A DNA stretch of 64,000 nucleotides from Rhynchopus sp. YZ270_cl-10. Taxonomy: Eukaryota. This document shows, piece after piece, positions 1 to 64,000 of the stretch. Both the position numbers and the translations under genes were made by a program. Position 1 is the stretch's first letter. Every line of letters starts with the position of its first letter. The notes below the pieces were generated by a model. That model was not told the DNA's origin and made no database searches. It worked only from the letters and a program-made list of their open reading frames with translations. Location: positions 1,860,001-1,924,000 of the forward strand of contig OZ037837.1 of the NCBI GenBank assembly GCA_964035575.1. The letters are read 5' to 3'.

Positions 1-1270
1 CTGTGAAGTTTTAAAACAAAAGCAAAAGTGGAGTGCATCCTCGGGTGTCTACACTAATACACTAATAAAACTACGTTTTTAAAACATGACAGGTGTCCCC
101 TCAAGTGGACAGAGTGTTCGCACTTCAACTTTTATTTTAATGGAAATTGGAAAAGTGTTGAACAACAATCATTGAACAATGAAAACAAAAGTAATTTTTT
201 CACGATGCAGGTGTGCATTATGCCACCACTCTCTTCACCTTTGCTTTTTTGTATTTTCTCGTGATTTTTTTGTTAAGTAAGAGAAAACCGAATGGAGTGG
301 GAACGCTAGTGAGAGCGCAGCGGAAACGATAGTGGGAACGCAACGAGCTTTTTTCATAATGTTTTATTCTTCCCCACAAAATATCACGCGCAGAGAAACA
401 CTCGTTTTTCACACAGCGCGTCCGTTTGTTTGTTTTTCTCAAACGACACCTTTTTTCAAAAATTTTCCCCCGGTATCACATATGATACTGATTTCCATGG
501 ATACACATGAAAAGGAGTTCCGTGCTATTCACAGAACTCGATAGGCGATTGAGCTTATCTAACAACAACCAAAACAAAAGAAAGTACAAAGAAGAGAATA
601 AAAAATGCAGGAAAAATAGACAAAGAGAAAAACAAAGAGATTTTGACAAAGTGAACAATAAAATTCCTTTGTCAGTGATTCCTTGTTTTCAAAATAAAAA
701 TGTGTGACTGAGTGTGGGGATGCGTTCAAGAATTAAACTCTTCCCCCAAACCCCTTTTCGTCTTTAGTTTTTATGATTACATGCAATGCTAAAAGGAAAT
801 TGAACACCGTACCCTACTCCCATCCTTTTTCCATTTTTCTAATCCGGGGCGGTTGGAGTAGAGCCACATTTCACCGACAGGTCGAGGTGTGTGCGTTTCA
901 CCACAACCTCTCCTTTTGTCTTTATTGTCTTTATTGCTTTATTGTTAGTGGGGGTGGGGGAAAAACATAAAAAGGAAAAGTAGGGTGCGGTTTCAATTTC
1001 TTTATCCAAACGTCGAGTGAATGCGTAATAATTTTTGAGGTACCCTGTCACGAGTGGGCTTTGTATATTTCGAAGTGTCTCAACTGTGTCAAAACTTTTC
1101 ACAAAAACCCCTTTTCAAAAAAGCTGTCCGCTTTTGCCAGTTGTGTATGCACGTTTAGGAAGGCAACTTCCTCTTTAGCCCACCGACTCCATTTTTTAGG
1201 AATAGAATGGTGTGATTCAAGGGGTACGGGGAACCCACGGGAGAACCACGGAGGAACCTCGGAGAACTGC

Positions 1271-2228
1271 TAGGGGGTATACTTTTTTTTTGTTGTTCTC
1301 GGTTTCTGTCACAAGGAGAAAACGACCACAAATTTGACTGAGAGAGGTCACCACGGGTTTGTATTGGTTGAAATCTGAAACGTGCCAAAAATGGCATTTT
1401 CGCGCGAAAATAACGGAAAAAATCCCTTGAAAAAAAATAAACCGCCCGTATATAGTGTATACTGTGTATACTGTGTATACTGTGTATACTGTGTATACTG
1501 TGTATACTGTGTATACTGTGTATACTGTGTATACTGTGTATACTGTGTATACTGTGTATACTGTGTATACTGTGTATACTGTGTATACTGTGTATACTGT
1601 GTATACTGTGTATACTGTGTATACTGTGTATACTGTGTATACTGTGTATACTGTGTATACTGTGTATACTGTGTATACTGTGTATACTGTGTATACTGTG
1701 TATACTGTGTATACTGTGTATACTGTGTATACTGTGTATACTGTGTATACTGTGTATACTGTGTATACTGTGTATACTGTGTATACTGTGTATACTGTGT
1801 ATACTGTGTATACTGTGTATACTGTGTATACTGTGTATACTGTGTATACTGTGTATACTGTGTATACTGTGTGCAATACGCAACTGTATATCCCATGGCC
1901 GCCTCCAGTGTTTGTGGCACCTGCGTGCGGTGGTGGTGCATCACATTCCCTTTCCTCCGGGTCGCGGTGTCTGACTGCACAGCCAAGTAGTGCCCCACGT
2001 GCCACTGTCCTGACTTGTCGAGGGGCCTGTGTCTGACTGCACGGACAAGTCGACACCGTCAGTTTGCTTTAGAAAATTCATTTTTCGTTTTTTTTTGGTC
2101 GTTACTTTTATGTTTTGGTCAGCAAAATCACTTTTACACAACCTGAGGGTACGTGTGCGGTTGCCAGGTCTCGAAGCCCCCCGGGTGGCGAAAACCGAAA
2201 ACAACAAAAAAAAAGTATACCCCCCTTA
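1271..2228. mobile_element. TIR MITE-like element containing a 9-bp satellite
   Basis: TAGGGGGTATACTTTTTTTTTGTTGTTCTCGGTTT at 1271 is inverted at ~2192-2228 (AAACCGAAAACAACAAAAAAAAAGTATACCCCCCTTA). TA-like ends, no coding capacity. Flanked on both sides by the direct motif GAACCACGGARGAACCTCGGAGAA, suggesting insertion into an older element. Confidence 0.65.
1455..1872. repeat. (TATACTGTG)n satellite, ~46 perfect copies
   Basis: Directly visible 9-bp period. The YTV/HSI/TQY ORFs are artefacts of it. Confidence 0.98.
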
Positions 2229-2624
2229 CCGGAGTACCTACGGAAGAACCACGGAAGAACCTCGGAGAATCGGTTTGGGTGGTCACACCATTTGAGCATT
2301 TTTTTTTTTTGGTTTTTTGGTTTTTTAATAGAAATTAGAAACCTGTAACCAAAAGAAAACCGACGCAGGAGCTTTTCTTGGAACTGTTTTATTCTCCTCA
2401 CCCCAACAACAACATCACATTCAGAAAAACACTGTTTTTTCGTTTTTATTCGCTTTCTTTTCTTCTTCCTCACACTTTGTTACTGTGAAGAAAAATTTTT
2501 TCGTTTGCTTTGCTTTTATCTATTGTCTTCACGCTTTATCGTTGTTGTTGGGGTGGGAAATAAAATTCAGCCAACAATCATTGAACAATGCTTATCCATA
2601 TCCAGTGGGGCTGATTCACAGTAC

Positions 2625-2816
2625 CTAATCCACACACCTGCATTCTTTTCCAAGAAGTGCATATTTTTGTCCCTTCAACACACACGTTCTGTCTTTGAAC
2701 ACTATGTGTCACTTTCCCCACTCTCCCGCATCCTCTTGCCCACAGCACCCAGTCCCCACAAGAACACCACACCACAACAGGAACCCTACACGTGACGGGA
2801 GCGGCTGTGTGGTGGG
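2625..2816 (+). promoter_or_regulatory. Conserved upstream block with candidate trans-splice acceptor
   Basis: Near-identical block CCACACACCTGCATTCTTTTCCAAGAAGTGC...ACAACAG|GAACCC precedes the cyclase genes (2629, 14875, 18193, and interrupted at 45560). Its 5' half also occurs at 48409 before the giant ORF. Function is inferred. Confidence 0.4.
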
Positions 2817-5027
2817 ATGCAACGTCTCAATGCAGTGCTGTCGATGGACGGGACACTCAGCAGCAAGGCCAGAGAGAGGCGCACCAGGTTTTTTATATTT
2901 GCCAATGCTGGTTTGTTAGCTCTTTTGGTGACCTTTGCAGGCTCGTTTTCGATGCAGGTGAAGACCCCAATCTCTCTGGCCGGGACTGTGTTCTGCCTTA
3001 TTGGACTTAGTATTGCTGTTTGTGCAGTGCTGTGCAGGTTTCGGCTGAACACACATCTGGTGGTAGGTGCACTGTACTTGGTATCGGCTGGCTGTCTGCT
3101 CTTGGACTTCGGAGCCCGTGCACTGTCGATAACACAATGGCCGTTGCTTGTGCTCGTAATCGACATGTTGCTTGTGATGCAGGTGCCTGCACGGTACAGC
3201 TTGGGACTCGTCTGTTTCATAGTCATGTGGCTTCTCCTGCTTGGTGTTGAGGAGAGCTTCAGGTTTGGTCTGTTGGACCTGCCAGTAATGCCAGCACAGG
3301 AGGGTGAGTACGGGCGCCAGTATTATCATGACATGCAATACGACTGTGCCACTCTGCCGTGTCCAGTGAAGTTTCCATCCCCTGGCCTGTTGGGATCGCT
3401 GACGGTCTTTGTCATTGACTTCATCGTGACTCGAGGCTTCGCACACGAAGTGCTGAAGGAGCAGGCATCAATGGAGCGGACGATCAACACTGTGCAGGAG
3501 ATTGCCGCACTCCTGGCTTCCTACGACGTGGAGAAGGTGGCAGAGCTGCTGGAGGCTCATGAGGGTGACCTGCCTGAGGGGATGAGTGCAGCACTGCGTG
3601 CGTTGGAGAAGAACCTGCGGAAGTACCGTCCGTACCTGCCTGCTGCGCTGTTTGAGGTGGATGAGGACGGTGTGCAGCAGCCGACTGTGGCACCGCCTGG
3701 GCTTGACAGCGAGACAGCAACGATTGTGTTCACAGACATCCGTGCGTCAACGTCGATCTGGGAGAACGCACCTGAGGGGATGCGTGCTGGACTGCAGATC
3801 CACAACGCTGTGATGCGTGATGTGATGCGGATGTGTGGTGGGTACGAGGTGAAGACCATTGGCGATGCATTCATGATTGCCTTTGCATCCACTTGCGATG
3901 GTGTGGCGTTTGGGTTGCGTGTGCAGGAACGTCTTTTCGAAGCAGACTGGCCTGCGTCTCTGCTTGAGGATGCACCCATCTGTTCTCGTCAGGGCTCGCT
4001 GTGGGGTGGTCTGACTGTGCGCATTGGTGTGAACACTGGCCCTGTGACTGTGGAGCAGAACACACTGACGGGACTGACAGACTACTTCGGACACACAGTG
4101 AACGTTGCATCACGCCTTGAGAGCACATGCACACCTGGTGCTGTGGCTGTTCCCTCTAACCTGTGGACATCTGTCTCTGGGTCGTGCAGTGCTGTTGCTG
4201 GTGTGCCAGAGGCAGTTCACTTGAAGGGTGTGTCTGGGAGCACGTTGGTGTGCTGTGTGCGGCCTGTCTCACTTGGGGGACGCAGGGAAACACCACTTTG
4301 CGAGTCTTCTCCACCGCCTGCGAATCTGGCAATGAGTCTTTCCACATCCGCGTCGTCTGTTTCACACACAACCTCTGTGAGGACCAGAGGACGAATGGAA
4401 ACCACACTTTGCGAGTCTTCACTTTGCGAGTCTTCTTCGCAAAGTGCCAAACCGCATACGAGTCTTTCCATATGTGCGTCGTCTGTTTCAACCAGAAGCA
4501 ACCTTGCAGTCTCCACACGTCAGACCTCCGGCACACTGGGAGTTGCACAGCTTGCAGTTGGTGACATGGGAAAAAACATAGCCTTTCACCAGATGAGCTC
4601 ACGACTCACGACACTGACGACGGCACTGGAGCAGAGTGGAGGGAGTCTGGTGACGCTGCTTGGGAACTGTGTGTGTGTTGGGTGGAACGTGTCGCGTTCT
4701 GCATCTGCACACATGGAGAACGCGATACGGTTTGTGCAGCGCATGTCTGTGAAGTCTGCAGTGAACGGTGCTGGTCTTGCAAGCGGTCCTGTGCAGCACG
4801 GGGATGTTGGTGCACGGAGCCAGCGCTTTGTGACTGTGATGGGGGATGTTGTGCGTCGGAGTTGGGCGCTGTGCGAGGAGGCTGTGCGTGACAGGGTTGT
4901 GTGTCTGTACGAGCCTCCTGAAGGGACAACACTGCCGTCTGCACTTGAAGACGTTCTTGTGCAACACAAGGGTTGTTACCGGGTGCTTGAGGCACAGGAC
5001 AACAGGGAACGCGACAATGTGTTTTAG
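2817..5027 (+). CDS. Multi-pass membrane adenylate cyclase (class III), 736 aa, with a degenerate second cyclase-like domain at the C-terminus
   Basis: About six hydrophobic segments in the first ~205 aa, then a helical linker. Catalytic motifs TIVFTDI, YEVKTIGDAFM, VRIGVNTG and DYFGHTVNVASRLE keep both metal-binding Asp, the ATP-specifying Lys/Asp and the Asn/Arg pair. The C-terminal GGSLVTLLGN...GLASGPVQHGDVG...FVTVMGDVV resembles a dead cyclase fold. Confidence 0.92.
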   Translation: MQRLNAVLSMDGTLSSKARERRTRFFIFANAGLLALLVTFAGSFSMQVKTPISLAGTVFCLIGLSIAVCAVLCRFRLNTHLVVGALYLVSAGCLLLDFGARALSITQWPLLVLVIDMLLVMQVPARYSLGLVCFIVMWLLLLGVEESFRFGLLDLPVMPAQEGEYGRQYYHDMQYDCATLPCPVKFPSPGLLGSLTVFVIDFIVTRGFAHEVLKEQASMERTINTVQEIAALLASYDVEKVAELLEAHEGDLPEGMSAALRALEKNLRKYRPYLPAALFEVDEDGVQQPTVAPPGLDSETATIVFTDIRASTSIWENAPEGMRAGLQIHNAVMRDVMRMCGGYEVKTIGDAFMIAFASTCDGVAFGLRVQERLFEADWPASLLEDAPICSRQGSLWGGLTVRIGVNTGPVTVEQNTLTGLTDYFGHTVNVASRLESTCTPGAVAVPSNLWTSVSGSCSAVAGVPEAVHLKGVSGSTLVCCVRPVSLGGRRETPLCESSPPPANLAMSLSTSASSVSHTTSVRTRGRMETTLCESSLCESSSQSAKPHTSLSICASSVSTRSNLAVSTRQTSGTLGVAQLAVGDMGKNIAFHQMSSRLTTLTTALEQSGGSLVTLLGNCVCVGWNVSRSASAHMENAIRFVQRMSVKSAVNGAGLASGPVQHGDVGARSQRFVTVMGDVVRRSWALCEEAVRDRVVCLYEPPEGTTLPSALEDVLVQHKGCYRVLEAQDNRERDNVF

Positions 5028-5577
5028 TTGTGCTCTTACGACTGTGGCGTCTGTACGGTTGCCGGCTCTCATTTGGTGCAAGGTGAGTGAGTTTTTGACA
5101 ACGTTTTCTTCACACGCTGTGTAGTTGCTCACCAGACGTTCTTTACATGACGGACGGTCCTTCTCAGGTGTGAGGGGAAAGTACAGGGTGTGGCTTTTAC
5201 GGAGCTTCTTCGGAGTGGCTAAAATGTTTTTTAAGCATAATAGGTATCCCTCGCGTGGACAGAGTGTTCGCACTTCCAACATTTATTTTTTCGGTGACAT
5301 GACACTTGTGACATATCGTAGGAAATCTTTTAGTATGCGCGAAGACGATTCTTGTGCTCCTCATTCTCCCCACACACTATGTCAATACAACAGGTTAGAC
5401 CGTTTGGCCTGGGAGGGTTTGGGGTTTCTTCTTTCTCTCAGTTCAATCTTGAACAATTTCGAGAGGAGTTTTATTTATTTTTCAAAAAAAAAAAAAAAAA
5501 AAAATGAAGTACAGAACATGTGAACAAGTGAGGTATTCTCACTGTCATGACGCTTCTCCGTCGTACGAGGACACCTG

Positions 5578-6710
5578 CGCCGCCACAACAACTTTGGTAT
5601 AAGAACCATTTGTTGTTTATTTTCTACACCTACGCCGCCACAACAACTAGGTATAAGAACCTCTTGTTGTTTATTTTCAACACTTACGCCGCCACAACAA
5701 CTAGGTATAAGAACCTCTTGTTGTTTATTTTATACACTTACGCCGCCACAACAACTTTGGTATAAGAACCTCTTGTTGTCTATTTTATACACTTACGCCG
5801 CCACAACAACTAGGTATAAGAACCTCTTGTTGTTTATTTTATACACTTACGCCGCCACAACAACTAGGTATAAGAACCTCTTGTTGTTTATTTTATACAC
5901 TTACGCCGCCACAACAACTTTGGTATAAGAACCTCTTGTTGTTTATTTTATACACTTACGCCGCCACAACAACTAGGTATAAGAACCTCTTGTTGTTTAT
6001 TTTCAACACTTACGCCGCCACAACAACTAGGTATAAGAACCTCTTGTTGTTTATTTTCAACACTTACGCCGCCACAACAACTAGGTATAAGAACCTCTTG
6101 TTGTCTATTTTATACACTTACGCCGCCACAACAACTTTGGTATAAGAACCTCTTGTTGTTTATTTTATACACTTACGCCGCCACAACAACTTTGGTATAA
6201 GAACCTCTTGTTGTTTATTGTCTACACCTACGCCGCCACAACAACTAGGTATAAGAACCTCTTGTTGTTTATTTTCAACACTTACGCCGCCACAACAACT
6301 AGGTATAAGAACCTCTTGTTGTTTATTTTATACACTTACGCCGCCACAACAACTTTGGTATAAGAACCTCTTGTTGTTTATTGTCTACACCTACGCCGCC
6401 ACAACAACTAGGTATAAGAACCTCTTGTTGTTTATTTTCAACACTTACGCCGCTACAACAACTAGGTATAAGAACCTCTTGTTGTTTATTTTATACACTT
6501 ACGCCGCCACAACAACTAGGTATAAGAACCTCTTGTTGTTTATTTTATACACATGCACCGCTACAACAACTAGGTATAAGAACCTCTTGTTGTTTATTTT
6601 CAACACTTACGCCGCTACAACAACTAGGTATAAGAACCTCTTGTTGTTTATTTTATACACTTACGCCGCCACAACAACTTTGGTATAAGAACCATTTGTT
6701 GTTTATTTCC
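5578..6710. repeat. 54-56 bp minisatellite, ~21 copies
   Basis: Unit ACTTACGCCGCCACAACAACT(AG/TTG)GTATAAGAACCTCTTGTTGTTTATTTTATAC with an internal ACAACAA/TTGTTGT inverted repeat. No unique spacers. Confidence 0.95.
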
Positions 6711-7699
6711 ACACCTTCGACCCTCAACCAAATTGAATCTTATACGGTAGCGGAACCCCTGATTCTACACTCTTTCGCCGCTCCGACAAATGTCCCTATA
6801 AGAAGGGCACCCCTCGCCGGTCTGCCGTGTTCTAGTCCCTAAAAGGAAGGTCACTCTGCTGACTTGGGTTTCAAGTCCCTATAAGAAGGGCACCCTTTGG
6901 AGTTTTGGTCTGTGAAGATGCTGCCAGTTACAACACCCACACGCGCTGCGTATGCGAAAAACGTGCTCTACGACGCTGTTTTGCGCGCAGCCCAGAGTCA
7001 GCCTTAGGGGTTCAGTCAGCGTTTTTTGACGACATAATCCGGCCTACGGGGTTTGGCATTAATTTCGAAAGGCCTTCAAATGCTGGGATATACACAGAGG
7101 ACAGCAGTTACGTGGAGATTCCCGGATGTGCTGTCCAGATCTGCCAACACGGACACAGTACATTTACAATCACCCGCACCCCAGAGAAGTTTGTCTCGCA
7201 GTACCTAGAGGTGGCAGCCAGCTCCCTTCTCCGACCACCCCATCTGACCACCCAAGCCCACTCAAGTGCACAGAGCGCGACACTCGCAAACGGCGACCTG
7301 TGAAGGAACCGCCCTCGACTTCCAAGGCGGCATCCTCTCAGACTGCCCTGCGTGGCCACCGGTGTCAGACATCAACAGGCTTTACTGCCCAGATGGTTCC
7401 AACACAAGGATGTCCAGGCATTTTCCTTCGTACCGTCGATTAAGGTCCTCGACACAGACGACAGGATTCAAAAAAGTTACGTTTCCTGCCAAACTACAAC
7501 ATCGACTTCACGAGACAGTGTGCCTCATCATACTTTCAACTATGATGGCAAGCGGTTTTTTGGAGCCTGTGCCACATGCACCGAAGTCCAAAAGGGGTGT
7601 GCGGATGTCGAAAAGTTTCTGCACCTTCTACCGTGCAGTCAACTATTTCCAGGGACTGCAGAACTACGACCCCGTCGCACTGATCACCCTCCGCCCTAT

Positions 7700-8280
7700 T
7701 CATGTACGTGTCGAAGATGTTTCCGCGGCAGACAAGACACATTTCACCGCGTTTCGGTCGTGTCTTTCTCTGGGAAGATCAAGGACGGACAGAAGGCACG
7801 CACCAGGGGTCCCAACTACAAATCCGAAACCAAGAAGGACATGGCTGTGAAGAACATCCAGCGCCGCAGCGATTGTACCCTGCTCAGAATGGAGCGTTAC
7901 CAGGAGGCCGTGTTGAGGACGTGCCCTGTGGTAACATTTGTGAAGACTGCGACCAACCGACGAGAAGGAGAGCGAGTGCTACCCCCTGAAGGACATGAAG
8001 TACACTGTATCGCCCGCTGTGCGTGTCGCTGTGGAGTGCTCCTCCCCCGCCGACCTACCCAAGCTTGTTGAGGGACTGAAGCGTCTGCCGAAGTCCGACC
8101 CGCTTATGCAGTGCTCGATTGAGGAGTCGGGAGAACACACCATCGCCGGAGCGGGAGAGCTTCGCTTTGATATCTGTCTGAAGAATCTTCAGGAGGACTA
8201 CATGACTGTGTCAAGTGGAAGATCTACGAGCCGTTGCGTCGTTTCGTGAGACCATCACCGAAGTGTCTGACGAACAAGCA
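7700..8280 (+). pseudogene. EEF2: Frameshifted internal fragment of eukaryotic elongation factor 2 inside SDR1
   Basis: Across three frames: [132 protein letters not shown]. These are recognisable eEF2 domain II-III motifs. Confidence 0.9.
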
Positions 8281-11159
8281 CACCCATCTTTTCTGCAGGG
8301 GAGCGCTCCTTGGAGACAACTACTACCATTACTACACAGACTCACGGACGACGGGGTGAGCACTCCGAAGGATGTCTGCAACAAGAACTTACCAGGCACT
8401 ACACCTTCCCACCCAGCTGCGGGGGCCGCTTATCTGCTTCCGTGCATACCAGCAGCAACAGCTCCACAGAAGCCCACCTGCTTCAGAGAGACGTCAACCT
8501 GCTCGCGACCACGACCGACGCCTTCGAGGACTTCCCCGTGAGGATACAAGTTCGTTTACATGAAATGCGGAGTACTTACTTGTGGTGACCTTACTGCCGA
8601 TGCTGTATTTTGTTTGACTGAAATCCCCTAGAGGAGGCCACTATTCGGCAGTCCTCAAGATGAGGAAACCTTTTGTCGACCGAAGTCCTCCGGAGTAGGC
8701 AACTTTTGAGGGTTCTCGTTTAAGAGGTGAAGTACTCAGCAAAGTTTACTGTAAGCCCTCCGAGAGAGGTCTCCATTGCTGAAGCCCTGAAGATTGATAC
8801 GCATGGTGAGGTGGAAGACAACAGAACAAAGAACAATGGACGTTGATGCTGCAGAGAACACCTGGGCAGTTTCACTTCTCAGAAACACGGGCGTTACCGA
8901 TTCAGCCGGCCCTCGTGATGGGAGATGACACGTGGAAATACTACGTGCGGGCATACAACAAGCTTCCTTGGGAGCAAGCGACCAAGTTCGACAAAACTGA
9001 CGAAATCAGAGGGTACAACGCGTGGGGTGACCTTGTACAGCCGCATTTTCATGGACACGAAATCGCAAGTCCACACCAGGAATAACGTCATGCATCGTAG
9101 TAGATGTCGAAGCTGGCGTTTTCGCGGAGTGCCCCGACACTGTACAACACCAAAGATGAGCAGGCAGCAACAAGAAGTCGAGAGAGAGAGCCTCCGCTCC
9201 GTTGTGCAGGAACATCGAAATAGTAGACGAAGCGATTTCCGACGCACGACAGCGATTACTCGACGCCGATTGCAAAATATAGGCAAGCTTCTAAACCACA
9301 GCTAGCGATGTTGAGGCAACCTGGACTGTTGTTTTCCAAGAGAGACAACTGGTGACCGTTAGAAGTTCACTTGTTTTGCAGGGCCGATCCTTTTGCCGCA
9401 CCCAGACTCGTGAATACGACCATCGTCCAATCTCTCACGCACCCGGTCTACACCATGCTCATTACGTGAACACTACAACGTGCGTGCCTAAATTACTGTT
9501 GGGGGATTTTCATCATCGGAACAATGCCTTTGTGGTATCCTACGCAGCTGCTGCGTTGCAAGAACGTATCTAAGGAAAGTGACGAAGCACGCGAGACTTC
9601 GGGCCATCATATATCATTTTTATCTCAATCCCTGCATTACGTGCCTTACGCAGTTACTCTATTTATTTGCAGCCACACAGAACAATTTCGGGCCAGAGCT
9701 CCTCCCGAGCTCCTGGATGGATCATCCCGTTTCGCTGAAGAAGTTTTTTCGCGTAGCGTCCCTTGAGGGTCCCAAGGGTCCTGGGTGTGATCTGGGGTGA
9801 GGAAGCGTTCCAACTTTTCAACCTCTTCCCCAATTTACCTTTCACGCCTTTTTTACCCTCCCCCGTTTTAGAATCAACAGAGAGTGTACGTTAAGATTTT
9901 TCGGTGACATGACACTTGTGACATATCGTAGGAAATCTTTTAGTATGCGCGAAGACGATTCTTGTGCTCCTCATTCTCCCCACACACTATGTCAATACAA
10001 CAGGTTAGACCGTTTGGTCTGGGAGGGTTTGGGGTTTCTTCTTTCTCTCAGTTCAATCTTGAACAATTTCGAGAGGAGTTTTATTTATTTTTCAAAAAAA
10101 AAAAAAAAAAAAAAAAAAGAAAGTTTAGAAGGGAGTAGGTTTCATCGTCAGAAGAACCCACCCTATTCAAACCCAAACCTTTGTATTGTAGTGTGATCTG
10201 GGGTGAGGAAGCGTTCCAACTTTTCAACCTCTTCCCCAATTTACCTTTCACGCCTTTTTTACCCTCCCCCGTTTTAGAATCAACAGAGAGTGTACGTTAA
10301 GATTTTTAATAGAAATTGGAAAAATGTTGAACAACAATCATTGAACAATGGAAGCAAAATCAATATTTTCACTATGCAGGTGTGCATTATGCCACTCTCT
10401 TCACCTTTGCTTTTTTGTCCTAACAACCACTGCGTTCTTGTATCGCTCAACTATTTTGGTGTCATCTGGGCGAGGAAACGTATCAACCATAGTTGCTTGT
10501 GTACCTGTTTCTGACATTGAACCACCACCACCACTCCCGCTGCAGATCGATTTGTCTGCAGTCAGGTTTCGCCTTTCCAGGTGGAAGCACCAACACCCCT
10601 TTCCTTCCTTTTTATTTGCTTCCTCTCCTCCTTCCTCCCCTGTCCCCGATGTGCATTACTGTGTATTATGCTCGGTTGTTTTTTGTGTCTGTTTGCGCTT
10701 TCTTTTAAACGTTTCTCCATGTATTGCACGGGAAACAATATGACAAACAGGTGCAGGGTGGTTCCGTGCATAGAACCTGGCACCTTGTGTGTCTTCCAAA
10801 AACCAAAAGCGTTGTGTGTGAAGTTTTGAAGGAAGGAAAAATAAAATTCTTTGGAAAGATTTGTCACAAAATATTTTCAAAGAAACAAAAAGCAATTTGA
10901 AATAGGTAGTTGATCCCTTTTAACTTTTTTTTGTGATTTTGAAGTAGCACCGAAGTGTCTCCGGTCTGTGAAGGTTTAAATCAAAAGCAAAAGTGGAGTG
11001 CATCCTGTGGTGTCTACACTCATGCACTAATAAAAGTAAGTTTCAAAAAACATGACAGGTGCCCCTTCGCGTGGACAGAGTGTTCGCACTTTCCAACTTT
11101 TATTTTATTAGAAATTGGAAACCTGTTCAGCCAACAATCATTGAACAAATGTCAATGTT

Positions 11160-14038
11160 GGGGTGATCAGAGGTACTTTTTTGCAGCTCGAGTCAAGAAA
11201 AATCACAAAAAATCACAACGGTTACAAACGGTTACAAATGCTTACAAAAACGAAATTGTGATTTTGTTTGGGTTTTTTGTGAGCGTAAGTGATTTTTTGT
11301 GATTTTCTGTGATTTTTTGTGATTCGCATTCCGGATTTTGTGATTTTTTGTGATTTTCTGTGATTTTTTGTGATTCGCATTCTGCAGCGTTTCCTGGGCT
11401 GCGGGGTAGGGGGCGATAACACGTGATTGTGCACGATGACGCACGATGACGCACGATGACAACACGATTTCACTTTTTTTGTTTTTTTAGTGGTGGTTTC
11501 ACTGGTTTTCACTGGTACTATGGTACTATGGTACTATGGTACTATGGTACTATGGTACTATGGTACTATGGTACTATGGTACTATGGTACTATGGTACTA
11601 TGGTACTATGGTACTATGGTACTATGGTACTATGGTACTATGGTACTATGGTACTATGGTACTATGGTACTATGGTACTATGGTACTATGGTACTATGGT
11701 ACTATGGTACTATGGTACTATGGTACTATGGTACTATGGTACTATGGTACTATGGTACTATGGTACTATGGTACTATGGTACTATGGTACTATGGTACTA
11801 TGGTACTATGGTACTATGGTACTATGGTACTATGGTACTATGGTACTATGGTACTATGGTACTATGGTACTATGGTACTATGGTACTATGGTACTATGGT
11901 ACTATGGTACTATGGTACTATGGTACTATGGTACTATGGTACTATGGTACTATGGTACTATGGTACTATGGTACTATGGTACTATGGTACTATGGTACTA
12001 TGGTACTATGGTACTATGGTACTATGGTACTATGGTACTATGGTACTATGGTACTATGGTACTATGGTACTATGGTACTATGGTACTATGGTACTATGGT
12101 GCTATGGTACTATGGTGCTATGGTGCTATGGTGCTATGGTGCTATGGTGCTATGGTGCTATGGTACTATGGTGCTATGGTGCTATGGTGCTATGGTACTA
12201 TGGTGCTATGGTGCTATGGTACTATGGTGCTATGGTGCTATGGTGCTATGGTGCTATGGTGCTATGGTGCTATGGTGCTATGGTGCTATGGTGCTATGGT
12301 GCTATGGTGCTATGGTGCTATGGTGCTATGGTGCTATGGTGCTATGGTGCTATGGTGCTATGGTGCTATGGTGCTATGGTGCTATGGTGCTATGGTGCTA
12401 TGGTGCTATGGTGCTATGGTGCTATGGTGCTATGGTGCTATGGTGCTATGGTGCTATGGTGCTATGGTGCTATGGTGCTATGGTGCTATGGTGCTATGGT
12501 GCTATGGTGCTATGGTGCTATGGTGCTATGGTGCTATGGTGCTATGGTGCTATGGTGCTATGGTGCTATGGTGCTATGGTGCTATAGTGCTATGGTGCTA
12601 TGGTGCTATGGTGCTATGGTGCTATGGTGCTATGGTGCTATGGTGCTATGGTGCTATGGTGCTATGGTGCTATGGTGCTATGGTGCTATGGTGCTATGGT
12701 GCTATGGTGCTATGGTGCTATGGTGCTATGGTGCTATGGTGCTATGGTGCTATGGTGCTATGGTGCTATGGTGCTATGGTGCTATGGTGCTATGGTGCTA
12801 TGGTGCTATGGTGCTATGGTGCTATGGTGCTATGGTGCTATGGTGCTATGGTGCTATGGTGCTATGGTGCTATGGTGCTATGGTGCTATGGTGCTATGGT
12901 GCTATGGTGCTATGGTGCTATGGTGCTATGGTGCTATGGTGCTATGGTGCTATGGTGCTATGGTGCTATGGTGCTATGGTGCTATGGTGCTATGGTGCTA
13001 TGGTGCTATGGTGCTATGGTGCTATGGTGCTATGGTGCTATGGTGTGGATGCTTCAATGCAACACTAAACTTTGATACAAAGAGACACAAGTAACTTTTC
13101 CTCCCAACATGTGCGCACAGATTCCACCCTCCCCCTCCCAGCCCTAGTGGTGCAATCCCGTGAAACCACCACTTATTAAAATAAAGTGAAATCGCGTTCA
13201 CATGCCTTTCTCTAAATGTCGTCCCCGTCCCCAGATTCGGGCGAACTCGATTTTTTTCCCGCATTTTTTTCCCGCCTTCTCCACTGCATTTTTGGTGTCC
13301 ACAGCGGCTCAGAGGAGCCCGAAAAAAAAATACTTTGTGTGGATGAGACCGTGACGCCCCGACGTATGGCGACATCGACCTCGCTCTCGTCTCCGTGAGA
13401 GGGTTACGGAGGTCAAGTCGCACCCTTTATGATTAGTTGATCGGGGGTGTCGATATGGTCTAAAATCCCTCCACCCATCATCCAGACATGACCCAGATTG
13501 TGTTCAATTGGTCGAATTTTCACAGTGCTTCCCAAATTTGTCAGGGAGGCCGCGCAAAGCGCAAAAACCTGGGAAAAGGGCACAAAAATCACACAAAAAA
13601 GACGCGAGAAGCGCGGGAAAAAAACCGGTCCCCAGCCGAAAAAACCCGGAAAATAGGATCGTCACGGTTGAAGCCTGTCGTGTTGTTATCGTGCGTCACC
13701 GACGAGACAAGCTGAGGAAGGTGCAGGGTGATTGGCTGCGAAACCCCCCAATTGCCCCCTAAAAAAGTGCACCAGAGCGATGACGCACGATAACGCACGA
13801 TGACGCACGATGACACGCGATTATGCACGATAACTGAGCCTGAAAACGCTGCACATTCCGGATTTTGTGATTTTCTGTGATTTTTTGTGATTTTTTGTGA
13901 TTCGCATTCCGGATTTTGTGATTTTTTGTGATTTTCTGTGATTTTCTGTGATTTTCTGTGATTTTTTGTGATTCGCATTCCAGATGTTTGTGATTTTTTG
14001 TGATTGAATGGTACTATACGGGGGGGTACCTGATCACA
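11160..14038. mobile_element. Probable non-autonomous TIR element with subterminal repeat arrays, hosting the 8-bp satellite
   Basis: GTGATCAGAGGTAC at 11162 versus GTACCTGATCAC at ~14026-14037. (GATTTTYTGT)n and (GATGACGCAC)n arrays lie near both ends in mirrored order. AATGTT occurs next to both ends, but the exact TSD is unclear. Confidence 0.5.
11513..13045. repeat. 8-bp satellite (TGGTACTA)n changing to (TGGTGCTA)n, ~190 copies
   Basis: Directly visible, with a mixed zone at ~12097-12224. Confidence 0.98.
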
Positions 14039-14145
14039 AATGTTCACAACCATGGTAATGTTATGGTAACATCACGGTTAACATAGTGGCGTCGTGAACT
14101 GGTGTGAAGTTGTGAATCAAATTGATTTTGATTTTTTTCGCAGTG

Positions 14146-14745
14146 CACAGTATACACAGTATACACAGTATACACAGTATACACAGTATACACAGTATAC
14201 ACAGTATACACAGTATACACAGTATACACAGTATACACAGTATACACAGTATACACAGTATACACAGTATACACAGTATACACAGTATACACAGTATACA
14301 CAGTATACACAGTATACACAGTATACACAGTATACACAGTATACACAGTATACACAGTATACACAGTATACACAGTATACACAGTATACACAGTATACAC
14401 AGTATACACAGTATACACAGTATACACAGTATACACAGTATACACAGTATACACAGTATACACAGTATACACAGTATACACAGTATACACAGTATACACA
14501 GTATACACAGTATACACAGTATACACAGTATACACAGTATACACAGTATACACAGTATACACAGTATACACAGTATACACAGTATACACAGTATACACAG
14601 TATACACAGTATACACAGTATACACAGTATACACAGTATACACAGTATACACAGTATACACAGTATACACAGTATACACAGTATACACAGTATACACAGT
14701 ATACACAGTATACACAGTATACACAGTATACACAGTATACACAGT
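14146..14745. repeat. (CACAGTATA)n satellite, ~66 copies; reverse complement of the 1455-1872 array
   Basis: Directly visible. Decays into (CAGTACACC)x3 at ~14751-14783. Confidence 0.98.
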
Positions 14746-15061
14746 TTTCACAGTACACCCAGTACACCCAGTACACCCAGTACTTATTAAATGTCAACAA
14801 AAATATTATTTTTCACGATGCAGGTGTGTATTATTCCACCACCTTCTTCATCCATACTGCCCACATTACCTAATCCACACACCTGCATTCTTTTCCAAGA
14901 AGTGCATATTTTTGTCCCTTCAACACACACGTTCTGTCTTTGAACACTATGTGTCACTTTCCCCACTCTCCCGCATCCTCTTGCCCACAGTACCCAGTCC
15001 CCACAAGAACACCACACCACAACAGGAACCCTACACGTGACGGGAGCGGCTGTGTGGTGGG

Positions 15062-16828
15062 ATGCAATGTCTCAATGCAGTGCTGTCGATGGACGGGACA
15101 CTCAGCAGCAAGGCCAGAGAGAGGCGCACCAGGTTTTTTATCTTTGCCAGTGTCTGTCTCTTTGTACTTTTGCTGAACTTTGCAAGTTCATTTTCGATGC
15201 AGGTGAAGACACCTATCTATCTGGCAGGGACTGTGTTCTCCCTTATTGGGTTTAGCATTGCTGTTTGTGCAGTGCTGTGCAGGTTTCGGCTGAACACACA
15301 TCTGGTGGTACGTTCGTTGTACTTAGTCACATGTGGTGTGTTGCTGTGGGATATAAGTGCACGTACAGTCTTATCAGTACAATGGCCGTTGCTTGTGCTC
15401 ATAATCGACATGTTGCTTGTGATGCAGGTGCCTGCACGGTACAGCTTGGGACTCGTCTGTTTCATAGTTCTGTGGCTTCTCCTGCTTGGTGTTGAGGAGA
15501 GCTTCAGGTTTGGTCTGTTTGAGCTGCCAGGAATGCCAGGACAGGAGGGTGAGTATGGTCGACGGTACTTTTCTCGACTGGAGACTGACTGCAGCACTCT
15601 GCCGTGCCCAGTGCCCTTTCCTTCGACTCCCCTAATCTCATCCGTTGCTGTATTTGTCATTGACTTCATCGTGACCCGAGGCTTCGCACACGAAGTGCTG
15701 AAGGAGCAAGCATCAATGGAGCGGACGATCAACACTGTGCAGGAGATTGCCTCACTCCTGGCTTCCTACGACGTGGAGAAGGTGGCAGAGCTGCTGGAGG
15801 CACACAGAGACGAGCTGCCTGAGGGGATGAGTGCGGCACTGCGGAACTTGGAGGAGAACTTGCGGTCGTACAAAGCGTACCTGCCTCAGACGTGTCTGCT
15901 TGTGGATGAAGAAGTGGTTGATGAAGGTATTGACGTTGCTTGCACTGAACCGTCCGTTTCCTCTCAGTATTCTTCTGGAAGTATACGCTCCACAAGTATG
16001 CGTTACGTTCCTCTTGGGCTGTCGTCTGTGAAGGCCACGCTGCTGACGGTGAACATGAAAGACACGTTGCGTTTCTTGGATGAGGACTGTGCACTCTTCT
16101 CCTCCTTCTTCACAACTCTTCTTCTGAAGACGTTGCAAGCAACAGAGTCATACCGTGGGATGGTGGACGTGTTCGTTGGTGACAAGGTGCACTGCTCCTT
16201 CAACGCGTCAAGGCAGTGTGCGAACAACTCTATCTCAGCACTGCGCACTGCTTCGATGCTGCTGCGGGGTTCCACGTCGCAGGTTAACATCGGTGTTGCA
16301 TCTGGGAAGGTGCTGCGTGGTGAGATGGGATGTGACGTGATGCGCCGCTTCAGCATGGTGGGCACACTTGTGCGTGACGTGCATGGGATGGAACGTGCAG
16401 GACGTATCCTTGGCTGCGACGTGCTCTGCAACCGTATGTGCTTCAGCGATGCTGAGTGTGAACACGTGCTGCGCTTGCTTCCGTGCAAGGTGGACGTGTC
16501 TGCAACCTGTGCGGAACATGAAGTGGTGGCTGAGCTTCTTCTGCACGACACACCTTCGGACAGTCCTGCAGAGGAATGGATGTACACCATCGGGAGGAAC
16601 AGTGAGTGGGAGCACTACAACACAGCAGTGCGGAAGTACCTGAGAGGCGACGTGTCTGCTGCAGCAGTTGAAGAGGCTGCACAGGGTTGTCCTTGTTCAC
16701 GGAGCCCGTTGAGCGTGCATCCCTCGACAGTGAAGGGCGGGCTTCTGAGCGTGGCCTTGGCACGACCGCTGCAGGACAATGAACGGGCTGATGGAGTTGA
16801 TGATGTTTGCTATCTAAATGATTCGTGA
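15062..16828 (+). CDS. Multi-pass membrane protein with degenerate (pseudo) class III cyclase domain, 588 aa
   Basis: N-terminal ~275 aa paralogous to 2817-5027. C-terminal GMVDVFVGDKVHCSFN...VNIGVASG..RGEMG...RFSMVGTLV is cyclase-like but lacks the first metal Asp, the Lys and the NxxxR motif. Confidence 0.85.
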   Translation: MQCLNAVLSMDGTLSSKARERRTRFFIFASVCLFVLLLNFASSFSMQVKTPIYLAGTVFSLIGFSIAVCAVLCRFRLNTHLVVRSLYLVTCGVLLWDISARTVLSVQWPLLVLIIDMLLVMQVPARYSLGLVCFIVLWLLLLGVEESFRFGLFELPGMPGQEGEYGRRYFSRLETDCSTLPCPVPFPSTPLISSVAVFVIDFIVTRGFAHEVLKEQASMERTINTVQEIASLLASYDVEKVAELLEAHRDELPEGMSAALRNLEENLRSYKAYLPQTCLLVDEEVVDEGIDVACTEPSVSSQYSSGSIRSTSMRYVPLGLSSVKATLLTVNMKDTLRFLDEDCALFSSFFTTLLLKTLQATESYRGMVDVFVGDKVHCSFNASRQCANNSISALRTASMLLRGSTSQVNIGVASGKVLRGEMGCDVMRRFSMVGTLVRDVHGMERAGRILGCDVLCNRMCFSDAECEHVLRLLPCKVDVSATCAEHEVVAELLLHDTPSDSPAEEWMYTIGRNSEWEHYNTAVRKYLRGDVSAAAVEEAAQGCPCSRSPLSVHPSTVKGGLLSVALARPLQDNERADGVDDVCYLNDS

Positions 16829-16949
16829 CTATCAGGAGATGCTGAAGATCATCTTATGAACTTTTCTCTTTTTTGAACTCAACATTTGTGAGGACAAGGG
16901 GGTGGATACGAGTCTTAATAACCAATCATACAATGAGATTTTCCACAAT

Positions 16950-17590
16950 TGTGTCGTCTGTTTGACATACAACATTGAAGTCTACACACGTCAGCCTCCG
17001 GCACACTGGGAGTTGCACAGCTTGCAGTTGGTGACATGGGAAAAAACATAGCCTTTCACCAGATGAGCTCACGACTCACGACACTGACGACGGCACTGGA
17101 GCAGAGTGGAGGGAGTCTGGTGACGCTGCTTGGGAACTGTGTGTGTGTTGGGTGGAACGTGTCGCGTTCTGCACCTCACACATGGAGAATGCGATACGGT
17201 TTGTGCAGCGCATGTCTGTGAAGTCTGCACTGAACGGGGCTGGTCTTGCAAGCGGTCCTGTGCAGCACGGGGATGTTGGTGCACGGAGCCAGCGCTTTGT
17301 GACTGTGATGGGGGATGTTGTGCGTCGGAGTTGGGCGCTGTGCGAGGAAGCTGTGCGTGACGGGGTTGTGTGTCTGTACGAGCCTCCTGAAGGGACAACA
17401 CTGCCGTCTGCACTTGAAGTCAACCTTCTGCAAGGAAATGATGACATCTCAGCATTGTGCACTGCTTCGATGCTGCTGCGGGGTTCCACGTAGCAGGTGA
17501 ACATCGGTGTTGCATCTGGGAAGGTCCTGCGTGGCGAGATTGGATGTGACGTGATGCACCGCTTCAGCATGGTGGGCACACTTGTGTGTT
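16950..17590 (+). pseudogene. Chimeric cyclase relic: 3' part of the gene-1 type fused to a piece of the pseudo-cyclase type
   Basis: ~16985-17418 matches ~4515-4950 with a frameshift near 17173. ~17445-17587 matches ~16232-16372 with an in-frame TAG at 17491. Confidence 0.85.
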
Positions 17591-18080
17591 ACGGACACGC
17601 CAGGAACCCGACCGCCATACTGGTGTTGTGCATGTCAGTGCTGCACCAGCAGACGCACACCTCTGCTGTGCTCGGTGTCACGGCGACACCGAACGGCCTG
17701 CATACTATTACTACGCAGAGCTGAATGTCTGGAATATCCTCTTCGGCACGTCCTTGAGGGACACCACAAAGCTGTGCAAGCCACCAGCAGGCAACACCGC
17801 CATGCCCTGCACAGCTTATACACCCAGCAGGTATTAAGTTATTACGGGTTTGAGGGGTGTCGCATGCTCGAAGGATGCGACACTGCGTGTGGTACCCGTA
17901 GTCAGGCACACAAGCACATCATTGAAGGGTATGTCCCAGACACATGTGGTCACGTCACGATCATCCATGTGTGGTCATCACCAGCGGTAGACGGCCACCA
18001 CACAAAAGTGCATGGCCTTGTAGTGTCTCCCGATGGCACAGATCTCGGGAGACACTGTGCGTATGTGGGACATCTGTAAT
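17590..18080 (+). pseudogene. Possible WD40-repeat gene remnant
   Basis: Fragments HTSAVLGVTATPNG, NVWNI, LEGHHKAV, IHVWSS and DGHHTKVHGLVVSPDG are split across frames with stops. Motif recognition only. Confidence 0.4.
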
Positions 18081-18379
18081 GGGGGTGTGTCGAGGCGTGC
18101 GCGTGCTGGGAGTGTAAGCTACAATTCACTTTGCGCTATTGTGCTTGAGTGAAACAGTGTCGGCTGGCTGGCAGATCCTCGCCGTGGCTCATCCACACAC
18201 CTGCATTCTTTTCCAAGAAGTGCATATTTTTGTCCCTTCAACACACACGTTCTGTCTTTGAACACTATGTGTCACTTTCCCCACTCTCCCGCATCCTCTT
18301 GCCCACAGCACCCAGTCCCCACAAGAACACCACACCACAACAGGAACCCTACACGTGACGGGAGCGGCTGTGTGGTGGG

Positions 18380-20161
18380 ATGCAATGTCTCAATGCAGTG
18401 CTGTCGATGGACGGGACACTCAGCAGCAAGGCCAGAGAGAGGCGCACCAGGTTTTTTATCTTTGGGAGTGTCTGTTTTTTGGCACTTTTGCTGAACTTTG
18501 CAGGCTCGTTTTCGATTCAGGTGAAGACCCCTATCTATCTGGCCGGGACTGTGTTCTCCCTTATTGGAGTTAGCATTGCTGTTTGTGCAGTGCTGTGCAG
18601 GTTTCGGCTGAACACACATCTGGTGGTAGGTGCACTGTACTTGGTATCGGCTGGCTTTCTGCTCTTTGACTTCGGAGCTCGTGCACTATCAACATCACAA
18701 TGGCCGTTGCTTGTGCTCGTAATCGACATGTTGCTTGTGATGCAGGTGCCTGCACGGTACAGCTTGGGACTCGTCTGTTTCATAGTTCTGTGGCTTCTCC
18801 TGCTTGGTGTTGAGGAGAGCTTCAGGTTTGGTCTGTTTGATATACCAGGAATGCCAGCACAGGAGGGTGAGTACGGGCGACAGGATTATCACACGATGCG
18901 TTACGACTGTGCCACTCTGCCGTGTCCAGTGAAATTTCCTTCTGCTGTCCTGATGGGATCGCTGACGGTCTTTGTCATTGACTTCATCGTGACTCGAGGC
19001 TTCGCACACGAAGTGCTGAAGGAGCAGGCATCAATGGAGCGGACGATCAACACTGTGCAGGAGATTGCCTCACTCCTGGCTTCCTACGACGTGGAGAAGG
19101 TGGCAGAGCTGCTGGAGGCACACAGAGACGAGCTGCCTGAGGGGATGAGTGCGGCACTGCGTGCGTTGGAGAAGAACCTGCGGTCATACAAAGCGTACCT
19201 GCCTCAGACGTGTCTGCTTGTGGGTGAAGAAGTGGCTGATGAAGGCAGCGAAGTACAGTCTGAGAGTGGACATTATACAGATGCGACTGATTCACATTGC
19301 ACTTCTGAAAGTGAACATTCTGCAAAAATACGTTACGTTCCTCTTGGGCTGTCGTCTGTGAAGGCCACGCTACTGACGGTGCACATCAAAGACACGTTGC
19401 GTTTCTTGGATGAGGACTGTGCACTCTTCTCCTCCTTCTTCACAACCCTTCTTCTGAAGACGTTGCAAGCAACAGAGTCATACCGTGGGATGGTGGACGT
19501 GTTCGTCGGTGACAAGGTGCACTGCTCCTTCAACACGTCAAAGAGATGTACGAACCACGCCACCTCAGCACTGCACACAGCAGCAGTGTTGATGAAGGGA
19601 TTGATGCCGTCGCAGGTGAACATCGGTGTTGCATCTGGGAAGGTGCTGCGTGGTGAGATGGGATGTGACGTGATGCGCCGCTTCAGCATAGTGGGCACAC
19701 TTGTGCGTGACGTGCATGGGATGGAAAGTGCAGGACGTATCCTTGGCTGCAACGTGCTCTGCAACCGTATGTGCTTCAGCGATGCTGAGTGTGAACACGT
19801 GCTGCGCTTGCTTCCGTGCAAGGTGGACGTGTCTGCAACCTGTGCGGAACATGAAGTGGTGGCTGAGCTTCTTCTGCACGACACACCTTCGGACAGTCCT
19901 GCAGAGGAATGGATGTACACCATCGGGAGGAACAGTGAGTGGGAGCACTACAACACAGCAGTGCGGAAGTACCTGAGAGGCGACGTGTCTGCTGCAGCAG
20001 TTGAAGAGGCTGCACAGGGTTGTCCTTGTTCACGGAGCCCGTTGAGCGTGCATCCCTCGACAGTGAAGGGCGGGCTTCTGAGCGTGGCCTTGGCACGACC
20101 GCTGCAGGACAATGAACGGGCTGATGGAGTTGATGATGTTTGCTATCTAAATGATTCGTGA
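18380..20161 (+). CDS. Multi-pass membrane protein with pseudo-cyclase domain, 593 aa
   Basis: Close paralog of 15062-16828 with an identical C-terminus (..DGVDDVCYLNDS). Confidence 0.85.
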   Translation: MQCLNAVLSMDGTLSSKARERRTRFFIFGSVCFLALLLNFAGSFSIQVKTPIYLAGTVFSLIGVSIAVCAVLCRFRLNTHLVVGALYLVSAGFLLFDFGARALSTSQWPLLVLVIDMLLVMQVPARYSLGLVCFIVLWLLLLGVEESFRFGLFDIPGMPAQEGEYGRQDYHTMRYDCATLPCPVKFPSAVLMGSLTVFVIDFIVTRGFAHEVLKEQASMERTINTVQEIASLLASYDVEKVAELLEAHRDELPEGMSAALRALEKNLRSYKAYLPQTCLLVGEEVADEGSEVQSESGHYTDATDSHCTSESEHSAKIRYVPLGLSSVKATLLTVHIKDTLRFLDEDCALFSSFFTTLLLKTLQATESYRGMVDVFVGDKVHCSFNTSKRCTNHATSALHTAAVLMKGLMPSQVNIGVASGKVLRGEMGCDVMRRFSIVGTLVRDVHGMESAGRILGCNVLCNRMCFSDAECEHVLRLLPCKVDVSATCAEHEVVAELLLHDTPSDSPAEEWMYTIGRNSEWEHYNTAVRKYLRGDVSAAAVEEAAQGCPCSRSPLSVHPSTVKGGLLSVALARPLQDNERADGVDDVCYLNDS

Positions 20162-20188
20162 CTATCAGGAAATGCTGAAGATCATCTT

Positions 20189-22043
20189 CACCATGGACTT
20201 GTAATGACATTACGTGACGAGGGACGAGGGAAATTACGTGGGAAATTACGCGCGCAATGACGTCGTCACGACGCGGGCACCCCCTCGTAATGACGACGTC
20301 ATGACGTGGGGTTTTCCTCGTCACGACGACGGCATTACGACGTCATGACGAGGGGTGCCCTCGTAATTACGAGGGGACCCCTCGTAATTACGAGGGGTGC
20401 TCCCGTGGTCATTGTCTGGCTATTGCCTCCCAGGGAAAGGGACTCTCGAATTTTTTTTTTTGCCCCTATAAAGGGCTAATTTCGACGATTTGAGGCCATT
20501 AAAAGCAAAATTTGATGCTTTTGAGCATCTGTGGGGGTCTAAAACGCGTTTTTGCGGTTTTTTTTCCTCCTTCCCCCATATTTTTCTTTACCGACTACTT
20601 TGGCTCAGCATAAAAAAATTTTTAAATGATTTAGGTAGTGGCCAAGTAAAAGAACACAATTTTTTAATGGACCATCTGGGGGTACACAAATACGCAGTTC
20701 TCCTCTCAAAAACCACGGATATTTTACGATATCCTGTGTCCATTATAATACCGTAATCGTAAGAATTCTGGGAGGGTAATATTTCTTGTTTTTTTCTGTT
20801 CCTTTTTCCACCACACCTCCAAAAACACCCTCACAGGATGACAGTATACAAAAACATGATAAACGATGAAAACCCGCAACTCTACGCCACAGGTTCTTTC
20901 TTCCTCTGGGAAACTCTTTGTCAGTCACTGCTATAGCCATTTAACCCAGGGAGCATAGCTAGTGCAAGAAATTCGACTTCGGGATCCGGAAAGTCTGTCC
21001 TCTGCTCTTGCGGAGGACTAGGCACAAGAAAATATTGCGTTCCCCCAGGAAACTAATTTTTGTCACAGTAATTTTTGCCCAGGGCATGCTCTTGAAGCAT
21101 GGCGGCTTGGTGTGAGAAGGGGCAGTGTGTTGTTTTGTTCTAGATTTCAACGGTTGTTAGAACGAGTCAAGTGGATGCTTATCTAAACACTGACTTTAGT
21201 ACAGACCCGAGAGATCACACATGACTTTGAGGAAAGAACAAAGCAATGCATCTGTACCCGCACGCCAGGTTGTAGTTACTTCAGGATTTTCTTAAGTTTG
21301 CATGAAAGAGAAGGGGGCGAAACCTTTGTATACGTCTACGACGAAGGTAGTAGCCTAATGACAACCATGTGGTGGCTGTAATTCACATCCCTTAGAATTA
21401 CCAGAATTCAGCCTTTGTTGAAGTAATGTGCATACTTGTATGTGCGTGTCACGCTTCTCCACCCTTAAATGGGTGCACCGCTCGGTGAGCAGTGGTAACC
21501 CTTCTCGACTAGTGCAAACTTAAGAATTTTCTGCTGTAACTTACCAAAATCGATTTTCTCACCCCAAACACCCGCAACACCCCACCTGCTACTTCGGTAG
21601 CCTGTGTTGTTGGGAGTTGGTTCTCATGTTGATCCCCAGTGTCTTGCACTGCTTCTTCTGAGCCCAACGCTGTTTGGCCTGTCGACGTAATAAATACGAA
21701 GACAGGGCGGCGGTGCCAACAATTTTCCGATGATGTAACGTTTTATCTGATTGATTTATCGTTTGATATACCTTGTGTGTGCTACTTCATGCACACCCAA
21801 GCAAGGTATATTGAAAGGTACTTTCAAGCGATACTTCGTTATGTCATTGGGGGTACCTGGGTACCTGGGTACCTGGGTGCCCACGTCATGACGACGTCAT
21901 GACGAGGTAATTACGAGGGGGTGCCCTCGTAATTACCTCGTCATGACGAGGGCACCCCCTCGTAATTACGAGGGGGTGCCCTCGTCAAGGCACTCGTAAT
22001 TACCTCGTCATGACGCGCGTAATGTCATTACGAGTCCATGGTG
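20189..22043. mobile_element. Non-autonomous CAC-ended TIR transposon (CACTA/EnSpm, CMC-like), 1855 bp
   Basis: 26-bp TIR CACCATGGACT(T/C)GTAATGACATTACG. TSD TT at 20187-88 and 22044-45, shown by the empty paralogous site GATCATCTTATGAAC at 16847. Palindromic subterminal repeats CCTCGTAATTACGAGG and GTCATGAC at both ends. Confidence 0.9.
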
Positions 22044-22045
22044 TT

Positions 22046-22194
22046 ATGAACTTTTCTCTTTTTTGAACAACTCTTTGTGGGGACCAGGGAGAATGGTATC
22101 ACCACCTTTGCGAGTCTTCTTCGCAAAGTGCCAAACCGCATACGAGTCTTTCCATATGTGCGTCGTCTGTTTCAACCAGAAGCAACCTTGCAGT
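22046..22194 (+). pseudogene. Relic of gene-1 3' region, left part (continues at 44936)
   Basis: Matches ~4420-4510 up to CTTGCAGT. Confidence 0.85.
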
Positions 22195-23310
22195 CAGTGC
22201 TGTCGCTGAGTTTTGAAAAAAAATTTAATAGGGAGGGCCCTGGTAGGGCAGGCCAAAAAAAACCCGCAAAAAAAGGTCCCGAGCTTTCCCCCCGTAAAAG
22301 CGGTCGCTGCGCGCGCTTCGCGCGCGCGACTCCCTGCCAGTGCAAGAAGGTGAGGCTCTTTCTCCCCTCTGATGCACAAAATCGTGAAAGGCGGGGGAGG
22401 GTGAACCACAAGCCGTAGTTGGTGTCAGCTGTCGTATCAGTAACCTCAGTAGATCTATAAAAGAACCACGGCAACCACGGTATTTCTAGGGGATGGCTAG
22501 CTACCATGAACCCCTGTCCAAAGTATTAATATTTCTCGAAAATTCTCTAAGTACACAGAAAACACACGGGTGTGCCCCAAAACACATTTTTTCCAGTGTC
22601 CCGCAGTGTCCCACCACTTTTTTTCGCTTTTTGTGGGAAAAAAAATACAAAAAAAAAATACATGGTTCTGTAGGGGCCGAGTACAATGGCGTTTTTCACG
22701 TGATTTTCATGATTTTTCAAAGTGGCCAAATATCATGTAAAATACTGCCTCCCACCCAACATTCTCTCCACAACGTCGTTCTGACACCCATATGTCCAAA
22801 CAAAAGATGTCTTTATATATATTTTTTCCACACCCAGCGTATCATAAAAATGCACATATCCACCAAAATCCACTAACCCACCGCAGGCAAATTTCTTAAC
22901 GATGTGTACTTCTGAATTGATACTGAGGGATTATGCGGCAACCGCTGCGTAGTTCTTTGGGGTAAAACGCCACCTGGGGTCACAAGGCCCAGGCTCCTAC
23001 CTTTACAGGTAGGAGAGCTGTTGAGTGACCCATCGGACAATCGTTTGAGGGGTCTTGGTGAAGAATTTCGAAAATTGATAAAAACGAATAAGCGTCTCAC
23101 AATTGAACCCAGATTCTGCTCCAGATATGATGTTTTGATGTGTTTCTGCCTGAATTGTGTGAGGGGGCCCGATTTTGTTGCGATAAATTACGAAAATTGA
23201 TTATAACCAATAAGCGTCTCACAATTGAACCCAGATTCTGCTCCAGAAGACAGGAGGCTTTGGTGAGGGATAAGTACATCCTCATCTGTTCGTACGCGAA
23301 TCCGACCAGC

Positions 23311-26265
23311 ATGACGGGAGACCCGAAGAGGAGAGAAGGGGACTACTTCGCAGGCGTTCGCGAAGAGGACCGGTCAACAAGGGATGGGTGTCTGCGATAC
23401 CGTCTGCACTCCTCGCAACACGGCACCGTCGGGTATCGCGACGTCGAGGGGAGGTTCCCCCATTCGGTAATGTACGTTGCGAGGGAGAAAAAGACGCCAG
23501 AAGAACCTGTGCGGAAACAGCCGGTCAAGAATTTGAAGAAACCCGGATTTATTCAGCAGTTCAACACCTCGCAGGCTAAGCAGCAGCAGAAGGACAAGGT
23601 CGAGAACAGGAAGCGCGAAGAAGAGGTGGCCGAAACGGCACGCAAGTACTCTTCGCAAGTTGCGCAGCTCCCGTACCGGTTTCTCTTCCCCTCAACTTTG
23701 CACGAAGAGTGCGGCGAAGGACGCAACAAGCAGTTGCTGGAAGAGCACCGACTGGCGGATCCTGTGACACAGGAAGGTGCGTGGGCGTGCCTCAACTGGG
23801 TGCGCCAGTCGGTGACCTCGTGCGGAGAGCCGAACAGGAAGATGACGAGGTTTTCCTGGGAGCAAATGCTGCACTTTCAGCAAATTGCGACCTTGCGGAG
23901 CAAAGCGGTGTGGAACGAAGACCCGAAGGAACTGAGCCTGCACTGGAGAGGTCTGTTTGACGTGGCTTGCGTGAGGCACGCAGTGGCATCCTTGTTTCCT
24001 GACTGGATATGCTCCTCCATACCGCTTCATCGGGAGGAGGGGAACCAGCAGGCGACATTGTGCAAAGATGCGCACCTGCACGACACGGTCCGCGCCCTCA
24101 TGTTTGAGAGAGACGGGCATTGGGTGGTGGTTTTGGTTGTGTCGTATTCCCCAGAGATCGACCTCGGGGACCCAAACACTGAGACGACCGGATTTGTGGT
24201 GAAGGACACGGACAGGGCTGAGAAGCGTTTCGGCCTGTTGGACGACGCCATCGACCACGCCACCAGAGGGCAACCATTTTCCTGGGAAGCTCCGCTGGTA
24301 CTTGCCGTGAAGCGGGGAAACTTCAAGGGAAGGTTCCACACTGCTGCCACCCTGCAGGTGTACGCCATCCGGAAGGTGAACCGCAGAGTGACGGACGCTG
24401 TGCTGGCGGATGAGGCACGTGCTTGGGCAGCCCGTTGCTTGGAGACGTTGACGGAGACGCTGAATGCAGAGATTCAGCACGTGATGAATGCGGCACGTGA
24501 GGCTGTGAGTATCCGTGTTGATGAACTTCGGGACTACCTGTGGCAGCGGAGGCGAACGCCGCACGTTGTGTCTTCCTTGTGTGACTTGGTGCGCAGGGGC
24601 ATGGGTAGTGCTGTGCAGTGTGCGAAGCTGCGCGGTGGCAGCGACACAGTCCTGAGGAATTTGCTGGAGGACACAGTGGGTGCTACGAACGAACGCACGA
24701 ACGACATGTCTGAGTCTGAAGATGACCGATCAGGAGCGGTGAGCTGCGAATTGTTCCCTGTGTCGGAGCCACCACCAGCAGCACCAGCAGCACCAGCAGC
24801 ACCAGCAGCACCAGCAGCACCAGCAGCACCAGCAGCACCAGCAGCACCAGCAGCACCAGCAGCACCAGCAGCACCAGCAGCACCAGCAGCACCAGCAGCA
24901 CCAGCAGCACCAGCAGCACCAGAAGCAGCAGCAGCACCACCACCAGTACCAGCAGAAAGTCCGAGGAAGCGGAGGAGAGCTGGGACTGATGCATCCCAGA
25001 ATGTTGTAAAGAAGCGTAAGCCTGCACCGAAGAACGGTCAGCAGCAACAGAAGCAGCAGCCACCACAGAAGAAACAGAAGCCACAGAAGCCACAGCAGCC
25101 ACAACAGCCACAGCAGAAGCCACAGCAACCACAGCAGCCACAACAGCCACAGCAGAAGCCACAGCAACCACAGCAGCCACAACAGCCACAGCAGAAGCCA
25201 CAGCAACCACAGCAGCAGCAGAACCCACACCAGCCAGGCGTTGGGGAGGCGGAGGAGATGGAGCAATTGCAGGCTGCCCTTGATGCAAGCCTGGAGCCTC
25301 CACCAGTGCCGAGGGGGTTCCATAACTTCGGCGTGACGTGTTTCATCAACTCTGTTTTACAGTGTTTAGTGTACACGGACTCGTTTGTGAAGTCCCTCTC
25401 GAATGCTGGCCCTTTTTCGAGGGCGATACGCGAAGTGGTGGCTCAGTCAGTGGCTGCGGATGCACAAGATGTGATCCGCCCTACGAGCATACGCGACGCA
25501 TTAAATGCGAAGGAGCCTGGGTTCACAGATACGCAGCAAGACTGCCACGAGTTTTTTCTTGTGCTGACGGACGCCCTCGAGGTGGAGGCAAGACGTGGGA
25601 AAGTTAAACATCCCACCAACGAAGTGCTGGATCATGAGACTTTGTCTGTGGCCTCGGCACGAGTAGCGAACTCTTACCTCGAGAGTTCTAATTGTCCAGC
25701 AATGGGTTTTCTTTATCTACAGTATGTCCAGACATCCACTTGTTTTGGCTGTGACACTAAGCGCCCCACCGTCACCCCCTCATTCAATTTTGTATTGCAC
25801 TTCCCCACGCGGGACACCGGTACATTGCCAGTGGCATTGGGTGCGTTACTTCAGCACCTCTTTAGGGTGGAAGAAATGCACGCAGAGCAGGAGTACAAGT
25901 GCCTGACCTGCCACCCGCAGACCTTCGCAGCCAGAATGGTGACACGTGTGATGCGGCTGCCAAATGTTTTGGCACTGCAATTGGCGAGGTTTCACGACCC
26001 GCTCAATAAGATCGAGACGATCGTTGAACTTCCGCATGAGTTGGACATGGCACCATACGTGCACTCTGACTCTCTAGAGGTGCAACTTCGGTATGACCTG
26101 TATGGTGTTGTCTGTCACCACGGACACAACCTGGGGCACGGCCACTACAGTGCATACGTGAAGTCAGAGGGTACGTGGTATCATTGCAATGATTCAAGTG
26201 TGACAAAGAACCCGAGGCTTCTCTTTTCAGAGGCATACCTTCTTTTTTATCATCGTCGGGGGTGA
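23311..26265 (+). CDS. Ubiquitin-specific protease (peptidase C19) with long N-terminal region, ~984 aa from the first ATG (frame open from 23140)
   Basis: Cys box GFHNFGVTCFINSVLQCL, QQDCHEF, two CxxC pairs (CFGC, CLTC), LPNVLALQLARF, His box YDLYGVVCHHG..GHGHYSAYVK..WYHCNDSSV and terminal AYLLFY. Basic NLS-like PRKRRR and KKRKP. Confidence 0.93.
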   Translation: MTGDPKRREGDYFAGVREEDRSTRDGCLRYRLHSSQHGTVGYRDVEGRFPHSVMYVAREKKTPEEPVRKQPVKNLKKPGFIQQFNTSQAKQQQKDKVENRKREEEVAETARKYSSQVAQLPYRFLFPSTLHEECGEGRNKQLLEEHRLADPVTQEGAWACLNWVRQSVTSCGEPNRKMTRFSWEQMLHFQQIATLRSKAVWNEDPKELSLHWRGLFDVACVRHAVASLFPDWICSSIPLHREEGNQQATLCKDAHLHDTVRALMFERDGHWVVVLVVSYSPEIDLGDPNTETTGFVVKDTDRAEKRFGLLDDAIDHATRGQPFSWEAPLVLAVKRGNFKGRFHTAATLQVYAIRKVNRRVTDAVLADEARAWAARCLETLTETLNAEIQHVMNAAREAVSIRVDELRDYLWQRRRTPHVVSSLCDLVRRGMGSAVQCAKLRGGSDTVLRNLLEDTVGATNERTNDMSESEDDRSGAVSCELFPVSEPPPAAPAAPAAPAAPAAPAAPAAPAAPAAPAAPAAPAAPAAPAAPAAPAAPEAAAAPPPVPAESPRKRRRAGTDASQNVVKKRKPAPKNGQQQQKQQPPQKKQKPQKPQQPQQPQQKPQQPQQPQQPQQKPQQPQQPQQPQQKPQQPQQQQNPHQPGVGEAEEMEQLQAALDASLEPPPVPRGFHNFGVTCFINSVLQCLVYTDSFVKSLSNAGPFSRAIREVVAQSVAADAQDVIRPTSIRDALNAKEPGFTDTQQDCHEFFLVLTDALEVEARRGKVKHPTNEVLDHETLSVASARVANSYLESSNCPAMGFLYLQYVQTSTCFGCDTKRPTVTPSFNFVLHFPTRDTGTLPVALGALLQHLFRVEEMHAEQEYKCLTCHPQTFAARMVTRVMRLPNVLALQLARFHDPLNKIETIVELPHELDMAPYVHSDSLEVQLRYDLYGVVCHHGHNLGHGHYSAYVKSEGTWYHCNDSSVTKNPRLLFSEAYLLFYHRRG
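24775..25230 (+). repeat. Coding low-complexity linkers in USP: (PAA)n and Q/P/K repeats
   Basis: (CCAGCAGCA)n at ~24775-24921 and CAGCCACAG-type repeats at ~25038-25230. Confidence 0.9.
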
Positions 26266-29200
26266 TTCTTTTTGGTGCATCGAGACGTTATGTGTTCTTT
26301 ATAAGATTGTCTGATGGAGGCAGTATCGGCGACAGTGGGGGAAATAGAGGGGGGTATGAGTTCAGAGAGACTGGGGTTATTGTCTCAGGACCGAGTCAGG
26401 TAGTTGAACTTCATCCTTTTTTAAATAGTGTGGATCTTTGCAGTCGTCGGTTATGTCTGAAAATTCTTAAGTCCACTTTGTGAGGGCCTTTTATTAACAT
26501 TAAAGGCCACCAGACCTGACGCTAAACAGTTACGAAAATCGCACTTTTTGGGCTTGGAATTCGGGTTTTTTTACGGGTTTTTTTACACGGGAAAAAGGTA
26601 CATTTTTCGACCCTGGTCCATGTCTGGTGGTGAAAATCATAATTTTTTTTGCCCACATGATACGTTTCGAACACACTTATCGCTAAATATGCCGTTTTCC
26701 CCGAAAATTTTGAGAACCCCACGTCCAATTTCTTTCGTTTTTGGTGCTCCGGGAGGGGTCGATATTGACAGGTCGCTGACAGGTCGCTGACACAGGGACT
26801 CTATACACACACCCCCTGATATTGACAGGTCGTTGACCGACTTCCGAAAGCACCAGTTTTGGAAAAAAAAATTCCGCGCTGCGCGCGAAAAAGGTCCTCA
26901 GAAGCTCAATTCCGAAAGCAAATACGGGGAGCGAAGTCTTCCAACTCCTCCGCCATCAGCAGGAACACCTCCGTTTTCTCTTGAACCTGTTACGCTTGTG
27001 CTGAGAAACAAGGCAACAGCGAGTTCAAGAATATTCCCCATCTTTTCGTTGTTAAACTCGGTGCCTGTTCATGAAGAACCATCAGCTTCTCAATAGTGCT
27101 GTGAGAAAGGCGGTGGCGTCTCTTTGCGTAGATGTAGTCAGGAGAGAGAATCCTTGTTCAACAGCAACCAAAGACGGGGAGTGCACTACCGGTGCAGCCT
27201 CCAAAACCCGTGCGAGAGTGTCCCCATTTTCCAAGAAAACTTCGAGAAAACCGCGTTCTGCCACGGTACGCCACATTTCAAAATCGCGCTTAAAATTGCA
27301 CTTTTTTCGCAGCCAAACTGTGTCATAAGAAGGGTGTAATGCAAGCTTGCGCCGCAGGCGCACGGTACGCTACTTTTTTCTTTGGCCATATCCTTCTTTC
27401 TCACTCCTTATTGGGTTCGACGTGTTCCGTCCGTCAAATGGTGGGGTCACAACATGCAGCAAAGTTTGCAACTACGCAAACTGCCCCCACGTTCACTTTG
27501 TACTTTTCCTTCAGAAGACAAGTACCATCGGGACCATACGGAACTGAATTTTTTTTTGCGAAGCAAAAAAAAAATATATATAAAATGGCGCCGCAGGCGA
27601 AAAAATAATAAAACCTACATTCTCGAACTTTTCTACTGACGTGATTTTCATTGGACGCATCCCCTTCTCCAATTCAATTCAATAAAACTGTAGCTTTCTC
27701 CTCAGAATTCGTGAAACAACCCGCGCCAAGTCTGCTGAGTCATACAACCCGCGCCAAGGCTGCTGAGTCGGATGACAAAGAGTGAGGGCGAAGCACCACA
27801 CGTATGAGCCCAAATGCTGCGCTTGTATGCTGTATGCAAGTCGTATCCTAAACAGTAAAAAACAAAGGTGTGTAGGTTAGTTGCCAACAGTACGTCCCTC
27901 GACGGTACTGTGCGTAAAACCGGCCCAAGGGTACTATGACGCATACATATAAGCATAACATGCGACGAGCGCTAGGCCCAACGTGCATAACCAGTAACAA
28001 ACAGAGGGACGCATCTGCGTGCTTACTTTCTTACTTTCTTTCTTTCCTTTTTTTTTTTTTTTTTTTTTGAAAAACGAGAAACGCTAATTGTATTTTTGGC
28101 CCCCTCTGTGAGTATTGATTGAATTGGAGTCGGGGAGCACAAGCAAAGGGCAATGAAAGGAAAACAATGAACATTAAACAAGCTAGAAAAGAGACAGTAT
28201 ATATTTCCGAACACACACACACACACACACTATTCAAATCATTCAATCCGAAAGAGCCCAATCATTTCGGTTTGTATTATTTCCTTACAAACCGTACGCG
28301 TACCGCTTCGTATGTTTGTATACAAAAATAATAAAACCTACATTCTCGAACTTTTCTACTGACGTGATTTTCATTGGACGCATCCTCCAGGACCCTAAGG
28401 ACCCCGAGGGACGCTGCGCGAACAAAAACCCCAAAACATGGTATAAAAAATTGAAATTGCACCCTACCTTTCCTTTTTATGTATTTCCCCACCCCCGCAA
28501 AGAATAAAGCAATAAAAACAATAAAGACAAAGGAGAGAGGTTGTGGCGAAACGCACACACCTCTACCTGTCGGTGCAATGTGGCCCTACTCCAACCCGAA
28601 AAGTGGAAGAGGATGGGAGTAGGGGTACGGTATTCAACTTCCTTACAGTCTTGCATGTAATCATAAAAGGTAATCTGGCCACAGTACGACAATAAGAACC
28701 GGACAGAAGAACAGAACCAAAATAAGAGAATAGGCATTGTAATATGAAGTGCCTTTCGTGCACCTACATCCTTTGAGGTGGCTTGCAGTCCAAGGTCCGC
28801 TCGTGGGAGTGTGGTTATGTTTGTGACTGGTGTATCAGCGGATCCCACCCCTGCAGGCCCACATCTACTACGAGTTCTCCAAGGACTATGAACTACAACC
28901 CACGGAGAAACTGAAACTGCATTCCTACCTTTCCCTTATTGTATTATCCCACCCCCGCAATCACGAAAACTAAAGGCAAAATGGAGAGGCTGTGGTAGAA
29001 TGCACACCTCGGCCTATCGGTGAGATGTGTCTCTACGTCAAACCGCCTCAGAATAGAAACAGGGAGGGATTAAGGGCACAGTTCAATATACTATTTGCAT
29101 AGTCGGGAAACGTAAACAGAATTCAACATATGCATTGAAATGATAGCGTGAAATGGATGAGAAAACGGGCTGGACCATTTGAATCCAGGTACCGTAATAG

Positions 29201-30502
29201 TAAAAACACCTAATACACAAAACATGTGGAACGCAACACAATTTGGAAAAGACGCGATGGTGAACAAACAACCCACGCAGTGCACTGTTGGCGTAACCCT
29301 CAACAAAGGTTCGTCAGTCTCAGCAAACCCCCCACAGTGGGCACGAGGCACCACAGCAACGAGGTAGCATCAACCCTACGTGTTTGTCACTCAAACTGCA
29401 TACGTCTTGGAAAAGAAGTAAGATAGATAACAAGTGCGAAGTGCGCACTAAACCCCTCACCCTCGAATATTTCGTTCTCGTCTTCCTGGCTCGCCAAAGG
29501 AATCTGTCGCTAGGCCAGGCTCCACAACATCAGTACTTCGACGACCAAATGCAATGAGCAACTGTTGCAGGACCACCGATCACTCTCTTCATCCTCGACA
29601 GTGCGTAGCTGTGTGTCAACTAAGAAGCTGCGCGCAGGCCTCAGTGTTGTTCTAAACGGGTACGCAACAGCCGTAGCCTGACAGCACTGCTCAGCTGAGG
29701 AAGTCTTCGGACGGAAGGCACGGCAGAACAGGCTCATGGGGTAGAACACTACGGTGGTCTAGAGAAGATGATGCTGAATGTACTGTGCATGATGACGGCC
29801 GATGAGTAGGAGCAGGAAGGGCGTAGAGAGCTAGAAAACGCTACACTAAAATCGACCATAATCGGGGACATCGTCATCGGCAGTGCCTACTGCGAGACCC
29901 CACCGCGGACATATACTAGCGATGAGGAGCACTCTGTGAGGTAACATCCTGGATAAGACCCTCAACACCAAAGGGGATATGTTAGAGAGCTTGACAGCAG
30001 TCCTATGCTGGTCCACTTCCACGGACGGAAACATTAACACGGTCTGCTCAGCTCCCCAGCATGCCTTGAGCACATGTTCGATACTGCTGACGCACACTGG
30101 TGCATTCTTGCCGATCAGGGAGAACTGCATCAGTCACTGCGCGAGCGCGTAGCCGAGATCACACTCTCAGCGTGCGGTAACCAGAGGTACTGCGCCGTTT
30201 GCCGAGCGTGAGACCGCATCTGGACCTGCTACAGCAGCTGGAACCGCGTCGTCTGCGGCGTCTGAGCAGGCGCAGTCCGGAACTGCGGCGACGACTGAAC
30301 ATGTGACCGCGGAAACAGCGCTGAGCGTGCGGCTTCTAACTGGCACTGTACCGCTATGCGCCGTAGACCTACACCTGTGTACTATAATGCTGCGGCAATA
30401 ACCAGACGCAACGGAGTCAAAGTGGGTGGCAAAAGTGCGCCAAACGGTCGCAGTTACGCAGAGAATAATTGCAGTGCGCATCAAGAAAATGAGAATACTT
30501 AA

Positions 30503-30916
30503 CCTATCCACTACCACCTTTACATATATGTAAAGGTTAATCGGCACTAGCCTCCAAGACATTAAAAACTGGTCAAAAGTGGAAATTTTTTTTTTTAATG
30601 GCTTCCGGGAGGTTGAAATGTGTGATTCCCCTATTTTTTTTTTTTGGATTTTTTAGAATTTGATTTTTGATTTTTTCCGCCACCCACAACACGCACATCA
30701 AGGAAAATGCGTGAAACAGGGGGGGACGGGTCACAGCCGAACAAATGCGATTTTTCGATTTTGATTCTCAGAACCGCAGAAGTCCCCGAAGACCATACCA
30801 AACCACCTAGAGGACCCAAAAAATGCACCATCGACCCGGTTTTGACCCAGAAACACTCAGATGATTCCAAAAAAATAAACGGGAAAAAAACCCCACACCC
30901 CCTGGTAGTGGATAGG
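30503..30916. mobile_element. piggyBac-like MITE, 414 bp
   Basis: TTAA at 30499-30502 and 30917-30920. Perfect 14-bp TIR CCTATCCACTACCA. Confidence 0.9.
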
Positions 30917-31439
30917 TTAATATTTCTCTTTAATTGTGATCCCCCGCCCCCACCCCCGTAGATAGTAAGCAATAAGGACAAAGACAATAATACAATCAGA
31001 CATATAAGGACAATAAGGAGCGTAGTAGTGAGACGCCCACAACGCGACCAGTCGGTAAAAAGGGACTGGGATGGTGTTCTATTCCCTCTTAAGCGTCGCA
31101 CGCAACCATACATCGAAGTTGTGCGTAACGGTGTGTGTAAAAATGGGACATACAGTGCGTCAACATGCTACTTTGGCGCTGCGCATACAGCTGAGGCTGC
31201 GGCTGGACTTGTGCTGCGCACTCAGATGAAGCAGCGGCCGTCATTAGAGAAGGGTACACCACCGCAAACCGCCTTCAGTCGACACTGAGCTAAAAACGCT
31301 ACGCCAAAAAATAATAGGCGTAACGGGGTGAAATGTGAGGCAACAGTGCACCCAACGGTCGCCTCTGTGCGCAAAGAAACTATAGTGCACTGCAAACAAA
31401 TGTGCACCTGTGTGTTACAAAGGAAGCAACAGTGTGACG

Positions 31440-32721
31440 TCAAGCAGAAAACGGTGTGTCGGCCTTGTTGCTGCGCTGCCTACAGAAGCTGCATTTACTG
31501 CGCTGCCTGCAGAAGCTGCTGCTGCTGTTGTTGTTGCGCCGCCTGGATGGGGGCGGCTGGTCTAGCTGCTGTGCTGCCTGCAGAAGCTGCGGCTGGACTT
31601 GTGCGGCTTGGCTCCACAGCTGGGCGACGTCCCGGATGACGTTTTGTAGGGCCAGCTGCGGAGCCAAGAGTTGCTGCAGGAGCGGCCCGAACGCATCAGG
31701 CTGGGGCATGGCTGGCGCTAGCTGAGGAACCCCCTGCTGCTGAGCCGCGCCCGGGGCCGGCGGCTGGGCTTGCTGGGCAGGAGGGGGTTGTTGGGCCGGT
31801 AGGGCCAGGAGCTGCGCGATCAGCTGCGCCGGCTGCTGCTGCTGCTGCTGCTGCGGACCCGGCTGGGTGGCCGCGTGAGGCCCGAGTAGCTGCGATGGCC
31901 TGCGCGAGACCCTGGGCCGGAAGCTGCGCCATCTGCGGAGGCGGCTGCTGATTCGGCTGTCCTAGCAGCTGCGCCGGGAGTACAGGCGGCTGCGGATGCT
32001 GCGCCACGTGCCCTAACTGCTGCTGGTTTTGATGTACGGGATGCTGCGCCGGGAGCACAGGCGGCTGCGGATGCTGCGCCACGTGCCCTGGCTGCTGCTG
32101 GTTTTGATGTACGGGATGCTGCGCCGGGTGCACAGGCGGCTGCGGTTGCTGCGCCACGTGCCCTGGCTGCTGCTGGTTCTTATGTACGGGATGCTGCGCC
32201 GGGAACACAGGCGGCTGCGGATGCTGCGCCACGTGCAACGGCGGCTGCTGTTCCTGCGGTACGGGTAGCTACGGTGGCGGCTGGTTCTGCCGCTGTGCGA
32301 TGAGCTGTGCGATGAGCTGTGCAATGAGCTGTGCCAACTGAGGCTGCGGCTGGTCCTGAGGCGGACCCCCCTGCGGAACAGGCGCAGGATCCTGGTGTAG
32401 TGGCGGCTGAGGCAGGATCGCATCCTGGTCTACAGCGGCCGGCTCCTCGTCCACCCAGGCGCATACAGGGCAAGTAAACTCAGTGGTGTGATAATTGACG
32501 AGAAAAGCGGCGGCGATGGCTTGCGTGGGGAGCTTATCCTTGACACACTGGTGATGGGCGCCGTATCCGCAGATCCAGCAATACTGCGTGTTATGTGCGA
32601 CGGGGCCTGAGGGGAAGACACAACCATGCTGAAGGAGAGCGGGCTGCGCCGGAGTAGGCAAGGGTCTAGCGCTCACCCAATCCACCTCATCCAAACAATG
32701 TGTCTCTAGATCTGCCCTCAA
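31440..32721 (-). pseudogene. Disrupted ORF1/Gag-like gene of SDR2: PHD-like Cys/His finger followed by Q/P-rich repeats
   Basis: C..CWICGYGAHHQC..FTCPVC pattern. One in-frame TAG at 32269-71 separates it from the same-frame 31696-32238 ORF, which has 75-bp (25-aa) HVAQHPQPPV repeats. A frameshift follows. It lies directly behind the 5' A repeat. The Gag identity is inference from position. Confidence 0.5.
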
Positions 32722-33362
32722 ACGGCATTTTTTTTTTTTTTTTTTTTCAGGATTTTTCAGGATTTTTTCAGGATTTTCCCAGGATTTTCAAATCTTTTCT
32801 CTTTTTTTTTTTTTTTTTTTTTGAAAAACGAGAAACGCTAATTGTATTTTTGGCCCCCTCTGTGAGTATTGATTGAATTGGAGTCGGGGAGCACAAGCAA
32901 AGGGCAATGAAAGGAAAACAATGAACATTAAACAAGCTAGAAAAGAGACAGTATATATTTCCGAACACACACACACACACACACTATTCAAATCATTCAA
33001 TCCGAAAGAGCCCAATCATTTCGGTTTGTATTATTTCCTTACAAACCGTACGCGTAACGCTTCGTATGTTTGTATACAAAAAATTAGGGTACGGTGTAAA
33101 AATATAGCTATTTACACCACAGAGCAGTCACTCAACGAACCCTTTTTGCGGAGCAAAAAATGAAAACTGGCGCCGCAGGCAAAAAAAAAAAATTGAAGGT
33201 ACAGCCTCCCGGGTCAACCCTACAGAATTTTCCCGTAAAAAAAGACTCCTCAAAATTTCCCGGAAAAAAAAGGATTTTCCCACGTAAAATTTCCCGTAAA
33301 AAAAACGACCTCTCAAGGATTTTGGAATTCCACTACGCGGTTTAGCAACATCCCTGAAGGCC

Positions 33363-33396
<34 letters not shown>

Positions 33397-33443
33397 CACG
33401 AATTGTTTCCAGGGTTTTATATAGGAATTTTTTCCTTACCAAA

Positions 33444-34282
33444 CAGGGGCAAAAACTGAGGTTTCATTTTTTCTCACCCACCCACCCAAAATCAAAGCGC
33501 GGAAAATTACTACCCCAACGGCCCTAAAAAATTGATGCTACCCACACGTAACGTAAAGTCGAAGACATCCTTCACATAATGGAAAGGGATAATCCGATTC
33601 CCAACGAACTGCCGGACAATCTCCTAGGGGAGATCATCCAAGAATGTGTGTCACGAAAGAATCGTGCACTCGAAACTCACCTATGGTGACGATGATCTGT
33701 GACAGTCGCCTATCTAGATCGACTAGAAAAGCTCCATAAAGATTTTTTTATTCAGGAGCAGGGGCTTATATAGCGTCACCCAAAGGTTCCTGGCGAAGCC
33801 ACGGTACGCAACATTTTTAAAAAATGTTGACATAAAATGGCACTGACGTTAGTAATTATCGTCAGTTTCCGTAAATTTTACTTAGGTATTTTGCTAAAAC
33901 GAAAGTTTCTGGCGAAGCCACGGTACGCAACATTTCAAAAAAATTCCCTTAAAATTGCACATATTTACAACCAAACTATGTCATGGGAGGGTGGTTGCAA
34001 TCTTGCGCCGCAGGCGCACGGTACGCTACTTTTTATTTCGCCATGCTGTATGCTTCCTTTTGCCACCGGGCCGTCCTTCCATTTGCCCGGGCTGTGGTTT
34101 CTTCGGTACGTATTTCTTTGGCATTTTGTGTTTTTTTCCTGCTGTGGCGGGTTCCTACGTCACGAGTCGTGTTCTAAGCCAGTAAAACGCCGAAAAAAAA
34201 AATTTTTTTTTTAAGGTCCGAAAAGGGGAATTTTTTTTTTTTTTTTCAATAACTGAGGATTGCCCTCAGTTCTGACCCCCTA
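33444..34282. mobile_element. Possible older hAT-like MITE
   Basis: CAGGGGCAAAAACTGAGG versus reverse-complement TAGGGGGTCAGAACTGAGG. Contains the shared hairpin cassette. No TSD found. Confidence 0.35.
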
Positions 34283-34935
34283 TATAAAAGTCTGATTGTT
34301 TCTCTCTCGCCTTGTCTTCATTTCAAGTTATGCCACACCCCTCTCAGCAGCCTGCTGATCAGAGTAAATGTTAAAGTATCAGCCTTTCTAGGTGTTCTTG
34401 AGTGAACAATGCAAGCATCCTCTCCAAAGCTTTTCTGTTGCGATTCTTTCTATTCCGATTTAGCCTTTTCACAAGTTGTGTAATATTTGCAAGCACTCTG
34501 TTTTGTCAGTTTCTCTTCCTTCTTCGACCAACAAAGATACCACACCACCCCAGACCCTTTTCAATTTTTCATTTCCTCTATTCTTCCCATCCAAGCCCTC
34601 CCCACACAATTCTGTTCCAGATGTAAATCTTGCCGTAATTTAACCATTTCTGTAATCTGTGTTCGTGCCGCAGGCGCAAGCGGCACTTGAAACATTTGAA
34701 ACAACATTGTATTGTGCTAATTGGTCGCCACCTGAAGTATCCGTAATTGAACTAGTTATCAAATCTGTGGTCAGTCTCATGGACGAATCATTGAATGCTG
34801 CATGCGCTGCCGACAATTGAAACGTTTGAAACAATATTGTATTGTACCAATTCACGCGAGAGCCCCCAACCCCAAAATTCTGGGAGGAAAAAAAGGGGGA
34901 AACAAAAAAAAAAAAAAAAAAAAAAAAAAAGGGAG

Positions 34936-35946
34936 CAGGCCTGGGCCTAAAGTGGGTGCCCGGGGCCCGATTTTGATTTTATTTTATTTTTTCTAAGGAT
35001 TTTACACGGGGGAAAAATTATTTTTTCTAAGGATTTTATACGGGGAAAATTTATTTTTCTAAGGGTTTTTCTTAGGGGAAAAAGTCTGGGGGGTCGGGCC
35101 GGGCCCCGTGTGGCTGAGAATAACTCGCACTCTGCCCGCCAGAGTGCGGTACCAAGCCATAATGAACAAAAAAAGTCTCCACCCCGCTTCCTTCGGTCTC
35201 GTCCCTTTCACCTCCCGCACAACAGAATAAATAATAATACAGTATGGTGCGTGTGACTGCAAACGTCGAGGGAACCTTGCTTCTTGCAGTGCTACAAGTG
35301 CTCGCCACCACGGTGGTAGCAAAGTGCATTGCGTTGGCGCACTTGGGCAGGCCCTGACGGCACTGAGGAACGAAAAAGAAAAATAATTCAGCGCCTCCCA
35401 GGTCTGCACCTTTAAAAAAAATTTGCCTGCGGCGCCATTTTCCCTTTTTTGCTCTGCAAAAAAGGATTCGCTGAGTGGCTTTGTGGTATAAAAGCGGCAT
35501 TTTTTATACTGTACCCTAATTTTTTTTCGCCTGCGGCGCCGTTTTATATTCATCCCGAACATTCGGGGTGCACGTAGCGCGTAGCGCGCCCGGGTTTAGG
35601 ACCCCTTCTTGAATTTCGAGGGGGCGGTTCACGTTACAGTGGGTCCAGAATCATAGTTCAATTTAACCCCGCTAAGCAACTCGCTGGTGGTAATGACCAA
35701 AACGTGTATCAGCCAAGAACTTGCCCATTTTTTTCAAAATGACCCCGTGACAGTGAGGGTAAAAGCTCGGAAAACCCGAAAAAGGCCAAAAAAAACCCCC
35801 CGAAAAGGGAAAACCGAGAACATATTTCGGCAGGGGGCAGCGTGTTCTCAGAAAAATCCAAAAATTGCCTGTAAAAATCCTTAGAAAAAACCTGGGTGCC
35901 CGATCCAAAAAAATGGAAAAAACCCCAGGGTGCCCGCCCACCCCTG
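34936..35946. mobile_element. hAT-like MITE, 1011 bp
   Basis: 8-bp TSD AAAGGGAG at 34928-34935 and 35947-35954. TIR CAGGCCTGGGC / CAGGGGTGGGC. Confidence 0.85.
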
Positions 35947-37409
35947 AAAGGGAGATACTGGGGGGGAGCTATTAAAGTATACGTATACTTTATTCGGCGG
36001 GAATTACTGCTTAAATGGCCAAAAAACGAAAAAGGAAAAAAAAAAAAAAAACACTGTTATTTTGGGGTTTCTAGTGGCCGAAACCTCGCGAAAACACCAC
36101 CATTGGCATTTTTGGGCCAATCCCAGCCAGTGGTGGGGTCAATGTGGAAAAATGAACAATTTTTTGGTGACTTAAATTTTCACAAATCTGAACCCCATCA
36201 GCACCAATCGTGTAAAAACTGATACACGCGTTTTAGGTCAAAAATACTCGTTTCTCAGCGCAAAGTGACCCCATCACAGCACGCACAGAATCCGGACCAC
36301 CGAAATCAAAAAAAAATACTACGGTGTCAATAACTATCTTCGCCCACACAGGAAAACGGGAAACGAAACAGGGGGAGAGTTTGTTAGTTGTACGCTTCCA
36401 CCCTTCCACACACACTCAGGACTGTTGTAATGCTCTTTTTGGTATCTTTTTTTTTTTTTTTTTTTTTTTTTTTGAAAACTGAATGTTTACAAAAACAGAG
36501 CCAAATAGAAAAGGTAAGAAAATGAAAGTCCTGAAGTACAGAAAGTGATGTGTGAGAAGGGAGGAGCACAAGTGAGGGTGAAAACAGTTAGAGCGACCGT
36601 AGCATTTCCCCTGTCAACTGCGTTTGACCTATAAAAATACTACGGTGTCAATAACTATCTTCGCCCACACAGGAAAACGGGAAACGAAACAGGGGGAGAG
36701 TTTGTTAGTTGTACGCTTCCACCCTTCCACACACACTCAGGACTGTTGTAATGCTCTTTTTGGTATCTTTTTTTTTTTTTTTTTTTTTTTTTTTGAAAAC
36801 TGAATGTTTACAAAAACAGAGCCAAATAGAAAAGGTAAGAAAATGAAAGTCCTGAAGTACAGAAAGTGATGTGTGAGAAGGGAGGAGCACAAGTGAGGGT
36901 GAAAACAGTTAGAGCGACCGTAGCATTTCCCCTGTCAACTGCGTTTGACCTATAAAAATACTACGGTGTCAATAACTATCTTCGCCCACACAGGAAAACG
37001 GGAAACGAAACAGGGGGAGAGTTTGTTAGTTGTACGCTTCCACCCAGGACCCTATGGGACGCGGTAGCGCAGAAAAAAAGAATGCCCCAACCACTCCCCA
37101 GCCTTTAAAACAGAGAAAATTATTCGTCCAAAACTACAGCCTCCTGAGCGTTCGTGCCTCGTGTGTATTCGTCTGCCTCTTGCATCGGAATGTTAACGTA
37201 GACACTTCTGATCCGTATGTACTTGTTTCTGGCGACGTCGAATCGTGCAAGCAGCAGGTGTGCCTGGTAACACGTTAAGTGACCCGCGTTAATATAATGC
37301 ACTGCCGCCAGGTTGTCGTGCAGGTTGACAGATTTGGTTAATTAACCGCAGTCGGAGCTAATGAGCTAAGGCGCTAATGAGCGAAGGAGCTAAAGAGCTA
37401 AGGCGCCAA

Positions 37410-37630
37410 GGAGCTAAGGAGCTAAGGAGCTAAGGAGCTAAGGAGCTAAGGAGCTAAGGAGCTAAGGAGCTAAGGAGCTAAGGAGCTAAGGAGCTAAGGA
37501 GCTAAGGAGCTAAGGAGCTAAGGAGCTAAGGAGCTAAGGAGCTAAGGAGCTAAGGAGCTAAGGAGCTAAGGAGCTAAGGAGCTAAGGAGCTAAGGAGCTA
37601 AGGAGCTAAGGAGCTAAGGAGCTAAGGAGC
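37410..37630. repeat. (GGAGCTAA)n microsatellite, ~27 copies
   Basis: Directly visible. Confidence 0.97.
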
Positions 37631-38629
37631 GTGGCAGCGGTTACTAACCGTGGTCGTCATGGGACCTTCACGAAGGATGAGGGCGCATGTGTCTACTTGC
37701 AGGGAAGCCAGAACCGCAGATAACCTTGTTGCGTATACCTCCTTGACGAAAATATGTATGTTCATAACAACATCAAGTGGTTAATGAACGAGCCTTGCAG
37801 GCAGCAGGTATGTCTGGTAACACGTTGAGAAACCCCTGTAAATACAATGCATTGCCGCCAGGTAGTCGGGCAAGCTGGCAGGTTGATAGATTTGGTTAAT
37901 TAACCGTAGTCGGAGCTAATGAGCTAAAGAGCTAATGAGCGTAGCAGATTGGTTAATAAACCGTGGTCGTAATGGCACCCTAGTAAATCTAATGTCTTCG
38001 TACACGGCCTTGCATACGAAGGCAGCACCGTGCTGTCTCCAGGAGACTCTACTCTTATGTGCATTGCTCCTTTCTGTTGTGGTGCCTGCGTTGTTAAGGT
38101 TCTGCGATTGGCTTTGCGGGCGTGCGCCTATTCATGACAACTACATTTGTAGGGTACAGCGTGTACAACGTCAGGTCACGCAGAACTGGATCCTCCTCTT
38201 GACAGCGCTCTCCTTCGCAAGCAACCCTACCTGGGCGACGTTGCCCCTACGCGTGGTGCAAGAGTGTAGCAGATTGGTTAATAAACCGTGGTCGTGGCAC
38301 CCACACGAAGGGTGAGGGTGCATGTGTCTACGTACAGGGAAGGCAGAAACGCAGATTTCTTTGTTGCGTATACCTCCTTTACGAAAATGTGTGTGCCTGG
38401 GTCGCACGCACCTTGTGAATCTCGGTCTGGGGAATCCATCCAGAAGAGCCGTCCATACGGAACCAGCGGAAGTGGTGACTGCAAAAAACTGAAGTTTGAA
38501 TAAAATGGGTCTCAATGCCCAAGACAGCGAAGCGGTGACAGCAGAATACGTAAGATTGAACAACAGGCGCAATGGCCCAACACAGCGATGCGATTAATCG
38601 CAAAAAACGGAGGACCCGTGGCCCAAAAC

Positions 38630-39580
38630 AGCGAGAACGGTAATTGCGAAAACTCCCGTTGAGCACCTTCGTGAAGACCAGTGTGAGGGTGCCGTCTGCA
38701 GGGTAGTCAGCTTCGTAGACATCCCTGTGGTCGCCGAGGGAGTCGAGTTCGTAGCCTTGCGTGTTGCGCAGTGAGAGCATGTTCCTGTATGTCATCCTCA
38801 GCACTCCTGTGCACCTGATTGCCCAGCACTTCGAGGTGGTTGCTGAGGTGGTCGCGTCCATCACACCGGCGTATGACACAGACGTGCTCACTGGACAGCT
38901 CGTGGCAGGCGGCAGCGTCTCTGGTAGTGCTGTCGGGTACGTTTTGTGGGGCAGAACGTATACACCTTGTACACCGCCCATGCCTGTGTAGTCCGACATA
39001 TTCAACCGTGTGTCGTCCGTGTCGACCAGAGATAGTGTGCCAAGATGCCCGCGCACGGCAACACCCACCGGTACTTACCCGCCTCCCTCACGGAACGTGA
39101 CACTGTGTCGAAAGTAGAGTGCCACGCAGGCAGTGTGAGCTGAGTTCTCTTGGGGAAGGATGCGGCAGGCAAAAGGGTCATGCTCGCGTCTTTCGTGCAC
39201 GTCCAGCTCAGGTGGAAGGAGATCGGGAACACGTCAGCGTGAACTCCCCGTTTGCAAGGTATTTACGCACCAACGAGGCGCCTCCGTTTCGTCCCTAAAT
39301 GGCAGTGCGGGCAGTGCCCCAGTGCAGGCCCACGACATGGCAAACGGAAAGTCTGGAGACGTCTTCACCAAGAGATGCACCTCAAAGTCGCCTGACACAT
39401 CGTAGCGTGCAGTGAAGGTGCCCTGCTCTGATGTGGTGTGCACGCTGCCGTTGCTGTGCCCCAGCAGGCACATCTCGTTGCCCACAGCACTGCCAATGTC
39501 CACTGCAACGTCAAGCACACCTTGGCACGGTATCACCCAGCGATGTGCATCCTCCCAGTTGGCCATCCTGAAGTGCGCTC
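38630..39580 (-). pseudogene. Fragmented host-like coding sequence inside SDR3, possibly CUB-like extracellular domains
   Basis: GC-richer stretch with three consecutive broken minus-strand ORFs. NWEDAHRWVIPCQG and SKCWAIRCTGVLRMTY resemble W-x-I-x-C CUB-like motifs. Weak. Confidence 0.35.
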
Positions 39581-39587
39581 CTCATTC

Positions 39588-40331
39588 ATCTCGAACAGCA
39601 ATGGTTAATAAACCTCTTCCAAATCTCGAACAGCAATGGTTAATAAACCTCATTCATCTCGAACAGCAATGGTTAATAAACCTTTTCCAAATCTCGAACA
39701 GCAATGGTTAATAAACCTCTTCCAAATCTCGAACAGCAATGGTTAAATATACCTCATTCAGCTCAAACAGCAATGGTTAATAAACCTCATTCATCTCGAA
39801 CAGCAATGGTTAAATATACCTCATTCATCTCGAAACAGCAATGGTTAATAAACCTTTTCCAAATCTCGAACAGCAATGGTTAATAAACCTCTTCCAAATC
39901 TCGAACAGCAATGGTTAAATATACCTCATTCAGCTCAAACAGCAATGGTTAATAAACCTCATTCATCTCGAACAGCAATGGTTAAATATACCTCATTCAT
40001 CTCGAAACAGCAATGGTTAATAAACCTCTTCCAAATCTCGAACAGCAATGGTTAATAAACCTCTTCCAAATCTCGAACAGCAATGGTTAAATATACCTCA
40101 TTCAGCTCAAACAGCAATGGTTAATAAACCTCATTCATCTCGAACAGCAATGGTTAAATATACCTCATTCATCTCGAACAGCAATGGTTAATAAACCTCT
40201 TCCAAATCTCGAAACGCAATGGTTAAATATACCTCATTCAGCTCGAACAGCAATGGTTAATAAACCTCATCCATCTCGAACGGCAATGGTTAAATATACC
40301 TCATTCATCTCGAAACAGCAATGGTTAATAA
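39588..40331. repeat. 33-36 bp minisatellite, ~22 copies, with 172-bp 5-mer higher-order period
   Basis: Core CGAACAGCAATGGTTAA. The variant GCTCAAACAG recurs at 39761, 39933 and 40105. Confidence 0.93.
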
Positions 40332-40368
40332 ATGTGGCTTCCAATTTTTTTTTTTTTTTTGAAAACTG

Positions 40369-42138
40369 CAGGGCTTCCCGCAGGATCTGGGGGTTTGGCC
40401 TCCCAGGGGGACCAGCCAAAAAAAGGTGAAAAAAATTTTTTTTTCGCGCCTTCAGGGTTTCCGCCAGGATTTGGGGTTTCAGAAATTGGGGGGGACCATC
40501 AAAAAGACCCCCCAAAATTTTTTTTCTCCCCGCAATAGCGGTCGTCGCGCGCTTCGCTGCAGGCCACAGAGTGGAGAGGCGAAGGGTGTGACAACCGTGG
40601 GAGTCTCCTTCTTGACAGCAAAGACAAGTCTGCTCTGCCAGCTTTGGCACAACTTTTTTGCGCCAGGCTTTTTAGCACCAGGTTAGATAGCCGTGCTAAG
40701 CTTCACAGCTGCGTTGTCTGGTAGAGGTAGGTAAGGGGTCTTGTGAGAGTGGAGGGTGATGGTATTTGCTTTTTTCCTTGTATGGCGCCACACAGTGATT
40801 GCAGTGCTGCAGTTGGAACATGTAATGAAAGTGTATGTACTCGTCGCTTGCCGAAGCCTCCTTTTAAAAGGGGCAATGCTCGGAAGTATCAATGGTATCA
40901 ATAATATCAACATCAAAGAGCCAGCAACACAGCGCCGCAGGCGCACGGTACGCTACTTTTTTATTTTTTTAGAGTTCGCCATCCCCTTTTCTTCCACTCC
41001 TTTTGACACAGCGAGTCAAATGCTCTGCACGGTGGGGTCACATGACCACGGGGGGTCATCTACAACCTCCAAAACCCATTTTTCTTAGGGGGGACCATGG
41101 TACCCCCCAAACCCCTGTAAAAATCCGGATTTTTCTGGGAAAAATATTGGGGGGGACCATGGTCCCCCCCGGTCCCCCTTGGCGGAAACCCTGGCCTTGT
41201 TGTGTGTGGTGTGTAGCACTAACGCTGACGCTACGTTACGTTACGTTACGCGCCTCTACGCACTTTAAGTGGTCAAAAATCATTTTTTCGCCTCCGGCGA
41301 AAATGTCCCGGTAAACCGTTAAAACTGCTGCATTCACTCGCATATTGCATATCATCTCACGTTCCCCACCTTTGCGGGATAAGCAAAAAAATCATGTCAG
41401 GTCGGTAGCGTGCAGACGTTTCCTAGTATAGACATCTACAAAAAGAAACGACAGTCATGGCAAAGGTTCCTGGCGAAGCCACGGTACGCAACATTTTAAA
41501 AAAAAAATGTTGCGCACCGATCAAATGGCACTGTCGTTGGTCATTATCGTCAGTTCCCGTAAATGTTACTTCCATATTTTGCTGAACGAAAGTTTTTGGC
41601 GAAGCCACGGTACGCAACATTTCAAAATATTGTGCTTAAAATTGCACTATTTTACAGCCAAACTATGTCATGCGTGGCTTGCAATCTTGCGCCGCAGGCG
41701 CACGGTACGCTACTTTTTTCCTTTCGCCATGTTGCATGCTTCCTTTTCCTTCGGCGTTTGACCAATTGAGTCGCGTTCTGGCTGTGACGGGGTCACTTTG
41801 TTCATGAGGCATACTCGTGGTTCTTTGCAACCGTTATATTCTGCCTCTTCCTGAGCAGATAACTTGGGACTCCGCCGGTCGCTTTGCAAATTCCATTATG
41901 GAAAGCTGTCTTGGTCCAGAGGACTTTTTTGGTGCCATCCTTTCCCCCTGTTAGTTGCCTGTATTTGGATGCGCGGGGACGGGAGGGTAGGAAAAAATTT
42001 AAAAAATGTGGAAAATTCCTAATAGGCAGCTTCGGAACACTCAACGGCAGGCTGGTCCCCCCTGGTCCCCCCTTATTTTTTTTTTTTTCCCCCAGGGGGA
42101 CCAGTGGTCCCCCCTGGTCCCCCCTGTGGGAAGCCCTG
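40369..42138. mobile_element. CAGGG-ended MITE with 5-bp TSD (hAT-like ends), 1770 bp
   Basis: 16-bp TIR CAGGGCTTCCC(G/A)CAGG. AACTG duplicated at 40364-68 and 42139-43. Empty site GAAAACTGAATG at 36474 and 36795. Confidence 0.9.
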
Positions 42139-44935
42139 AACTGAATGTTTACAAAAACAGAGCCAAATAGAAAAGGTAAGAAAATGAAAGTCCTGAAGTA
42201 CAGAAAGTGATGTGTGAGAAGGGAGGAGCACAAGTGAGGGTGAAAACAGTTAGAGCGACCGTAGCATTTCCCCTGTCAACTGCGTTTGACCTATAAAAAA
42301 TTTTTCGATTTTTTGTGCAAAACTTGCTGAAAAATTTTTTTAGTAAGAAAAATGTACACAAAAACCGTATACTTTATTTCACAGATTTACACGCTCAAAA
42401 TGGGTTTCCGCACCGTATACTTTATTACCCCCGTATACTTTATTAGCACCGTATACTTTATTAGCCCCCCCCCAGTAGTCAGACTTACCCTACCCTATTT
42501 TGAAAAAGTTCAGACTTGCCCTATGAAAAAGTTCAGACTTGCCCGAAAATAAGTTCAGACTTGCCCTAAAAGTGTTTTTAGGGCAAGTCTGAACTTATTT
42601 TTAGGGCAAACACTTTTTTTAGGGCAAGTCTGAACTTTTTTAGGGCAAGTCTGAACTTTTTTAGGGCAAGTCTGAACTTTTTTAGGGCAAGTCTGAACTT
42701 ATTTTTAGGGTAAGTCTGAACTTATTTTAGGGCAACAAGTCAGGCCACTTTGGCTGGGGCACTCTTGGGGCCCCATGTGGTATGACTTGTTTTATTGCCC
42801 TAAAATGCCTAACCGAGCCGGAGCCCAAAAATTGATGCCAGAAACCACCAGCCACCCGGAAAGGGTGAACAGGCAGTCCACGTTGGGCCAGAACCGGTTA
42901 CAAAGGAAGCCGTGTTCTGGGGCAACGTGGGGCGCAAAGTTTTACAATTTTCATGCACGGGTGCTCCACAAATTACCAAGTATTCCTTCTTTGTTGAATT
43001 GAGAGAGAGTCAGTGTTTAGCTACCACGCGGGTTTGCTTAGAATCCTTCGAGGCCGGCACAATTTTATTTATGTGGTCGGTTAAGACATGCCTATTGAAG
43101 AACAACGAGGTCATCGTTGAAAGGAGCGAACTCCCCTTCCCACAACATCTCTCACATTTCAACTCAGAATTCATACTTGGTTATTTGCTTTGTCCATACG
43201 CAATCAAATTGTCATGCTTTCAAGAGCATGCCTGGCCAAAATGCAACAACGTAGAAAAATTGTTGTTGTTCCAAAAGGCAACAAGACCACCCACAAGGGG
43301 TTGAATTGTGCACTGTCCGGGGGAGCGCAAAGTTTTTTCCCTGTACACAGTGGACACATCTTTATCACTTTGTTCCCACGGGGACACATTTGGATACTGC
43401 ACGCATGCAGAAGTGCCAAACATGTCCGCACGTGGAGTGGAGTGTCCATCATGTTTTCCTGGTTTCCAAAAAGCAGTTTTCTTGCACTTACTATTTGCCC
43501 CGGTGTCTGGCAATAGAAGTGGCTAACATTGTAATGAGTAGCATATACATACCGTTGATCCAAATGAGTAAGGCGACCAACAAGTCCTCTGGACTTTTTT
43601 GTTGTGACGACAATCGCGGAGTAATCCCGGAGAATTACATCCTCGTATAAAAAGTTAAAGGTAGAGGTGGGGAAACTGTAGCTATAGAAATAGTTGTTGC
43701 AGTAGTGCAGACACCCGAGGGTGCACCACTATGCTTTTCTTTGGTTGTATCGACAATTTTACGTACATGATGTAGGACCTGTACAATGTCGCCCAAAGGC
43801 TTTGTACTTACTGCAGTAATCGGTATTTTTTTTTTGTTACTACTACGTCGTGTTCTATGAGGAGTCGCGTTTGGGTGCGGAAGTCTTTTTTCTGGTCTCT
43901 GTTCTGTACGGGTCTCGGATCGTGGTGCGGTACTGCGGTGCGGTACCTGAGAGTTTTTTAGAGTGATGATAAAGGTCAGAGGGTTTTCCCCTCCCATTTG
44001 TGTCATTATTTAATTTTGCTCGGAAAGTGGGGTGTCCTGGACACGAGGAAATTCAGTTGCATGGAAAAAAAGTTGCATACCATAGGTTGCTCATTTCACT
44101 ACCAGGACTCGTCGCGAATAGCCCATACGTGCCCTAAACAGAAACGCAAAAACGACGACCGCCGGGCTCTGTAACCCAAGAGCCCCCAGCTTGCCCAATA
44201 AATAAGTGCAGGGTTGCCCTAAAAAAGTTCAGACTTGCCCTAAAAAAGTTCAGACTTGCCCTAAAAAAAGTGTTTGCCCTAAAAATAAGTTCAGACTTGC
44301 CCGAAATAAGTTCAGACTTGCCCTAAAAACACTTTTAGGGCAAGTCTGAACTTATTTCGGGCAAGTCTGAACTTTTTCAAAATAGGGTAGGGTAAATCTG
44401 ACTATTTCCCAAAAAAAAAAAAAAAAATGCCGGAAAACGCCTAAGTACAAAATAATACTTTGGACAGCTTTTTGTGAAGGAATTACCCTAGCTATCCACC
44501 CCCTAGTATTTCTAAAAACGAAAGTTTCTGGCGAAGCCACGGTACGCAACATTTCAAAAATATAAATGCGCTTAAAATTGACCATTTTTTCAGCCAAACT
44601 ATGTCATGGGAAGGGTGCATTGCAAGCTTGCGCCGCAGGTGCACGGTACGCTACTTTTTTTTCTTCCGCCATGCTGCATGCTTCCTTTTCCTTCGGCGTT
44701 TGACCAATTGAGTCGCGTTCTGGTCTCCCACGGTTGATGAAACGATGAGAAAAAAATCGCCAAAAACTCGTAACGATGGTTAGCAAAATGCCTGCCGAAC
44801 CCCTCCTCAAAAAAATAAAATAAAATAAAAAATCCTGGTAGGGCAGGAGGGCGGACCTTGCCCTACCAGGAAAAAAAACCAAATTTAATAGGTATGGCGA
44901 ATGCCATACCAGCCTGATCAGGCACGACAGCACTG

Positions 44936-45365
44936 CTTGCAGTCTCCACACGTCAGACCTCCGGCACACTGGGAGTTTCACAGCTTGCAGTTGGTGACAT
45001 GGAAAAAACATAGCCTTTCACCAGATGAGCTCACGACTCACGACACTGACGACGGCACTGGAGCAGAGTGGAGGGAGTCTGGTGACGCTGCTTGGGAACT
45101 GTGTATGGGTGGAATTCCCGTAAGGCGTATTGCTTTCTCTCAAATATGTGCCTGTCTTTTGAGGTTGTTTACACTTGAAAAATCATTTTACGACGGAGTT
45201 GGGCGCTGTGCGAGGAGGCTGTGCGTGACGGGGTTGTGTGTCTGTGCCAGCCTCCTGAAGGGACAACACTGCCGTCTGCACTTGAAGACGTTCTTGTGCA
45301 ACACAAGGGTTGTGACCGGGTGCTTGAGGCACAGGACAACAGGTAACACAGCAATGTGTTTTAGC
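44936..45365 (+). pseudogene. Relic of gene-1 3' region, right part
   Basis: Matches ~4503-4670 and ~4857-5035 with an internal replacement and a frameshift. Confidence 0.85.
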
Positions 45366-45951
45366 TGTGCTCTTGCGACTACCAGGTGTTCACTGTTAGG
45401 CAGTTGCAGCGCAACTGAGCACAATTACACCACAATTACAGCACAATTGCAGCAGCCCAAAACGGTACACTTTTGTGATTTTTCGTGATTTTTTGTGATC
45501 GAGAGAATTTGAAAATATTTTTTGTGAATATTTTTTCCCACCACCCCCTGTCGCTACCCCACCTGCATTCTTTTCCAAGAAGTGCTTTTTTTTGTCCCTT
45601 CAACACACACGTTCTGTCTTTGTACACTACAGTTGGACAAGAAACTTGGCGACCAAAATAATTAGCGACCAAATAATATTGGCGGATTTTTTTGTCGACA
45701 ATATTACTTGGTAGGATAGTGGTTCTTAGTCACATTGGTTGGGAAGTAGCTTTTTTCGCAACGTTTGGTAATGTTTTTGTGCCTCCCTTCGACTCACTAT
45801 GTGCATTTTTGGGTGTCTGCATGAGTGCGTGGTGCGGAGCTAATGTCTTTCCCCACTCTCCCGCATCCTCTTGCCCACAGCACCCAGTCCCCACAAGAAC
45901 ACCACACCACAACAGGAACCCTACACGTGACGGGAGCGGCTGTGTGGTGGG

Positions 45952-47721
45952 ATGCAATGTCTCAATGCAGTGCTGTCGATGGACGGGACACTCAGCAGCA
46001 AGGCCAGAGAGAGGCGCACCAGGTTTTTTATCTTTGCCAGTGTCTGTCTATTTGCGCTTTTGGTGAACTTTGCAGGCTCGTTTTCGATGCATATGAAGAT
46101 CCCAATCTATCTGGCTGCGACTGTGTTCTGCCTTATTGGAGTTAGCATTGCTGTTTGTGCAGTGCTGTGCAGGTTTCGGCTGAACACACATCTGGTGGTA
46201 GGTGCACTGTACTTGGTAGCGGTTGGCTTCCTGCTGCTTGACTTCGGAGGCCGTGCAATGTCGGTAACACAATGGCCGTTGCTTGTGCTCGTAATCGACA
46301 TGTTGCTTGTGATGCAGGTGCCTGCACGGTACAGCTTGGGGCTCGTCTGTTTCATAGTTCTGTGGCTTCTCCTGCTTGGTGTTGAGGAGAGCTTCAGGTT
46401 TGGTCTGTTTGACCTGCCAGTAATGCCAGCACAGGAGGGTGAGTACGGGCGACAGTATTTTCATGACATGCGTTACCACTGTGCCACTCTGCCGTGTCCA
46501 GTGACGTTTCCTTCTTCTGGCCTGATGGGATCGCTGACGGTCTTTGTCATTGACTTCATCGTGACTCGAGGCTTCGCACACGAAGTGCTGAAGGAGCAGG
46601 CATCAATGGAGCGGACGATCAACACTGTGCAGGAGATTGCCTCACTCCTGGCTTCCTACGACGTGGAGAAGGTGGCAGAGCTGCTGGAGGCACACAGAGA
46701 CGAGCTGCCTGAGGGGATGAGTGCAGCGCTGCGTGCGTTGGAGAAGAACCTGCGGTCATACAAAGCGTACCTGCCTCAGACGTGTCTGCTTGTGGGTGAA
46801 GAAGTGGCTGATGAAGGCAGCGAAGTACAGTCTGAGAGTGGACATTATACAGATGCGACTGATTCACATTGCACTTCTGAAAGTGAACATTCTGCAAGCG
46901 TGCGTTACGTTCCTCTTGGGCTGTCGTCTGTGAAGGCCACGCTACTGACGGTGCACATCAAAGACACGTTGCGTTTCTTGGATGAGGACTGTGCACTCTT
47001 CTCCTCCTTCTTCACAACCCTTCTTCTGAAGACGTTGCAAGCAACAGAGTCATACCGTGGGATGGTGGACGTGTTCGTCGGTGACAAGGTGCACTGCTCC
47101 TTCAACACGTCAAAGAGATGTGCGAACCACGCCACCTCAGCACTGCACACAGCAGCAGTGTTGATGAAGGGATTGATGCCGTCGCAGGTGAACATCGGTG
47201 TTGCATCTGGGAAGGTGCTGCGTGGTGAGATGGGATGTGACGTGATGCGCCGCTTCAGCATGGTGGGCACACTTGTGCGTGACGTGCATGGGATGGAACA
47301 TGCAGGACGTATCCTTGGCTGCGACGTGCTCTGCAACCGTATGTGCTTCAGCGATGCCGAGTGTGAACACGTGCTGCGCTTGCTTCCGTGCAAGGTGGAC
47401 GTGTCTGCAACCTGTGCGGAACATGAAGTGGTGGCTGAGCTTCTTCTGCACGACACACCTTCGGACAGTCCTGCAGAGGAATGGATGTACACCATCGGGA
47501 GGAACAGTGAGTGGGAGCACTACAACACAGCAGTGCGGAAGTACCTGAGAGGCGACGTGTCTGCTGCAGCAGTTGAAGAGGCTGCACAGGGTTGTCCTTG
47601 TTCACGGAGCCCGTTGAGCGTGCATCCCTCGACAGTGAAGGGCGGGCTTCTGAGCGTGGCCTTGGCACGACCGCTGCAGGACAATGAACGGGGTGATGCA
47701 ATTAGTTTGTTATCTACATGA
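45952..47721 (+). CDS. Multi-pass membrane protein with pseudo-cyclase domain, 589 aa
   Basis: Close paralog of 18380-20161. The last residues are altered by an indel near 47690. Confidence 0.85.
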   Translation: MQCLNAVLSMDGTLSSKARERRTRFFIFASVCLFALLVNFAGSFSMHMKIPIYLAATVFCLIGVSIAVCAVLCRFRLNTHLVVGALYLVAVGFLLLDFGGRAMSVTQWPLLVLVIDMLLVMQVPARYSLGLVCFIVLWLLLLGVEESFRFGLFDLPVMPAQEGEYGRQYFHDMRYHCATLPCPVTFPSSGLMGSLTVFVIDFIVTRGFAHEVLKEQASMERTINTVQEIASLLASYDVEKVAELLEAHRDELPEGMSAALRALEKNLRSYKAYLPQTCLLVGEEVADEGSEVQSESGHYTDATDSHCTSESEHSASVRYVPLGLSSVKATLLTVHIKDTLRFLDEDCALFSSFFTTLLLKTLQATESYRGMVDVFVGDKVHCSFNTSKRCANHATSALHTAAVLMKGLMPSQVNIGVASGKVLRGEMGCDVMRRFSMVGTLVRDVHGMEHAGRILGCDVLCNRMCFSDAECEHVLRLLPCKVDVSATCAEHEVVAELLLHDTPSDSPAEEWMYTIGRNSEWEHYNTAVRKYLRGDVSAAAVEEAAQGCPCSRSPLSVHPSTVKGGLLSVALARPLQDNERGDAISLLST

Positions 47722-47769
47722 TTCGTGACCATCAGGAGATGCTGAAGATCATCTTGTGAACTCTTCTTT

Positions 47770-48165
47770 TTTTAGAACGAACCTTTGTGAGGACCAGGGA
47801 ACTATGAGAAGAACCACCTTTGCGAGTCTTGCCAAACGGAATACTAGTCTTGGTGGAGGGGGTCTGGTGACGCTGCTTGGGATCCCAAAGTGTTTTTGGA
47901 TGAAAGCCCGTAAAGCCGCCAGGGGTATTGCTTTCTCTCAAATATGTGCCTGTGTTTTGAGGTTTTTTGCACTTGAAAAATATTTTTGCGTCGGAGTTGG
48001 GCGCTGTGCGAGGAGGCTGTGCGTGACGGGGTTGTGTGTCTGTACGAGCCTCCTAAAGGGACAACACTGCCGTCTGCACTTGAAGACGTTCTTGTGCAAC
48101 ACAAGGGTTGTTACCGGGTGCTTGAGGCACAGGACAACAGGGAACGCGACAATGTGTTTTAGCTA
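47770..48165 (+). pseudogene. Third relic of the gene-1 3' region
   Basis: 47988-48161 matches ~4853-5027. The upstream part is deleted or diverged and shares the GTATTGCTTTCTCTCAAATATGTGCC insert with the 45127 relic. Confidence 0.8.
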
Positions 48166-48786
48166 GCCATGTGTTCACTGTTGGCAGTTGCAGCCTTTGT
48201 GTGTATGGCCCAAAGGTGCTTCCTGATGTATTCGTGTTATATTTTCCGAAGTGGGCAAAACAATTTCTGGGTGAAAGTCAAATTTACACTAATTTCGAGT
48301 TCGGGTTATTTTCTGTTCGAGAATTATGGGGGGCGGGGGAGTTATTATTTCTAAGGCTATGACTACTTACTAGCCATGGTGACATGTGGATGATTCATAT
48401 TACCTCATCCACACACCTGCATTCTTTTCCAAGAAGTGCATATTTTTGTCTCTATTACACACACATTCTGTCTTTGGTTACTATGTGTCACCCTCCCCGC
48501 TTTCCTGGCTCAGCTGACATTGACACCTCTTTTCTTAGTCAATGCTCTGATGGTAGTCATACACTGAAGCGGACTAATTTTATTGTCTTTTGTAAAACTA
48601 CTTGTAGCATTAGCCCCCTGCATTCCGTCACCCTTTTTGTCAAAGTAATCATTTTTCTGTACAAAAACTCTCGTACAGCTCATGCTAGCGTTGTGAGGAT
48701 AACAATGCGCATACTGCCATTGTCCCTTTTGATGCAATGTCGCCATCTGTCGCTCACCACACAACCTCATGCATCCATACAGAATC

Positions 48787-51700
48787 ATGGCAGTATCTGT
48801 CCACATAATGCTGTTTCTGGCTGCATTCTGTGCAGTTGTCCTGTGTACATCCGCTGCGGCTTCTCCTCTGGCACCGATCGATCCCAGCTGCACACTGAAG
48901 ACCGTGGTTGAGTTCCATGAAGAGAGCGACTTCAACACATCGCAGCCGACCTACTTCGGGGGTGGTGTGGTCCTGCAGGCGAAGGTGAATGTAGCGGAGT
49001 TCCGATGGAACCAGACTGTGGTGATGTTCGGGAACGTGCTTGCTGCCGACATGGTGTGCTTGAGGCATGCGCAAAACGGCGGCATCTCCTTCACCTCCTC
49101 TGCCTCTGACGGTTCTGCCGCGACGATCACCTCTGGACCTGTTGGGTTGAATGAGAACCTCAGTGTGCACGTATCGATCCTCGAGAGTGGAATATGTTAT
49201 CTGTACATCAACAGCATCTTAGAGGCGGTTGGGAACTGCCCCGTCCCTGCGCTGGTGGTGCGTTGGGAGAACCGTGTGCGCGAGTCTGCCCCTGATTACG
49301 TAGCCATGAGCGGGACTGTGAGTGATTTGAAACTGAGTGCCTGTGTCGTCTTGCCGCCGCCTACAGCATACCCAGCACCGGACTGCGCACTGCAGGCTGT
49401 GGTGGGGTTTGAAGACGAGAAGGATTTCAACCAGTCGCAGCCGCTGTACTTCGGGGGTGGGGTGGTGATGGAGGCTGATATCGAGATCATCGTTGAAGCG
49501 TCTGAGGATCAGCCAATAATTCCCATTTTTACGTTTGGCGATTGGATAGGGCAGGGTCTGCGGTACGACGTTTCGCTGAAGCAGACGCTCACCTCGCTGC
49601 AGTTTTCTCACGGAAGCGACACTGTGAGGGCACCTAAGCCGCTGAGTCCCAGCACATCGCACCGGGTGTACATCACGATGATGCCACTGACCCCCGATAC
49701 CACCACTGCGATGTGCTTTATATTCGTCGATGGTGTGCTTGAGGCCCAAGGCATTTCTCCCGTCCCAGGCATGTTGGTGCGCTGGCAGAACCGTATTGGG
49801 CAGTCTTTCTCGCGCAACGATCCGAATATGGACGGCAGTGTGAGGAACTTCAAGCTGAGTGCCTGCAACGTGTTGCCAGCACCAACAGAACAGGAGGCAC
49901 CGACGTGCACTCTGTCCACTGCAGTGGCGTTTCAAAACGAGAATGAGTTTAACGAGTCGCAGCCGACCTACTTCGGGGGTGGGGTTGTGATCGAGGCGAA
50001 GGTGACGTTGACAGAGTACGTAGATGGGTCCAACATCTTCAGCTTTGGGATGTGCGGGGAGGCGGTGGAGTGCCCTGTGAGCCTGAGCCAGCATCTCGAG
50101 GGCCTCTCGTTCACGACTCAAACAGGAGGTCCGATAGTTACGCCGTTGCCGTTCGGGCTGAACGTGGAGCGGCATGTGTACATCGCCGTGGTTCCTTCTG
50201 GCCAATCTGCGACGTGCTACATCTACATCGATGGAGTGAAGCAGACGCAGGGTACGTGCGATGCTCCGTACCTGATGGTGCGCTATCTGAACCGCATTGG
50301 GAAGTCGCGTTCCACTGCGCTGGATATGAAAGGGGAAGTCAGGGATTTCCAGCTGCGTGCCTGCAACGTGCTGCCAGCACCAACGAACTACCCGTCGCCG
50401 AACTGCGCACTGCAGACTGTTGCGGAGTTTACGGATGAGAGTGAGTTCAACCAGTCGCAGGCGACGTACTTTGGGGGTGGGATTGTGGTGGAGGCAACGG
50501 TGGCGGTCTTGGAGGAGACAGACGGCGCCCCCGTGTTTGGGTTCAGCAACGGAATAGGGGTGGAGGCGGTGATGCTGAGGTCGAGCGGGCGTGGCAGGCT
50601 TGCGTTCACGTCGACACCTCAGACCATCACAGCTGCACGCGAGGTTGGTGTGGGTGTGGAGCACCGTGTGTACGTTTCCATTGTTCCGATCCAAGGAAGC
50701 GTGGAGAGTTGGTGCTATCTCTACGTCGACGGGCTGCCAGAGATGCAGGGCAGATGCCAGGTTCCGCCGCTTGCAATACGTTGGGAGAATAAAATTGCGA
50801 AGGGTAACAACTTGCCCAACTGGAACGGGACAGTCGGGAACTTCAAAATGAGCGCATGCGACGTGCTTCCGGCGCCAACGCAGTTCCCAACACCGAACTG
50901 CACACTGCACGACGTGGTGGAGCTGCTGGGGGAGAGTGAGTTCGATCCGTTCCAGGCGACGTACTTCGGGGGTGGGGTTGTGATCGAGGCGAAGGTGACC
51001 CTCACAGAGTACGCGCTCTACTCAATGGTGTTTGGCTTCAACAATGCTTTGTCCACCGCTGCAATGGTCCTGAGTCAGAGCGGGTCAGGGCTGCTCTCGC
51101 TCATGTCCACATCCCAAGCTCAGCCGCTCAGATCCTTCCGACCCTTCGGGCTGAATGTGGAGCGCACTGTGCACATTGTCAGTGTCCCTAGCATCGACAG
51201 CTCAACGGCCACCTGCTTTATCTACATTGACGGCCTAATGGAAGCCCAGGGCGAATGCCCAGTGACACCAGTGCTGGAGCGAAGGGACAACCACATTGGG
51301 CAAATGTCAGAGCAGGTGAAAGACTTCAAGGTGCGTGCATGCCATGTCTTGACACCTTCGCACTTCCCCGAGCCGACGTGCACCCTCTCCACTGCAGTGG
51401 CGTTTCAAAACGAGAGTGAGTTCAACCAGTCGCAGACTACTGACTTCGGGGGTGGGATGGTGATAGAGGCGAAGGTGCTGTTCACGGAGTACGCGGAAGG
51501 GACGCAACCTGTGTTCAGCTTCAGCAACGGCCACTGGGATGCAGTGTCCTTGAGACAAGAGGGCGAGGGTGGGGGCCTCGTCTTCATCAGTGGCCCTGGC
51601 TATTCTTTCTACGTTCCTGGGCCGTTCGGACTGAATGTGGAGCGCAGTGTGTTCATTTCGATGGTTCCAAACCTGCCCGACAGCACGCAAGGCACGTGTT

Positions 51701-54700
51701 TCATTTATCTCGACGGAGTTCTCCAGGGACAAGGGGTATGCCCAGTGCCACAGGTCATGGCACGCTACACAAGCCGGGTTGGCATCGATGATTTCGGAAC
51801 CCTGCACGGCAACGTGAGTGAGTTCAAGCTGAGTGCCTGCAACGTGTTGCCAGCACCGAGTCAGTACCCCCCTCTGAACTGTGCAGCGCAGACTGTGGTG
51901 GAGTTCCAGTCAGAGAATGAGTTCAACGAGTCGCAGGCGACGTACTTCGGGGGTGGGATTGCGATCGAGGCAAAGGTGACGCTGACGTCGTACTCAGACT
52001 CTGCACCCATCTTCCTATCCTGCACAGGGGCGGAGAAAATGTGCATCCAGCTGAAGCAGAGCGATACTTCTCCCGGGCATTTGACCCTCGAAACCTTCTC
52101 CTCCACTGACCTGTCCAAAACAGTCACAAGCTTGATCCCACTTGGACGGAATGTCGAGCGCAGTGTGCACATCGCAGTCCAGCCGCTGGCCCCTTACAGC
52201 ACTGATGCCACATGCTTTATCTTCATCGACGGGGTGTACAACGTCAAGGGGGAGTGCTACGTGCCCCCTTTGGTGCTGCGCAGACACAATCTCATCGCAA
52301 AGTCCCTCACCCCCAGGGTGCACGCGGGGGTGAATGTGAGGAAGTTCAGCCTCCGAGCGTGCACAGTGCTAGAGGCACCGACACAGTACCCCGCACCGGC
52401 CTGCAGCCTCTCCACGGTGCTGGAGTTTAAGGAAGAGAGCGAGTACAACCAGTCCCAGTTCACGTACTTCGGGGGCGAGGTCGTGATTGAAGCGAACGTG
52501 ACACTCACATCCTACACAAGCGATGCTGACATATTGCTTGTGGGCAACATAGACGGATCCATGGTCATGTCACTTACGGTGACCTCGGGGTCGAAGCTGG
52601 CCTTCACCACACCGGACAAGAACGGCTGGGCGAGCTCCGTAGTGTCGTCGACGAGTTTTGGTGTGGGTGTGGAGCGGTACGTCTACGTGTCTGCGCAGGT
52701 GTCCGACGACGGTACCTCGTCCTTTTGCTATCTTTACATCGACGGCGTGCTTCACGCCGTAAAGGAGTGCACCCTTCCTGCTTCCGGTATTAGGTGGCGT
52801 AACTTCATCGGAAGAGACATCGAGGGTCGGGCCAACCTTCCCGGTACTGTGCGTGACTTCAAGCTGAATGGCTGCCACGTCAAGACACCACCTACAGCGT
52901 ACCCAGCACCGGACTGCGAACTTAAGACTGTGGTGGAGTTCGTAGACCTGAGTCAGTACAACCAGTCGCAGGCGACGTACTTCGGGGGCGGGATCGAGGT
53001 GGAGCTGAAGCTGCGCCTCACAGAGTACGTGGATTCTGCGGACGTGTTTTTCTTCGGAAACGTTGTCGGGGGCTACCGGACAAAGGAGTCCTCAGTGCTG
53101 ACTGTGCAATCAGGGCTGCTCACTTTCTTTCCCCCTGGTGACAATAGCGGCGGGATGAAAGCATTGCACCGACTTGAACTGAACGTGGAATACAACATCC
53201 GTATGGCTGTTGCACTTTACGCTGGTTGTGTACTATTCATTGACGGGGAGCTGCAGGCACTTCTCGACTCCTGGGTGTACGTGAGCAACCCTGTGCTGAA
53301 CTGGCAGAATTATATTGGCCGGGGTATAAACGGCACTGTGAGAGATTTCAAATTGGCTGCCTGCAAGCAATCTGTGCTGCCAGCACCATCACTGCTCCCG
53401 GCTCCGAACTGCACACTGCACACTGCGGTTCAGTTTACGGAAAAGAGCGACTACAACAGAACGCAGATGACCCAATTCGGGGGTGGGCTTGTCATCAGGG
53501 CGAAGGTGATGGTGAGACAGTACCTGTCTTCGTCTATCATGCAGTTCAGCACGTACTATGGGTACAACGAGATGGGCCTGAAACTGGGTTATGATGGCAG
53601 GATCTCGTTGATAACCTCCCAAACGTACTACTCAGGCGCAGAGAGTGACCCGTCCATCATCACCACTACTGACCCCATAGGGCTAAACGTCGAGCGGTCA
53701 ATCTACGTTACCATAGCCACAGATGGCGACGGAGCTCACTACGGGGGGGGAAGGTGCTACATCTATGTGGATGATGTCTTGCAGGCCCAAGGGGGCTGCC
53801 TTGCCCCGCTGCTGGTGGTTCGGCAAGAGGAAATTGTTGCACCTCTGCGCGGTACAGTGCGGGACTACAAACTGTCTTCATGCGTTGTCTTGCGAGCGCC
53901 GACGCAGTTCCCAGGGAACTGCTCACTGAAAACTGTGGTGGAGTTCAAGGAGCAGAGCGACTTCAACACATCGCAGGCGACCTACTTCGGGGGTGGGGTG
54001 TCCATCGACCTAAAGCTGAAGGTCTTCGGCACGGAAAACTATCGGTCCTCTGTGTTTCAGTTTGGGAACTACGGGGAGGACGACAGCATCGCTCTTGTAC
54101 TCATACCAAGCCGCAATCCTCCCAAGGCGAACATGATCACCCCAGGCGATCATGGTCACGGGACTGACGCTGATGTTTTCATTGGGACGGATGTGGAGCG
54201 CAGCATTCACCTCTCCATCATCCCCACGTACTACGACGCGGAAGGGAACACAAACGCCACATGCTACTTCTTCGTGGATGGGATACTCCAGTACAGGTAT
54301 AAGTGCAATTTTCCGGCGCTGGATGTCCGGTGGCTGAGCCTCATCGGAAGGGCACCGGATGACAAGAAGCAGAACCTCAATGGGACTGTGAGGGACTTCA
54401 CGCTGCGTGCATGCGACGTGCTGCCAGCACCAACGCAGTTCCCGTCGCCGAACTGCACACTGCAGACTGTGGTTGAGGTGAGCGACGAGAGTGCTTTCAA
54501 CAGGTCGCAGGCGACGTACTTTGGGGGTGGTATTACGATTGAGGCAAAGGTGCTGTTTACGTCGTACACAGAGCGGGAGATGTCCGTGTTCCGGTTCTGC
54601 GATAGCTCTACGCGTGAATGCGTGTCTCTGGTGCAGTATGGGGAAGGGTTGCTCCGCTTCACAAGCGGCCAGAGCACGATGACGACTAAGAGTGCGTTCG

Positions 54701-57700
54701 GGTTGAACAAACAGCGCACCGTGCACATTGTGATCATACCCTCGACTACGTACCGTGGGACGGCCTACTTGTTCATCGACGGGGTGATTGCAACAGATAT
54801 TGATGATTCTTTCGTGTACCCTCCCTTGAAGCTTCGCAGGCAGAGCAGCGTTGGCGCATCCTATATTTCGCATGTGAGTGACTTCAAGCTGAGTGCGTGC
54901 ACCGTGCTGCCAGCACCGACGCAATATCCAACACCGAACTGCACGCTGCAGACTGTGGTGGAGTTCCAAAACGACACTGAGTACAACCAGTCGCAGGCGT
55001 TGTACTTCGGGGGTGGGCTGGTGATTGAGGCGAAGGTGACAGTACGTGGTTACTTTCAGATCTTCACCTTTGGTAATGGGGTGCACGACAGTTTGAATTT
55101 AAGCCTCACATCGCGCGGGAAGCTGTCCCTGACCTATAAGTACTATACTGCCACGTCCTCATTGACCATAGTGCAGTACAGGGAGTACCGCGTCCACATC
55201 GTTATCGAGCGTGAGGGGCATTGCTATTTCTACATTGACGACGTCTTGCAGGTGGAGGAGTCGTTCCCCAAGCAGGTAGCGTTCGTGGGGTGGCTGAACC
55301 ACGTTGGGGAGCCTGCAACGCACCCCAACCAGGTGCGTGACTTCAAGCTGCTTGCGTGTGAAGTGTATCCCCCGCCTACGTCATACCCAGTGTCAAACTG
55401 CACACTGCAGACTTTCCTGGAGTTCCAGAACCCGAATGAGTTCAACCAGTCGCAGGCGACGCACTTCGGGGGTGGGCTCGAAGTGGAGTTGAAGGTGACG
55501 ATCACAGAGTACACAGACACGGCGCAGCAGGTCTTCAGCTTTGCGAACGGGGACGAGGGAGAACAAGACTCCGTATCGCTGGAGGTGGGGCCTTCGGGGA
55601 AGCTGTCATTTGCTGTTGTGAACAGCGACTATCCATCTGGGGTGGTTGTCACAAAAACAGCGTCACTCAACACTTCGGTGCCGTTCGGACTGAACGTCGA
55701 GCGCAGTGTGTACATCTCTATTGTCCCGACACCAGAAAGCATGTACAAGAAAGCGTTTGCGTTTCTCCATATTGACGGCGTGGTAGCGGCGCAATTTGCG
55801 GACTTCGTGATCCCGCAGACGTTGGTGCGCTGGCAGAACCACATTGGGCTGCAAACCGGCTCCTCTGCTTTCCACGGCACCGTCAGGGACTTCAAGGTGC
55901 GTGCATGCGAGGCTACCCCAGCACCGACAGCTCCAGTGCCAGACTGTTGGATGCAGACTGTGGTAGCATTCCAGAACGCAACCTCGTTTGACCCGTCGGG
56001 CTTTCACTTTGGGGGTGGCTTTGTGGTCGAAGCTAAGGTGACCATACCACAGTACACGTCTTCAACAGATGTGTTCAACTTTGGCAATTATGGCAGCACA
56101 GGTGTGAGGCTCACCAGCAACGCAGCTGGGAGGCTCTCGCTGTCTGTCGCCCACGAAAACGGGGTTGAGTATTGCACGACCTCGCAGCCATTTGGGCTGG
56201 ATGTGGAACGCACCGTGTACATCGCAGTTGCCCCGGGAACGCGGGAGGATAACGGCATGTGTTTCATCTACATAGACAACGTGCTTCAGGTGCAGCAGCT
56301 CAACTTCCCAACACCGCTTGTTCAAATCTACCGGGTAAATAGAATAGGCGACCGCCCCGTGTTCCCCAACATCCCAGTCACGGTGCGTGACTTCCGTCTG
56401 CGTGCGTGTACTGTTCTAGGACCTCCAGGACTCCCTGCACCCACCTGCCAGCGATCCGTTGTGGTGGCATTCAAAGACGAGAGCGAGTACAACCAGTCGC
56501 AGGCGACGTACTTCGGGGGTGGTTCGCCTGCGGGCAGCAGCATTGCGGTGGAGGGTGGGGTTGTGATTGAGGCGAAGTTAATGATCACAGAGTACACAGT
56601 CGGGGCGCAGGTGTTCACTTTCGGCAACGGTAAATACGACATGCTGAAACTGGAGGTGGCCGGGCCTTCGGGGCAGCTGTCGTTCCGGCTTGCGACCCCC
56701 TACCCTTACAACACCTACCACATGCAAACCACGTCACAATTTGGGCTGAACGTGGAGCGCCGTGTGTACATCTCTATTGTCCGCAACGATGACGACACGA
56801 GGTGGCAGTGCTTCCTCTTCATCGACGGCGTGCTCGAGGTGCAAGAGGAATATTGTCAGTGCCCTGCTGCGAACACTCGCTGGCAGAACTACATTGGGGA
56901 GTCCATCCCTGGGGGAAAGCCCAACTTACTCGGCACTATTAAGGACTTCGCTCTGAGTGCATGCGAGGTCCTGCCCGCATCAAGACAGCTCGCATCACCC
57001 CGCTGCTACGGAGAGAGTGACGTACTGCAGTTTGCAAACACCAGTATGTTCGACGGATCGCGACCCATGGTCTTCGGTGGCGGGATCACAATTGAGGCGG
57101 ACATTACCTTCTCCGAGTACACGACCGTCAGCTCTCCCGTGATTTCGTTCACCACCAGCGCAGCTTCGGATGCTGTCACTCTGTCCCAAAGCGGACCATC
57201 AGGGCAGCTTATCTTCACAACGTACGGAGAGGGGGCAAACCCAACGACAATTCAAACACCTAAGCCCTTCGGGCTGAACGTGAAGCGGCGTGTGCACATA
57301 TCTGTTCTGGACGAACCCTTTGTCTATGCGGGGAGCAGGGTGTACTGCTTCATCTACATTGACGGTGTGCTGGAGGCGCAAGAGCCCGTTATCGTCCCTC
57401 GTGTGGCTACACGTTGGCAGAACGCTGTTGCACCCGAAGGGGGCCCGCTGTTGTTGGAGAACTTCAAGCTGAGTGCCTGCGACGTTGTGCTTCCTGCAAC
57501 GAAGTACCCTGTGCCCTCTTGTATCCTGAAGACTGTGGTGGATGCGAAGACGCAGAGTGTATCGCCGTTCAACTACACAAACTTTGGGGGTCAGTTTGTG
57601 GCGGTGGCAAACGTGAGCGTCACGGAATATGTCGACAACGCGATCATATTTTACTTTGGCCTCAACAACAGATTGACCTTGTCCATGACACAGGTCGGCC

Positions 57701-60700
57701 TCCTTAACTTGGTCTACGACAACTGGCATCATGTGTTAACGACGGCCACGCCGTTTGGCTTGAACGTGCAACGCAGCATCCACGTCTCCATGGTGGCGTA
57801 TGGTGCATACGACCTGAGTGTCAACGTTTCCATCTACATAGACGGCGTTTTGGAGGCGCTCAGCACGACTCTAAAATCCCCTTCCGTGTACCTCCCGGAG
57901 TACGTTTTCCGCCACATCAACAGCATCGGTGTGGGTGTGGAAGGGTTCCATGACCTGCCAGGTACCGTGCACAACTTCTCGCTGCACGCATGCGAGGCTC
58001 AGCCACCGCCGCAGTACCCAACCTGCCCGCTTCACACCGTGTTGGAGTTCCACGGCGACAACACCTTCAATCAGTCGCAGACGACGTACTTCGGTGGGGA
58101 GGTCCTCGTGGAAATGAACCTGACCGTCACGCAGTACACATATGGGGCAACTGTGTTTATATTTTCAAACGGGCCCTTTCAAGACCGTCTTCAGCTGTCC
58201 CTAAATGAAACTGGCTACCTGGAGCTCCGAGTATATGGTCCGTCCACTAAGAACCCTAATACGGAGGGGGTAGTCGTCGCCACAAAGCCGCTCGGGCTGC
58301 ACGCGGTGCGCAATGTGATGATATCAACTACGGGCTCGGTTTGTTACATTTACGTAGACCACACCGTTGTGGGGGTGGGCACCTGTGAAATGCCACCATT
58401 CATGGTGCGCTGGTTGAACCGCGTTGGCACGTACCCAGAGTGCATCAGCTGCGCACTGCAGGGCACTGTGCATGACTTTAGATTGAGTGCATGCGATGCG
58501 TTGCCAGCACCTACGCCAGTCACAACACCGAGCTGTGAACTAACTACGGTGGTGTCGTGCCCGAGCGAGAACGACTTCAACAAGACGGAGGCATTCTACT
58601 TCGGTGGTGGTGTTGTGGTTGAGGCCTATCTTTCCATCGCTGTGTACAAGAAGTACACGAAGCCTACTATATTCGTGTTCGGAAACGGGGATGGGTTTTC
58701 CACCGATAGTCTGAAGCTCATCTTGGATAGCGACGGCGTGGTGCACCCAGTGATCGCAGAGCAATATGGCGCTGATTTCAGTTTGTTAAGACCCTTCGGG
58801 CTGAACGTGGCGAGGGCTGTAAAGCTTTCCATTGTCCCGACGACGAACGACACTGCCAGGTTTTTCTTTTATGTGGACGGAATCTTACACTCACAAGGAC
58901 CCTGCCTCGTCCCGCCTTTCTCTCTCCGAAGGCTGAACCGCATTGGGGACCGCAGTGGCACTGTGAGCAACTTCGTCATGCAAGCATGCCATGTAGCACC
59001 TTCGCCTGACACAAAACCGAGCTGTGCACAAAAGAATGTGGTGTCCTTCCAGGACGAGAACGACTTCAACAAGACGGAGGCACGCTACTTCGGGGGTGGT
59101 GTTGAGGTTGAGGCCTTGCTTTCCATCGCTTCGTACAAGAGTGAAGCTGTTGTGTTCGTGTTCGGAAACGGCGATGTGGTTCCCGCCGATACACTGGAGC
59201 TCATCATTCGTACCGATGGCGTGCTGTACCCAGTGATTGCGGGCATTTCTCAATACGGCGCTGAGGTCAGTTCGTATCAACCCTTTGGGCAACACGTGGC
59301 GAAGACTGTGAAGCTTTCCATTGTCCCGATAACGGACGACACTGCCAAGTTTTTCTTAGTAGTGGACGGAGTCTTACAAGCAACAGGGCCCTGCCCCGTG
59401 CCTCCTCTCTCTCTCCGAAGGCTGAACCGCATTGGGGAGTCTGTGACGCCAGGCATCTCCAACCTTGATGGCTCTGTAAGCAACTTCCTCATGCAAGCCT
59501 GCGAGACGCCGCTGGTACCCATCAGCTACCTACCGGCCCCGTCTTGCAGCCTCCACACCGTTGTGGAGTTCAATGAAGAGAGCGAGTTCAACAAATCGCA
59601 GGCGACCTACTTCGGGGGCGGTGTTGTAATCGAAGCAAAGGTGACCATTTCAGCTGAATACCAACCAAATGCTGCCGTTTTTATTTTCGGCAACTGGATG
59701 AGTAATAATTACGGCGATCTCCTTCTCGTTCAGTCGGCTACAAACCCGGGGACGCTCACTTTTGGCAAAATGCGTTCGGAAGTGTTTGGGTTGGACACTG
59801 AGAGGGACGTCTACATATCCATGGTGGCGGGGGTGTGCTATCTTGCTGTCGACGGCGCCTTGCAAGCGGAAATAAGCTGCATTCTCCCAGAGCTGTCGGT
59901 ACGCTGGCAGTCCTATGTTAGTGGGGTGCGAAGCTTGAAGTTGCGTGCCTGCGAAGTGCTGCCAGCACCGACGCAGCTACCCGGTCCAGACTGCGCGCTG
60001 CAGACAGTGATGGAGTTCACAGACGAGAGTGAGCTGAACCAGTACAAAACATTTCCGACGTACTTCGGGGGTGGTTTTGTCTTGGAGGTGACGGCAACAC
60101 TCAAGTCATATCCCGAAGACTACTACCCCAAGAGGTGTGTGTTTGACCTCGCGAGCCCGATTTCCTCCGATTCTGGTGAGGATCAGCTGGAGTGGATACA
60201 GATGTGTGTCGGGCTGGATGGTTTCCCGTTCATCTCTGCCGGGAGTTCGTATGGGGGCAAATCATCACAGGCAGAACCCACTCAGGCATTTGTGAAAGAC
60301 GTACCGCACCTTGTGCACGTCTCCTCCTTCGGTGGGTGGTGCTACCTGTACATCGACACAGTGTTTCACGGATCAGTGCGTTGCGGTGGAGAGACGAGTC
60401 TGCGGTGGAACAACCGCATTGGGAGTACCGTAGGGAACCACTCTGCATGGAACGGTACCATAAGTGACTTCAAGCTGAGTGCATGCAACGTGCATCCCGT
60501 GCCCCACAGACCCGAGCCAGACTGCGCACTCCAGACCGTAGTTGAGTTTGCGGACCAGAGCGAGCTCAATACCTCGCAGCCCACTTTCTTCGGGGGCGAC
60601 GGGCTCACCGTGGAGTTGAAGGTGACCGTGCCCGACCTAGCCAGTCTTAATTATGTGTTTTCATTTCAAAACTGCGGAAAGGGAATGTACAGCTGCGGCA

Positions 60701-63700
60701 TAGCCCTCACGTACGACTACAGCCACTTAAACTTCATGGGCGCTGGGCTGGGCAACAGGTACTTCGACTACTCCTATAACTATTTACCCTTTCAGCAAAA
60801 CGTGGAGCACCATGTGTACGCGTCTATTGTTGGTGGTAAAAGCTATATATTTGTTGATGGCATACTCCAGAACCAACATGGGACAACTAATTACGTTTCC
60901 ACAGCCCTTATTCGGGCTGAAACGATGATGTTACCAAACGGCGGCACTGTGCGAGACTTCAAACTGAAGGCCTGCGACGTCAGGACCCCACCGCCTATGG
61001 CCTACCCTGCCCCGACCTGCGATCTGAAGACCGTGATTGAGTTTGCAGACATCAGTGAGTACAACCATTCTGCCACTTACTTCGGTGGCGGCGTCGTTCT
61101 CGAAGCAACAGTGAACACCACTATGTACAACACAACGCTTTCCGCCATCTTTCAGTTCACGAATCTGGACGAAAAAGAACCGGATGCTTTCCTACTGCTT
61201 TTCGACAGCAGTTACGACAGCGGTTTGCCGTGGCACTTCCAATCCGGGAGCCAAAGGGCCAATTCGGGTAGTTACTATACCAGCACAGTCTTAAGTCAGG
61301 ACGTCTTCACCCCCTACTTGGAGCATAAGGTGCGCATCTCGGTTGTGCCTGACACCCCTGGCAGCTGGAGGGGGATGGTATACTTATTCATCGACGGAGT
61401 GCTCATAATTCAACGTTTGGCCTACACGCCTGCTCTGATGGTTCGAGTCATTTCCAGGATCGGTGAGGCCTTAGATGCAGGCCCAGACCTTCGAGGCACT
61501 GTGAAGGACTTCAAGCTGAGTGCATGCGACGTGTTGCCAGCACCAACGTATGTTTCGCCTACCTGCGCGCTGAAGCCTGTGCTGTCCTTCGCAAACCAGG
61601 ATGAATACGACCAATCGACGTTGACGAGCTTTGGTGGCGCAGTTGTGCTGGACACCAAGGTCAAGATCACAGAGTTCTCCGACAACGCAACGCTGTTTTA
61701 TTTCGGTGCACTGGACAACACTAACATTCTCTCGCTGACGTTAACCGGAACCTCTGGGGTTGCGATTTTTATGGGGAGAAAGACGAGACCTTTGAAACTA
61801 AACACAGAGATGCATCTTCACTTAGCCATTGTTCCGGACCCGGATGTGTCCTCCTCTGCCTCATGTGTACTGTACGTAGATGGCGTGGCGGAGGTTCAGA
61901 TGACATGCGGGCTCCCACAAACGCTGCAGAGAAATTTCAACCACATAGGCACGTCAGCACCCCCTAACCCCGACCTAAAGGGAGTGTTCACGGACTTCAC
62001 GCTGCAAGCGTGTAACGTGCGTACACCGTCACAGTTCCCGACCCCGGCCTGCACACTGCGGACTGTGGTGGAGTTCACAACCCTGAGTCAGTACAACCAG
62101 TCGCGGGCGACGTACTTCGGGGGTGGGGTTGTGATTGAGGCGAAGGTGATGTTCACAGAGTACACAGACGGGGCGGAGGTGTTCAGCTTCAGCAACATCG
62201 GGAATTCAGATGTGTCGCTGGTGATGGGGGCGACAGGGATCCTAACGTTGCATTTTACGTTCATGGTCGACACGTACTCCTATTCGCTGACGTTCTCAAA
62301 ACCATTCGGGCTGTATGTGGAGCGCAGTGTGTACATCTCCTTTGTCCCTCTTTCTAAGAGGGTTTACGTTCTCATCGATGGCGTGTTTGAAGAAGAGGAA
62401 AGCTGTTACAAGGTGTCTGGACTTGAGTTCACCACACGTTGGGTCAACCACGTTGGACTAGCTCGTACAGGGATACCTCAAATGAAAGGAACTGTTCGGG
62501 ACTTCCGTCTGCGCGCCTGCCAATCAGCGCCGCCACCAACACAACGGTTCCCTGAGCCTCCCTGCGCTCTGCAGACAGTGGTGGAATTCCAGGACGAGAG
62601 TGATTTCAACGAGTCGCAGGCGACGTACTTCGGCGGTGAGTATGCGGTCGAGATGAAGGTGATGCTCAAAAGTTACACAGACTATGCAACAGTGTTTGCC
62701 TTCAGCAACAATTATAAACCCATGACACAAGCAGACGGCACCAGCATCGACATGTTTGGGATAGCACAGTTCAAAGAGGGTAAGTTGTATTTGTACATCG
62801 GCCATTCTAGTCTCGGCTTTCCTATGCCTATTGAGTTGAATGTGGAATACACTCTCTACATTGCGGCAGTTAAAGAGACGATCCAGAAGTGGAACTTTTT
62901 CACCCGCACCTACTTATATCTCAACGGCGTTTTAGTTTACGGCGCCGCAGGGTCGGGGGGGGCACCCCCTCCTTTGATGGTGCGATGGAGCAGCAAGGTG
63001 GGGGAACGGTGGGGGTCGGTGCGGCAAATGAACGGGACTCTGAGGGACTTCAAGCTGCGTGCGTGCAATGTGCTGCCAGCACCAACACAGTTGCCCGAGC
63101 CAAACTGCACCCTGCAGACCGCGTTAGCATTCCAAGACCCTGCTGAGTACAACCCCATACACCCCACCTACTTCGGGGGTGGGCTTGTCGTAGACCTAAA
63201 ACTGACGCTCCGAGACTACAAAGAGTTTACGTATATTTTCCTCCTCAGCCCAGACCCTGATCCCACGACAAATGACTTATACTTTCTCAATAAAGTTCTT
63301 CGACTCCATCTGGATGAAACGCTCTATTTGGGTCAGGAGGGTCGCGAAGGTGGAATGGACCTGAACGCTGAGATCAACTCGTGGCCACAGATGGAGCTCA
63401 ACGTCGAGTACAAGCTGCACATAGCCATGATTCCGGGTGACCGTGAAGGATATGGTCAATGTCTTATTTTCATTGATGGTGTGCTCGCCACGTCGGTGTA
63501 CAAAATATGCCCCATCCTGACGTTGAAGAAACGGGTGAAGAACGTTTTCGGGACGACGCCGTTCGAGTCGGCGATGCACCCTGACAGATACGGCCTGAAT
63601 GGGACTATGAGGGATTTCAACCTGCGTGCATGTTCCGCTGTGCAGACGCCAACGAGCTTCCCTGAACCAAACTGTACCCTCCACACAGTCGTGGAGTTGA

Positions 63701-64000
63701 ATGCAGAGTTAAATGAGGACCTAAAAGCTCTGTACTTTGGGGGCGGGATTGTGGTGGAGGCGAATGTGACCATCACAGAGTACACAGACGGGGCGCCGCT
63801 CTTTAGGTTCAGCAACACACCTGATGCAGATGCTGTGTCGCTGACGCAGAGTGGAACCTCGGGGATGGTGGTCCTCACAGTGAGTGGCAGTGGCACCCTC
63901 TCCGTTGGCCAGTTGCTGACGGAGCCCATCGGAGTGAATGTGGAGCACAGTCTGTACTTCTCAATATTGCCCACCGTTAACAGCAGCACCGGCACATGCT
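48787..64000 (+). CDS. Giant secreted/surface protein (>5070 aa, 3' end beyond window) of ~30 tandem ~170-aa LamG/concanavalin-A-like domains
   Basis: ATG 48787 gives signal-peptide-like MAVSVHIMLFLAAFCAVVLCTSAAA. The frame is still open at the window end (..SILPTVNSSTGTC), and none of the ORF-track + ORFs here is in this frame, consistent with no stop. An (Y)FGG motif recurs 30 times from 48952 to 63733 (~510-bp spacing). Unit consensus C.L.TVVEF..ESEFNQSQATYFGGG.VIEAKV...F.F.N...FGLNVER.V.I......C.LYIDG.L....C......R..N.IG......G.V.DFKL.AC.VLPAPT. Confidence 0.92.
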   Translation, partial: MAVSVHIMLFLAAFCAVVLCTSAAASPLAPIDPSCTLKTVVEFHEESDFNTSQPTYFGGGVVLQAKVNVAEFRWNQTVVMFGNVLAADMVCLRHAQNGGISFTSSASDGSAATITSGPVGLNENLSVHVSILESGICYLYINSILEAVGNCPVPALVVRWENRVRESAPDYVAMSGTVSDLKLSACVVLPPPTAYPAPDCALQAVVGFEDEKDFNQSQPLYFGGGVVMEADIEIIVEASEDQPIIPIFTFGDWIGQGLRYDVSLKQTLTSLQFSHGSDTVRAPKPLSPSTSHRVYITMMPLTPDTTTAMCFIFVDGVLEAQGISPVPGMLVRWQNRIGQSFSRNDPNMDGSVRNFKLSACNVLPAPTEQEAPTCTLSTAVAFQNENEFNESQPTYFGGGVVIEAKVTLTEYVDGSNIFSFGMCGEAVECPVSLSQHLEGLSFTTQTGGPIVTPLPFGLNVERHVYIAVVPSGQSATCYIYIDGVKQTQGTCDAPYLMVRYLNRIGKSRSTALDMKGEVRDFQLRACNVLPAPTNYPSPNCALQTVAEFTDESEFNQSQATYFGGGIVVEATVAVLEETDGAPVFGFSNGIGVEAVMLRSSGRGRLAFTSTPQTITAAREVGVGVEHRVYVSIVPIQGSVESWCYLYVDGLPEMQGRCQVPPLAIRWENKIAKGNNLPNWNGTVGNFKMSACDVLPAPTQFPTPNCTLHDVVELLGESEFDPFQATYFGGGVVIEAKVTLTEYALYSMVFGFNNALSTAAMVLSQSGSGLLSLMSTSQAQPLRSFRPFGLNVERTVHIVSVPSIDSSTATCFIYIDGLMEAQGECPVTPVLERRDNHIGQMSEQVKDFKVRACHVLTPSHFPEPTCTLSTAVAFQNESEFNQSQTTDFGGGMVIEAKVLFTEYAEGTQPVFSFSNGHWDAVSLRQEGEGGGLVFISGPGYSFYVPGPFGLNVERSVFISMVPNLPDSTQGTCFIYLDGVLQGQGVCPVPQVMARYTSRVGIDDFGTLHGNVSEFKLSACNVLPAPSQYPPLNCAAQTVVEFQSENEFNESQATYFGGGIAIEAKVTLTSYSDSAPIFLSCTGAEKMCIQLKQSDTSPGHLTLETFSSTDLSKTVTSLIPLGRNVERSVHIAVQPLAPYSTDATCFIFIDGVYNVKGECYVPPLVLRRHNLIAKSLTPRVHAGVNVRKFSLRACTVLEAPTQYPAPACSLSTVLEFKEESEYNQSQFTYFGGEVVIEANVTLTSYTSDADILLVGNIDGSMVMSLTVTSGSKLAFTTPDKNGWASSVVSSTSFGVGVERYVYVSAQVSDDGTSSFCYLYIDGVLHAVKECTLPASGIRWRNFIGRDIEGRANLPGTVRDFKLNGCHVKTPPTAYPAPDCELKTVVEFVDLSQYNQSQATYFGGGIEVELKLRLTEYVDSADVFFFGNVVGGYRTKESSVLTVQSGLLTFFPPGDNSGGMKALHRLELNVEYNIRMAVALYAGCVLFIDGELQALLDSWVYVSNPVLNWQNYIGRGINGTVRDFKLAACKQSVLPAPSLLPAPNCTLHTAVQFTEKSDYNRTQMTQFGGGLVIRAKVMVRQYLSSSIMQFSTYYGYNEMGLKLGYDGRISLITSQTYYSGAESDPSIITTTDPIGLNVERSIYVTIATDGDGAHYGGGRCYIYVDDVLQAQGGCLAPLLVVRQEEIVAPLRGTVRDYKLSSCVVLRAPTQFPGNCSLKTVVEFKEQSDFNTSQATYFGGGVSIDLKLKVFGTENYRSSVFQFGNYGEDDSIALVLIPSRNPPKANMITPGDHGHGTDADVFIGTDVERSIHLSIIPTYYDAEGNTNATCYFFVDGILQYRYKCNFPALDVRWLSLIGRAPDDKKQNLNGTVRDFTLRACDVLPAPTQFPSPNCTLQTVVEVSDESAFNRSQATYFGGGITIEAKVLFTSYTEREMSVFRFCDSSTRECVSLVQYGEGLLRFTSGQSTMTTKSAFGLNKQRTVHIVIIPSTTYRGTAYLFIDGVIATDIDDSFVYPPLKLRRQSSVGASYISHVSDFKLSACTVLPAPTQYPTPNCTLQTVVEFQNDTEYNQSQALYFGGGLVIEAKVTVRGYFQIFTFGNGVHDSLNLSLTSRGKLSLTYKYYTATSSLTIVQYREYRVHIVIEREGHCYFYIDDVLQVEESFPKQVAFVGWLNHVGEPATHPNQVRDFKLLACEVYPPPTSYPVSNCTLQTFLEFQNPNEFNQSQATHFGGGLEVELKVTITEYTDTAQQVFSFANGDEGEQDSVSLEVGPSGKLSFAVVNSDYPSGVVVTKTASLNTSVPFGLNVERSVYISIVPTPESMYKKAFAFLHIDGVVAAQFADFVIPQTLVRWQNHIGLQTGSSAFHGTVRDFKVRACEATPAPTAPVPDCWMQTVVAFQNATSFDPSGFHFGGGFVVEAKVTIPQYTSSTDVFNFGNYGSTGVRLTSNAAGRLSLSVAHENGVEYCTTSQPFGLDVERTVYIAVAPGTREDNGMCFIYIDNVLQVQQLNFPTPLVQIYRVNRIGDRPVFPNIPVTVRDFRLRACTVLGPPGLPAPTCQRSVVVAFKDESEYNQSQATYFGGGSPAGSSIAVEGGVVIEAKLMITEYTVGAQVFTFGNGKYDMLKLEVAGPSGQLSFRLATPYPYNTYHMQTTSQFGLNVERRVYISIVRNDDDTRWQCFLFIDGVLEVQEEYCQCPAANTRWQNYIGESIPGGKPNLLGTIKDFALSACEVLPASRQLASPRCYGESDVLQFANTSMFDGSRPMVFGGGITIEADITFSEYTTVSSPVISFTTSAASDAVTLSQSGPSGQLIFTTYGEGANPTTIQTPKPFGLNVKRRVHISVLDEPFVYAGSRVYCFIYIDGVLEAQEPVIVPRVATRWQNAVAPEGGPLLLENFKLSACDVVLPATKYPVPSCILKTVVDAKTQSVSPFNYTNFGGQFVAVANVSVTEYVDNAIIFYFGLNNRLTLSMTQVGLLNLVYDNWHHVLTTATPFGLNVQRSIHVSMVAYGAYDLSVNVSIYIDGVLEALSTTLKSPSVYLPEYVFRHINSIGVGVEGFHDLPGTVHNFSLHACEAQPPPQYPTCPLHTVLEFHGDNTFNQSQTTYFGGEVLVEMNLTVTQYTYGATVFIFSNGPFQDRLQLSLNETGYLELRVYGPSTKNPNTEGVVVATKPLGLHAVRNVMISTTGSVCYIYVDHTVVGVGTCEMPPFMVRWLNRVGTYPECISCALQGTVHDFRLSACDALPAPTPVTTPSCELTTVVSCPSENDFNKTEAFYFGGGVVVEAYLSIAVYKKYTKPTIFVFGNGDGFSTDSLKLILDSDGVVHPVIAEQYGADFSLLRPFGLNVARAVKLSIVPTTNDTARFFFYVDGILHSQGPCLVPPFSLRRLNRIGDRSGTVSNFVMQACHVAPSPDTKPSCAQKNVVSFQDENDFNKTEARYFGGGVEVEALLSIASYKSEAVVFVFGNGDVVPADTLELIIRTDGVLYPVIAGISQYGAEVSSYQPFGQHVAKTVKLSIVPITDDTAKFFLVVDGVLQATGPCPVPPLSLRRLNRIGESVTPGISNLDGSVSNFLMQACETPLVPISYLPAPSCSLHTVVEFNEESEFNKSQATYFGGGVVIEAKVTISAEYQPNAAVFIFGNWMSNNYGDLLLVQSATNPGTLTFGKMRSEVFGLDTERDVYISMVAGVCYLAVDGALQAEISCILPELSVRWQSYVSGVRSLKLRACEVLPAPTQLPGPDCALQTVMEFTDESELNQYKTFPTYFGGGFVLEVTATLKSYPEDYYPKRCVFDLASPISSDSGEDQLEWIQMCVGLDGFPFISAGSSYGGKSSQAEPTQAFVKDVPHLVHVSSFGGWCYLYIDTVFHGSVRCGGETSLRWNNRIGSTVGNHSAWNGTISDFKLSACNVHPVPHRPEPDCALQTVVEFADQSELNTSQPTFFGGDGLTVELKVTVPDLASLNYVFSFQNCGKGMYSCGIALTYDYSHLNFMGAGLGNRYFDYSYNYLPFQQNVEHHVYASIVGGKSYIFVDGILQNQHGTTNYVSTALIRAETMMLPNGGTVRDFKLKACDVRTPPPMAYPAPTCDLKTVIEFADISEYNHSATYFGGGVVLEATVNTTMYNTTLSAIFQFTNLDEKEPDAFLLLFDSSYDSGLPWHFQSGSQRANSGSYYTSTVLSQDVFTPYLEHKVRISVVPDTPGSWRGMVYLFIDGVLIIQRLAYTPALMVRVISRIGEALDAGPDLRGTVKDFKLSACDVLPAPTYVSPTCALKPVLSFANQDEYDQSTLTSFGGAVVLDTKVKITEFSDNATLFYFGALDNTNILSLTLTGTSGVAIFMGRKTRPLKLNTEMHLHLAIVPDPDVSSSASCVLYVDGVAEVQMTCGLPQTLQRNFNHIGTSAPPNPDLKGVFTDFTLQACNVRTPSQFPTPACTLRTVVEFTTLSQYNQSRATYFGGGVVIEAKVMFTEYTDGAEVFSFSNIGNSDVSLVMGATGILTLHFTFMVDTYSYSLTFSKPFGLYVERSVYISFVPLSKRVYVLIDGVFEEEESCYKVSGLEFTTRWVNHVGLARTGIPQMKGTVRDFRLRACQSAPPPTQRFPEPPCALQTVVEFQDESDFNESQATYFGGEYAVEMKVMLKSYTDYATVFAFSNNYKPMTQADGTSIDMFGIAQFKEGKLYLYIGHSSLGFPMPIELNVEYTLYIAAVKETIQKWNFFTRTYLYLNGVLVYGAAGSGGAPPPLMVRWSSKVGERWGSVRQMNGTLRDFKLRACNVLPAPTQLPEPNCTLQTALAFQDPAEYNPIHPTYFGGGLVVDLKLTLRDYKEFTYIFLLSPDPDPTTNDLYFLNKVLRLHLDETLYLGQEGREGGMDLNAEINSWPQMELNVEYKLHIAMIPGDREGYGQCLIFIDGVLATSVYKICPILTLKKRVKNVFGTTPFESAMHPDRYGLNGTMRDFNLRACSAVQTPTSFPEPNCTLHTVVELNAELNEDLKALYFGGGIVVEANVTITEYTDGAPLFRFSNTPDADAVSLTQSGTSGMVVLTVSGSGTLSVGQLLTEPIGVNVEHSLYFSILPTVNSSTGTC

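Follow-up and report, generated by a model that had tools for sequence, protein, structure and literature searches.

The window analyzed here, 64,000 nt of contig OZ037837.1 from Rhynchopus sp. YZ270_cl-10, carries three elements (SDR1, SDR2 and SDR3) that share one layout. In 3/3 elements a 5' A1 repeat is followed by an interior and by near-identical B1, A2 and B2 repeats at the 3' end, with a segment, x, between A2 and B2. The first-pass annotation had proposed this order, and its coordinates proved good to 1-4 nt. The features are as follows.

5286..10307, + strand: SDR1 as a whole, A1-interior-B1-A2-x-B2 (repeat alignment, borders, empty paralogs)
5286..5504, + strand: SDR1 A1, with T6 border, CTTGTGCTCC at 5351 and TTTTC + A21
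5571..6708, + strand: SDR1 54-bp satellite, about 21 copies, immediately 3' of A1
7745..8216, + strand: SDR1 frameshifted host eEF2 fragment (Pfam, PDB matches)
9756..9784, + strand: SDR1 pre-B1 signal GCGTCCC..AGGGTCCTGG, its 3' end exactly at the start of B1/B2 identity
9785-9901, + strand: SDR1 B1
9897-10118, + strand: SDR1 A2
10119-10190, + strand: SDR1 x
10191-10307, + strand: SDR1 B2
9968..10209, + strand: SDR1 A2-to-x/B2 inverted repeat, a predicted hairpin with the poly-A in its loop
27600..33083, - strand: SDR2 as a whole, inside a T-run of a high-copy repeat (repeat alignment, borders, empty paralog)
32802..33083, - strand: SDR2 A1, with T6 border, CTTGTGCTCC at 32897 and TTTTC + A21
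31440..32787, - strand: SDR2 decayed ORF1, a PHD-like C4HC3 finger followed by Q/P-rich repeats
30499..30920, no strand: TTAA-flanked MITE nested in SDR2, with piggyBac-like ends
28387..28414, - strand: SDR2 pre-B1 signal (motif match)
28385-28324, - strand: SDR2 B1
28323-28048, - strand: SDR2 A2
28047-27663, - strand: SDR2 x
27662-27600, - strand: SDR2 B2
36308..42300, - strand: SDR3 as a whole, A1(split)-interior-B1-A2-x-B2-A3-x-B3 (repeat alignment, borders)
40345..42300, - strand: SDR3 A1, in two parts (42294-42139, 40368-40345) around a nested TIR element
40369..42138, no strand: 1.77-kb non-coding TIR element in SDR3 A1 (CAGGGCTTCCC ends, 5-bp CAGTT duplication)
39580..40332, - strand: SDR3 35-bp satellite, about 22 copies, immediately 3' of A1
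38625..39581, - strand: SDR3 cargo, a piece of a host repeated-domain protein family, broken by stops and frameshifts
37044..37062, - strand: SDR3 pre-B1 signal (motif match)
36308..37045, - strand: SDR3 B1 (37045-36954) and two identical 321-bp A-x-B units

Borders and contents of the elements

Within SDR1, SDR2 and SDR3 the repeat copies are mutually 99.3-100% identical: A1 and A2 differ at one site in SDR1, one in SDR2 and none in SDR3 (161 nt aligned), while B1 equals B2 at 100% over 117, 62 and 92 nt, respectively. As the first-pass annotation had noted, the A repeats end in TTTTC and poly-A, with lengths of 21/25 in SDR1, 21/21 in SDR2 and 16/27/27 in SDR3; the window has seven instances of TTTTC with 10 or more A behind it, 7/7 at A ends. 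The further claim that one and the same T-run marks borders and junctions holds for the presence of T-runs at all of them but not for their identity: the internal B|A junction reads ATTTTT (A+T5) in 4/4 cases and the borders range from T5 to T9 (T6 at 3/3 left borders; T5, T6 and T9 at the right ones), giving A+T5-9 at 6/6 borders. The junction sequence thus recurs at both borders, which look like products of recombination, and no TSD other than the T-run is seen at any of the three elements, with which the empty sites agree. These are paralogous and lie in the window near 75-252 and 10966-11148 for SDR1 (both T4) and near 35525 for SDR2 (T8), so that they confirm the position of insertion, as claimed, but not the exact T count. 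The SDR3 tail is lengthened to B-A-x-B-A-x-B, and the 1.77-kb TIR element entered SDR3 A1 later.

The interiors of SDR1 and SDR3 contain host-gene pieces. In SDR1 the eEF2 fragment takes in the end of domain II and, in a different frame, domain III (visual inspection extends it to about 7680-8300), with matches to Pfam EFG_III (E 3.9e-11) and to eEF2 in the PDB (E 1.8e-31 and 5e-4), and has a 99% copy (P0002) on a different ENA contig. A third eEF2-like frame (7684-7986) gave 0 PDB matches, and the ORF at 8810-9082 had no homologue in the search. The SDR3 cargo is 24-49% identical, per aligned stretch, to a host repeated-domain family, probably of secreted or surface proteins, and has a 98% copy (P0024) on two ENA contigs. 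The interior of SDR2 looks like a decayed ORF1 with nested repeats, its PHD-like ORF not being proven host cargo: the C4HC3 finger is complete only when the window copy is combined with P0001, an atlas search returned PHD matches at 0.75-0.78 that are leads only, and a Pfam search of 23 ORFs gave no PHD match. The idea that all three elements carry cargo is therefore kept for SDR1 and SDR3, where host-gene pieces are multiplied, but is not supported for SDR2.

Short common motifs and a predicted hairpin

The elements had been described as sequence-unrelated, which is wrong: SDR1, SDR2 and SDR3 have in common the 10-mer CTTGTGCTCC in A and the 10-mer AGGGTCCTGG at the B1 boundary. Exact matches to CTTGTGCTCC number seven in the window, 7/7 inside A copies, and those to AGGGTCCTGG three, 3/3 immediately 5' of B1; sharing of this extent was equalled by 1/2000 shuffled triplets for each motif. 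B1/B2 identity sets in -2 to +1 nt from the AGGGTCCTGG end in 3/3 elements, and the pre-B1 regions of SDR1 and SDR2 are 85% identical over 41 nt (E 1e-5). Beyond the two motifs, the A and B sequences gave no strong alignment between elements, and no word common to the families in B, x or interior starts proved significant (equalled by 811, 2000 and 569 of 2000 shuffles).

Each element also has a family-specific inverted repeat, in which A is complementary to x/B2 around the poly-A; in SDR2 the arm of A2 near 28136-28114 faces 27660-27683. Within families, this complementarity was matched by 2, 0 and 7 of 1000 shuffles. In the controls, the six cross-family A vs x/B2 pairs were matched by 37-688 of 1000 shuffles and A vs pre-B1 by 533, 820 and 84, and under cheap gap costs the SDR2 arm was not significant (197/1000). 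Folding of the whole unit gave z = -0.9 for SDR1 and -1.5 for SDR2 (both weak) and -5.2 for SDR3 (strong), where a hairpin from A to x/B is predicted in each 321-bp unit; in the folding control, A of SDR2 paired with an unrelated pre-B1 stretch too. We regard the A-to-x/B2 hairpin as a predicted feature of the SDR families, the three of which are too few for covariation statistics. We rejected two further candidate structures for lack of significance: an inverted dyad of the recombinase type on either side of the B|A junction, equalled by 126-349 of 1000 shuffles, and a fold conserved in the pre-B1 motif.

Copy number and mobility

SDR1, SDR2 and SDR3 are young mobile families. Depth from assembled contigs, which gives a rough copy estimate, came from four runs belonging to two studies; one of the two may also have supplied the assembly. 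SDR1 interior contigs (0-3 substitutions), including the frameshifted eEF2 piece, stand at 5.5-7.1x the depth of the contig bridging the right junction into the flank in run X1, 3.7-6.7x in X2, 5.6-6.3x in X3 and 2.6-3.1x in X4, so other copies lie in other flanks. A single-copy contig of 19.8 kb matches 7312-7587 of the SDR1 interior. Contigs that skip the whole of SDR2, joining at the empty site, are present in 4/4 runs, and a diverged SDR2 ORF1 subfamily, whose contigs continue into sequence not present here, stands at about 8x in X1. All three families have near-identical interior ORFs elsewhere among the ENA contigs, P0001 for SDR2 and the copies named above for SDR1 and SDR3; for SDR3, dispersal rests on these protein copies and partial depth. 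The first-pass reading of multi-copy non-autonomous families is thereby borne out. A/B units also outnumber interiors: summing the depth at a single A site and a single B site gives 31-204x, although summing over-counts, and contig joints pass from A to B without x.

Likely origin and proposed copying cycle

An A1-B1-A2-B2 layout without a TSD defines PAT, Ngaro and VIPER/TATE (PMC6681497; PMC12278014; PMC4157794; sources are cited here and below from excerpts). VIPER/SIRE of Trypanosoma cruzi and TATE of Leishmania resemble the SDRs in this layout, in the missing TSD, in their euglenozoan hosts and in repeats of similar size whose identity is close to 100% (PMC6681497). SIRE, with which the A-x-B unit had been compared, consists of A, about 30 bp of unique sequence and B, which supports that parallel (PMC6681497). 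The poly-A at A ends, the pre-B1 motif and the A/x hairpin find no mention for VIPER/TATE in the excerpts of PMC6681497, and unlike VIPER/TATE the SDRs, whose interiors consist of satellites and host fragments, yielded no gag, YR or RT-RH. A Pfam search of 148 peptides (six-frame, 42 aa or longer), taken from outside the satellites and the TIR element nested in SDR3, found no remnant of RT, RNase H, tyrosine recombinase, HUH or GIY-YIG (0/148); among these peptides and the 23 ORFs, EFG_III was the sole convincing match that lay inside the elements. Motif scans gave 0 matches in viral contigs and, in metagenomes, 0 (strict) or 9 (loose), 0/9 of which had an A motif or poly-A and which were judged by context to be chance. 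Best matches of a cyclase to trypanosome GRESAG4 indicate a euglenozoan-like host, and VIPER and TATE occur in that group.

TOC1 of Chlamydomonas reinhardtii combines split repeats and a unique spacer with tandem repeats in its interior, and it is not known to carry host-gene cargo. Like the SDRs it is a non-autonomous DIRS-order element (PMC9940879); unlike it, the SDRs form three parallel families with common cis-signals. Several Ngaro types without nucleotide similarity likewise coexist in one protist genome, that of Cafeteria burkhardae, with an A1-ORFs-B1A2B2 order, solo AB repeats and ORF1 deletions; unlike the SDRs, they encode RT/RH and YR, and the excerpts report no cargo (PMC8547959). 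On the observed layout, copy numbers, cargo, common motifs and exact repeat boundaries, the best reading by analogy groups SDR1-3 with TOC1 and SIRE as non-autonomous derivatives of the VIPER/TATE/Ngaro type. We consider it likely that these protein-less families, two of which carry decayed host-gene pieces, are copied from RNA and inserted by the RT and tyrosine recombinase of a helper of that type.

Other origins are less likely. The SDRs could belong to a retroelement or ssDNA element whose enzyme set is new to split repeats, with poly-A and hairpin as its signals; poly-A-ended A repeats and an A/x hairpin are absent from the excerpted split-repeat literature, SDR2 ORF1 is PHD-like with no named homologue, and no YR remnant was found. 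We nevertheless hold this to be unlikely, as every defining structural feature fits known YR groups, VIPER/TATE are present in a sister lineage and non-autonomous copies are expected to lack remnants. A somewhat more doubtful origin is Helitron2/Helentron rolling-circle transposition, in which each locus would be a head-to-tail co-integrate of A-interior-B and A-x-B moved as ssDNA by a Rep/helicase. Satellites occur in Helitron2 too, the small unit of SDR3 is tandemly repeated and Helitron-like ORFs are present in Diplonema. Non-autonomous Helitron2/Helentron elements also resemble the SDRs in T-run insertion without a TSD (common to YR elements as well) and in gene capture, and Helitron2 has some ATTTT ends and asymmetric inverted repeats (PMC5148889). 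In the SDRs, however, we found neither the terminal ATIR, whose arms belong at the 5' terminus and 20-50 nt short of the 3' end (935, 335 and 344 of 1000 shuffles), nor a significant 5' or 3' terminal hairpin (z -1.2 to +1.2); the inverted arm, whose partner is x, sits 60-190 nt into A. The split-repeat tail is not among the Helitron features in the excerpts of PMC5148889. In all three families, moreover, the large unit bears the pre-B1 motif and the small one the arm, so that the two are not equivalent, and rolling-circle read-through would, we reason, repeat one interior.

Poly-A runs and T-run targets would also suit Penelope-like or non-LTR (ingi/SLACS-type) retroposition, with the repeats made by poly-A tails and tandem partial copies. 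Penelope-like elements are marked by a hammerhead ribozyme in their repeats and by RT plus GIY-YIG. In SDR1-3 Pfam found neither of these domains, a core scan of both strands found no hammerhead, and Rfam (E up to 1, positions 1-48000) returned 49 matches, all under gathering score, with 0 ribozymes and hence neither hammerhead nor HDV. The poly-A is moreover internal, the elements ending in B, their 5' ends are precise in 3/3 and no variable TSD occurs, which makes such an origin very unlikely even though MRC1, a supposed LTR element, has since been reclassified as Penelope-like in the excerpted literature. Least probable of all is that the elements are local duplications at one locus each or artefacts of assembly. 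Repeats abound in the region, and the 100% identical 321-bp tandem of SDR3 could come from mis-assembly or unequal crossover; against this, depth is multi-copy beside a junction of single copy, some contigs run across an empty site, other contigs carry paralogous ORFs, and the three families have motifs in common. Single-locus duplication, which the first-pass annotation had named as fatal to its reading, is contradicted for SDR1 and SDR2.

Under the preferred YR-helper reading, the element RNA would start near the A1 end and end in B2, where minus-strand cDNA would start; the hairpin would place the conserved A motif beside that start. Self-priming from the hairpin was considered and rejected by reasoning, because x would stay uncopied. 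Plus-strand DNA would start at the AGGGTCCTGG end and copy B1-A2. The 3' oligo-T of the cDNA could then anneal to the poly-A of this copy and be extended through A and B, a transfer that would rebuild A1 and B2, create the B|A circle junction and explain why A homology ends at a poly-A of variable length. The recombinase would cross the ATTTTT of the circle junction with a genomic T-run, leaving no true TSD; junction sequences have been proposed to set integration sites in DIRS (PMC7192593). Whatever lies between A1 and the pre-B1 signal would ride along, and satellites and host fragments would so be amplified.

Priming and completion of reverse transcription in YR retrotransposons are open questions; even for DIRS-1 no primer has been established (PMC7192593). 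The priming question gains mutable targets from three diverged families with short motifs preserved at exact repeat boundaries, and the mapped signals, if true, would mark the sites of SDR copying steps. The gene-less split-repeat design is already known, and the titles and abstract openings returned by full-text searches mention neither capture by split-repeat YR elements nor these signals. With host-gene pieces amplified in split-repeat elements, YR elements would join the known gene-capturing transposons; gene capture may be a special property of the lineage, or ordinary acquisition may have been followed by transposition. More tentatively, the SDRs could be a euglenozoan "Pack-type" branch of YR retroelements, with interiors replaceable by host mRNA pieces and three conserved cis-signals: a primer-like motif at the B1 boundary, a poly-A for strand transfer and a co-evolving A-to-x/B2 hairpin. 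If so, they would provide a first map of the cis-signals behind split-repeat replication and a YR-based path by which gene fragments are shuffled. The value of the SDR families lies in their multiplied cargo and mapped cis-signals.

Three split-repeat elements and their borders

Self-BLAST and pairwise alignment bear out the layout proposed in the first-pass annotation, A1-interior-B1-A2-x-B2, for three elements in the window. A and B are the split repeats, x is the unique spacer inside the A-x-B unit, and the interior runs from A1 to B1. The elements, and insertions found within them, are:

5286-10307, + strand: SDR1, split-direct-repeat element
27600-33083, - strand: SDR2, split-direct-repeat element
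36308-42300, - strand: SDR3, split-direct-repeat element
40369-42138: non-coding 1.77-kb TIR element splitting A1 of SDR3; its ends read CAGGG, 5 bp of target are duplicated, and it holds copies of the GCCTGCGGCGC repeat
30499-30920: TTAA-flanked MITE inside SDR2 (TIRs 13 bp or longer)

Repeat copies differ by 0-1 substitutions in A and by none in B. Each A ends, as claimed, in TTTTC followed by a poly-A, here of 16-27 A, and this string is confined to A ends in the window (7/7). The T-runs said to be identical at borders and junction are present throughout but vary in length: internal B|A junctions read A+T5 (4/4), the left borders have T6, and the right ones T5, T6 and T9. Likewise, the empty sites offered as confirmation of the limits of SDR1 and SDR2 are paralogous sites that fit in position but differ in T count (T4 and T8). 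Overlooked in the first reading were the split A1 of SDR3 and its doubled tail, an A-x-B unit present twice at 321 bp each with 0 differences.

Shared motifs and a candidate hairpin

The families had been described as showing no similarity to each other; this does not hold, as two short motifs are common to SDR1, SDR2 and SDR3. A window scan found CTTGTGCTCC in all A copies and nowhere else, and AGGGTCCTGG only directly before each B1. These are the longest three-family common words of their regions, each equalled by 1/2000 shuffled triplets; the same three-family comparison gave no significant common word in the control regions (B, x and interior). A composite pattern through GGAWGCGT gave 3 window matches versus 0 in 100 shuffles, a count that shows only absence elsewhere in the window because the pattern was derived from the same three sites. 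B1/B2 identity begins at -2 to +1 nt from the end of AGGGTCCTGG in 3/3 elements.

Complementarity also links each A, from CTTGTGCTCC or just past it, to the x/B2 boundary of the same element; its score was reached by 2, 0 and 7 of 1000 shuffles, compared with 37-688 of 1000 for six cross-family pairs and 84-820 of 1000 for A against the region just before B1. Folding with RNA and DNA parameters paired 22-42 bases of A to x/B at probability > 0.6; the loop then contains the poly-A. Three results weigh against the hairpin: the SDR2 arm complementarity was not significant under looser alignment, whole-unit folding z-scores were strong for SDR3 only, and in a folding control the SDR2 A found an unanchored partner too. 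One contig of sequencing run X2 has the A motif fused straight to the B start, the joint that deletion of the hairpin interior would give.

Read from sequence, the repeat boundaries suggest a series of replication steps. The unequal poly-A lengths at which A homology stops are what slippery strand transfer would give, the start of B homology at the end of a conserved motif would be set by plus-strand priming, as for an LTR edge, and the junction core seen at both borders would stem from recombination between the B|A junction and a T-run. For DIRS-1, the cited section of PMC7192593 describes an internal junction copy as required, the RT as acting in trans and the primer as unknown, which makes trans-mobilised, cargo-filled derivatives plausible.

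Copy number and cargo

SDR1-3 are mobile families. Depth came from assembled contigs of four (X1-X4) of ten listed runs, the four belonging to two studies. The measure is rough, and the assembly may itself derive from one of these runs; it covered 6730-11200 for SDR1 and a minor part of the SDR3 interior. The contig bridging the SDR1 right junction into the flank, our baseline, had depths of 113, 508, 119 and 196. SDR1 interior contigs with 0-3 substitutions stood at 2.6-7.1x this contig, on top of which come further copies, diverged and internally deleted. Summed depth at one A site and one B site was 31-204x baseline, a figure inflated by summing, but indicates that A/B units are in large excess; contig joints from A to B without x are also present. 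For SDR2, contigs omitting the entire element occur in 4/4 runs, and its target is a high-copy repeat; near-exact interior contigs reached just 0.5-1.6x, and a diverged ORF1 subfamily ~8x in X1 and 4-5x in X4. The multi-copy evidence for SDR3 is an ORF 98% identical on two ENA contigs, which may include haplotypes or a second assembly; a 100% identical peptide (P0003) may be the window's own copy.

In the SDR1 interior a 54-bp satellite is followed by an eEF2 fragment with a frameshift; the fragment has a 99% copy on another contig and an exact contig over part of it at ~6x depth. In SDR3 a 35-bp satellite precedes a broken gene piece of ~960 bp that belongs to a repeated-domain protein family with signal-peptide-like starts (21 matches at E up to 0.001, 20 of these at 31-41% identity). 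The SDR2 interior opens with a decayed ORF followed by Q/P-rich repeats, and also contains three decayed copies of a repeat at 769-1005; a sister SDR2 contig is apparently without the MITE. It takes the window copy together with its relative P0001, a peptide from an ENA contig, to complete the Cys/His pattern of a C4HC3 PHD-like finger in this ORF. The position of the ORF is that of the gag-like ORF1 in tyrosine-recombinase (YR) elements, but it could equally be cargo.

Relation to known elements and neighbouring features

The three-element feature is real, and its split-repeat design is already known. SDR1-3 display the structural hallmarks of split-repeat YR elements, sharing layout and absence of a TSD with VIPER/TATE, PAT and Ngaro as portrayed in the cited parts of PMC6681497, PMC12278014, PMC4157794 and PMC8547959. 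Non-autonomous elements of this kind are also known: SIRE is A, ~30 bp, B (PMC6681497), and TOC1 is a non-autonomous DIRS element (PMC9940879). Among 148 peptides there was no match to RT, RNase H, YR, HUH, helicase, GIY-YIG or DDE families. Helitron2 would offer another origin, since T-run insertion and gene capture, as outlined in part of PMC5148889, are common to it and SDR1-3, but its terminal ATIR and terminal hairpins are absent from SDR1-3; Penelope features are missing as well. We consider SDR1-3 to be probable YR-retroelement derivatives, which add to the known design host-gene pieces amplified in two families and conserved, testable cis-signals (further context in excerpts of PMC10161547, PMC12477816, PMC13317346, PMC3783388 and bioRxiv 2022.05.23.493040).

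The window also holds, at 430-1036, what may be a solo A-x-B unit from a fourth family, now decayed. Near 685-700 it has TTTTC and a degenerate A-run, and at 718 follows GGATGCGT, which is similar to the start of B in SDR1; the arm match of this unit is just 8 nt, and its part at 769-1005 is high-copy. The very high-copy GCCTGCGGCGC repeat family lies at 27588, 33170, 34005, 35425, 35529, 40932 and 41689, and the SDR2 insertion point is a T-run adjoining GCCTGCGGCGC. An ORF of 1044 codons at 23131-26265 combines Pro/Ala and Gln/Pro repeats with a USP domain at the C-terminus (Pfam UCH, E 2e-44). Contig depth at the 3' flank is several times that of a single locus, so the ORF may be part of a unit that is repeated or mobile.

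Transmembrane adenylate-cyclase genes form an array at 2796-5027, 15041-16828, 18359-20161 and 45931-47721, with chimeric and broken copies and repeats between them. In PDB they match trypanosome GRESAG4 best (E 2e-22), which makes a euglenozoan host likely, and gene content suggests a diplonemid. A long run of ~510-bp repeats at 68-85% identity (48900-64000) appears to be one very large gene for a repeated-domain protein. Perfect 9-bp arrays lie in opposite orientation at 1455-1872 and 14146-14782, and a 1.5-kb array of 8-bp units at 11513-13045 shows a gradient between two unit types, with TGTGATTTT repeats on its flanks. Two ~1.9-kb elements (42476-44404 and 20189-22043) have long arrays of 21-bp units in inverted orientation at their ends and may be foldback-type transposons.

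Follow-up and report, generated by a model that had tools for sequence, protein, structure and literature searches.

Positions 22195..44935 of the window, by which we mean the whole 64,000-nucleotide stretch of Rhynchopus sp. YZ270_cl-10 DNA analysed here, consist of 12 transposon copies nested to seven levels within a defunct piece of a cyclase gene, and none of the copies has a recognisable transposase. We judge it likely, with a probability of roughly two in three, that the elements arrived singly, were moved by enzymes presumably encoded elsewhere, and probably favoured the edges of long A/T runs that earlier elements had brought. This account builds on element ends, TSDs, the order of insertion along each branch, empty sites, separate multi-copy families and a lack of Pfam transposable-element domains, all of which are directly observed. 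Transposon nesting is already well known, and this nest is an unusually clean example of a known process.

Organisation of the nest

The elements' own DNA accounts for 22,677 of the 22,741 bases; the remaining 64 belong to TSD copies and to the A run on the right of the element E6. Ten of the inserts are small TIR elements, with five or more types of end among them, and two are split-direct-repeat (SDR) elements; LTR elements and LINEs are absent. The inserts show paired ends with a TSD or, in the SDR elements, a TSD-free core. There are nine exact TSD pairs, properly nested and as much as 22.7 kb apart; E6 lies in an A run and the two SDR elements are TSD-free. Peeling elements out restored contiguous host sequence at five independent empty sites inside the window.

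An initial annotation of this DNA had described at least ten elements on six levels. The nest proved real, and TSD and TIR comparison recovered all ten named elements (10/10) with their coordinates, but the count now stands at 12 and the depth at seven because E12 (33410-34294) and E11 (40453-41193) have been added. Paired ends, TSDs and peeled sites likewise support the insertion order and the presence of several element classes. TIR scores are given here as matches in the first 17 bases of each end. A permissive TSD/TIR scan of 22000-45100 returned 21 pairs, of which eight are elements, three lie within inverted repeats, and ten combine a 5-bp TSD with 11-12 matches of 17, which we read as chance. 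All four scan pairs with a TSD of at least 7 bp are elements, and E7 falls below the scan threshold. Under random length-weighted insertion, 12 elements reach a depth of seven with P = 0.074, and the depth is unexceptional.

No Pfam domain of a transposase, recombinase or RT was found in 45 read-through frames and 21 ORFs, and the sole recognised gene in the nest is the USP ORF of E2. Since no transposase is present, superfamily names are taken only from termini and TSD length. The shared internal module corresponds to no known RNA, since Rfam gave 0 matches over 20000-46000.

The interrupted cyclase relic

The left flank (22106..22194, + strand) is a relic of a gene of the adenylate cyclase family, from its 3′ coding part; it is identical to 4422-4510 and ends in the TSD CTTGCAGT. 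The right flank (44936..45380, + strand) comprises the other TSD copy and the remaining relic, matching 4503-4672 (99%) and 4854-5043 (179/190). Joined, the flanks agree with positions 4422-4672, in the 3′-terminal coding portion of the cyclase gene, at 249/250 aligned bases with one 1-base gap, which bears out the earlier description of a pseudogene relic, and they differ from the empty paralogue (site at 4503) at 2 of 251 positions. The relic is a mosaic, 99% and then 94% alike to the cyclase gene, and the flanks may therefore look young through gene conversion. The flanking frames at 18359-20161 and 45931-47721 are open, in line with the earlier statement that the flanking genes are intact, and the unique flanks match four public runs with 0 differences.

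hAT-like elements

Four CAG-ended MITEs, E1, E3, E7 and E12, have the 8-bp TSD and short imperfect TIRs that form the hAT signature. E1 (22195..44935, level 1) has 715 bp of its own DNA, the TSD CTTGCAGT and an 11/17 TIR match, and its empty paralogue lies at 4503. E3 (26511..33356, level 3; TSD AAGGCCAC, TIR 12/17) abuts a T32 run, and a contig of X6 begins at its start, 26511, with 0 differences. E12 (33410..34294, level 3; TSD ATTGTTTC, TIR 14/17), one of the two added elements, lies 5 bp from the T32 run. E7 (34936..35946, level 4; TSD AAAGGGAG, TIR 10/17) sits on the left junction of E6, because its TSD covers three A's of the flank and the first five bases of E6. The right TSD copy of E7 rebuilds the E6 end at 35950, and the inclusion of flank A's means that E7 came after E6 was in the A run. 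Pfam detected no hAT transposase in the read-through frames of the hAT candidates or in the N-terminal part of the E2 product. To judge from their termini, the four behave like hAT MITEs, and hAT is their candidate superfamily.

E6 and the elements within it

E6 (34931..44410, level 3) is a GGG-ended, Mutator- or Merlin-like element lying in an A run; its 226-bp TIRs are built of 21-bp subunits, and its functional left end is rebuilt at 35950. With E7 and E8 removed, the TIRs are 87% alike. E6 is bordered by A runs of 27 and 17, which mask any TSD; in Mutator and Merlin elements the TSD is 8-11 bp. E8 (35958..42475, level 4) is a CTG-ended MITE with 532 bp of its own DNA, a TA TSD and a TIR score of 15/17, and lies 8 bp inside the left TIR of E6. 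E10 (40369..42138, level 6) is a CAGGG-ended MITE (5-bp TSD AACTG, TIR 15/17) in one of the three A repeats of SDR3, and its peeled site agrees with the other SDR3 A copy at 180/180 bases. The second added element, E11 (40453..41193, level 7), is a CAGGG-ended MITE (5-bp TSD GCCTT, TIR 15/17) inside E10, and an E11-free joint occurs in two of four runs (X2, X4). Weak joints at 42473-43696 (4/4 runs) and 42138-44670 (X2) might represent E8-, E10- and E11-type ends elsewhere; their sides are shorter than 30 letters and they serve as leads only.

Split-direct-repeat elements

SDR2 (27601..33082, − strand, level 4) has repeats A of 287 bp and B of 62 bp, no TSD, and an empty junction in E7. Its body is decayed coding DNA with a Cys/His-rich N-terminal stretch, its repeats differ at 2 of 287 columns, and an SDR2-free joint is found in contigs of all four runs. 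PHD-like and YR-like traces in SDR2 were noticed by eye only. A 0-difference stretch of SDR2 has 1.6-1.9-fold depth in X1, so a near-identical twin exists, which could be a second E3-SDR2 composite. Within SDR2 lies E5 (30503..30916, level 5; TIR 14/17), a piggyBac-like MITE. MITEs of the piggyBac type have a TTAA TSD and CC...GG TIRs, and E5 has both, in keeping with the TTAA target of piggyBac (PMC10512250). X1 and X2 contigs break off at 30498 and 30917 with unaligned tails.

SDR3 (36312..42297, − strand, level 5) also has no TSD; its repeats are identical at 180/180 bases, and it contains tandem arrays with units of 8 bp and 33 bp. There is also an additional 321-bp B-A unit, an exact duplicate (413 identical bases). 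Both SDR2 and SDR3 have the A1...B1-A2-B2 repeat layout of YR retrotransposons without a TSD, and no gag, YR or RT/RH match was found in either by Pfam at E up to 1.

E2 and its predicted deubiquitinase

E2 (22487..44505, + strand, level 2) is a TAG-ended element with about 4.8 kb of its own DNA, a 7-bp TSD (GTATTTC) and a TIR score of 15/17. Its ORF (23311..26265, + strand, 984 codons) joins an N-terminal part, a P/A/Q linker and a C-terminal USP (UCH, peptidase C19; Pfam UCH E 2e-44, 152 bits) with Cys, His and Asp boxes present in alignment to USP2, and is predicted to encode an intact USP deubiquitinase. The USP shows at most about 32% full-length identity to any match. USP ORF depth relative to the single-copy contig (6.0, 9.2, 9.8) indicates about 6-10 copies of E2, and all three insertions into E2 fall behind the stop codon, in 21% of the element.

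A word search with the N-terminal 480 residues gave no match, and among 1.84 billion representatives the N-terminal part matched one unnamed fragment of 61 residues. It had no PDB match at E up to 5, its best Atlas score of 0.77 was uninformative, and a single-sequence AlphaFold model of 370 residues reached pLDDT 40. By eye only, this part looks Ulp1-like. Among the sibling-contig changes listed, 18 codons of the USP are altered, 16 non-synonymously, two synonymously and none to a stop. The neutral non-synonymous share is 0.74, against which these counts give p 0.12; there is no sign of purifying selection, and positive selection is not proven.

Copy depth in public runs

Depth was taken for single contigs, outside the arrays at 37350-40334 and the E1 and E2 left ends at 21500-24959, relative to the single-copy contig 48421-49034 (X1 104.6, X2 350.8, X3 106.7, X4 108.5); contig depth is a rough proxy, and summed depth is no copy number. 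On this scale the E6 body stands at 40-94, E11 at 18-52, the SDR2 body at 1.0-2.3 and the SDR3 body at 2.6 (X2 only). E1 is a multi-copy family, and the window's E1 allele (44757) has 0.96 (X2) and 0.86 (X4) of single-copy depth, is 3.9-fold in X1 and was not seen in X3. Because element depths differ, most E2 copies cannot bear SDR cargo.

Association with A/T runs

Of the eight nested insertions that made a TSD, six are no more than 6 bp from an A/T run of at least 8, compared with 5% of nest positions (p 4e-7 in a post hoc test). With shared runs counted once the figure is 4/6 (p 9e-5), a 15-bp limit gives p 4e-6, and when the comparison is restricted to the most AT-rich positions (GC of at most 0.30) p rises to 0.058. 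E6 lies within an A run and both SDR elements at A cores, whereas E2 (142 bp) and E5 (1807 bp) are too far from such runs to fit. Among the six fitting insertions (E3, E7, E8, E10, E11, E12), the run is shown to predate the insertion for E7, E8, E10 and E11 only. Six TIR-type candidates, one of them E1, occupy non-nested positions, and all are more than 6 bp away from any run of this length. The nest holds 37 such runs, and the 23 kb of gene-rich neighbouring DNA (15041-20161 and 45931-64000) holds 0.

Formation of the nest

Under the stepwise account, mobilisation would have occurred in trans. E8 may have pinned E6 by splitting its left TIR, and E10 probably came after SDR3 had integrated, since only one of the three identical A repeats contains it. 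The SDR elements may have integrated as VIPER and TATE do, through an exchange catalysed by a tyrosine recombinase at a short A/T core, which leaves no TSD. Each arrival would bring fresh A/T runs as fresh targets, so the nest may feed itself while run-free genes are spared. The activity had been called recent, and this is borne out by the SDR3 and SDR2 repeats and by the flanks more than by the TSDs, which are weaker evidence because they amount to only 55 duplicated bases and perfect TSDs are how the elements were recognised.

The initial annotation had offered two routes, stepwise insertion in place and movement of a pre-built composite. The former is favoured; an amplified composite is disfavoured because the depths of the elements are so different, though one last jump by the outer ends is possible. 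We regard it as rather unlikely that part or all of the nest was built elsewhere and carried here by intact outer ends, those of E1, or of E2, E3, E8 or E10 with cargo. All five pairs of ends are intact, and flanks so close to the empty paralogue leave a short time for 11 later insertions, but gene conversion in a mosaic relic may make those flanks look young. Between E2 and its commonest sibling 15 of 739 bases differ, against 2 of 251 for the flanks, which is the direction predicted by a pre-built composite but is not significant (Fisher p 0.27). Small hosts were hit (E8, 532 bp; E10, 1 kb; E3, 1.4 kb) despite their small share of the nest, and SDR2 has its twin; against this, element depths differ about 50-fold and cargo-free forms exist. 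The near single-copy depth of the E1 allele in two of four runs speaks against such transport; in its favour, a cut-and-paste jump would leave a single copy, as observed.

Stepwise build-up with random landing, and survival only where the DNA is dead or repetitive and insertion harmless, appears quite improbable. Chance alone can produce the depth (P = 0.074), the founder landed in a dispensable relic, and no long A/T run adjoins E1, E2, E5 or any candidate outside the nest. Selection would nevertheless leave unexplained why six of eight insertions lie so close to runs although the remaining 95% of the nest DNA, equally neutral, offered room, and why two fell within 8 bp of the E6 tip. That multi-copy repeats were stitched together in assembly is very improbable. 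Among the 64 contig pieces listed (of more than 50,000), none bridges a nest junction by 31 letters on both sides, and the exact SDR3 duplication, taken alone, could be assembly stutter; yet nine exact nested TSD pairs and restored paralogous empty sites are not expected from mis-joins, and the unique flanks agree perfectly with all four runs.

Beyond the preferred reading of single arrivals, we put forward a broader idea as possible but doubtful: several unrelated families may target the edges of A/T runs, which are found almost only inside transposons, so that nests self-seed and act as sinks sparing genes, and a 7-bp-TSD hAT-like family may spread a deubiquitinase as its only gene, perhaps shielding transposases or undoing ubiquitin-based silencing. 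If A/T-run targeting holds genome-wide, clean gene clusters beside long repeat blocks would be explained by targeting, besides selection.

Relation to known systems

The largely open-access literature searched listed no direct precedent for hAT elements in diplonemids, A/T-run targeting in nests or a USP in TIR elements. For Diplonema papillatum, the accessible part of PMC10161547 mentions no ORFs other than those of TATE, MULE and Helitron and urges a rigorous study of transposable elements, and trypanosomatids are reported to have no DNA transposons in the accessible part of PMC12278014. From this nest, terminal sequences of about ten families become available as seeds in a lineage whose DNA transposons have hardly been characterised. 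The host DNA looks euglenozoan, perhaps diplonemid.

A TIR element with a USP as its only gene would extend the list of ubiquitin-system cargo. Ginger DNA transposons are said to carry Ulp1, and the Helitron-like HLE2 carries UCH (PMC11417382, as far as its available text goes). These share with E2 a ubiquitin-system cysteine peptidase as stable cargo, but E2, which lacks a transposase, is a TIR element and has a 7-bp TSD. According to the available text of PMC12730594, the hAT superfamily includes hAT5 (5-bp TSD) and hAT7 (7-bp TSD), classes that correspond to E10 and E11 and to E2, respectively. E2 resembles hAT7 in its TAG...CTA ends and TSD, and fungal hAT7 families also bear an extra enzyme gene, although in rust fungi this cargo is TET/JBP and in E2 it is a USP (PMC12730594). 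The short imperfect CAG...CTG TIRs and 8-bp TSDs of E1, E3, E7 and E12 are those of hAT elements (PMC12730594), but all nest candidates lack a transposase, so their membership is read from the ends alone.

Merlin elements, with 5′-GG ends and 8-9-bp TSDs, occur in Euglena and kinetoplastids, and the long G-ended TIRs of E6 with internal tandem subunits are Mutator- or Merlin-like (both from the accessible text of PMC8101967), but E6 has no transposase and its TSD is unmeasurable in the A run. The SDR elements recall VIPER/TATE, the tyrosine-recombinase retrotransposons of kinetoplastids, and SIRE, to judge from the accessible parts of PMC6681497 and PMC12278014, sharing A1...B1-A2-B2 split direct repeats comparable in size and identity as well as the lack of a TSD. 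Unlike them, SDR1-3 have no detectable YR or RT/RH, are 4-5.5 kb long with unrelated bodies (a decayed ORF, tandem arrays and, in SDR1, an EF-2-like fragment), and have in common a motif GCGTCCC...GGGTCCTG before B1.

With 12 elements in readable order, the nest is a clean case for teaching and benchmarking. Nested transposon clusters are described in plant genomes (PMC11020628, PMC3903597, in the parts available), and these share with the present nest elements within elements on multiple levels, an order read from TSDs and split hosts, and DNA transposons disabled by later insertions. The plant nests, on the same sources, are mostly LTR retrotransposons in large genomes, whereas this one is made of ten small TIR elements and two SDR elements in a protist.

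Twelve elements are nested in seven levels

The window is eukaryotic DNA. It holds membrane-bound cyclase-like genes that form a tandem family (2796-5027, 15041-16828, 18359-20161 and 45931-47721) interrupted by repeat blocks. All of the target site duplications (TSDs) and end pairs claimed in the initial annotation for the transposon nest at 22195-44935 were found in the sequence, and the nesting itself was confirmed, with the count extended from at least ten elements in six levels to 12 elements in seven. A permissive scan for paired terminal inverted repeats (TIRs) and TSDs added E12 (33410-34294, TSD ATTGTTTC) and E11 (40453-41193, TSD GCCTT). The 21 pairs that it returned comprised eight elements, three pairs within inverted repeats and ten weak 5-bp pairs that we read as chance; all four pairs with a TSD of at least 7 bp were elements. 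The outermost element, the hAT-like MITE E1, contains the TAG-ended E2, which contains E3, E12 and E6. In one branch, the split-direct-repeat element SDR2 lies inside E3 and E5 inside SDR2; in the other, E7 sits on the left junction of E6, and E8, eight bases inside E6, contains SDR3, which contains E10, which contains E11. The elements' own DNA accounts for 22,677 of the 22,741 nest bases.

When elements were peeled out, the restored sequence matched copies elsewhere in the window. Once joined, the flanks of E1 agree with the coding 3′ part of a cyclase gene of 743 codons at 249 of the 250 bases aligned, with one gap, and the empty site of E10 matched another A-repeat copy of SDR3 at 180/180. 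The SDR2 empty site has its counterpart in a stretch of E7 and that of E2 in copies of a module common to E1, E3, E10, E11 and E12, while the left TIR of E6, freed of E7 and E8, matched its right TIR at 87% over 226 bases. The E7 TSD consists of flanking A's plus the first five bases of E6, and E7 therefore arrived after E6 had landed in the A run. E8 interrupts the left TIR of E6 and would likely have pinned E6 in place. E10 occupies one of three identical A repeats and is therefore likely later than SDR3 integration. We conclude that separate families arrived in separate insertion events, in an order that is established along each branch.

The internal module shared by the five CAG-ended elements (27260-27389, 33781-34061, 40932-40966, 41461-41781 and 44506-44723) spans 130-290 bp at 83-89% identity, in elements whose TSD lengths differ. 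It had no Rfam match, its summed depth was among the highest in the public runs, and it points to MITEs with mixed origins or to a functional signal in common.

Split-direct-repeat elements and other repeats

SDR1, SDR2 and SDR3 share an A1...B1-A2-B2 layout without a TSD, a junction at a short T/A core and a common motif before B1. SDR1 lies on the plus strand (5287-10307), with an A repeat of 218 bp and a B repeat of 117 bp. Near 8010-8200 it has captured a fragment of EF-2/EF-G domain III (Pfam E 1.8e-9), and it also contains a tandem array of the 44-bp type. A further piece of the SDR2 family lies at 769-1008, which matches 28439-28668 of SDR2 in inverted orientation at 85%. At the 3′ end of SDR3, a 321-bp B-spacer-A unit is exactly duplicated (36312-37045; 413 identical bases), either by unequal crossover between split repeats or by assembly stutter.

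A CACC-ended TIR element of 1855 bp (20189-22043; 2-bp TT duplication), EnSpm/CACTA-like by its ends, lies outside the nest, 150 bp to its left. Long microsatellite arrays with perfect units of 8 and 9 bp (1448-1872, 11500-13050 and 14146-14780) lie within TIR-bounded elements, and a second, smaller nest places 11490-13172 (TTA duplication) within 11383-13853 (CATTC). The gene-rich stretch 48800-64000, free of A/T runs of at least 8 bases, holds many internal repeats of about 500 bp at 73-90% identity, probably from one or more large repeat proteins.

Coding content and host lineage

No transposase, recombinase or reverse transcriptase was matched by Pfam in 21 ORFs, 18 of which lie in or overlap the nest, or in 45 read-through frames, of which 42 come from the nest; all nest elements would have been mobilised in trans. 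The 984-codon ORF of E2 ends in a deubiquitinase (USP) domain whose catalytic boxes are intact, and its full-length matches reach at most about 32% identity; searches with its N-terminal part yielded no assignment. Among the changed codons displayed against sibling contigs, 16 were non-synonymous, two synonymous and none a stop, with no departure from neutrality. An element related to E2 may exist in another assembly, because a 61-residue protein (P0241) from a 1.6-Mb contig is 59% identical to part of its N-terminal region.

Of the cyclase's solved relatives, the trypanosome receptor cyclases GRESAG 4.1 (E 1e-20) and GRESAG 4.3 (E 3e-20) score best, with the next at 1e-7, a similarity that points to Euglenozoa; the gene family may be diplonemid-like. 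Among the homologues listed, the 120 best carry no protein names. One member of the membrane-protein family bears a class III cyclase domain, closest among solved structures to trypanosome GRESAG 4; of the three others, the one searched had no Pfam match. Behind each short gene lies a remnant of the 3′ end of the long gene, and the mosaic identities of these relics suggest conversion.

Stepwise insertion or transport of a composite

Eight public runs from four studies, none recorded as RNA, contain part of the window; five were compared, all as short contigs, with the SDR3 arrays and the left-hand ends of E1 and E2 outside the comparison. Depth was set against a single-copy contig (48421-49034; 0 differences in runs X1-X4) at 104.6, 350.8, 106.7 and 108.5, respectively, in runs among which the window's own source may be present and which are not independent support. 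Roughly, from single contigs, the USP ORF of E2 stood at about 6.0, 9.2 and 9.8 times single-copy depth, the SDR2 body at 1.0-2.3, the SDR3 body at 2.6 (X2 only), E6 at 40-94 and E11 at 18-52. Joints without SDR2 were present in four of four runs and without E11 in two of four; contigs of X1 and X2 end at both sides of E5 with tails not aligned to the window, which we read as E5-free copies.

The nest was probably built stepwise in place; the outer ends may later have carried the cargo in one jump of a composite. The element depths rule out that the composite was widely amplified and are compatible with a single jump, and a twin of SDR2 could belong to a second E3-SDR2 composite. At 44757 in E1, the allele of the window reached 0.96 (X2), 0.86 (X4) and 3.9 (X1) of single-copy depth and was absent from X3. 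Among the 64 contig pieces listed, a minority of the whole set, no piece bridged a junction. Dating E2 against its sibling (15/739) and the flanks against the empty paralogue (2/251) did not separate the routes (p 0.27). The initial annotation is borne out and extended as an observation, with its interpretation supported in part.

Most nested insertions lie close to A/T runs

A depth of at least seven arose in 7.4% of 200,000 simulations of random insertion with the real element lengths, and depth by itself is therefore unremarkable. The insertion sites are non-random. The distance to the nearest A or T run of at least 8 is 0, 5, 0, 6, 3 and 3 bases for E3, E12, E7, E8, E10 and E11, respectively, the exceptions being E2 (142) and E5 (1807), while about 5% of nest positions are equally close (p 4e-7, with a 6-base limit set after the data were seen; a 15-base limit gives p 4e-6). 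Counting shared runs once left four of six insertions close (p 9e-5), and against AT-rich positions only, p was 0.003 when their GC was at most 0.35 and 0.058 when it was at most 0.30. There are 37 such runs in the nest, with none in 15041-20161 or 45931-64000. Six TIR-type candidates that are not nested, E1 among them, speak against the link, as none adjoins such a run; all but E1 have other end types. Poly(dA:dT) runs repel nucleosomes, and the hAT element Hermes reportedly inserts into nucleosome-free DNA. A/T-run targeting and the USP-carrying element are the leads to pursue.

Comparison with known systems

In the literature covered in part, with Repbase outside that coverage, nothing directly anticipated a TIR element that carries only a USP, diplonemid MITEs of hAT-like type or nests with A/T-run targeting. 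According to the respective sources, hAT groups with 5-bp and 7-bp TSDs exist (PMC12730594), UCH is a known cargo of Helitron-like elements (PMC11417382), Merlin is present in Euglena and kinetoplastids (PMC8101967), and MITEs are proposed as a source of diplonemid introns (PMC12621601); for D. papillatum, the passages covered name only TATE, MULE and Helitron ORFs (PMC10161547). VIPER and TATE resemble SDR1-3 in their A1...B1-A2-B2 layout without a TSD (PMC6681497, PMC12278014). Multi-level transposon nests are well known in plants (PMC11020628, PMC3903597), and the nest described here is a clean new example of a process already known.

What the first reader, a model, noticed from the sequence alone, without database searches (positions are those of the whole stretch)
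22487..26510. Intact deubiquitinase (USP/C19) carried by a transposase-less TIR element
The only long intact ORF recognised in the whole nest is a USP with complete Cys/His/Asp motifs and basic NLS-like patches, lying between the TAG-type TIRs. The nested insertions all fall downstream of it, which suggests selection on the ORF. Known: Ulp1/C48 and OTU proteases occur as transposon accessory genes. A C19 USP in that role is not familiar to me. Inference: it could counter ubiquitin-dependent silencing or degradation, or simply be a Pack-type capture.
Basis: partly seen in the sequence, partly recalled or inferred. Interest (0 to 1): 0.78.

Follow-up and report, generated by a model that had tools for sequence, protein, structure and literature searches.

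The report
Clipped deubiquitinase gene inside nested transposon
A ubiquitin-removing enzyme gene with all catalytic residues sits inside a transposase-less DNA transposon, but its coding front end appears cut off, so it is likely a deletion remnant of a longer enzyme-carrying element, a kind of cargo already reported in other transposons.

Summary
The USP is real: a 1044-codon open frame (23131-26265, first ATG 23311) with the Cys, His and Asp boxes, zinc-finger cysteines and two basic patches. It lies between 17-bp TAG-ended inverted repeats (22487/44505) with a 7-bp target duplication, nested in another TIR element within an adenylate-cyclase gene array. No transposase was found.

'Intact' and 'selected' are not supported. 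Contigs from two separate studies match the gene from 23250 onward at 99.7% but continue upstream into 1034 and 715 nt of other DNA. Coding-type codon bias runs to that junction and stops there. Listed differences between copies are 7 synonymous of 28, the neutral expectation. Diverged relatives (82-87%) and contig depths point to a young multicopy family.

Best reading (0.45): an internal-deletion derivative of a longer TAG/7-bp (hAT7-like) element that carries the USP as accessory cargo. Main rival (0.40): a piece captured or inserted from another multicopy unit.

C19 cargo is not new: UCH is a stable Helentron domain, and a C19-DDE transposase fusion is reported in Trichomonas. What remains open is an orphan 480-aa N-terminal region and the missing upstream kilobase.

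The parts
22195..44935 (.). Outer TIR element (CAGTGCTGTCG ends, 8-bp duplication CTTGCAGT; hAT-like) inserted in an adenylate-cyclase gene array; host of the TAG element
22480..22486 (+). Left target-site duplication GTATTTC (alternative reading: 5-bp TATTT with CTAG ends)
   Evidence: contigs of a diverged subfamily begin at 22487 in X1, X4 and X7, favouring TAG ends and 7 bp
22487..22503 (+). Left TIR, TAG-ended
22487..22956 (+). Left arm of the TAG element; multicopy, with at least two subfamilies in the contigs
   Evidence: table 8 (depth about 1000 for the 99%-identical form, about 700 for an 83% form)
22957..23249 (+). Very high-depth repeat including about 1.5 units of a 122-bp repeat; non-coding codon pattern; the boundary at 22957 is inferred from where contigs end
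   Evidence: (depth 13,000-92,000)
23249..23250 (+). Junction where the USP coding DNA is joined to the repeat; X1 and X4 contigs continue into other DNA here
   Evidence: table 8 (records 6 and 15)
23251..26265 (+). USP coding region, likely cut at its 5' end; first ATG 23311 would give 984 aa
23311..24750 (+). Orphan N-terminal region, about 480 aa, no relative found
24773..25216 (+). Low-complexity linker: (PAA)n, two basic NLS-like patches, Q/P repeats
25315..26250 (+). C19/USP catalytic domain: N732, C737, QQD box, two CxxC, H1005, D1021
26266..26510 (+). 3' flank shared with the main X1 contig, which ends at 26510 before very high-depth repeats; weak hairpin at 26485-26508
27578..35549 (.). 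Nested inverted-repeat element, itself holding further insertions (about 27605-33077; TTAA element 30503-30916)
   Evidence: joint 27604 to 33078
35950..44410 (.). Nested element with 21-bp subterminal arrays, holding a TA-duplication element (about 35958-42476) and two CAGGG/5-bp elements
44489..44505 (-). Right TIR
44506..44512 (+). Right target-site duplication GTATTTC

Best explanation
The window holds a non-autonomous TAG-ended, 7-bp-duplication DNA transposon (about 5.6 kb without its nested insertions) containing a USP gene whose coding front end appears cut at 23250, and it is likely an internal-deletion derivative of a longer, young, multicopy element that carries the USP as accessory cargo. 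Shown: the TIRs, target duplication and insertion-free contigs; the catalytic residues; the junction; diverged relatives of the USP. Inferred: a deletion ran from inside the 122-bp repeat into the ORF and removed 1 kb or more, possibly the transposase or a transposase-USP fusion head. A transposase elsewhere in the genome would move the element in trans. In full-length copies a nuclear USP would likely strip ubiquitin from the element's own proteins or from chromatin, as proposed for Helentron DUBs. This copy would drift neutrally, though an active 984-aa enzyme from ATG 23311 is still possible.
For: Junction: the X1 contig (2584 nt) matches 23250-24770 with 4 differences and has 1034 other nt upstream; the X4 contig (1625 nt, another study) matches 23250-24159 with 3 differences and has 715 other nt. 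Neither upstream part lies on 22000-23249, and no joint is listed there. Codons 23251-23310 have GC3 16 of 20 and a codon score reached by 0.8% of 378 stop-free control windows; the 40 codons before the junction are not coding-like. Multicopy: relatives at about 82% over 25844-26087 (X1, X4), about 83% over 24193-24324 (X1, X6) and 23 differences over 23570-23748. USP contig depths (409-694 in X1, 367-1064 in X4) are several times those of the lowest long contigs (about 92-154) and within 2.7-fold of the TAG left arm (1016, 991). The main X1 contig keeps the window's 3' flank to 26510. The USP is an unplaced long branch with about 30% identity to all relatives. Precedent for DUB cargo.
Against: No listed contig joins the TAG left arm to the USP or the USP to the right TIR (most rows are hidden: 1006 and 7366 pieces not shown). 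The tool states that depth is not copy number, and other families in the nest have similar depths (150-950), so the depth match discriminates little. No transposase or second TAG/USP copy could be seen: no genome was held, and the metagenome and viral scans gave nothing relevant. The run type is not on record, so X1 and X4 are assumed to be DNA. The left flank is itself a repeat with internal near-duplications, so part of the 7-bp match could be inherited.
Confidence: 0.45

Rival explanations
1. The USP piece comes from a different multicopy unit, either a fast-evolving host gene family or another transposon such as a Helitron-like element. It was captured (Pack-type) or inserted, 5'-truncated, into this TAG element only.
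For: Both studies' main USP contigs have an upstream context unlike the TAG arm. Pack-TYPE elements acquire gene pieces between neighbouring insertions (PMC8903248 section 9). UCH is an HLE2 domain. A weak hairpin lies at 26485-26508, just before the point where the X1 contig ends.
Against: No RepHel or other mobile-element domain was hit. The CTGA after the hairpin is followed by C, not T. The interrupted 122-bp unit does not resume downstream. USP and left-arm depths are of like size in two runs.
Confidence: 0.4
2. One reading: this copy is a complete, selected accessory USP gene of a transposase-less element, starting at ATG 23311.
For: 984 codons are free of stops, all catalytic residues are present, and no listed difference creates a stop or touches the catalytic triad.
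Against: Coding bias continues upstream of the ATG to the junction. 7 of 28 listed differences are synonymous, and 1 of 13 in the catalytic domain. At under 2% divergence an open frame is expected to survive by chance (inference). Insertion avoidance has p 0.21-0.045.
Confidence: 0.1
3. An ordinary single-copy host USP in its native place, with the repeats around it by coincidence.
For: The USP's GC and GC3 resemble the neighbouring cyclase genes.
Against: The whole block interrupts a cyclase array with two levels of TIR plus duplication. Insertion-free contigs exist and diverged relatives are present.
Confidence: 0.03

Closest known systems
HLE2/Helentron elements with a UCH (PF00443) accessory ORF (PMC11417382; passages and section 22 read)
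   Same: A USP-family domain carried in a eukaryotic DNA transposon, in an ORF separate from the transposase.
   Different: Here the enclosing ends are TIRs with a 7-bp duplication and no RepHel was found. The fish 'uncharacterized' USP clade in the tree does not group with this protein; that clade's link to Helentrons is my guess and was not tested.
Trichomonas vaginalis XP_001314237.1, transposase_11 (DDE) plus Peptidase C19 (PMC2836005, passage read; the paper it cites was not held)
   Same: A C19 protease associated with a cut-and-paste DNA transposon in a protist.
   Different: There it is fused to a DDE domain. Here no DDE domain is detected, and the region where it could lie is missing from this copy.
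Ginger1 and Mutator elements with Ulp1/OTU; Helentron VTD DUBs (PMC2836005, PMC9741609; passages read)
   Same: Ubiquitin or SUMO proteases as transposon accessory modules; the VTDs were shown active and were proposed to protect transposition proteins from the proteasome.
   Different: A different protease family; activity here is untested.
Pack-TYPE non-autonomous elements (PMC8903248; abstract and section 9 read)
   Same: TIRs and a target duplication around a truncated piece of coding DNA, with no transposase.
   Different: The examples read are 58-280 bp pieces of plant host genes. Here the piece is 3 kb, still open, and its source appears multicopy.
hAT7 families (PMC12730594; passages read)
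   Same: 7-bp target duplication.
   Different: hAT7 is defined by its transposase and reported from rust fungi; no transposase is available here.

Membership tests
Peptidase C19 / USP | Significant match to the UCH profile over the whole domain | tested here: met
   PF00443 positions 2-254 of 254, E 2e-44; USP2 chains at E 9e-27
Peptidase C19 / USP | Cys box with oxyanion Asn, His box, third catalytic Asp | tested here: met
   N732, C737, H1005, D1021 invariant in 41 of 41 aligned sequences
Peptidase C19 / USP | Ubiquitin-cleaving activity | not testable with these tools
   needs a Ub-AMC or Ub-PA assay
TIR (cut-and-paste) non-autonomous element | Terminal inverted repeats with a target-site duplication | tested here: met
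TIR (cut-and-paste) non-autonomous element | Insertion-free site exists | tested here: met
   X1 and X6 contigs run on past 22488 without the element; these are copies of the target repeat, not proven to be this locus
USP-carrying TAG family (accessory cargo) | Several independent copies with both TIRs and the USP | tested here: inconclusive
   Both parts appear multicopy, but no listed contig links them; no genome held
USP-carrying TAG family (accessory cargo) | Purifying selection on the ORF between copies | tested here: inconclusive
   7 of 28 listed sites synonymous, neutral expectation 23%; the list is partial and contigs merge copies
hAT / hAT7 | 7- or 8-bp target duplication and short TIRs | tested here: met
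   7 bp under the TAG-end reading; hAT7 in PMC12730594
hAT / hAT7 | hAT transposase in the element or an autonomous partner | tested here: inconclusive
   No Pfam hit in 126 ORF pieces; no genome to look for a partner
HLE2 / Helentron | RepHel transposase | tested here: inconclusive
   None in the window, but the DNA upstream of the USP in other copies was not seen
HLE2 / Helentron | subTIR pair, 3' stem-loop, T-T target | tested here: inconclusive
   One weak 7-bp hairpin at 26485-26508; no subTIR pair seen; the 5' part is missing
Pack-TYPE element | Truncated coding DNA inside TIRs without transposase | tested here: met
Pack-TYPE element | The captured piece traces to a host chromosomal gene | not testable with these tools
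   No genome held; the 1034-nt upstream letters are not printed by the tool

The most novel reading that the evidence does not exclude
A young hAT7-like family in a protist encodes a large protein in which a transposase or another unknown head is joined to an orphan 480-aa domain and an active nuclear USP. It would be a TIR transposon family whose standard module is a C19 deubiquitinase that counters ubiquitin-based host control, and the window copy is its deletion derivative.
Probability: 0.3. Interest if true: 0.6.

Novelty: new member of a known kind. Interest (0 to 1): 0.33.

Why it matters
If full-length TAG elements carry the USP as a rule, this adds a TIR-family case to the recurring pattern that DNA transposons recruit different deubiquitinase classes (Ulp1, OTU, VTD, C19). 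It would also offer a complete enzyme with which to test whether ubiquitin restricts transposition. If it is a one-off capture, it is an ordinary example of gene shuffling in a transposon-rich genome.

Tried and rejected
No whole genome was held, so copy counting and synteny could not be done.

The orphan N-terminal region gave nothing: 0 hits among 7996 scored candidates (lengths 541-1722 aa only); none of the best 150 rows of the 1.84-billion search matched it; Pfam at E up to 5 gave one sub-threshold row; PDB sequences 0; Atlas top score 0.77, then no usable hit; metagenome scan 0 of 87 stretches. The viral scan with the catalytic domain returned 0 loci.

Single-sequence models had pLDDT 39 and 38.5. 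Their fold searches gave no match at E 0.001 or Z 8; the VIA search on the second model was not run. Hermes hAT transposase chains filled 7 of the top 10 rows at E 0.1-0.3 and TM under 0.1, vanished, and are not counted as evidence. A resemblance of the GHW motif (aa 329) to Ulp1 proteases is recalled from memory and found no support.

A TIR pattern scan of metagenome contigs gave 1 match (L001). It lies beside an ARM-repeat ORF with no other similarity to the window and was rejected as chance.

An intron reading of the junction (AG at 23248-49) was considered. It would need X1 and X4 to be RNA, whereas they cover all 30 bins of a repeat nest; it would still place the upstream coding DNA outside the TAG arm. 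No RNA holder was listed.

The tree is the quick tree, 63 rows, not the finished careful one, and it lacks host USPs. Earlier scan notes returned nothing. The host taxon was not established: one paper search gave nothing useful. The HELIANO supplement (Table S11) was not read.

Full report
Observation. The frame 23131-26265(+) is open for 1044 codons; the first ATG (23311) gives 984 aa. Residues 729-1040 match Pfam UCH at E 2e-44 and USP2 structures at E 9e-27. The oxyanion Asn732, Cys737, His1005, Asp1021 and four zinc-finger cysteines are invariant in a 41-row alignment. Upstream lie an orphan region of about 480 aa, a (PAA)n run, two basic patches and Q/P repeats. Inside the nest, no other frame exceeds 231 aa except an antisense frame over the USP. 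Pfam found no transposase in 21 and 105 ORF pieces.

The element. A 17-bp TAG-ended inverted repeat (15 of 17) stands at 22487 and 44505, with 2 hits against 0.09 expected. It is flanked by GTATTTC on both sides. Three pairs of this quality occur in 20-46 kb and none in 30 shuffles. A reading with CTAG ends and a 5-bp duplication fits the window equally, but contigs of a diverged subfamily start at 22487 in three runs, and contigs lacking the insertion run on past 22488 in X1 and X6. The element sits in a CAG-ended element with an 8-bp duplication (22195-44935), which interrupts an array of adenylate-cyclase genes. Relatives of these cyclases form a large family, and some carry solute-binding domains. 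A eukaryotic, probably protist, host is my inference. Removing two nested blocks (27578-35549, 35950-44410) leaves about 5.6 kb.

The gene is probably not whole. In one search, the main X1 contig matches 23250-24770 with 4 differences but has 1034 nt upstream that lie nowhere on 22000-23249. An X4 contig from another study leaves the window at the same base, with 715 nt of other DNA. In the window, the DNA before that point is a repeat with depth 13,000-92,000. The 20 codons between the junction and the first ATG are coding-like (GC3 16 of 20; score reached by 0.8% of 378 control windows), and the 40 codons before the junction are not. So the reading frame likely began further upstream in the source and was cut here. 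The run type is not on record; coverage of all bins of the repeat nest suggests DNA.

Copy number and selection. Diverged relatives appear at about 82% (25844-26087; X1 and X4), about 83% (24193-24324; X1 and X6) and in a 3094-nt contig. USP contigs have depth 409-694 in X1 and 367-1064 in X4, against about 92-154 for the lowest long contigs and about 1000 for the TAG left arm. The tool warns that depth is not copy number, so this is a hint only. Of the differences listed inside the ORF (28 sites; the tables show 40 of 121 and 40 of 377 rows), 7 are synonymous, matching the neutral 23%; in the catalytic domain it is 1 of 13. None makes a stop or hits the catalytic triad. Two to four first-order insertions would miss the ORF by chance with p 0.21-0.045, and the ORF is TA-poor. 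Selection on this copy is therefore not shown.

Relatives. All USP hits are near 30% identity over the whole domain. In a quick tree of 63 rows the protein is an unplaced long branch outside the USP2-like and USP36/42-like groups. The N-terminal region has no relative in any search, and its models were unusable.

Mechanism. Most likely (0.45), a longer TAG/7-bp element carries the USP, and this copy lost 1 kb or more by internal deletion from the 122-bp repeat into the ORF, which would also explain the missing transposase. In full-length copies a nuclear USP would protect element proteins from proteasomal removal or alter chromatin ubiquitin; this step rests on analogy with Helentron VTDs (PMC9741609, passages). 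Nearly as likely (0.40), the piece was captured or inserted from another multicopy unit. No listed contig links the TAG arm to the USP, so the two cannot be separated here.

Known context. UCH is one of 20 domains stably included in Helitron-like elements, almost only in HLE2 (PMC11417382, passages and section 22). A Peptidase C19 fused to a DDE transposase in Trichomonas is cited in PMC2836005 (passage). Seven-bp duplications define hAT7 (PMC12730594, passages). Pack-TYPE capture is described in PMC8903248 (abstract and section 9). Passages of PMC6431247 mention no USP cargo. My searches did not return a stand-alone USP in a hAT-like element, but subscription journals and Repbase are not covered.

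Verdict. The feature is real, the gene is probably 5'-clipped, its link to the TAG family is unproven, and C19 cargo in transposons has precedents. It is a new member of a known kind, interest 0.33.

Noticed in passing
window 31440-32787 (-): A frame with a PHD-finger-like Cys/His pattern (pattern recalled; no Pfam PHD hit) followed by frame-shifted P/Q/A-rich coding DNA. It lies between 287-bp direct repeats headed by poly-T (28043-28328, 32796-33082); possibly a decayed retroelement ORF.
   Followed up: partly
window 2606-48505: A tandem array of at least four broken or interrupted adenylate-cyclase genes (88-96% DNA identity), from a family with hundreds of relatives in the protein collection.
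   Followed up: partly
window 20189-22043: A separate TIR element (26-bp TIR, palindrome-rich subterminal repeats) in the same cyclase copy, about 150 bp from the outer element.
   Followed up: no
window 48789-64000 (+): A very long gene with an apparent signal peptide and about 170-aa repeats, with broken frames; no family was assigned.
   Followed up: no
window 40369-42138 and 40453-41193: Two CAGGG-ended elements with 5-bp duplications, one inside the other.
   Followed up: no
window 26535-27850: Extremely high-depth repeats (up to 330,000 in X1 and 500,000 in X4); 68 contigs have varied loose ends behind 26855, marking an element end.
   Followed up: no
window 43220-43728 (-): Cys-rich broken frames inside the element with 21-bp subterminal arrays; no Pfam hit.
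   Followed up: partly

Follow-up and report, generated by a model that had tools for sequence, protein, structure and literature searches.

A giant array protein of 31 LamG/ConA-like modules, predicted to be a type I membrane glycoprotein and a candidate multivalent adhesin

The locus and its genes

The window, by which we mean the whole stretch of 64,000 nucleotides that was analysed, ends in one very long gene encoding an array of LamG-like modules. We call the LamG-array protein of the ORF at 48787..64000 (+) the giant; its complete copy in the sequence database is P0001. The features of this gene within the window are as follows.

48781..48782, + strand: putative AG acceptor for spliced-leader trans-splicing, from the start of a contig of run X3
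48787..64000, + strand: ORF of the giant, intron-free, from exact translation, the ORF listing and the database copy P0001
48787..48861, + strand: predicted signal peptide of about 25 aa, ending in AAA, from the hydropathy peak, with the cleavage site placed by eye
48889..63672, + strand: modules 1-29, predicted LamG/ConA-like beta-sandwich units, from the invariant first and last Cys and the Pro-rich linkers
58506..59438, + strand: modules 20 and 21, the youngest internal duplication (80% nucleotide match, 62% aa identity)
63673..64000, + strand: start of module 30 (109 aa), truncated where the window stops, from unit alignment

No further LamG module is found in positions 1-48700 of the window. 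This part carries four intron-free multi-TM genes on the + strand (2817-5027, 15062-16828, 18380-20161 and 45952-47721), which have a common N-terminal half with 78-81% identity. The gene at 2817-5027 has a Guanylate_cyc domain; in the remaining three the C-terminal half is of another kind and has no Pfam match. The genes are possibly degenerate receptor cyclases. The family to which they belong is huge, with 398 matches at E<=1e-10 and contigs whose depths add up to some 200 times the depth of the LamG gene, and the gene fragments lying between the intact copies (16997-17586, 22124-22198, 44924-45361 and 47986-48159) would fit a birth-and-death turnover of tandem copies. A gene at 23140-26265 (+) encodes a ubiquitin C-terminal hydrolase (UCH, E 2e-44); the protein has Ala-Pro and Pro-Gln-Gln repeats, and its long N-terminal half is unannotated. 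Microsatellites of 8-9 nt at 1455-1872, 11513-13045, 14146-14782 and 37354-37630 give rise to spurious ORFs of up to 539 aa, and tandem arrays with units of 54 nt (5571-6708), 35 nt (39580-40332), 75 nt (31968-32265) and 321 nt (36312-37045) are also present. Rfam and tRNA searches of the window gave no matches.

Exact translation confirms the uninterrupted frame of more than 15 kb that had been claimed in an earlier note on this DNA, since frame +1 runs without a stop from 48733 to 64000. From the ATG at 48787 the ORF covers 5,071 aa within the window and is open at its 3' end; the full giant has 5,732 aa from this ATG, and P0001, which begins at the ATG at 48769, has 5,738 aa. The same note held that the ORF track had missed the gene. 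It was indeed hidden from the track because the frame runs past the window end, but it is listed once open ends are allowed, and a gene caller already had it as P0001.

Along 48782-64000 the pieces listed for contigs of runs X1, X2 and X3 show 0 differences from the window and 0 gaps, the gene being spanned by no single piece, and depth along the gene is even in X1 and X2. Run X6 (share 0.07) contributes only short low-depth pieces and run X7 nothing, and both were left unused. Two apparent contig joints, 55044-56740 and 64000-50391, were considered as splicing and rejected, as the contig part past the window matches other modules in all three covering runs. Humps of depth in runs X4 and X5 were likewise rejected as copy number, as GATC letters at the joints suggest proximity-ligation libraries.

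A contig of run X3 starts at 48782, the G of the AG, and has 23 foreign letters ahead of it, while runs X1, X4 and X5 extend upstream of this point, to 48421-48424. Together with the shared G, the foreign letters agree at 23 positions with the last 24 letters of the euglenozoan spliced leader printed as 'Euglenozoa 14' in PMC3795323. Thus, a feature of euglenozoan nuclear genes, a spliced leader joined to an AG upstream of the ATG, is present in one X3 contig. The leader is one letter off the closest published euglenozoan spliced leader, near the 3' end, and this difference may help place the host. The mRNA would resume at 48783, leaving a 4-nt 5' UTR before the ATG at 48787. On the basis of this one contig of one run, we infer that X3 is RNA and that the gene is trans-spliced and intron-free with its start at 48787; transcription of the gene is likely, because this contig carries a euglenozoan spliced leader joined to the AG ahead of the ATG.

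These data bear directly on whether the giant might be an assembly artefact, a pseudogene or an untranscribed frame. Such a suspicion could draw on the fact that none of the listed runs is recorded as RNA and that the leader junction comes from a single contig, but it is largely refuted already and we give it hardly any weight. A stop-free 15 kb stands against 119-302 stops in each of the remaining five frames past 45000, the contigs are identical letter for letter, the leader is joined exactly at the AG 4 nt before the ATG, the scaffold of the modules evolves at an omega of 0.2-0.5, and members of the family are present in a Rhynchopus transcriptome assembly.

Architecture and predicted fold

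Only two hydropathy peaks above 1.9 occur in the giant, one of 2.55 at the N-terminus, in agreement with the signal peptide proposed earlier, and one of 2.67 at a TM helix. Only 10 residues separate the predicted signal peptide from module 1. Within the window lie 29 complete modules and part of a 30th, and the complete protein has 31 of about 170 aa each, so that the earlier estimate of some 30 units in a protein of more than 5,000 aa is borne out. Past the window end, unit 30 is completed and followed by unit 31, by a Pro/Thr repeat and a pair of 4-Cys mini-repeats that match 0 Pfam families, by a mucin-like stalk of about 260 residues (63% Ser/Thr/Pro), and by one TM helix and a short acidic tail of 34 aa ending in LDLLE. 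The extension beyond the window, where an anchor or a catalytic tail had been looked for, thus reveals an anchor and no recognizable catalytic domain: there is no catalytic Pfam domain in residues 1-5000, and the remainder consists of modules, mini-repeats, stalk, TM helix and tail. From this sequence plan the giant is predicted to be a type I membrane glycoprotein.

The earlier proposal of a LamG/ConA jelly-roll is supported by profile and model. Residues 1-5000 match Pfam Laminin_G_3 (PF13385) with 108.4 bits against a cut-off of 27.6 (E 4.7e-31), and 7 of 29 single units match it at E<=1, the best at 3.2e-6. An AlphaFold2 model of unit 3, built on an alignment of the 29 units, is all-beta with 10 strands (pLDDT 92.3, pTM 0.87), which is the beta-sandwich expected of a single unit. 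One unit and one pair were modelled, and the remaining modules were assigned by alignment. The best structural match of the unit 3 model is AbnA domain 4 (PDB 5HON; Z 14.4, rmsd 2.4, 144 residues aligned), followed by CBM40s (Z 13.5-14.1) and pentraxins (Z 13-13.8), these three being tied within about 1 Z, and then by LG domains of neurexin, agrin and laminin (Z 11.6-12.7). Foldseek and VIA matches are dominated by the LamG/ConA beta-sandwich fold, and ESM Atlas matches are generic Laminin_G_3 clusters only. Sequence identity to the AbnA domain 4 and CBM40 structures is only 9-12%; in a PDB sequence search the module profile found only 4QVS, at E 0.077, and P0007, a relative with low module number, found nothing. 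By profile and predicted fold, the giant is a member of the LamG/ConA superfamily. A two-unit model (pLDDT 89.3, pTM 0.77) has a confidently predicted linker, which suggests that neighbouring modules would be packed in a defined geometry.

The 29 whole units share a mean pairwise identity of 35% (22-62%) and vary in length from 149 to 189 aa. In all 31 units, FGG and the two flanking Cys are unchanged. The sequons noticed earlier before YFGGG are a real excess: the ectodomain carries 62 N-glycosylation sequons against 35.0 +/- 5.3 in 500 shuffles, and 26 of the 31 units have one directly before YFGGG. The linkers are short (mean 12.7 aa, range 10-15), rich in Pro (29%) and without Cys. The earlier note had read the linker and its neighbours as a hinge closed by two Cys. 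A Pro-rich linker flanked by Cys is indeed present, but pairing of these two Cys with each other is improbable, because the single-module relatives P0022, P0059, P0063, P0088 and P0100 also have one Cys on either side of the module and because such pairing would leave an unpaired Cys in the first unit of the giant and another in the last. It is likely instead that a disulfide between the first and last Cys closes each domain, and a 13-residue linker follows. A second Cys pair covaries weakly (both present in 17 units, neither in 6, a single one in 8; p=0.038).

Relatives of the giant

An HMMER search of 1.84 billion representatives with the module profile found 749 proteins at E<=0.001, and the best 150 of these matches were taken for family analysis. 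A word-based search for long relatives (2,789-8,875 aa; 1,249 scored candidates) returned P0001 only, and a search of 7,991 candidates (332-2,000 aa) with the module profile gave none; this was a false blank, because HMMER over all representatives found the 749. Domains covering more than 100 profile positions were sorted into the 31 of the giant, an inner set of 51 near full-length, Cys-flanked domains from 25 proteins, and 109 outside domains (>=25 bits). In the inner set the module occurs with astacin+EGF+WSC, CAP, PA14, an LVIVD propeller, a receptor kinase and multi-TM parts, and it also forms pure arrays in P0004 (6 modules), P0005 (7), P0006 (4) and P0009 (2). Among the other 149 matches listed, no protein has more than 13 matched stretches, as against 31 in the giant; this comparison concerns those matches and is no survey of all LamG proteins. 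In a FastTree tree of all 82 inner domains and a random 30 of the 109 outside domains, a single clade with a support of 0.96 unites the giant with the arrays, and the units of the giant alone group at only 0.61. A bacterial origin of the module was considered and could not be established, the diplonemid-type group having a support of 0.44 and most outside matches carrying no taxon.

Four of 20 hit clusters that were looked up are transcripts of Rhynchopus euleeides, and two others are labelled 'hypothetical protein'. The giant gene likely comes from a diplonemid; the choice of a diplonemid over another euglenozoan rests on these relatives named Rhynchopus euleeides. Other domain combinations in the family are of separate interest. 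P0080, a candidate receptor kinase, carries the LamG module followed by a TM helix and then by a pair of protein kinase domains, and P0020, P0022, P0088, P0121 and P0128 combine a LamG module with a Pro/Thr stalk and a multi-pass TM region without a Pfam name, a plan resembling that of adhesion receptors.

P0001, P0004, P0005 and P0006 have a common plan of stalk, TM helix and short tail. The cation-independent mannose-6-phosphate receptor, with 15 domains, and cubilin/megalin are multi-ligand endocytic receptors, and by analogy the giant might act at the flagellar pocket or cytopharynx to take in diverse food molecules. The type I topology and the short acidic tail would suit such a role, and of the endocytic tail motifs [DE]xxxL[LI] and YxxPhi, the former occurs in canonical form in the tails of P0004 and P0005 and the latter in P0005. 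The tail of the giant itself, however, has neither canonical motif, only 2 of 7 tails tested have one, and a long mucin stalk would fit projection better than recycling. An endocytic receptor is therefore an improbable reading of the giant.

Divergence of the modules

The subgroup of Laminin_G_3 to which the modules belong carries a signature, R-x-x-D-F-G-N-G..D-N / S-x-W-x-x-D, which we followed at R43, D46, N57 and S134 (unit-3 numbering). At least 3 of these 4 positions are kept in 81/109 outside domains and in 24/32 non-array diplonemid-type modules, the signature having been chosen from these same outside sets, whereas 0/31 modules of the giant and 0/19 modules of the array paralogs keep them. 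The largest gains of entropy in the giant are at positions 46, 50, 134, 43 and 57. Faces and rims were labelled from the order of strands given by DSSP and the general topology of LamG domains, without coordinates and after the entropies had been seen. By these post hoc labels, the outward columns of the giant assigned to the concave face have 3.31 bits of entropy against 2.08 on the convex face (p=1e-4).

A codon mixture model of 29 units and 148 columns points the same way, with an omega of 0.20-0.24 in the core, 0.40-0.49 on the convex face and 1.04-1.38 on the concave face. Because the concave face has an omega of 1.0-1.4 while core, convex face, N-segment and linker all lie within 0.2-0.5, the scaffold appears to be maintained while one face changes. 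A test for omega>1 gave an LRT of 1.7 under the better-fitting F61 model, a value reached by 3/25 null simulations, and 7.9 under F3x4, so that positive selection is not shown; a coarse test with 2dL 17.2 is not claimed, since it fell to 1.7-7.9 on a finer grid. For modules 20 and 21 dN/dS is about 1 overall on 25 synonymous changes, which are too few to decide.

The composition of the changing face appears unlike that of an aromatic sugar cleft. By the same coordinate-free labels, nine assigned-concave columns of the giant contain 32% Ser/Thr, 0% Trp, 4.6% Tyr and 1.8% Phe, as against 10.3% Tyr in outside domains. Nor does the giant show any rim asymmetry (2.40 vs 2.63 bits, p=0.32). Its younger paralogs differ in this respect: in the 12 modules of P0004, P0006 and P0009, which are not independent of each other, hypervariable sites are concentrated on one rim (16/33 vs 1/29, p=5e-5), and this rim is richer in Tyr (8.4% vs 3.1%). 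The differences between P0006 and P0153 are scattered.

These patterns have to be weighed against a serious rival, already present in the earlier note as a coat filament and retained here as a spacer or coat rod, according to which binding was lost and the modules would be glycosylated, disulfide-locked beads of a semi-rigid filament, serving as glycocalyx, steric shield or stalk, with an unconstrained face left to drift. The loss of the signature from every module, an omega of the variable face near 1 and not clearly above it, a face rich in Ser/Thr and poor in aromatic residues, two equally variable rims, the conserved sequon and the predicted defined geometry of the pair would all suit a rod. 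Drift over the whole surface, however, would not focus change on one Tyr-richer rim, as it is focused in the younger paralogs of the same clade, and the outermost module also lacks the signature, so that there is no obvious ligand domain at the tip for a rod to project. On balance we consider an inert spacer less likely than an adhesin. The sequence of the giant alone cannot separate the two, and support for binding comes mainly from the younger paralogs.

The junctions between modules have a history of their own. At conserved residues, excess synonymous identity among units is 0.33 in the junction boxes (31 columns) and 0.06 in mid-domain (21 columns; p=0.003). Of 19 exact matches of 24-38 nt between units, 17 begin in the N-terminal box, and they often join units far apart in the chain, for example 5/27, 7/28 and 11/22. 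The pattern suggests gene conversion at the junction, or unequal crossover there. Because the junctions are homogenised, the omega of the cores would be overestimated and its true value may be <1. A pure spacer would have no need of homogenised junctions with distinct cores between them. On the other hand, a conserved frame with a hypervariable face and recombination at the junctions is the pattern that would be expected of arms races, and the giant could be a self/non-self or defence molecule, acting in kin recognition or mating, or as a decoy or shifting target against viruses, parasites and grazers. Against this stand the lack of demonstrated positive selection and the fact that no allelic variation was seen within the giant gene in the runs compared, which may all come from one strain, and we regard a recognition or defence role as quite improbable.

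Discussion

An important question is how the giant relates to known proteins with the same fold. AbnA domain 4 and the CBM40s share the predicted beta-sandwich of its modules, and AbnA domain 4 is described as binding arabino-oligomers in a Trp-rich concave cleft (PMC9110388). In the giant, by contrast, the concave face, in columns assigned without coordinates, appears not to be lined with aromatic residues, each module is closed by a predicted terminal disulfide, no catalytic partner domain (GH or sialidase) is seen, and 31 copies lie in one chain. Large exported proteins of bacteria and archaea such as P0008, P0010 and P0011, with 11-12 Laminin_G_3 stretches, resemble the giant as long tandem LamG chains. 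The giant differs from them as a predicted type I glycoprotein of a eukaryote that has sequons, Cys pairs and a mucin stalk; their matched stretches are fewer, and most of the outside LamG domains keep the signature that the giant has lost.

Among animal LG/LNS membrane proteins, alpha-neurexin has a signal peptide, tandem LG domains, an O-glycosylated stalk, one TM helix and a short tail, which is the plan of the giant, and the folds match with Z 12.6. However, the giant has 31 domains instead of 6 and no EGF spacers, its linkers being without Cys and no EGF Pfam match being found, and its predicted pair geometry differs from that of laminin LG4-5 and neurexin pairs (TM about 0.3, rmsd 15-20 A). 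The likeness to alpha-neurexin is likely convergent. Neurexin/LNS domains have a calcium site at the variable rim; our literature search for such an LNS calcium site found nothing. The gp85/trans-sialidases of Trypanosoma cruzi provide a euglenozoan surface LamG domain that matches the module in fold and is used in binding other cells (PMC4580646). These proteins carry one LamG per chain behind a sialidase domain and are encoded by hundreds of genes, whereas the giant has many modules per chain, no sialidase Pfam match and almost no room ahead of module 1. A further likeness is to the diplonemid-type single or low-copy modules (P0007, P0012, P0059 and P0063 from Rhynchopus euleeides, and other ENA proteins), which match the module over its full length with both Cys; most of these, however, keep the signature and are fused to other domains, and the giant belongs to a derived signature-less array clade.

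The giant would work like a multivalent LamG adhesin but, by the features tested, does not appear to be a CBM, a neurexin or a trans-sialidase. Multi-LamG surface proteins are already known in animals and are common in bacteria; what is new is a eukaryotic type I form with 31 modules, a diplonemid-type family of Cys-flanked modules and an array clade that lacks the signature. We found no literature description of a LamG surface-array family in diplonemids, although supplements of other papers may mention it. The main text of PMC10161547 gives 0 matches for laminin, concanavalin or lectin, and its supplement includes one small ConA-like and one small LamG orthogroup as diplonemid gains, without comment.

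We favor, with a probability of about 45%, the reading that the giant is a multivalent adhesin or capture array of many specificities for the surfaces of prey or substrate. Of the earlier proposal of a lectin or adhesin, the fold, the signal peptide, the glycosylation and a surface location are supported. Its many different binding surfaces are plausible only, for the signature is lost, the face is rich in Ser/Thr and not aromatic, and positive selection is not demonstrated. In the adhesin reading, the chain of 31 LamG/ConA modules would be displayed above the mucin-like stalk of a surface-anchored protein. At about 0.3 nm per residue over 31 x 13-residue Pro-rich linkers, the projected chain may reach roughly 110-125 nm plus the stalk, and it would be long, glycosylated and semi-rigid. 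An ancestral common binding site would have been lost, followed by module-by-module divergence of that face, while the array would have grown and been reshuffled by recombination at the conserved NQSQ-x-TYFGGG junction box. Weak contacts of single modules could then add up by avidity on heterogeneous prey or substrate surfaces. With a different exposed face on each module, the giant would likely let the cell grip many kinds of surface.

What such a protein implies for diplonemids depends on which reading holds. If the modules are inert, the giant would be a very long glycocalyx rod, which is unusual but less important. The array clade also offers a clean natural case in which a lectin-fold domain, on being multiplied into arrays, lost the signature of its family. 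Diplonemids are described as being among the most abundant marine microeukaryotes with a disputed feeding mode, and for D. papillatum a diverse range of live eukaryotes has been proposed as prey (PMC10161547). The type I arrays, whose scaffold is fixed and whose faces vary, are named candidates for recognition of prey or substrate that can be tested module by module. We also speculate, doubtful as this wider idea is, that disulfide-closed LamG arrays of 2-31 modules form a variable-receptor repertoire of diplonemids, in which the ancestral site gave way to antibody-like hypervariable loops and recombination at the junction box copied and reshuffled modules. If this were true, the giant would be its extreme member, with up to 31 specificities on one molecule, which may serve diplonemids in choosing prey, hosts or partners.
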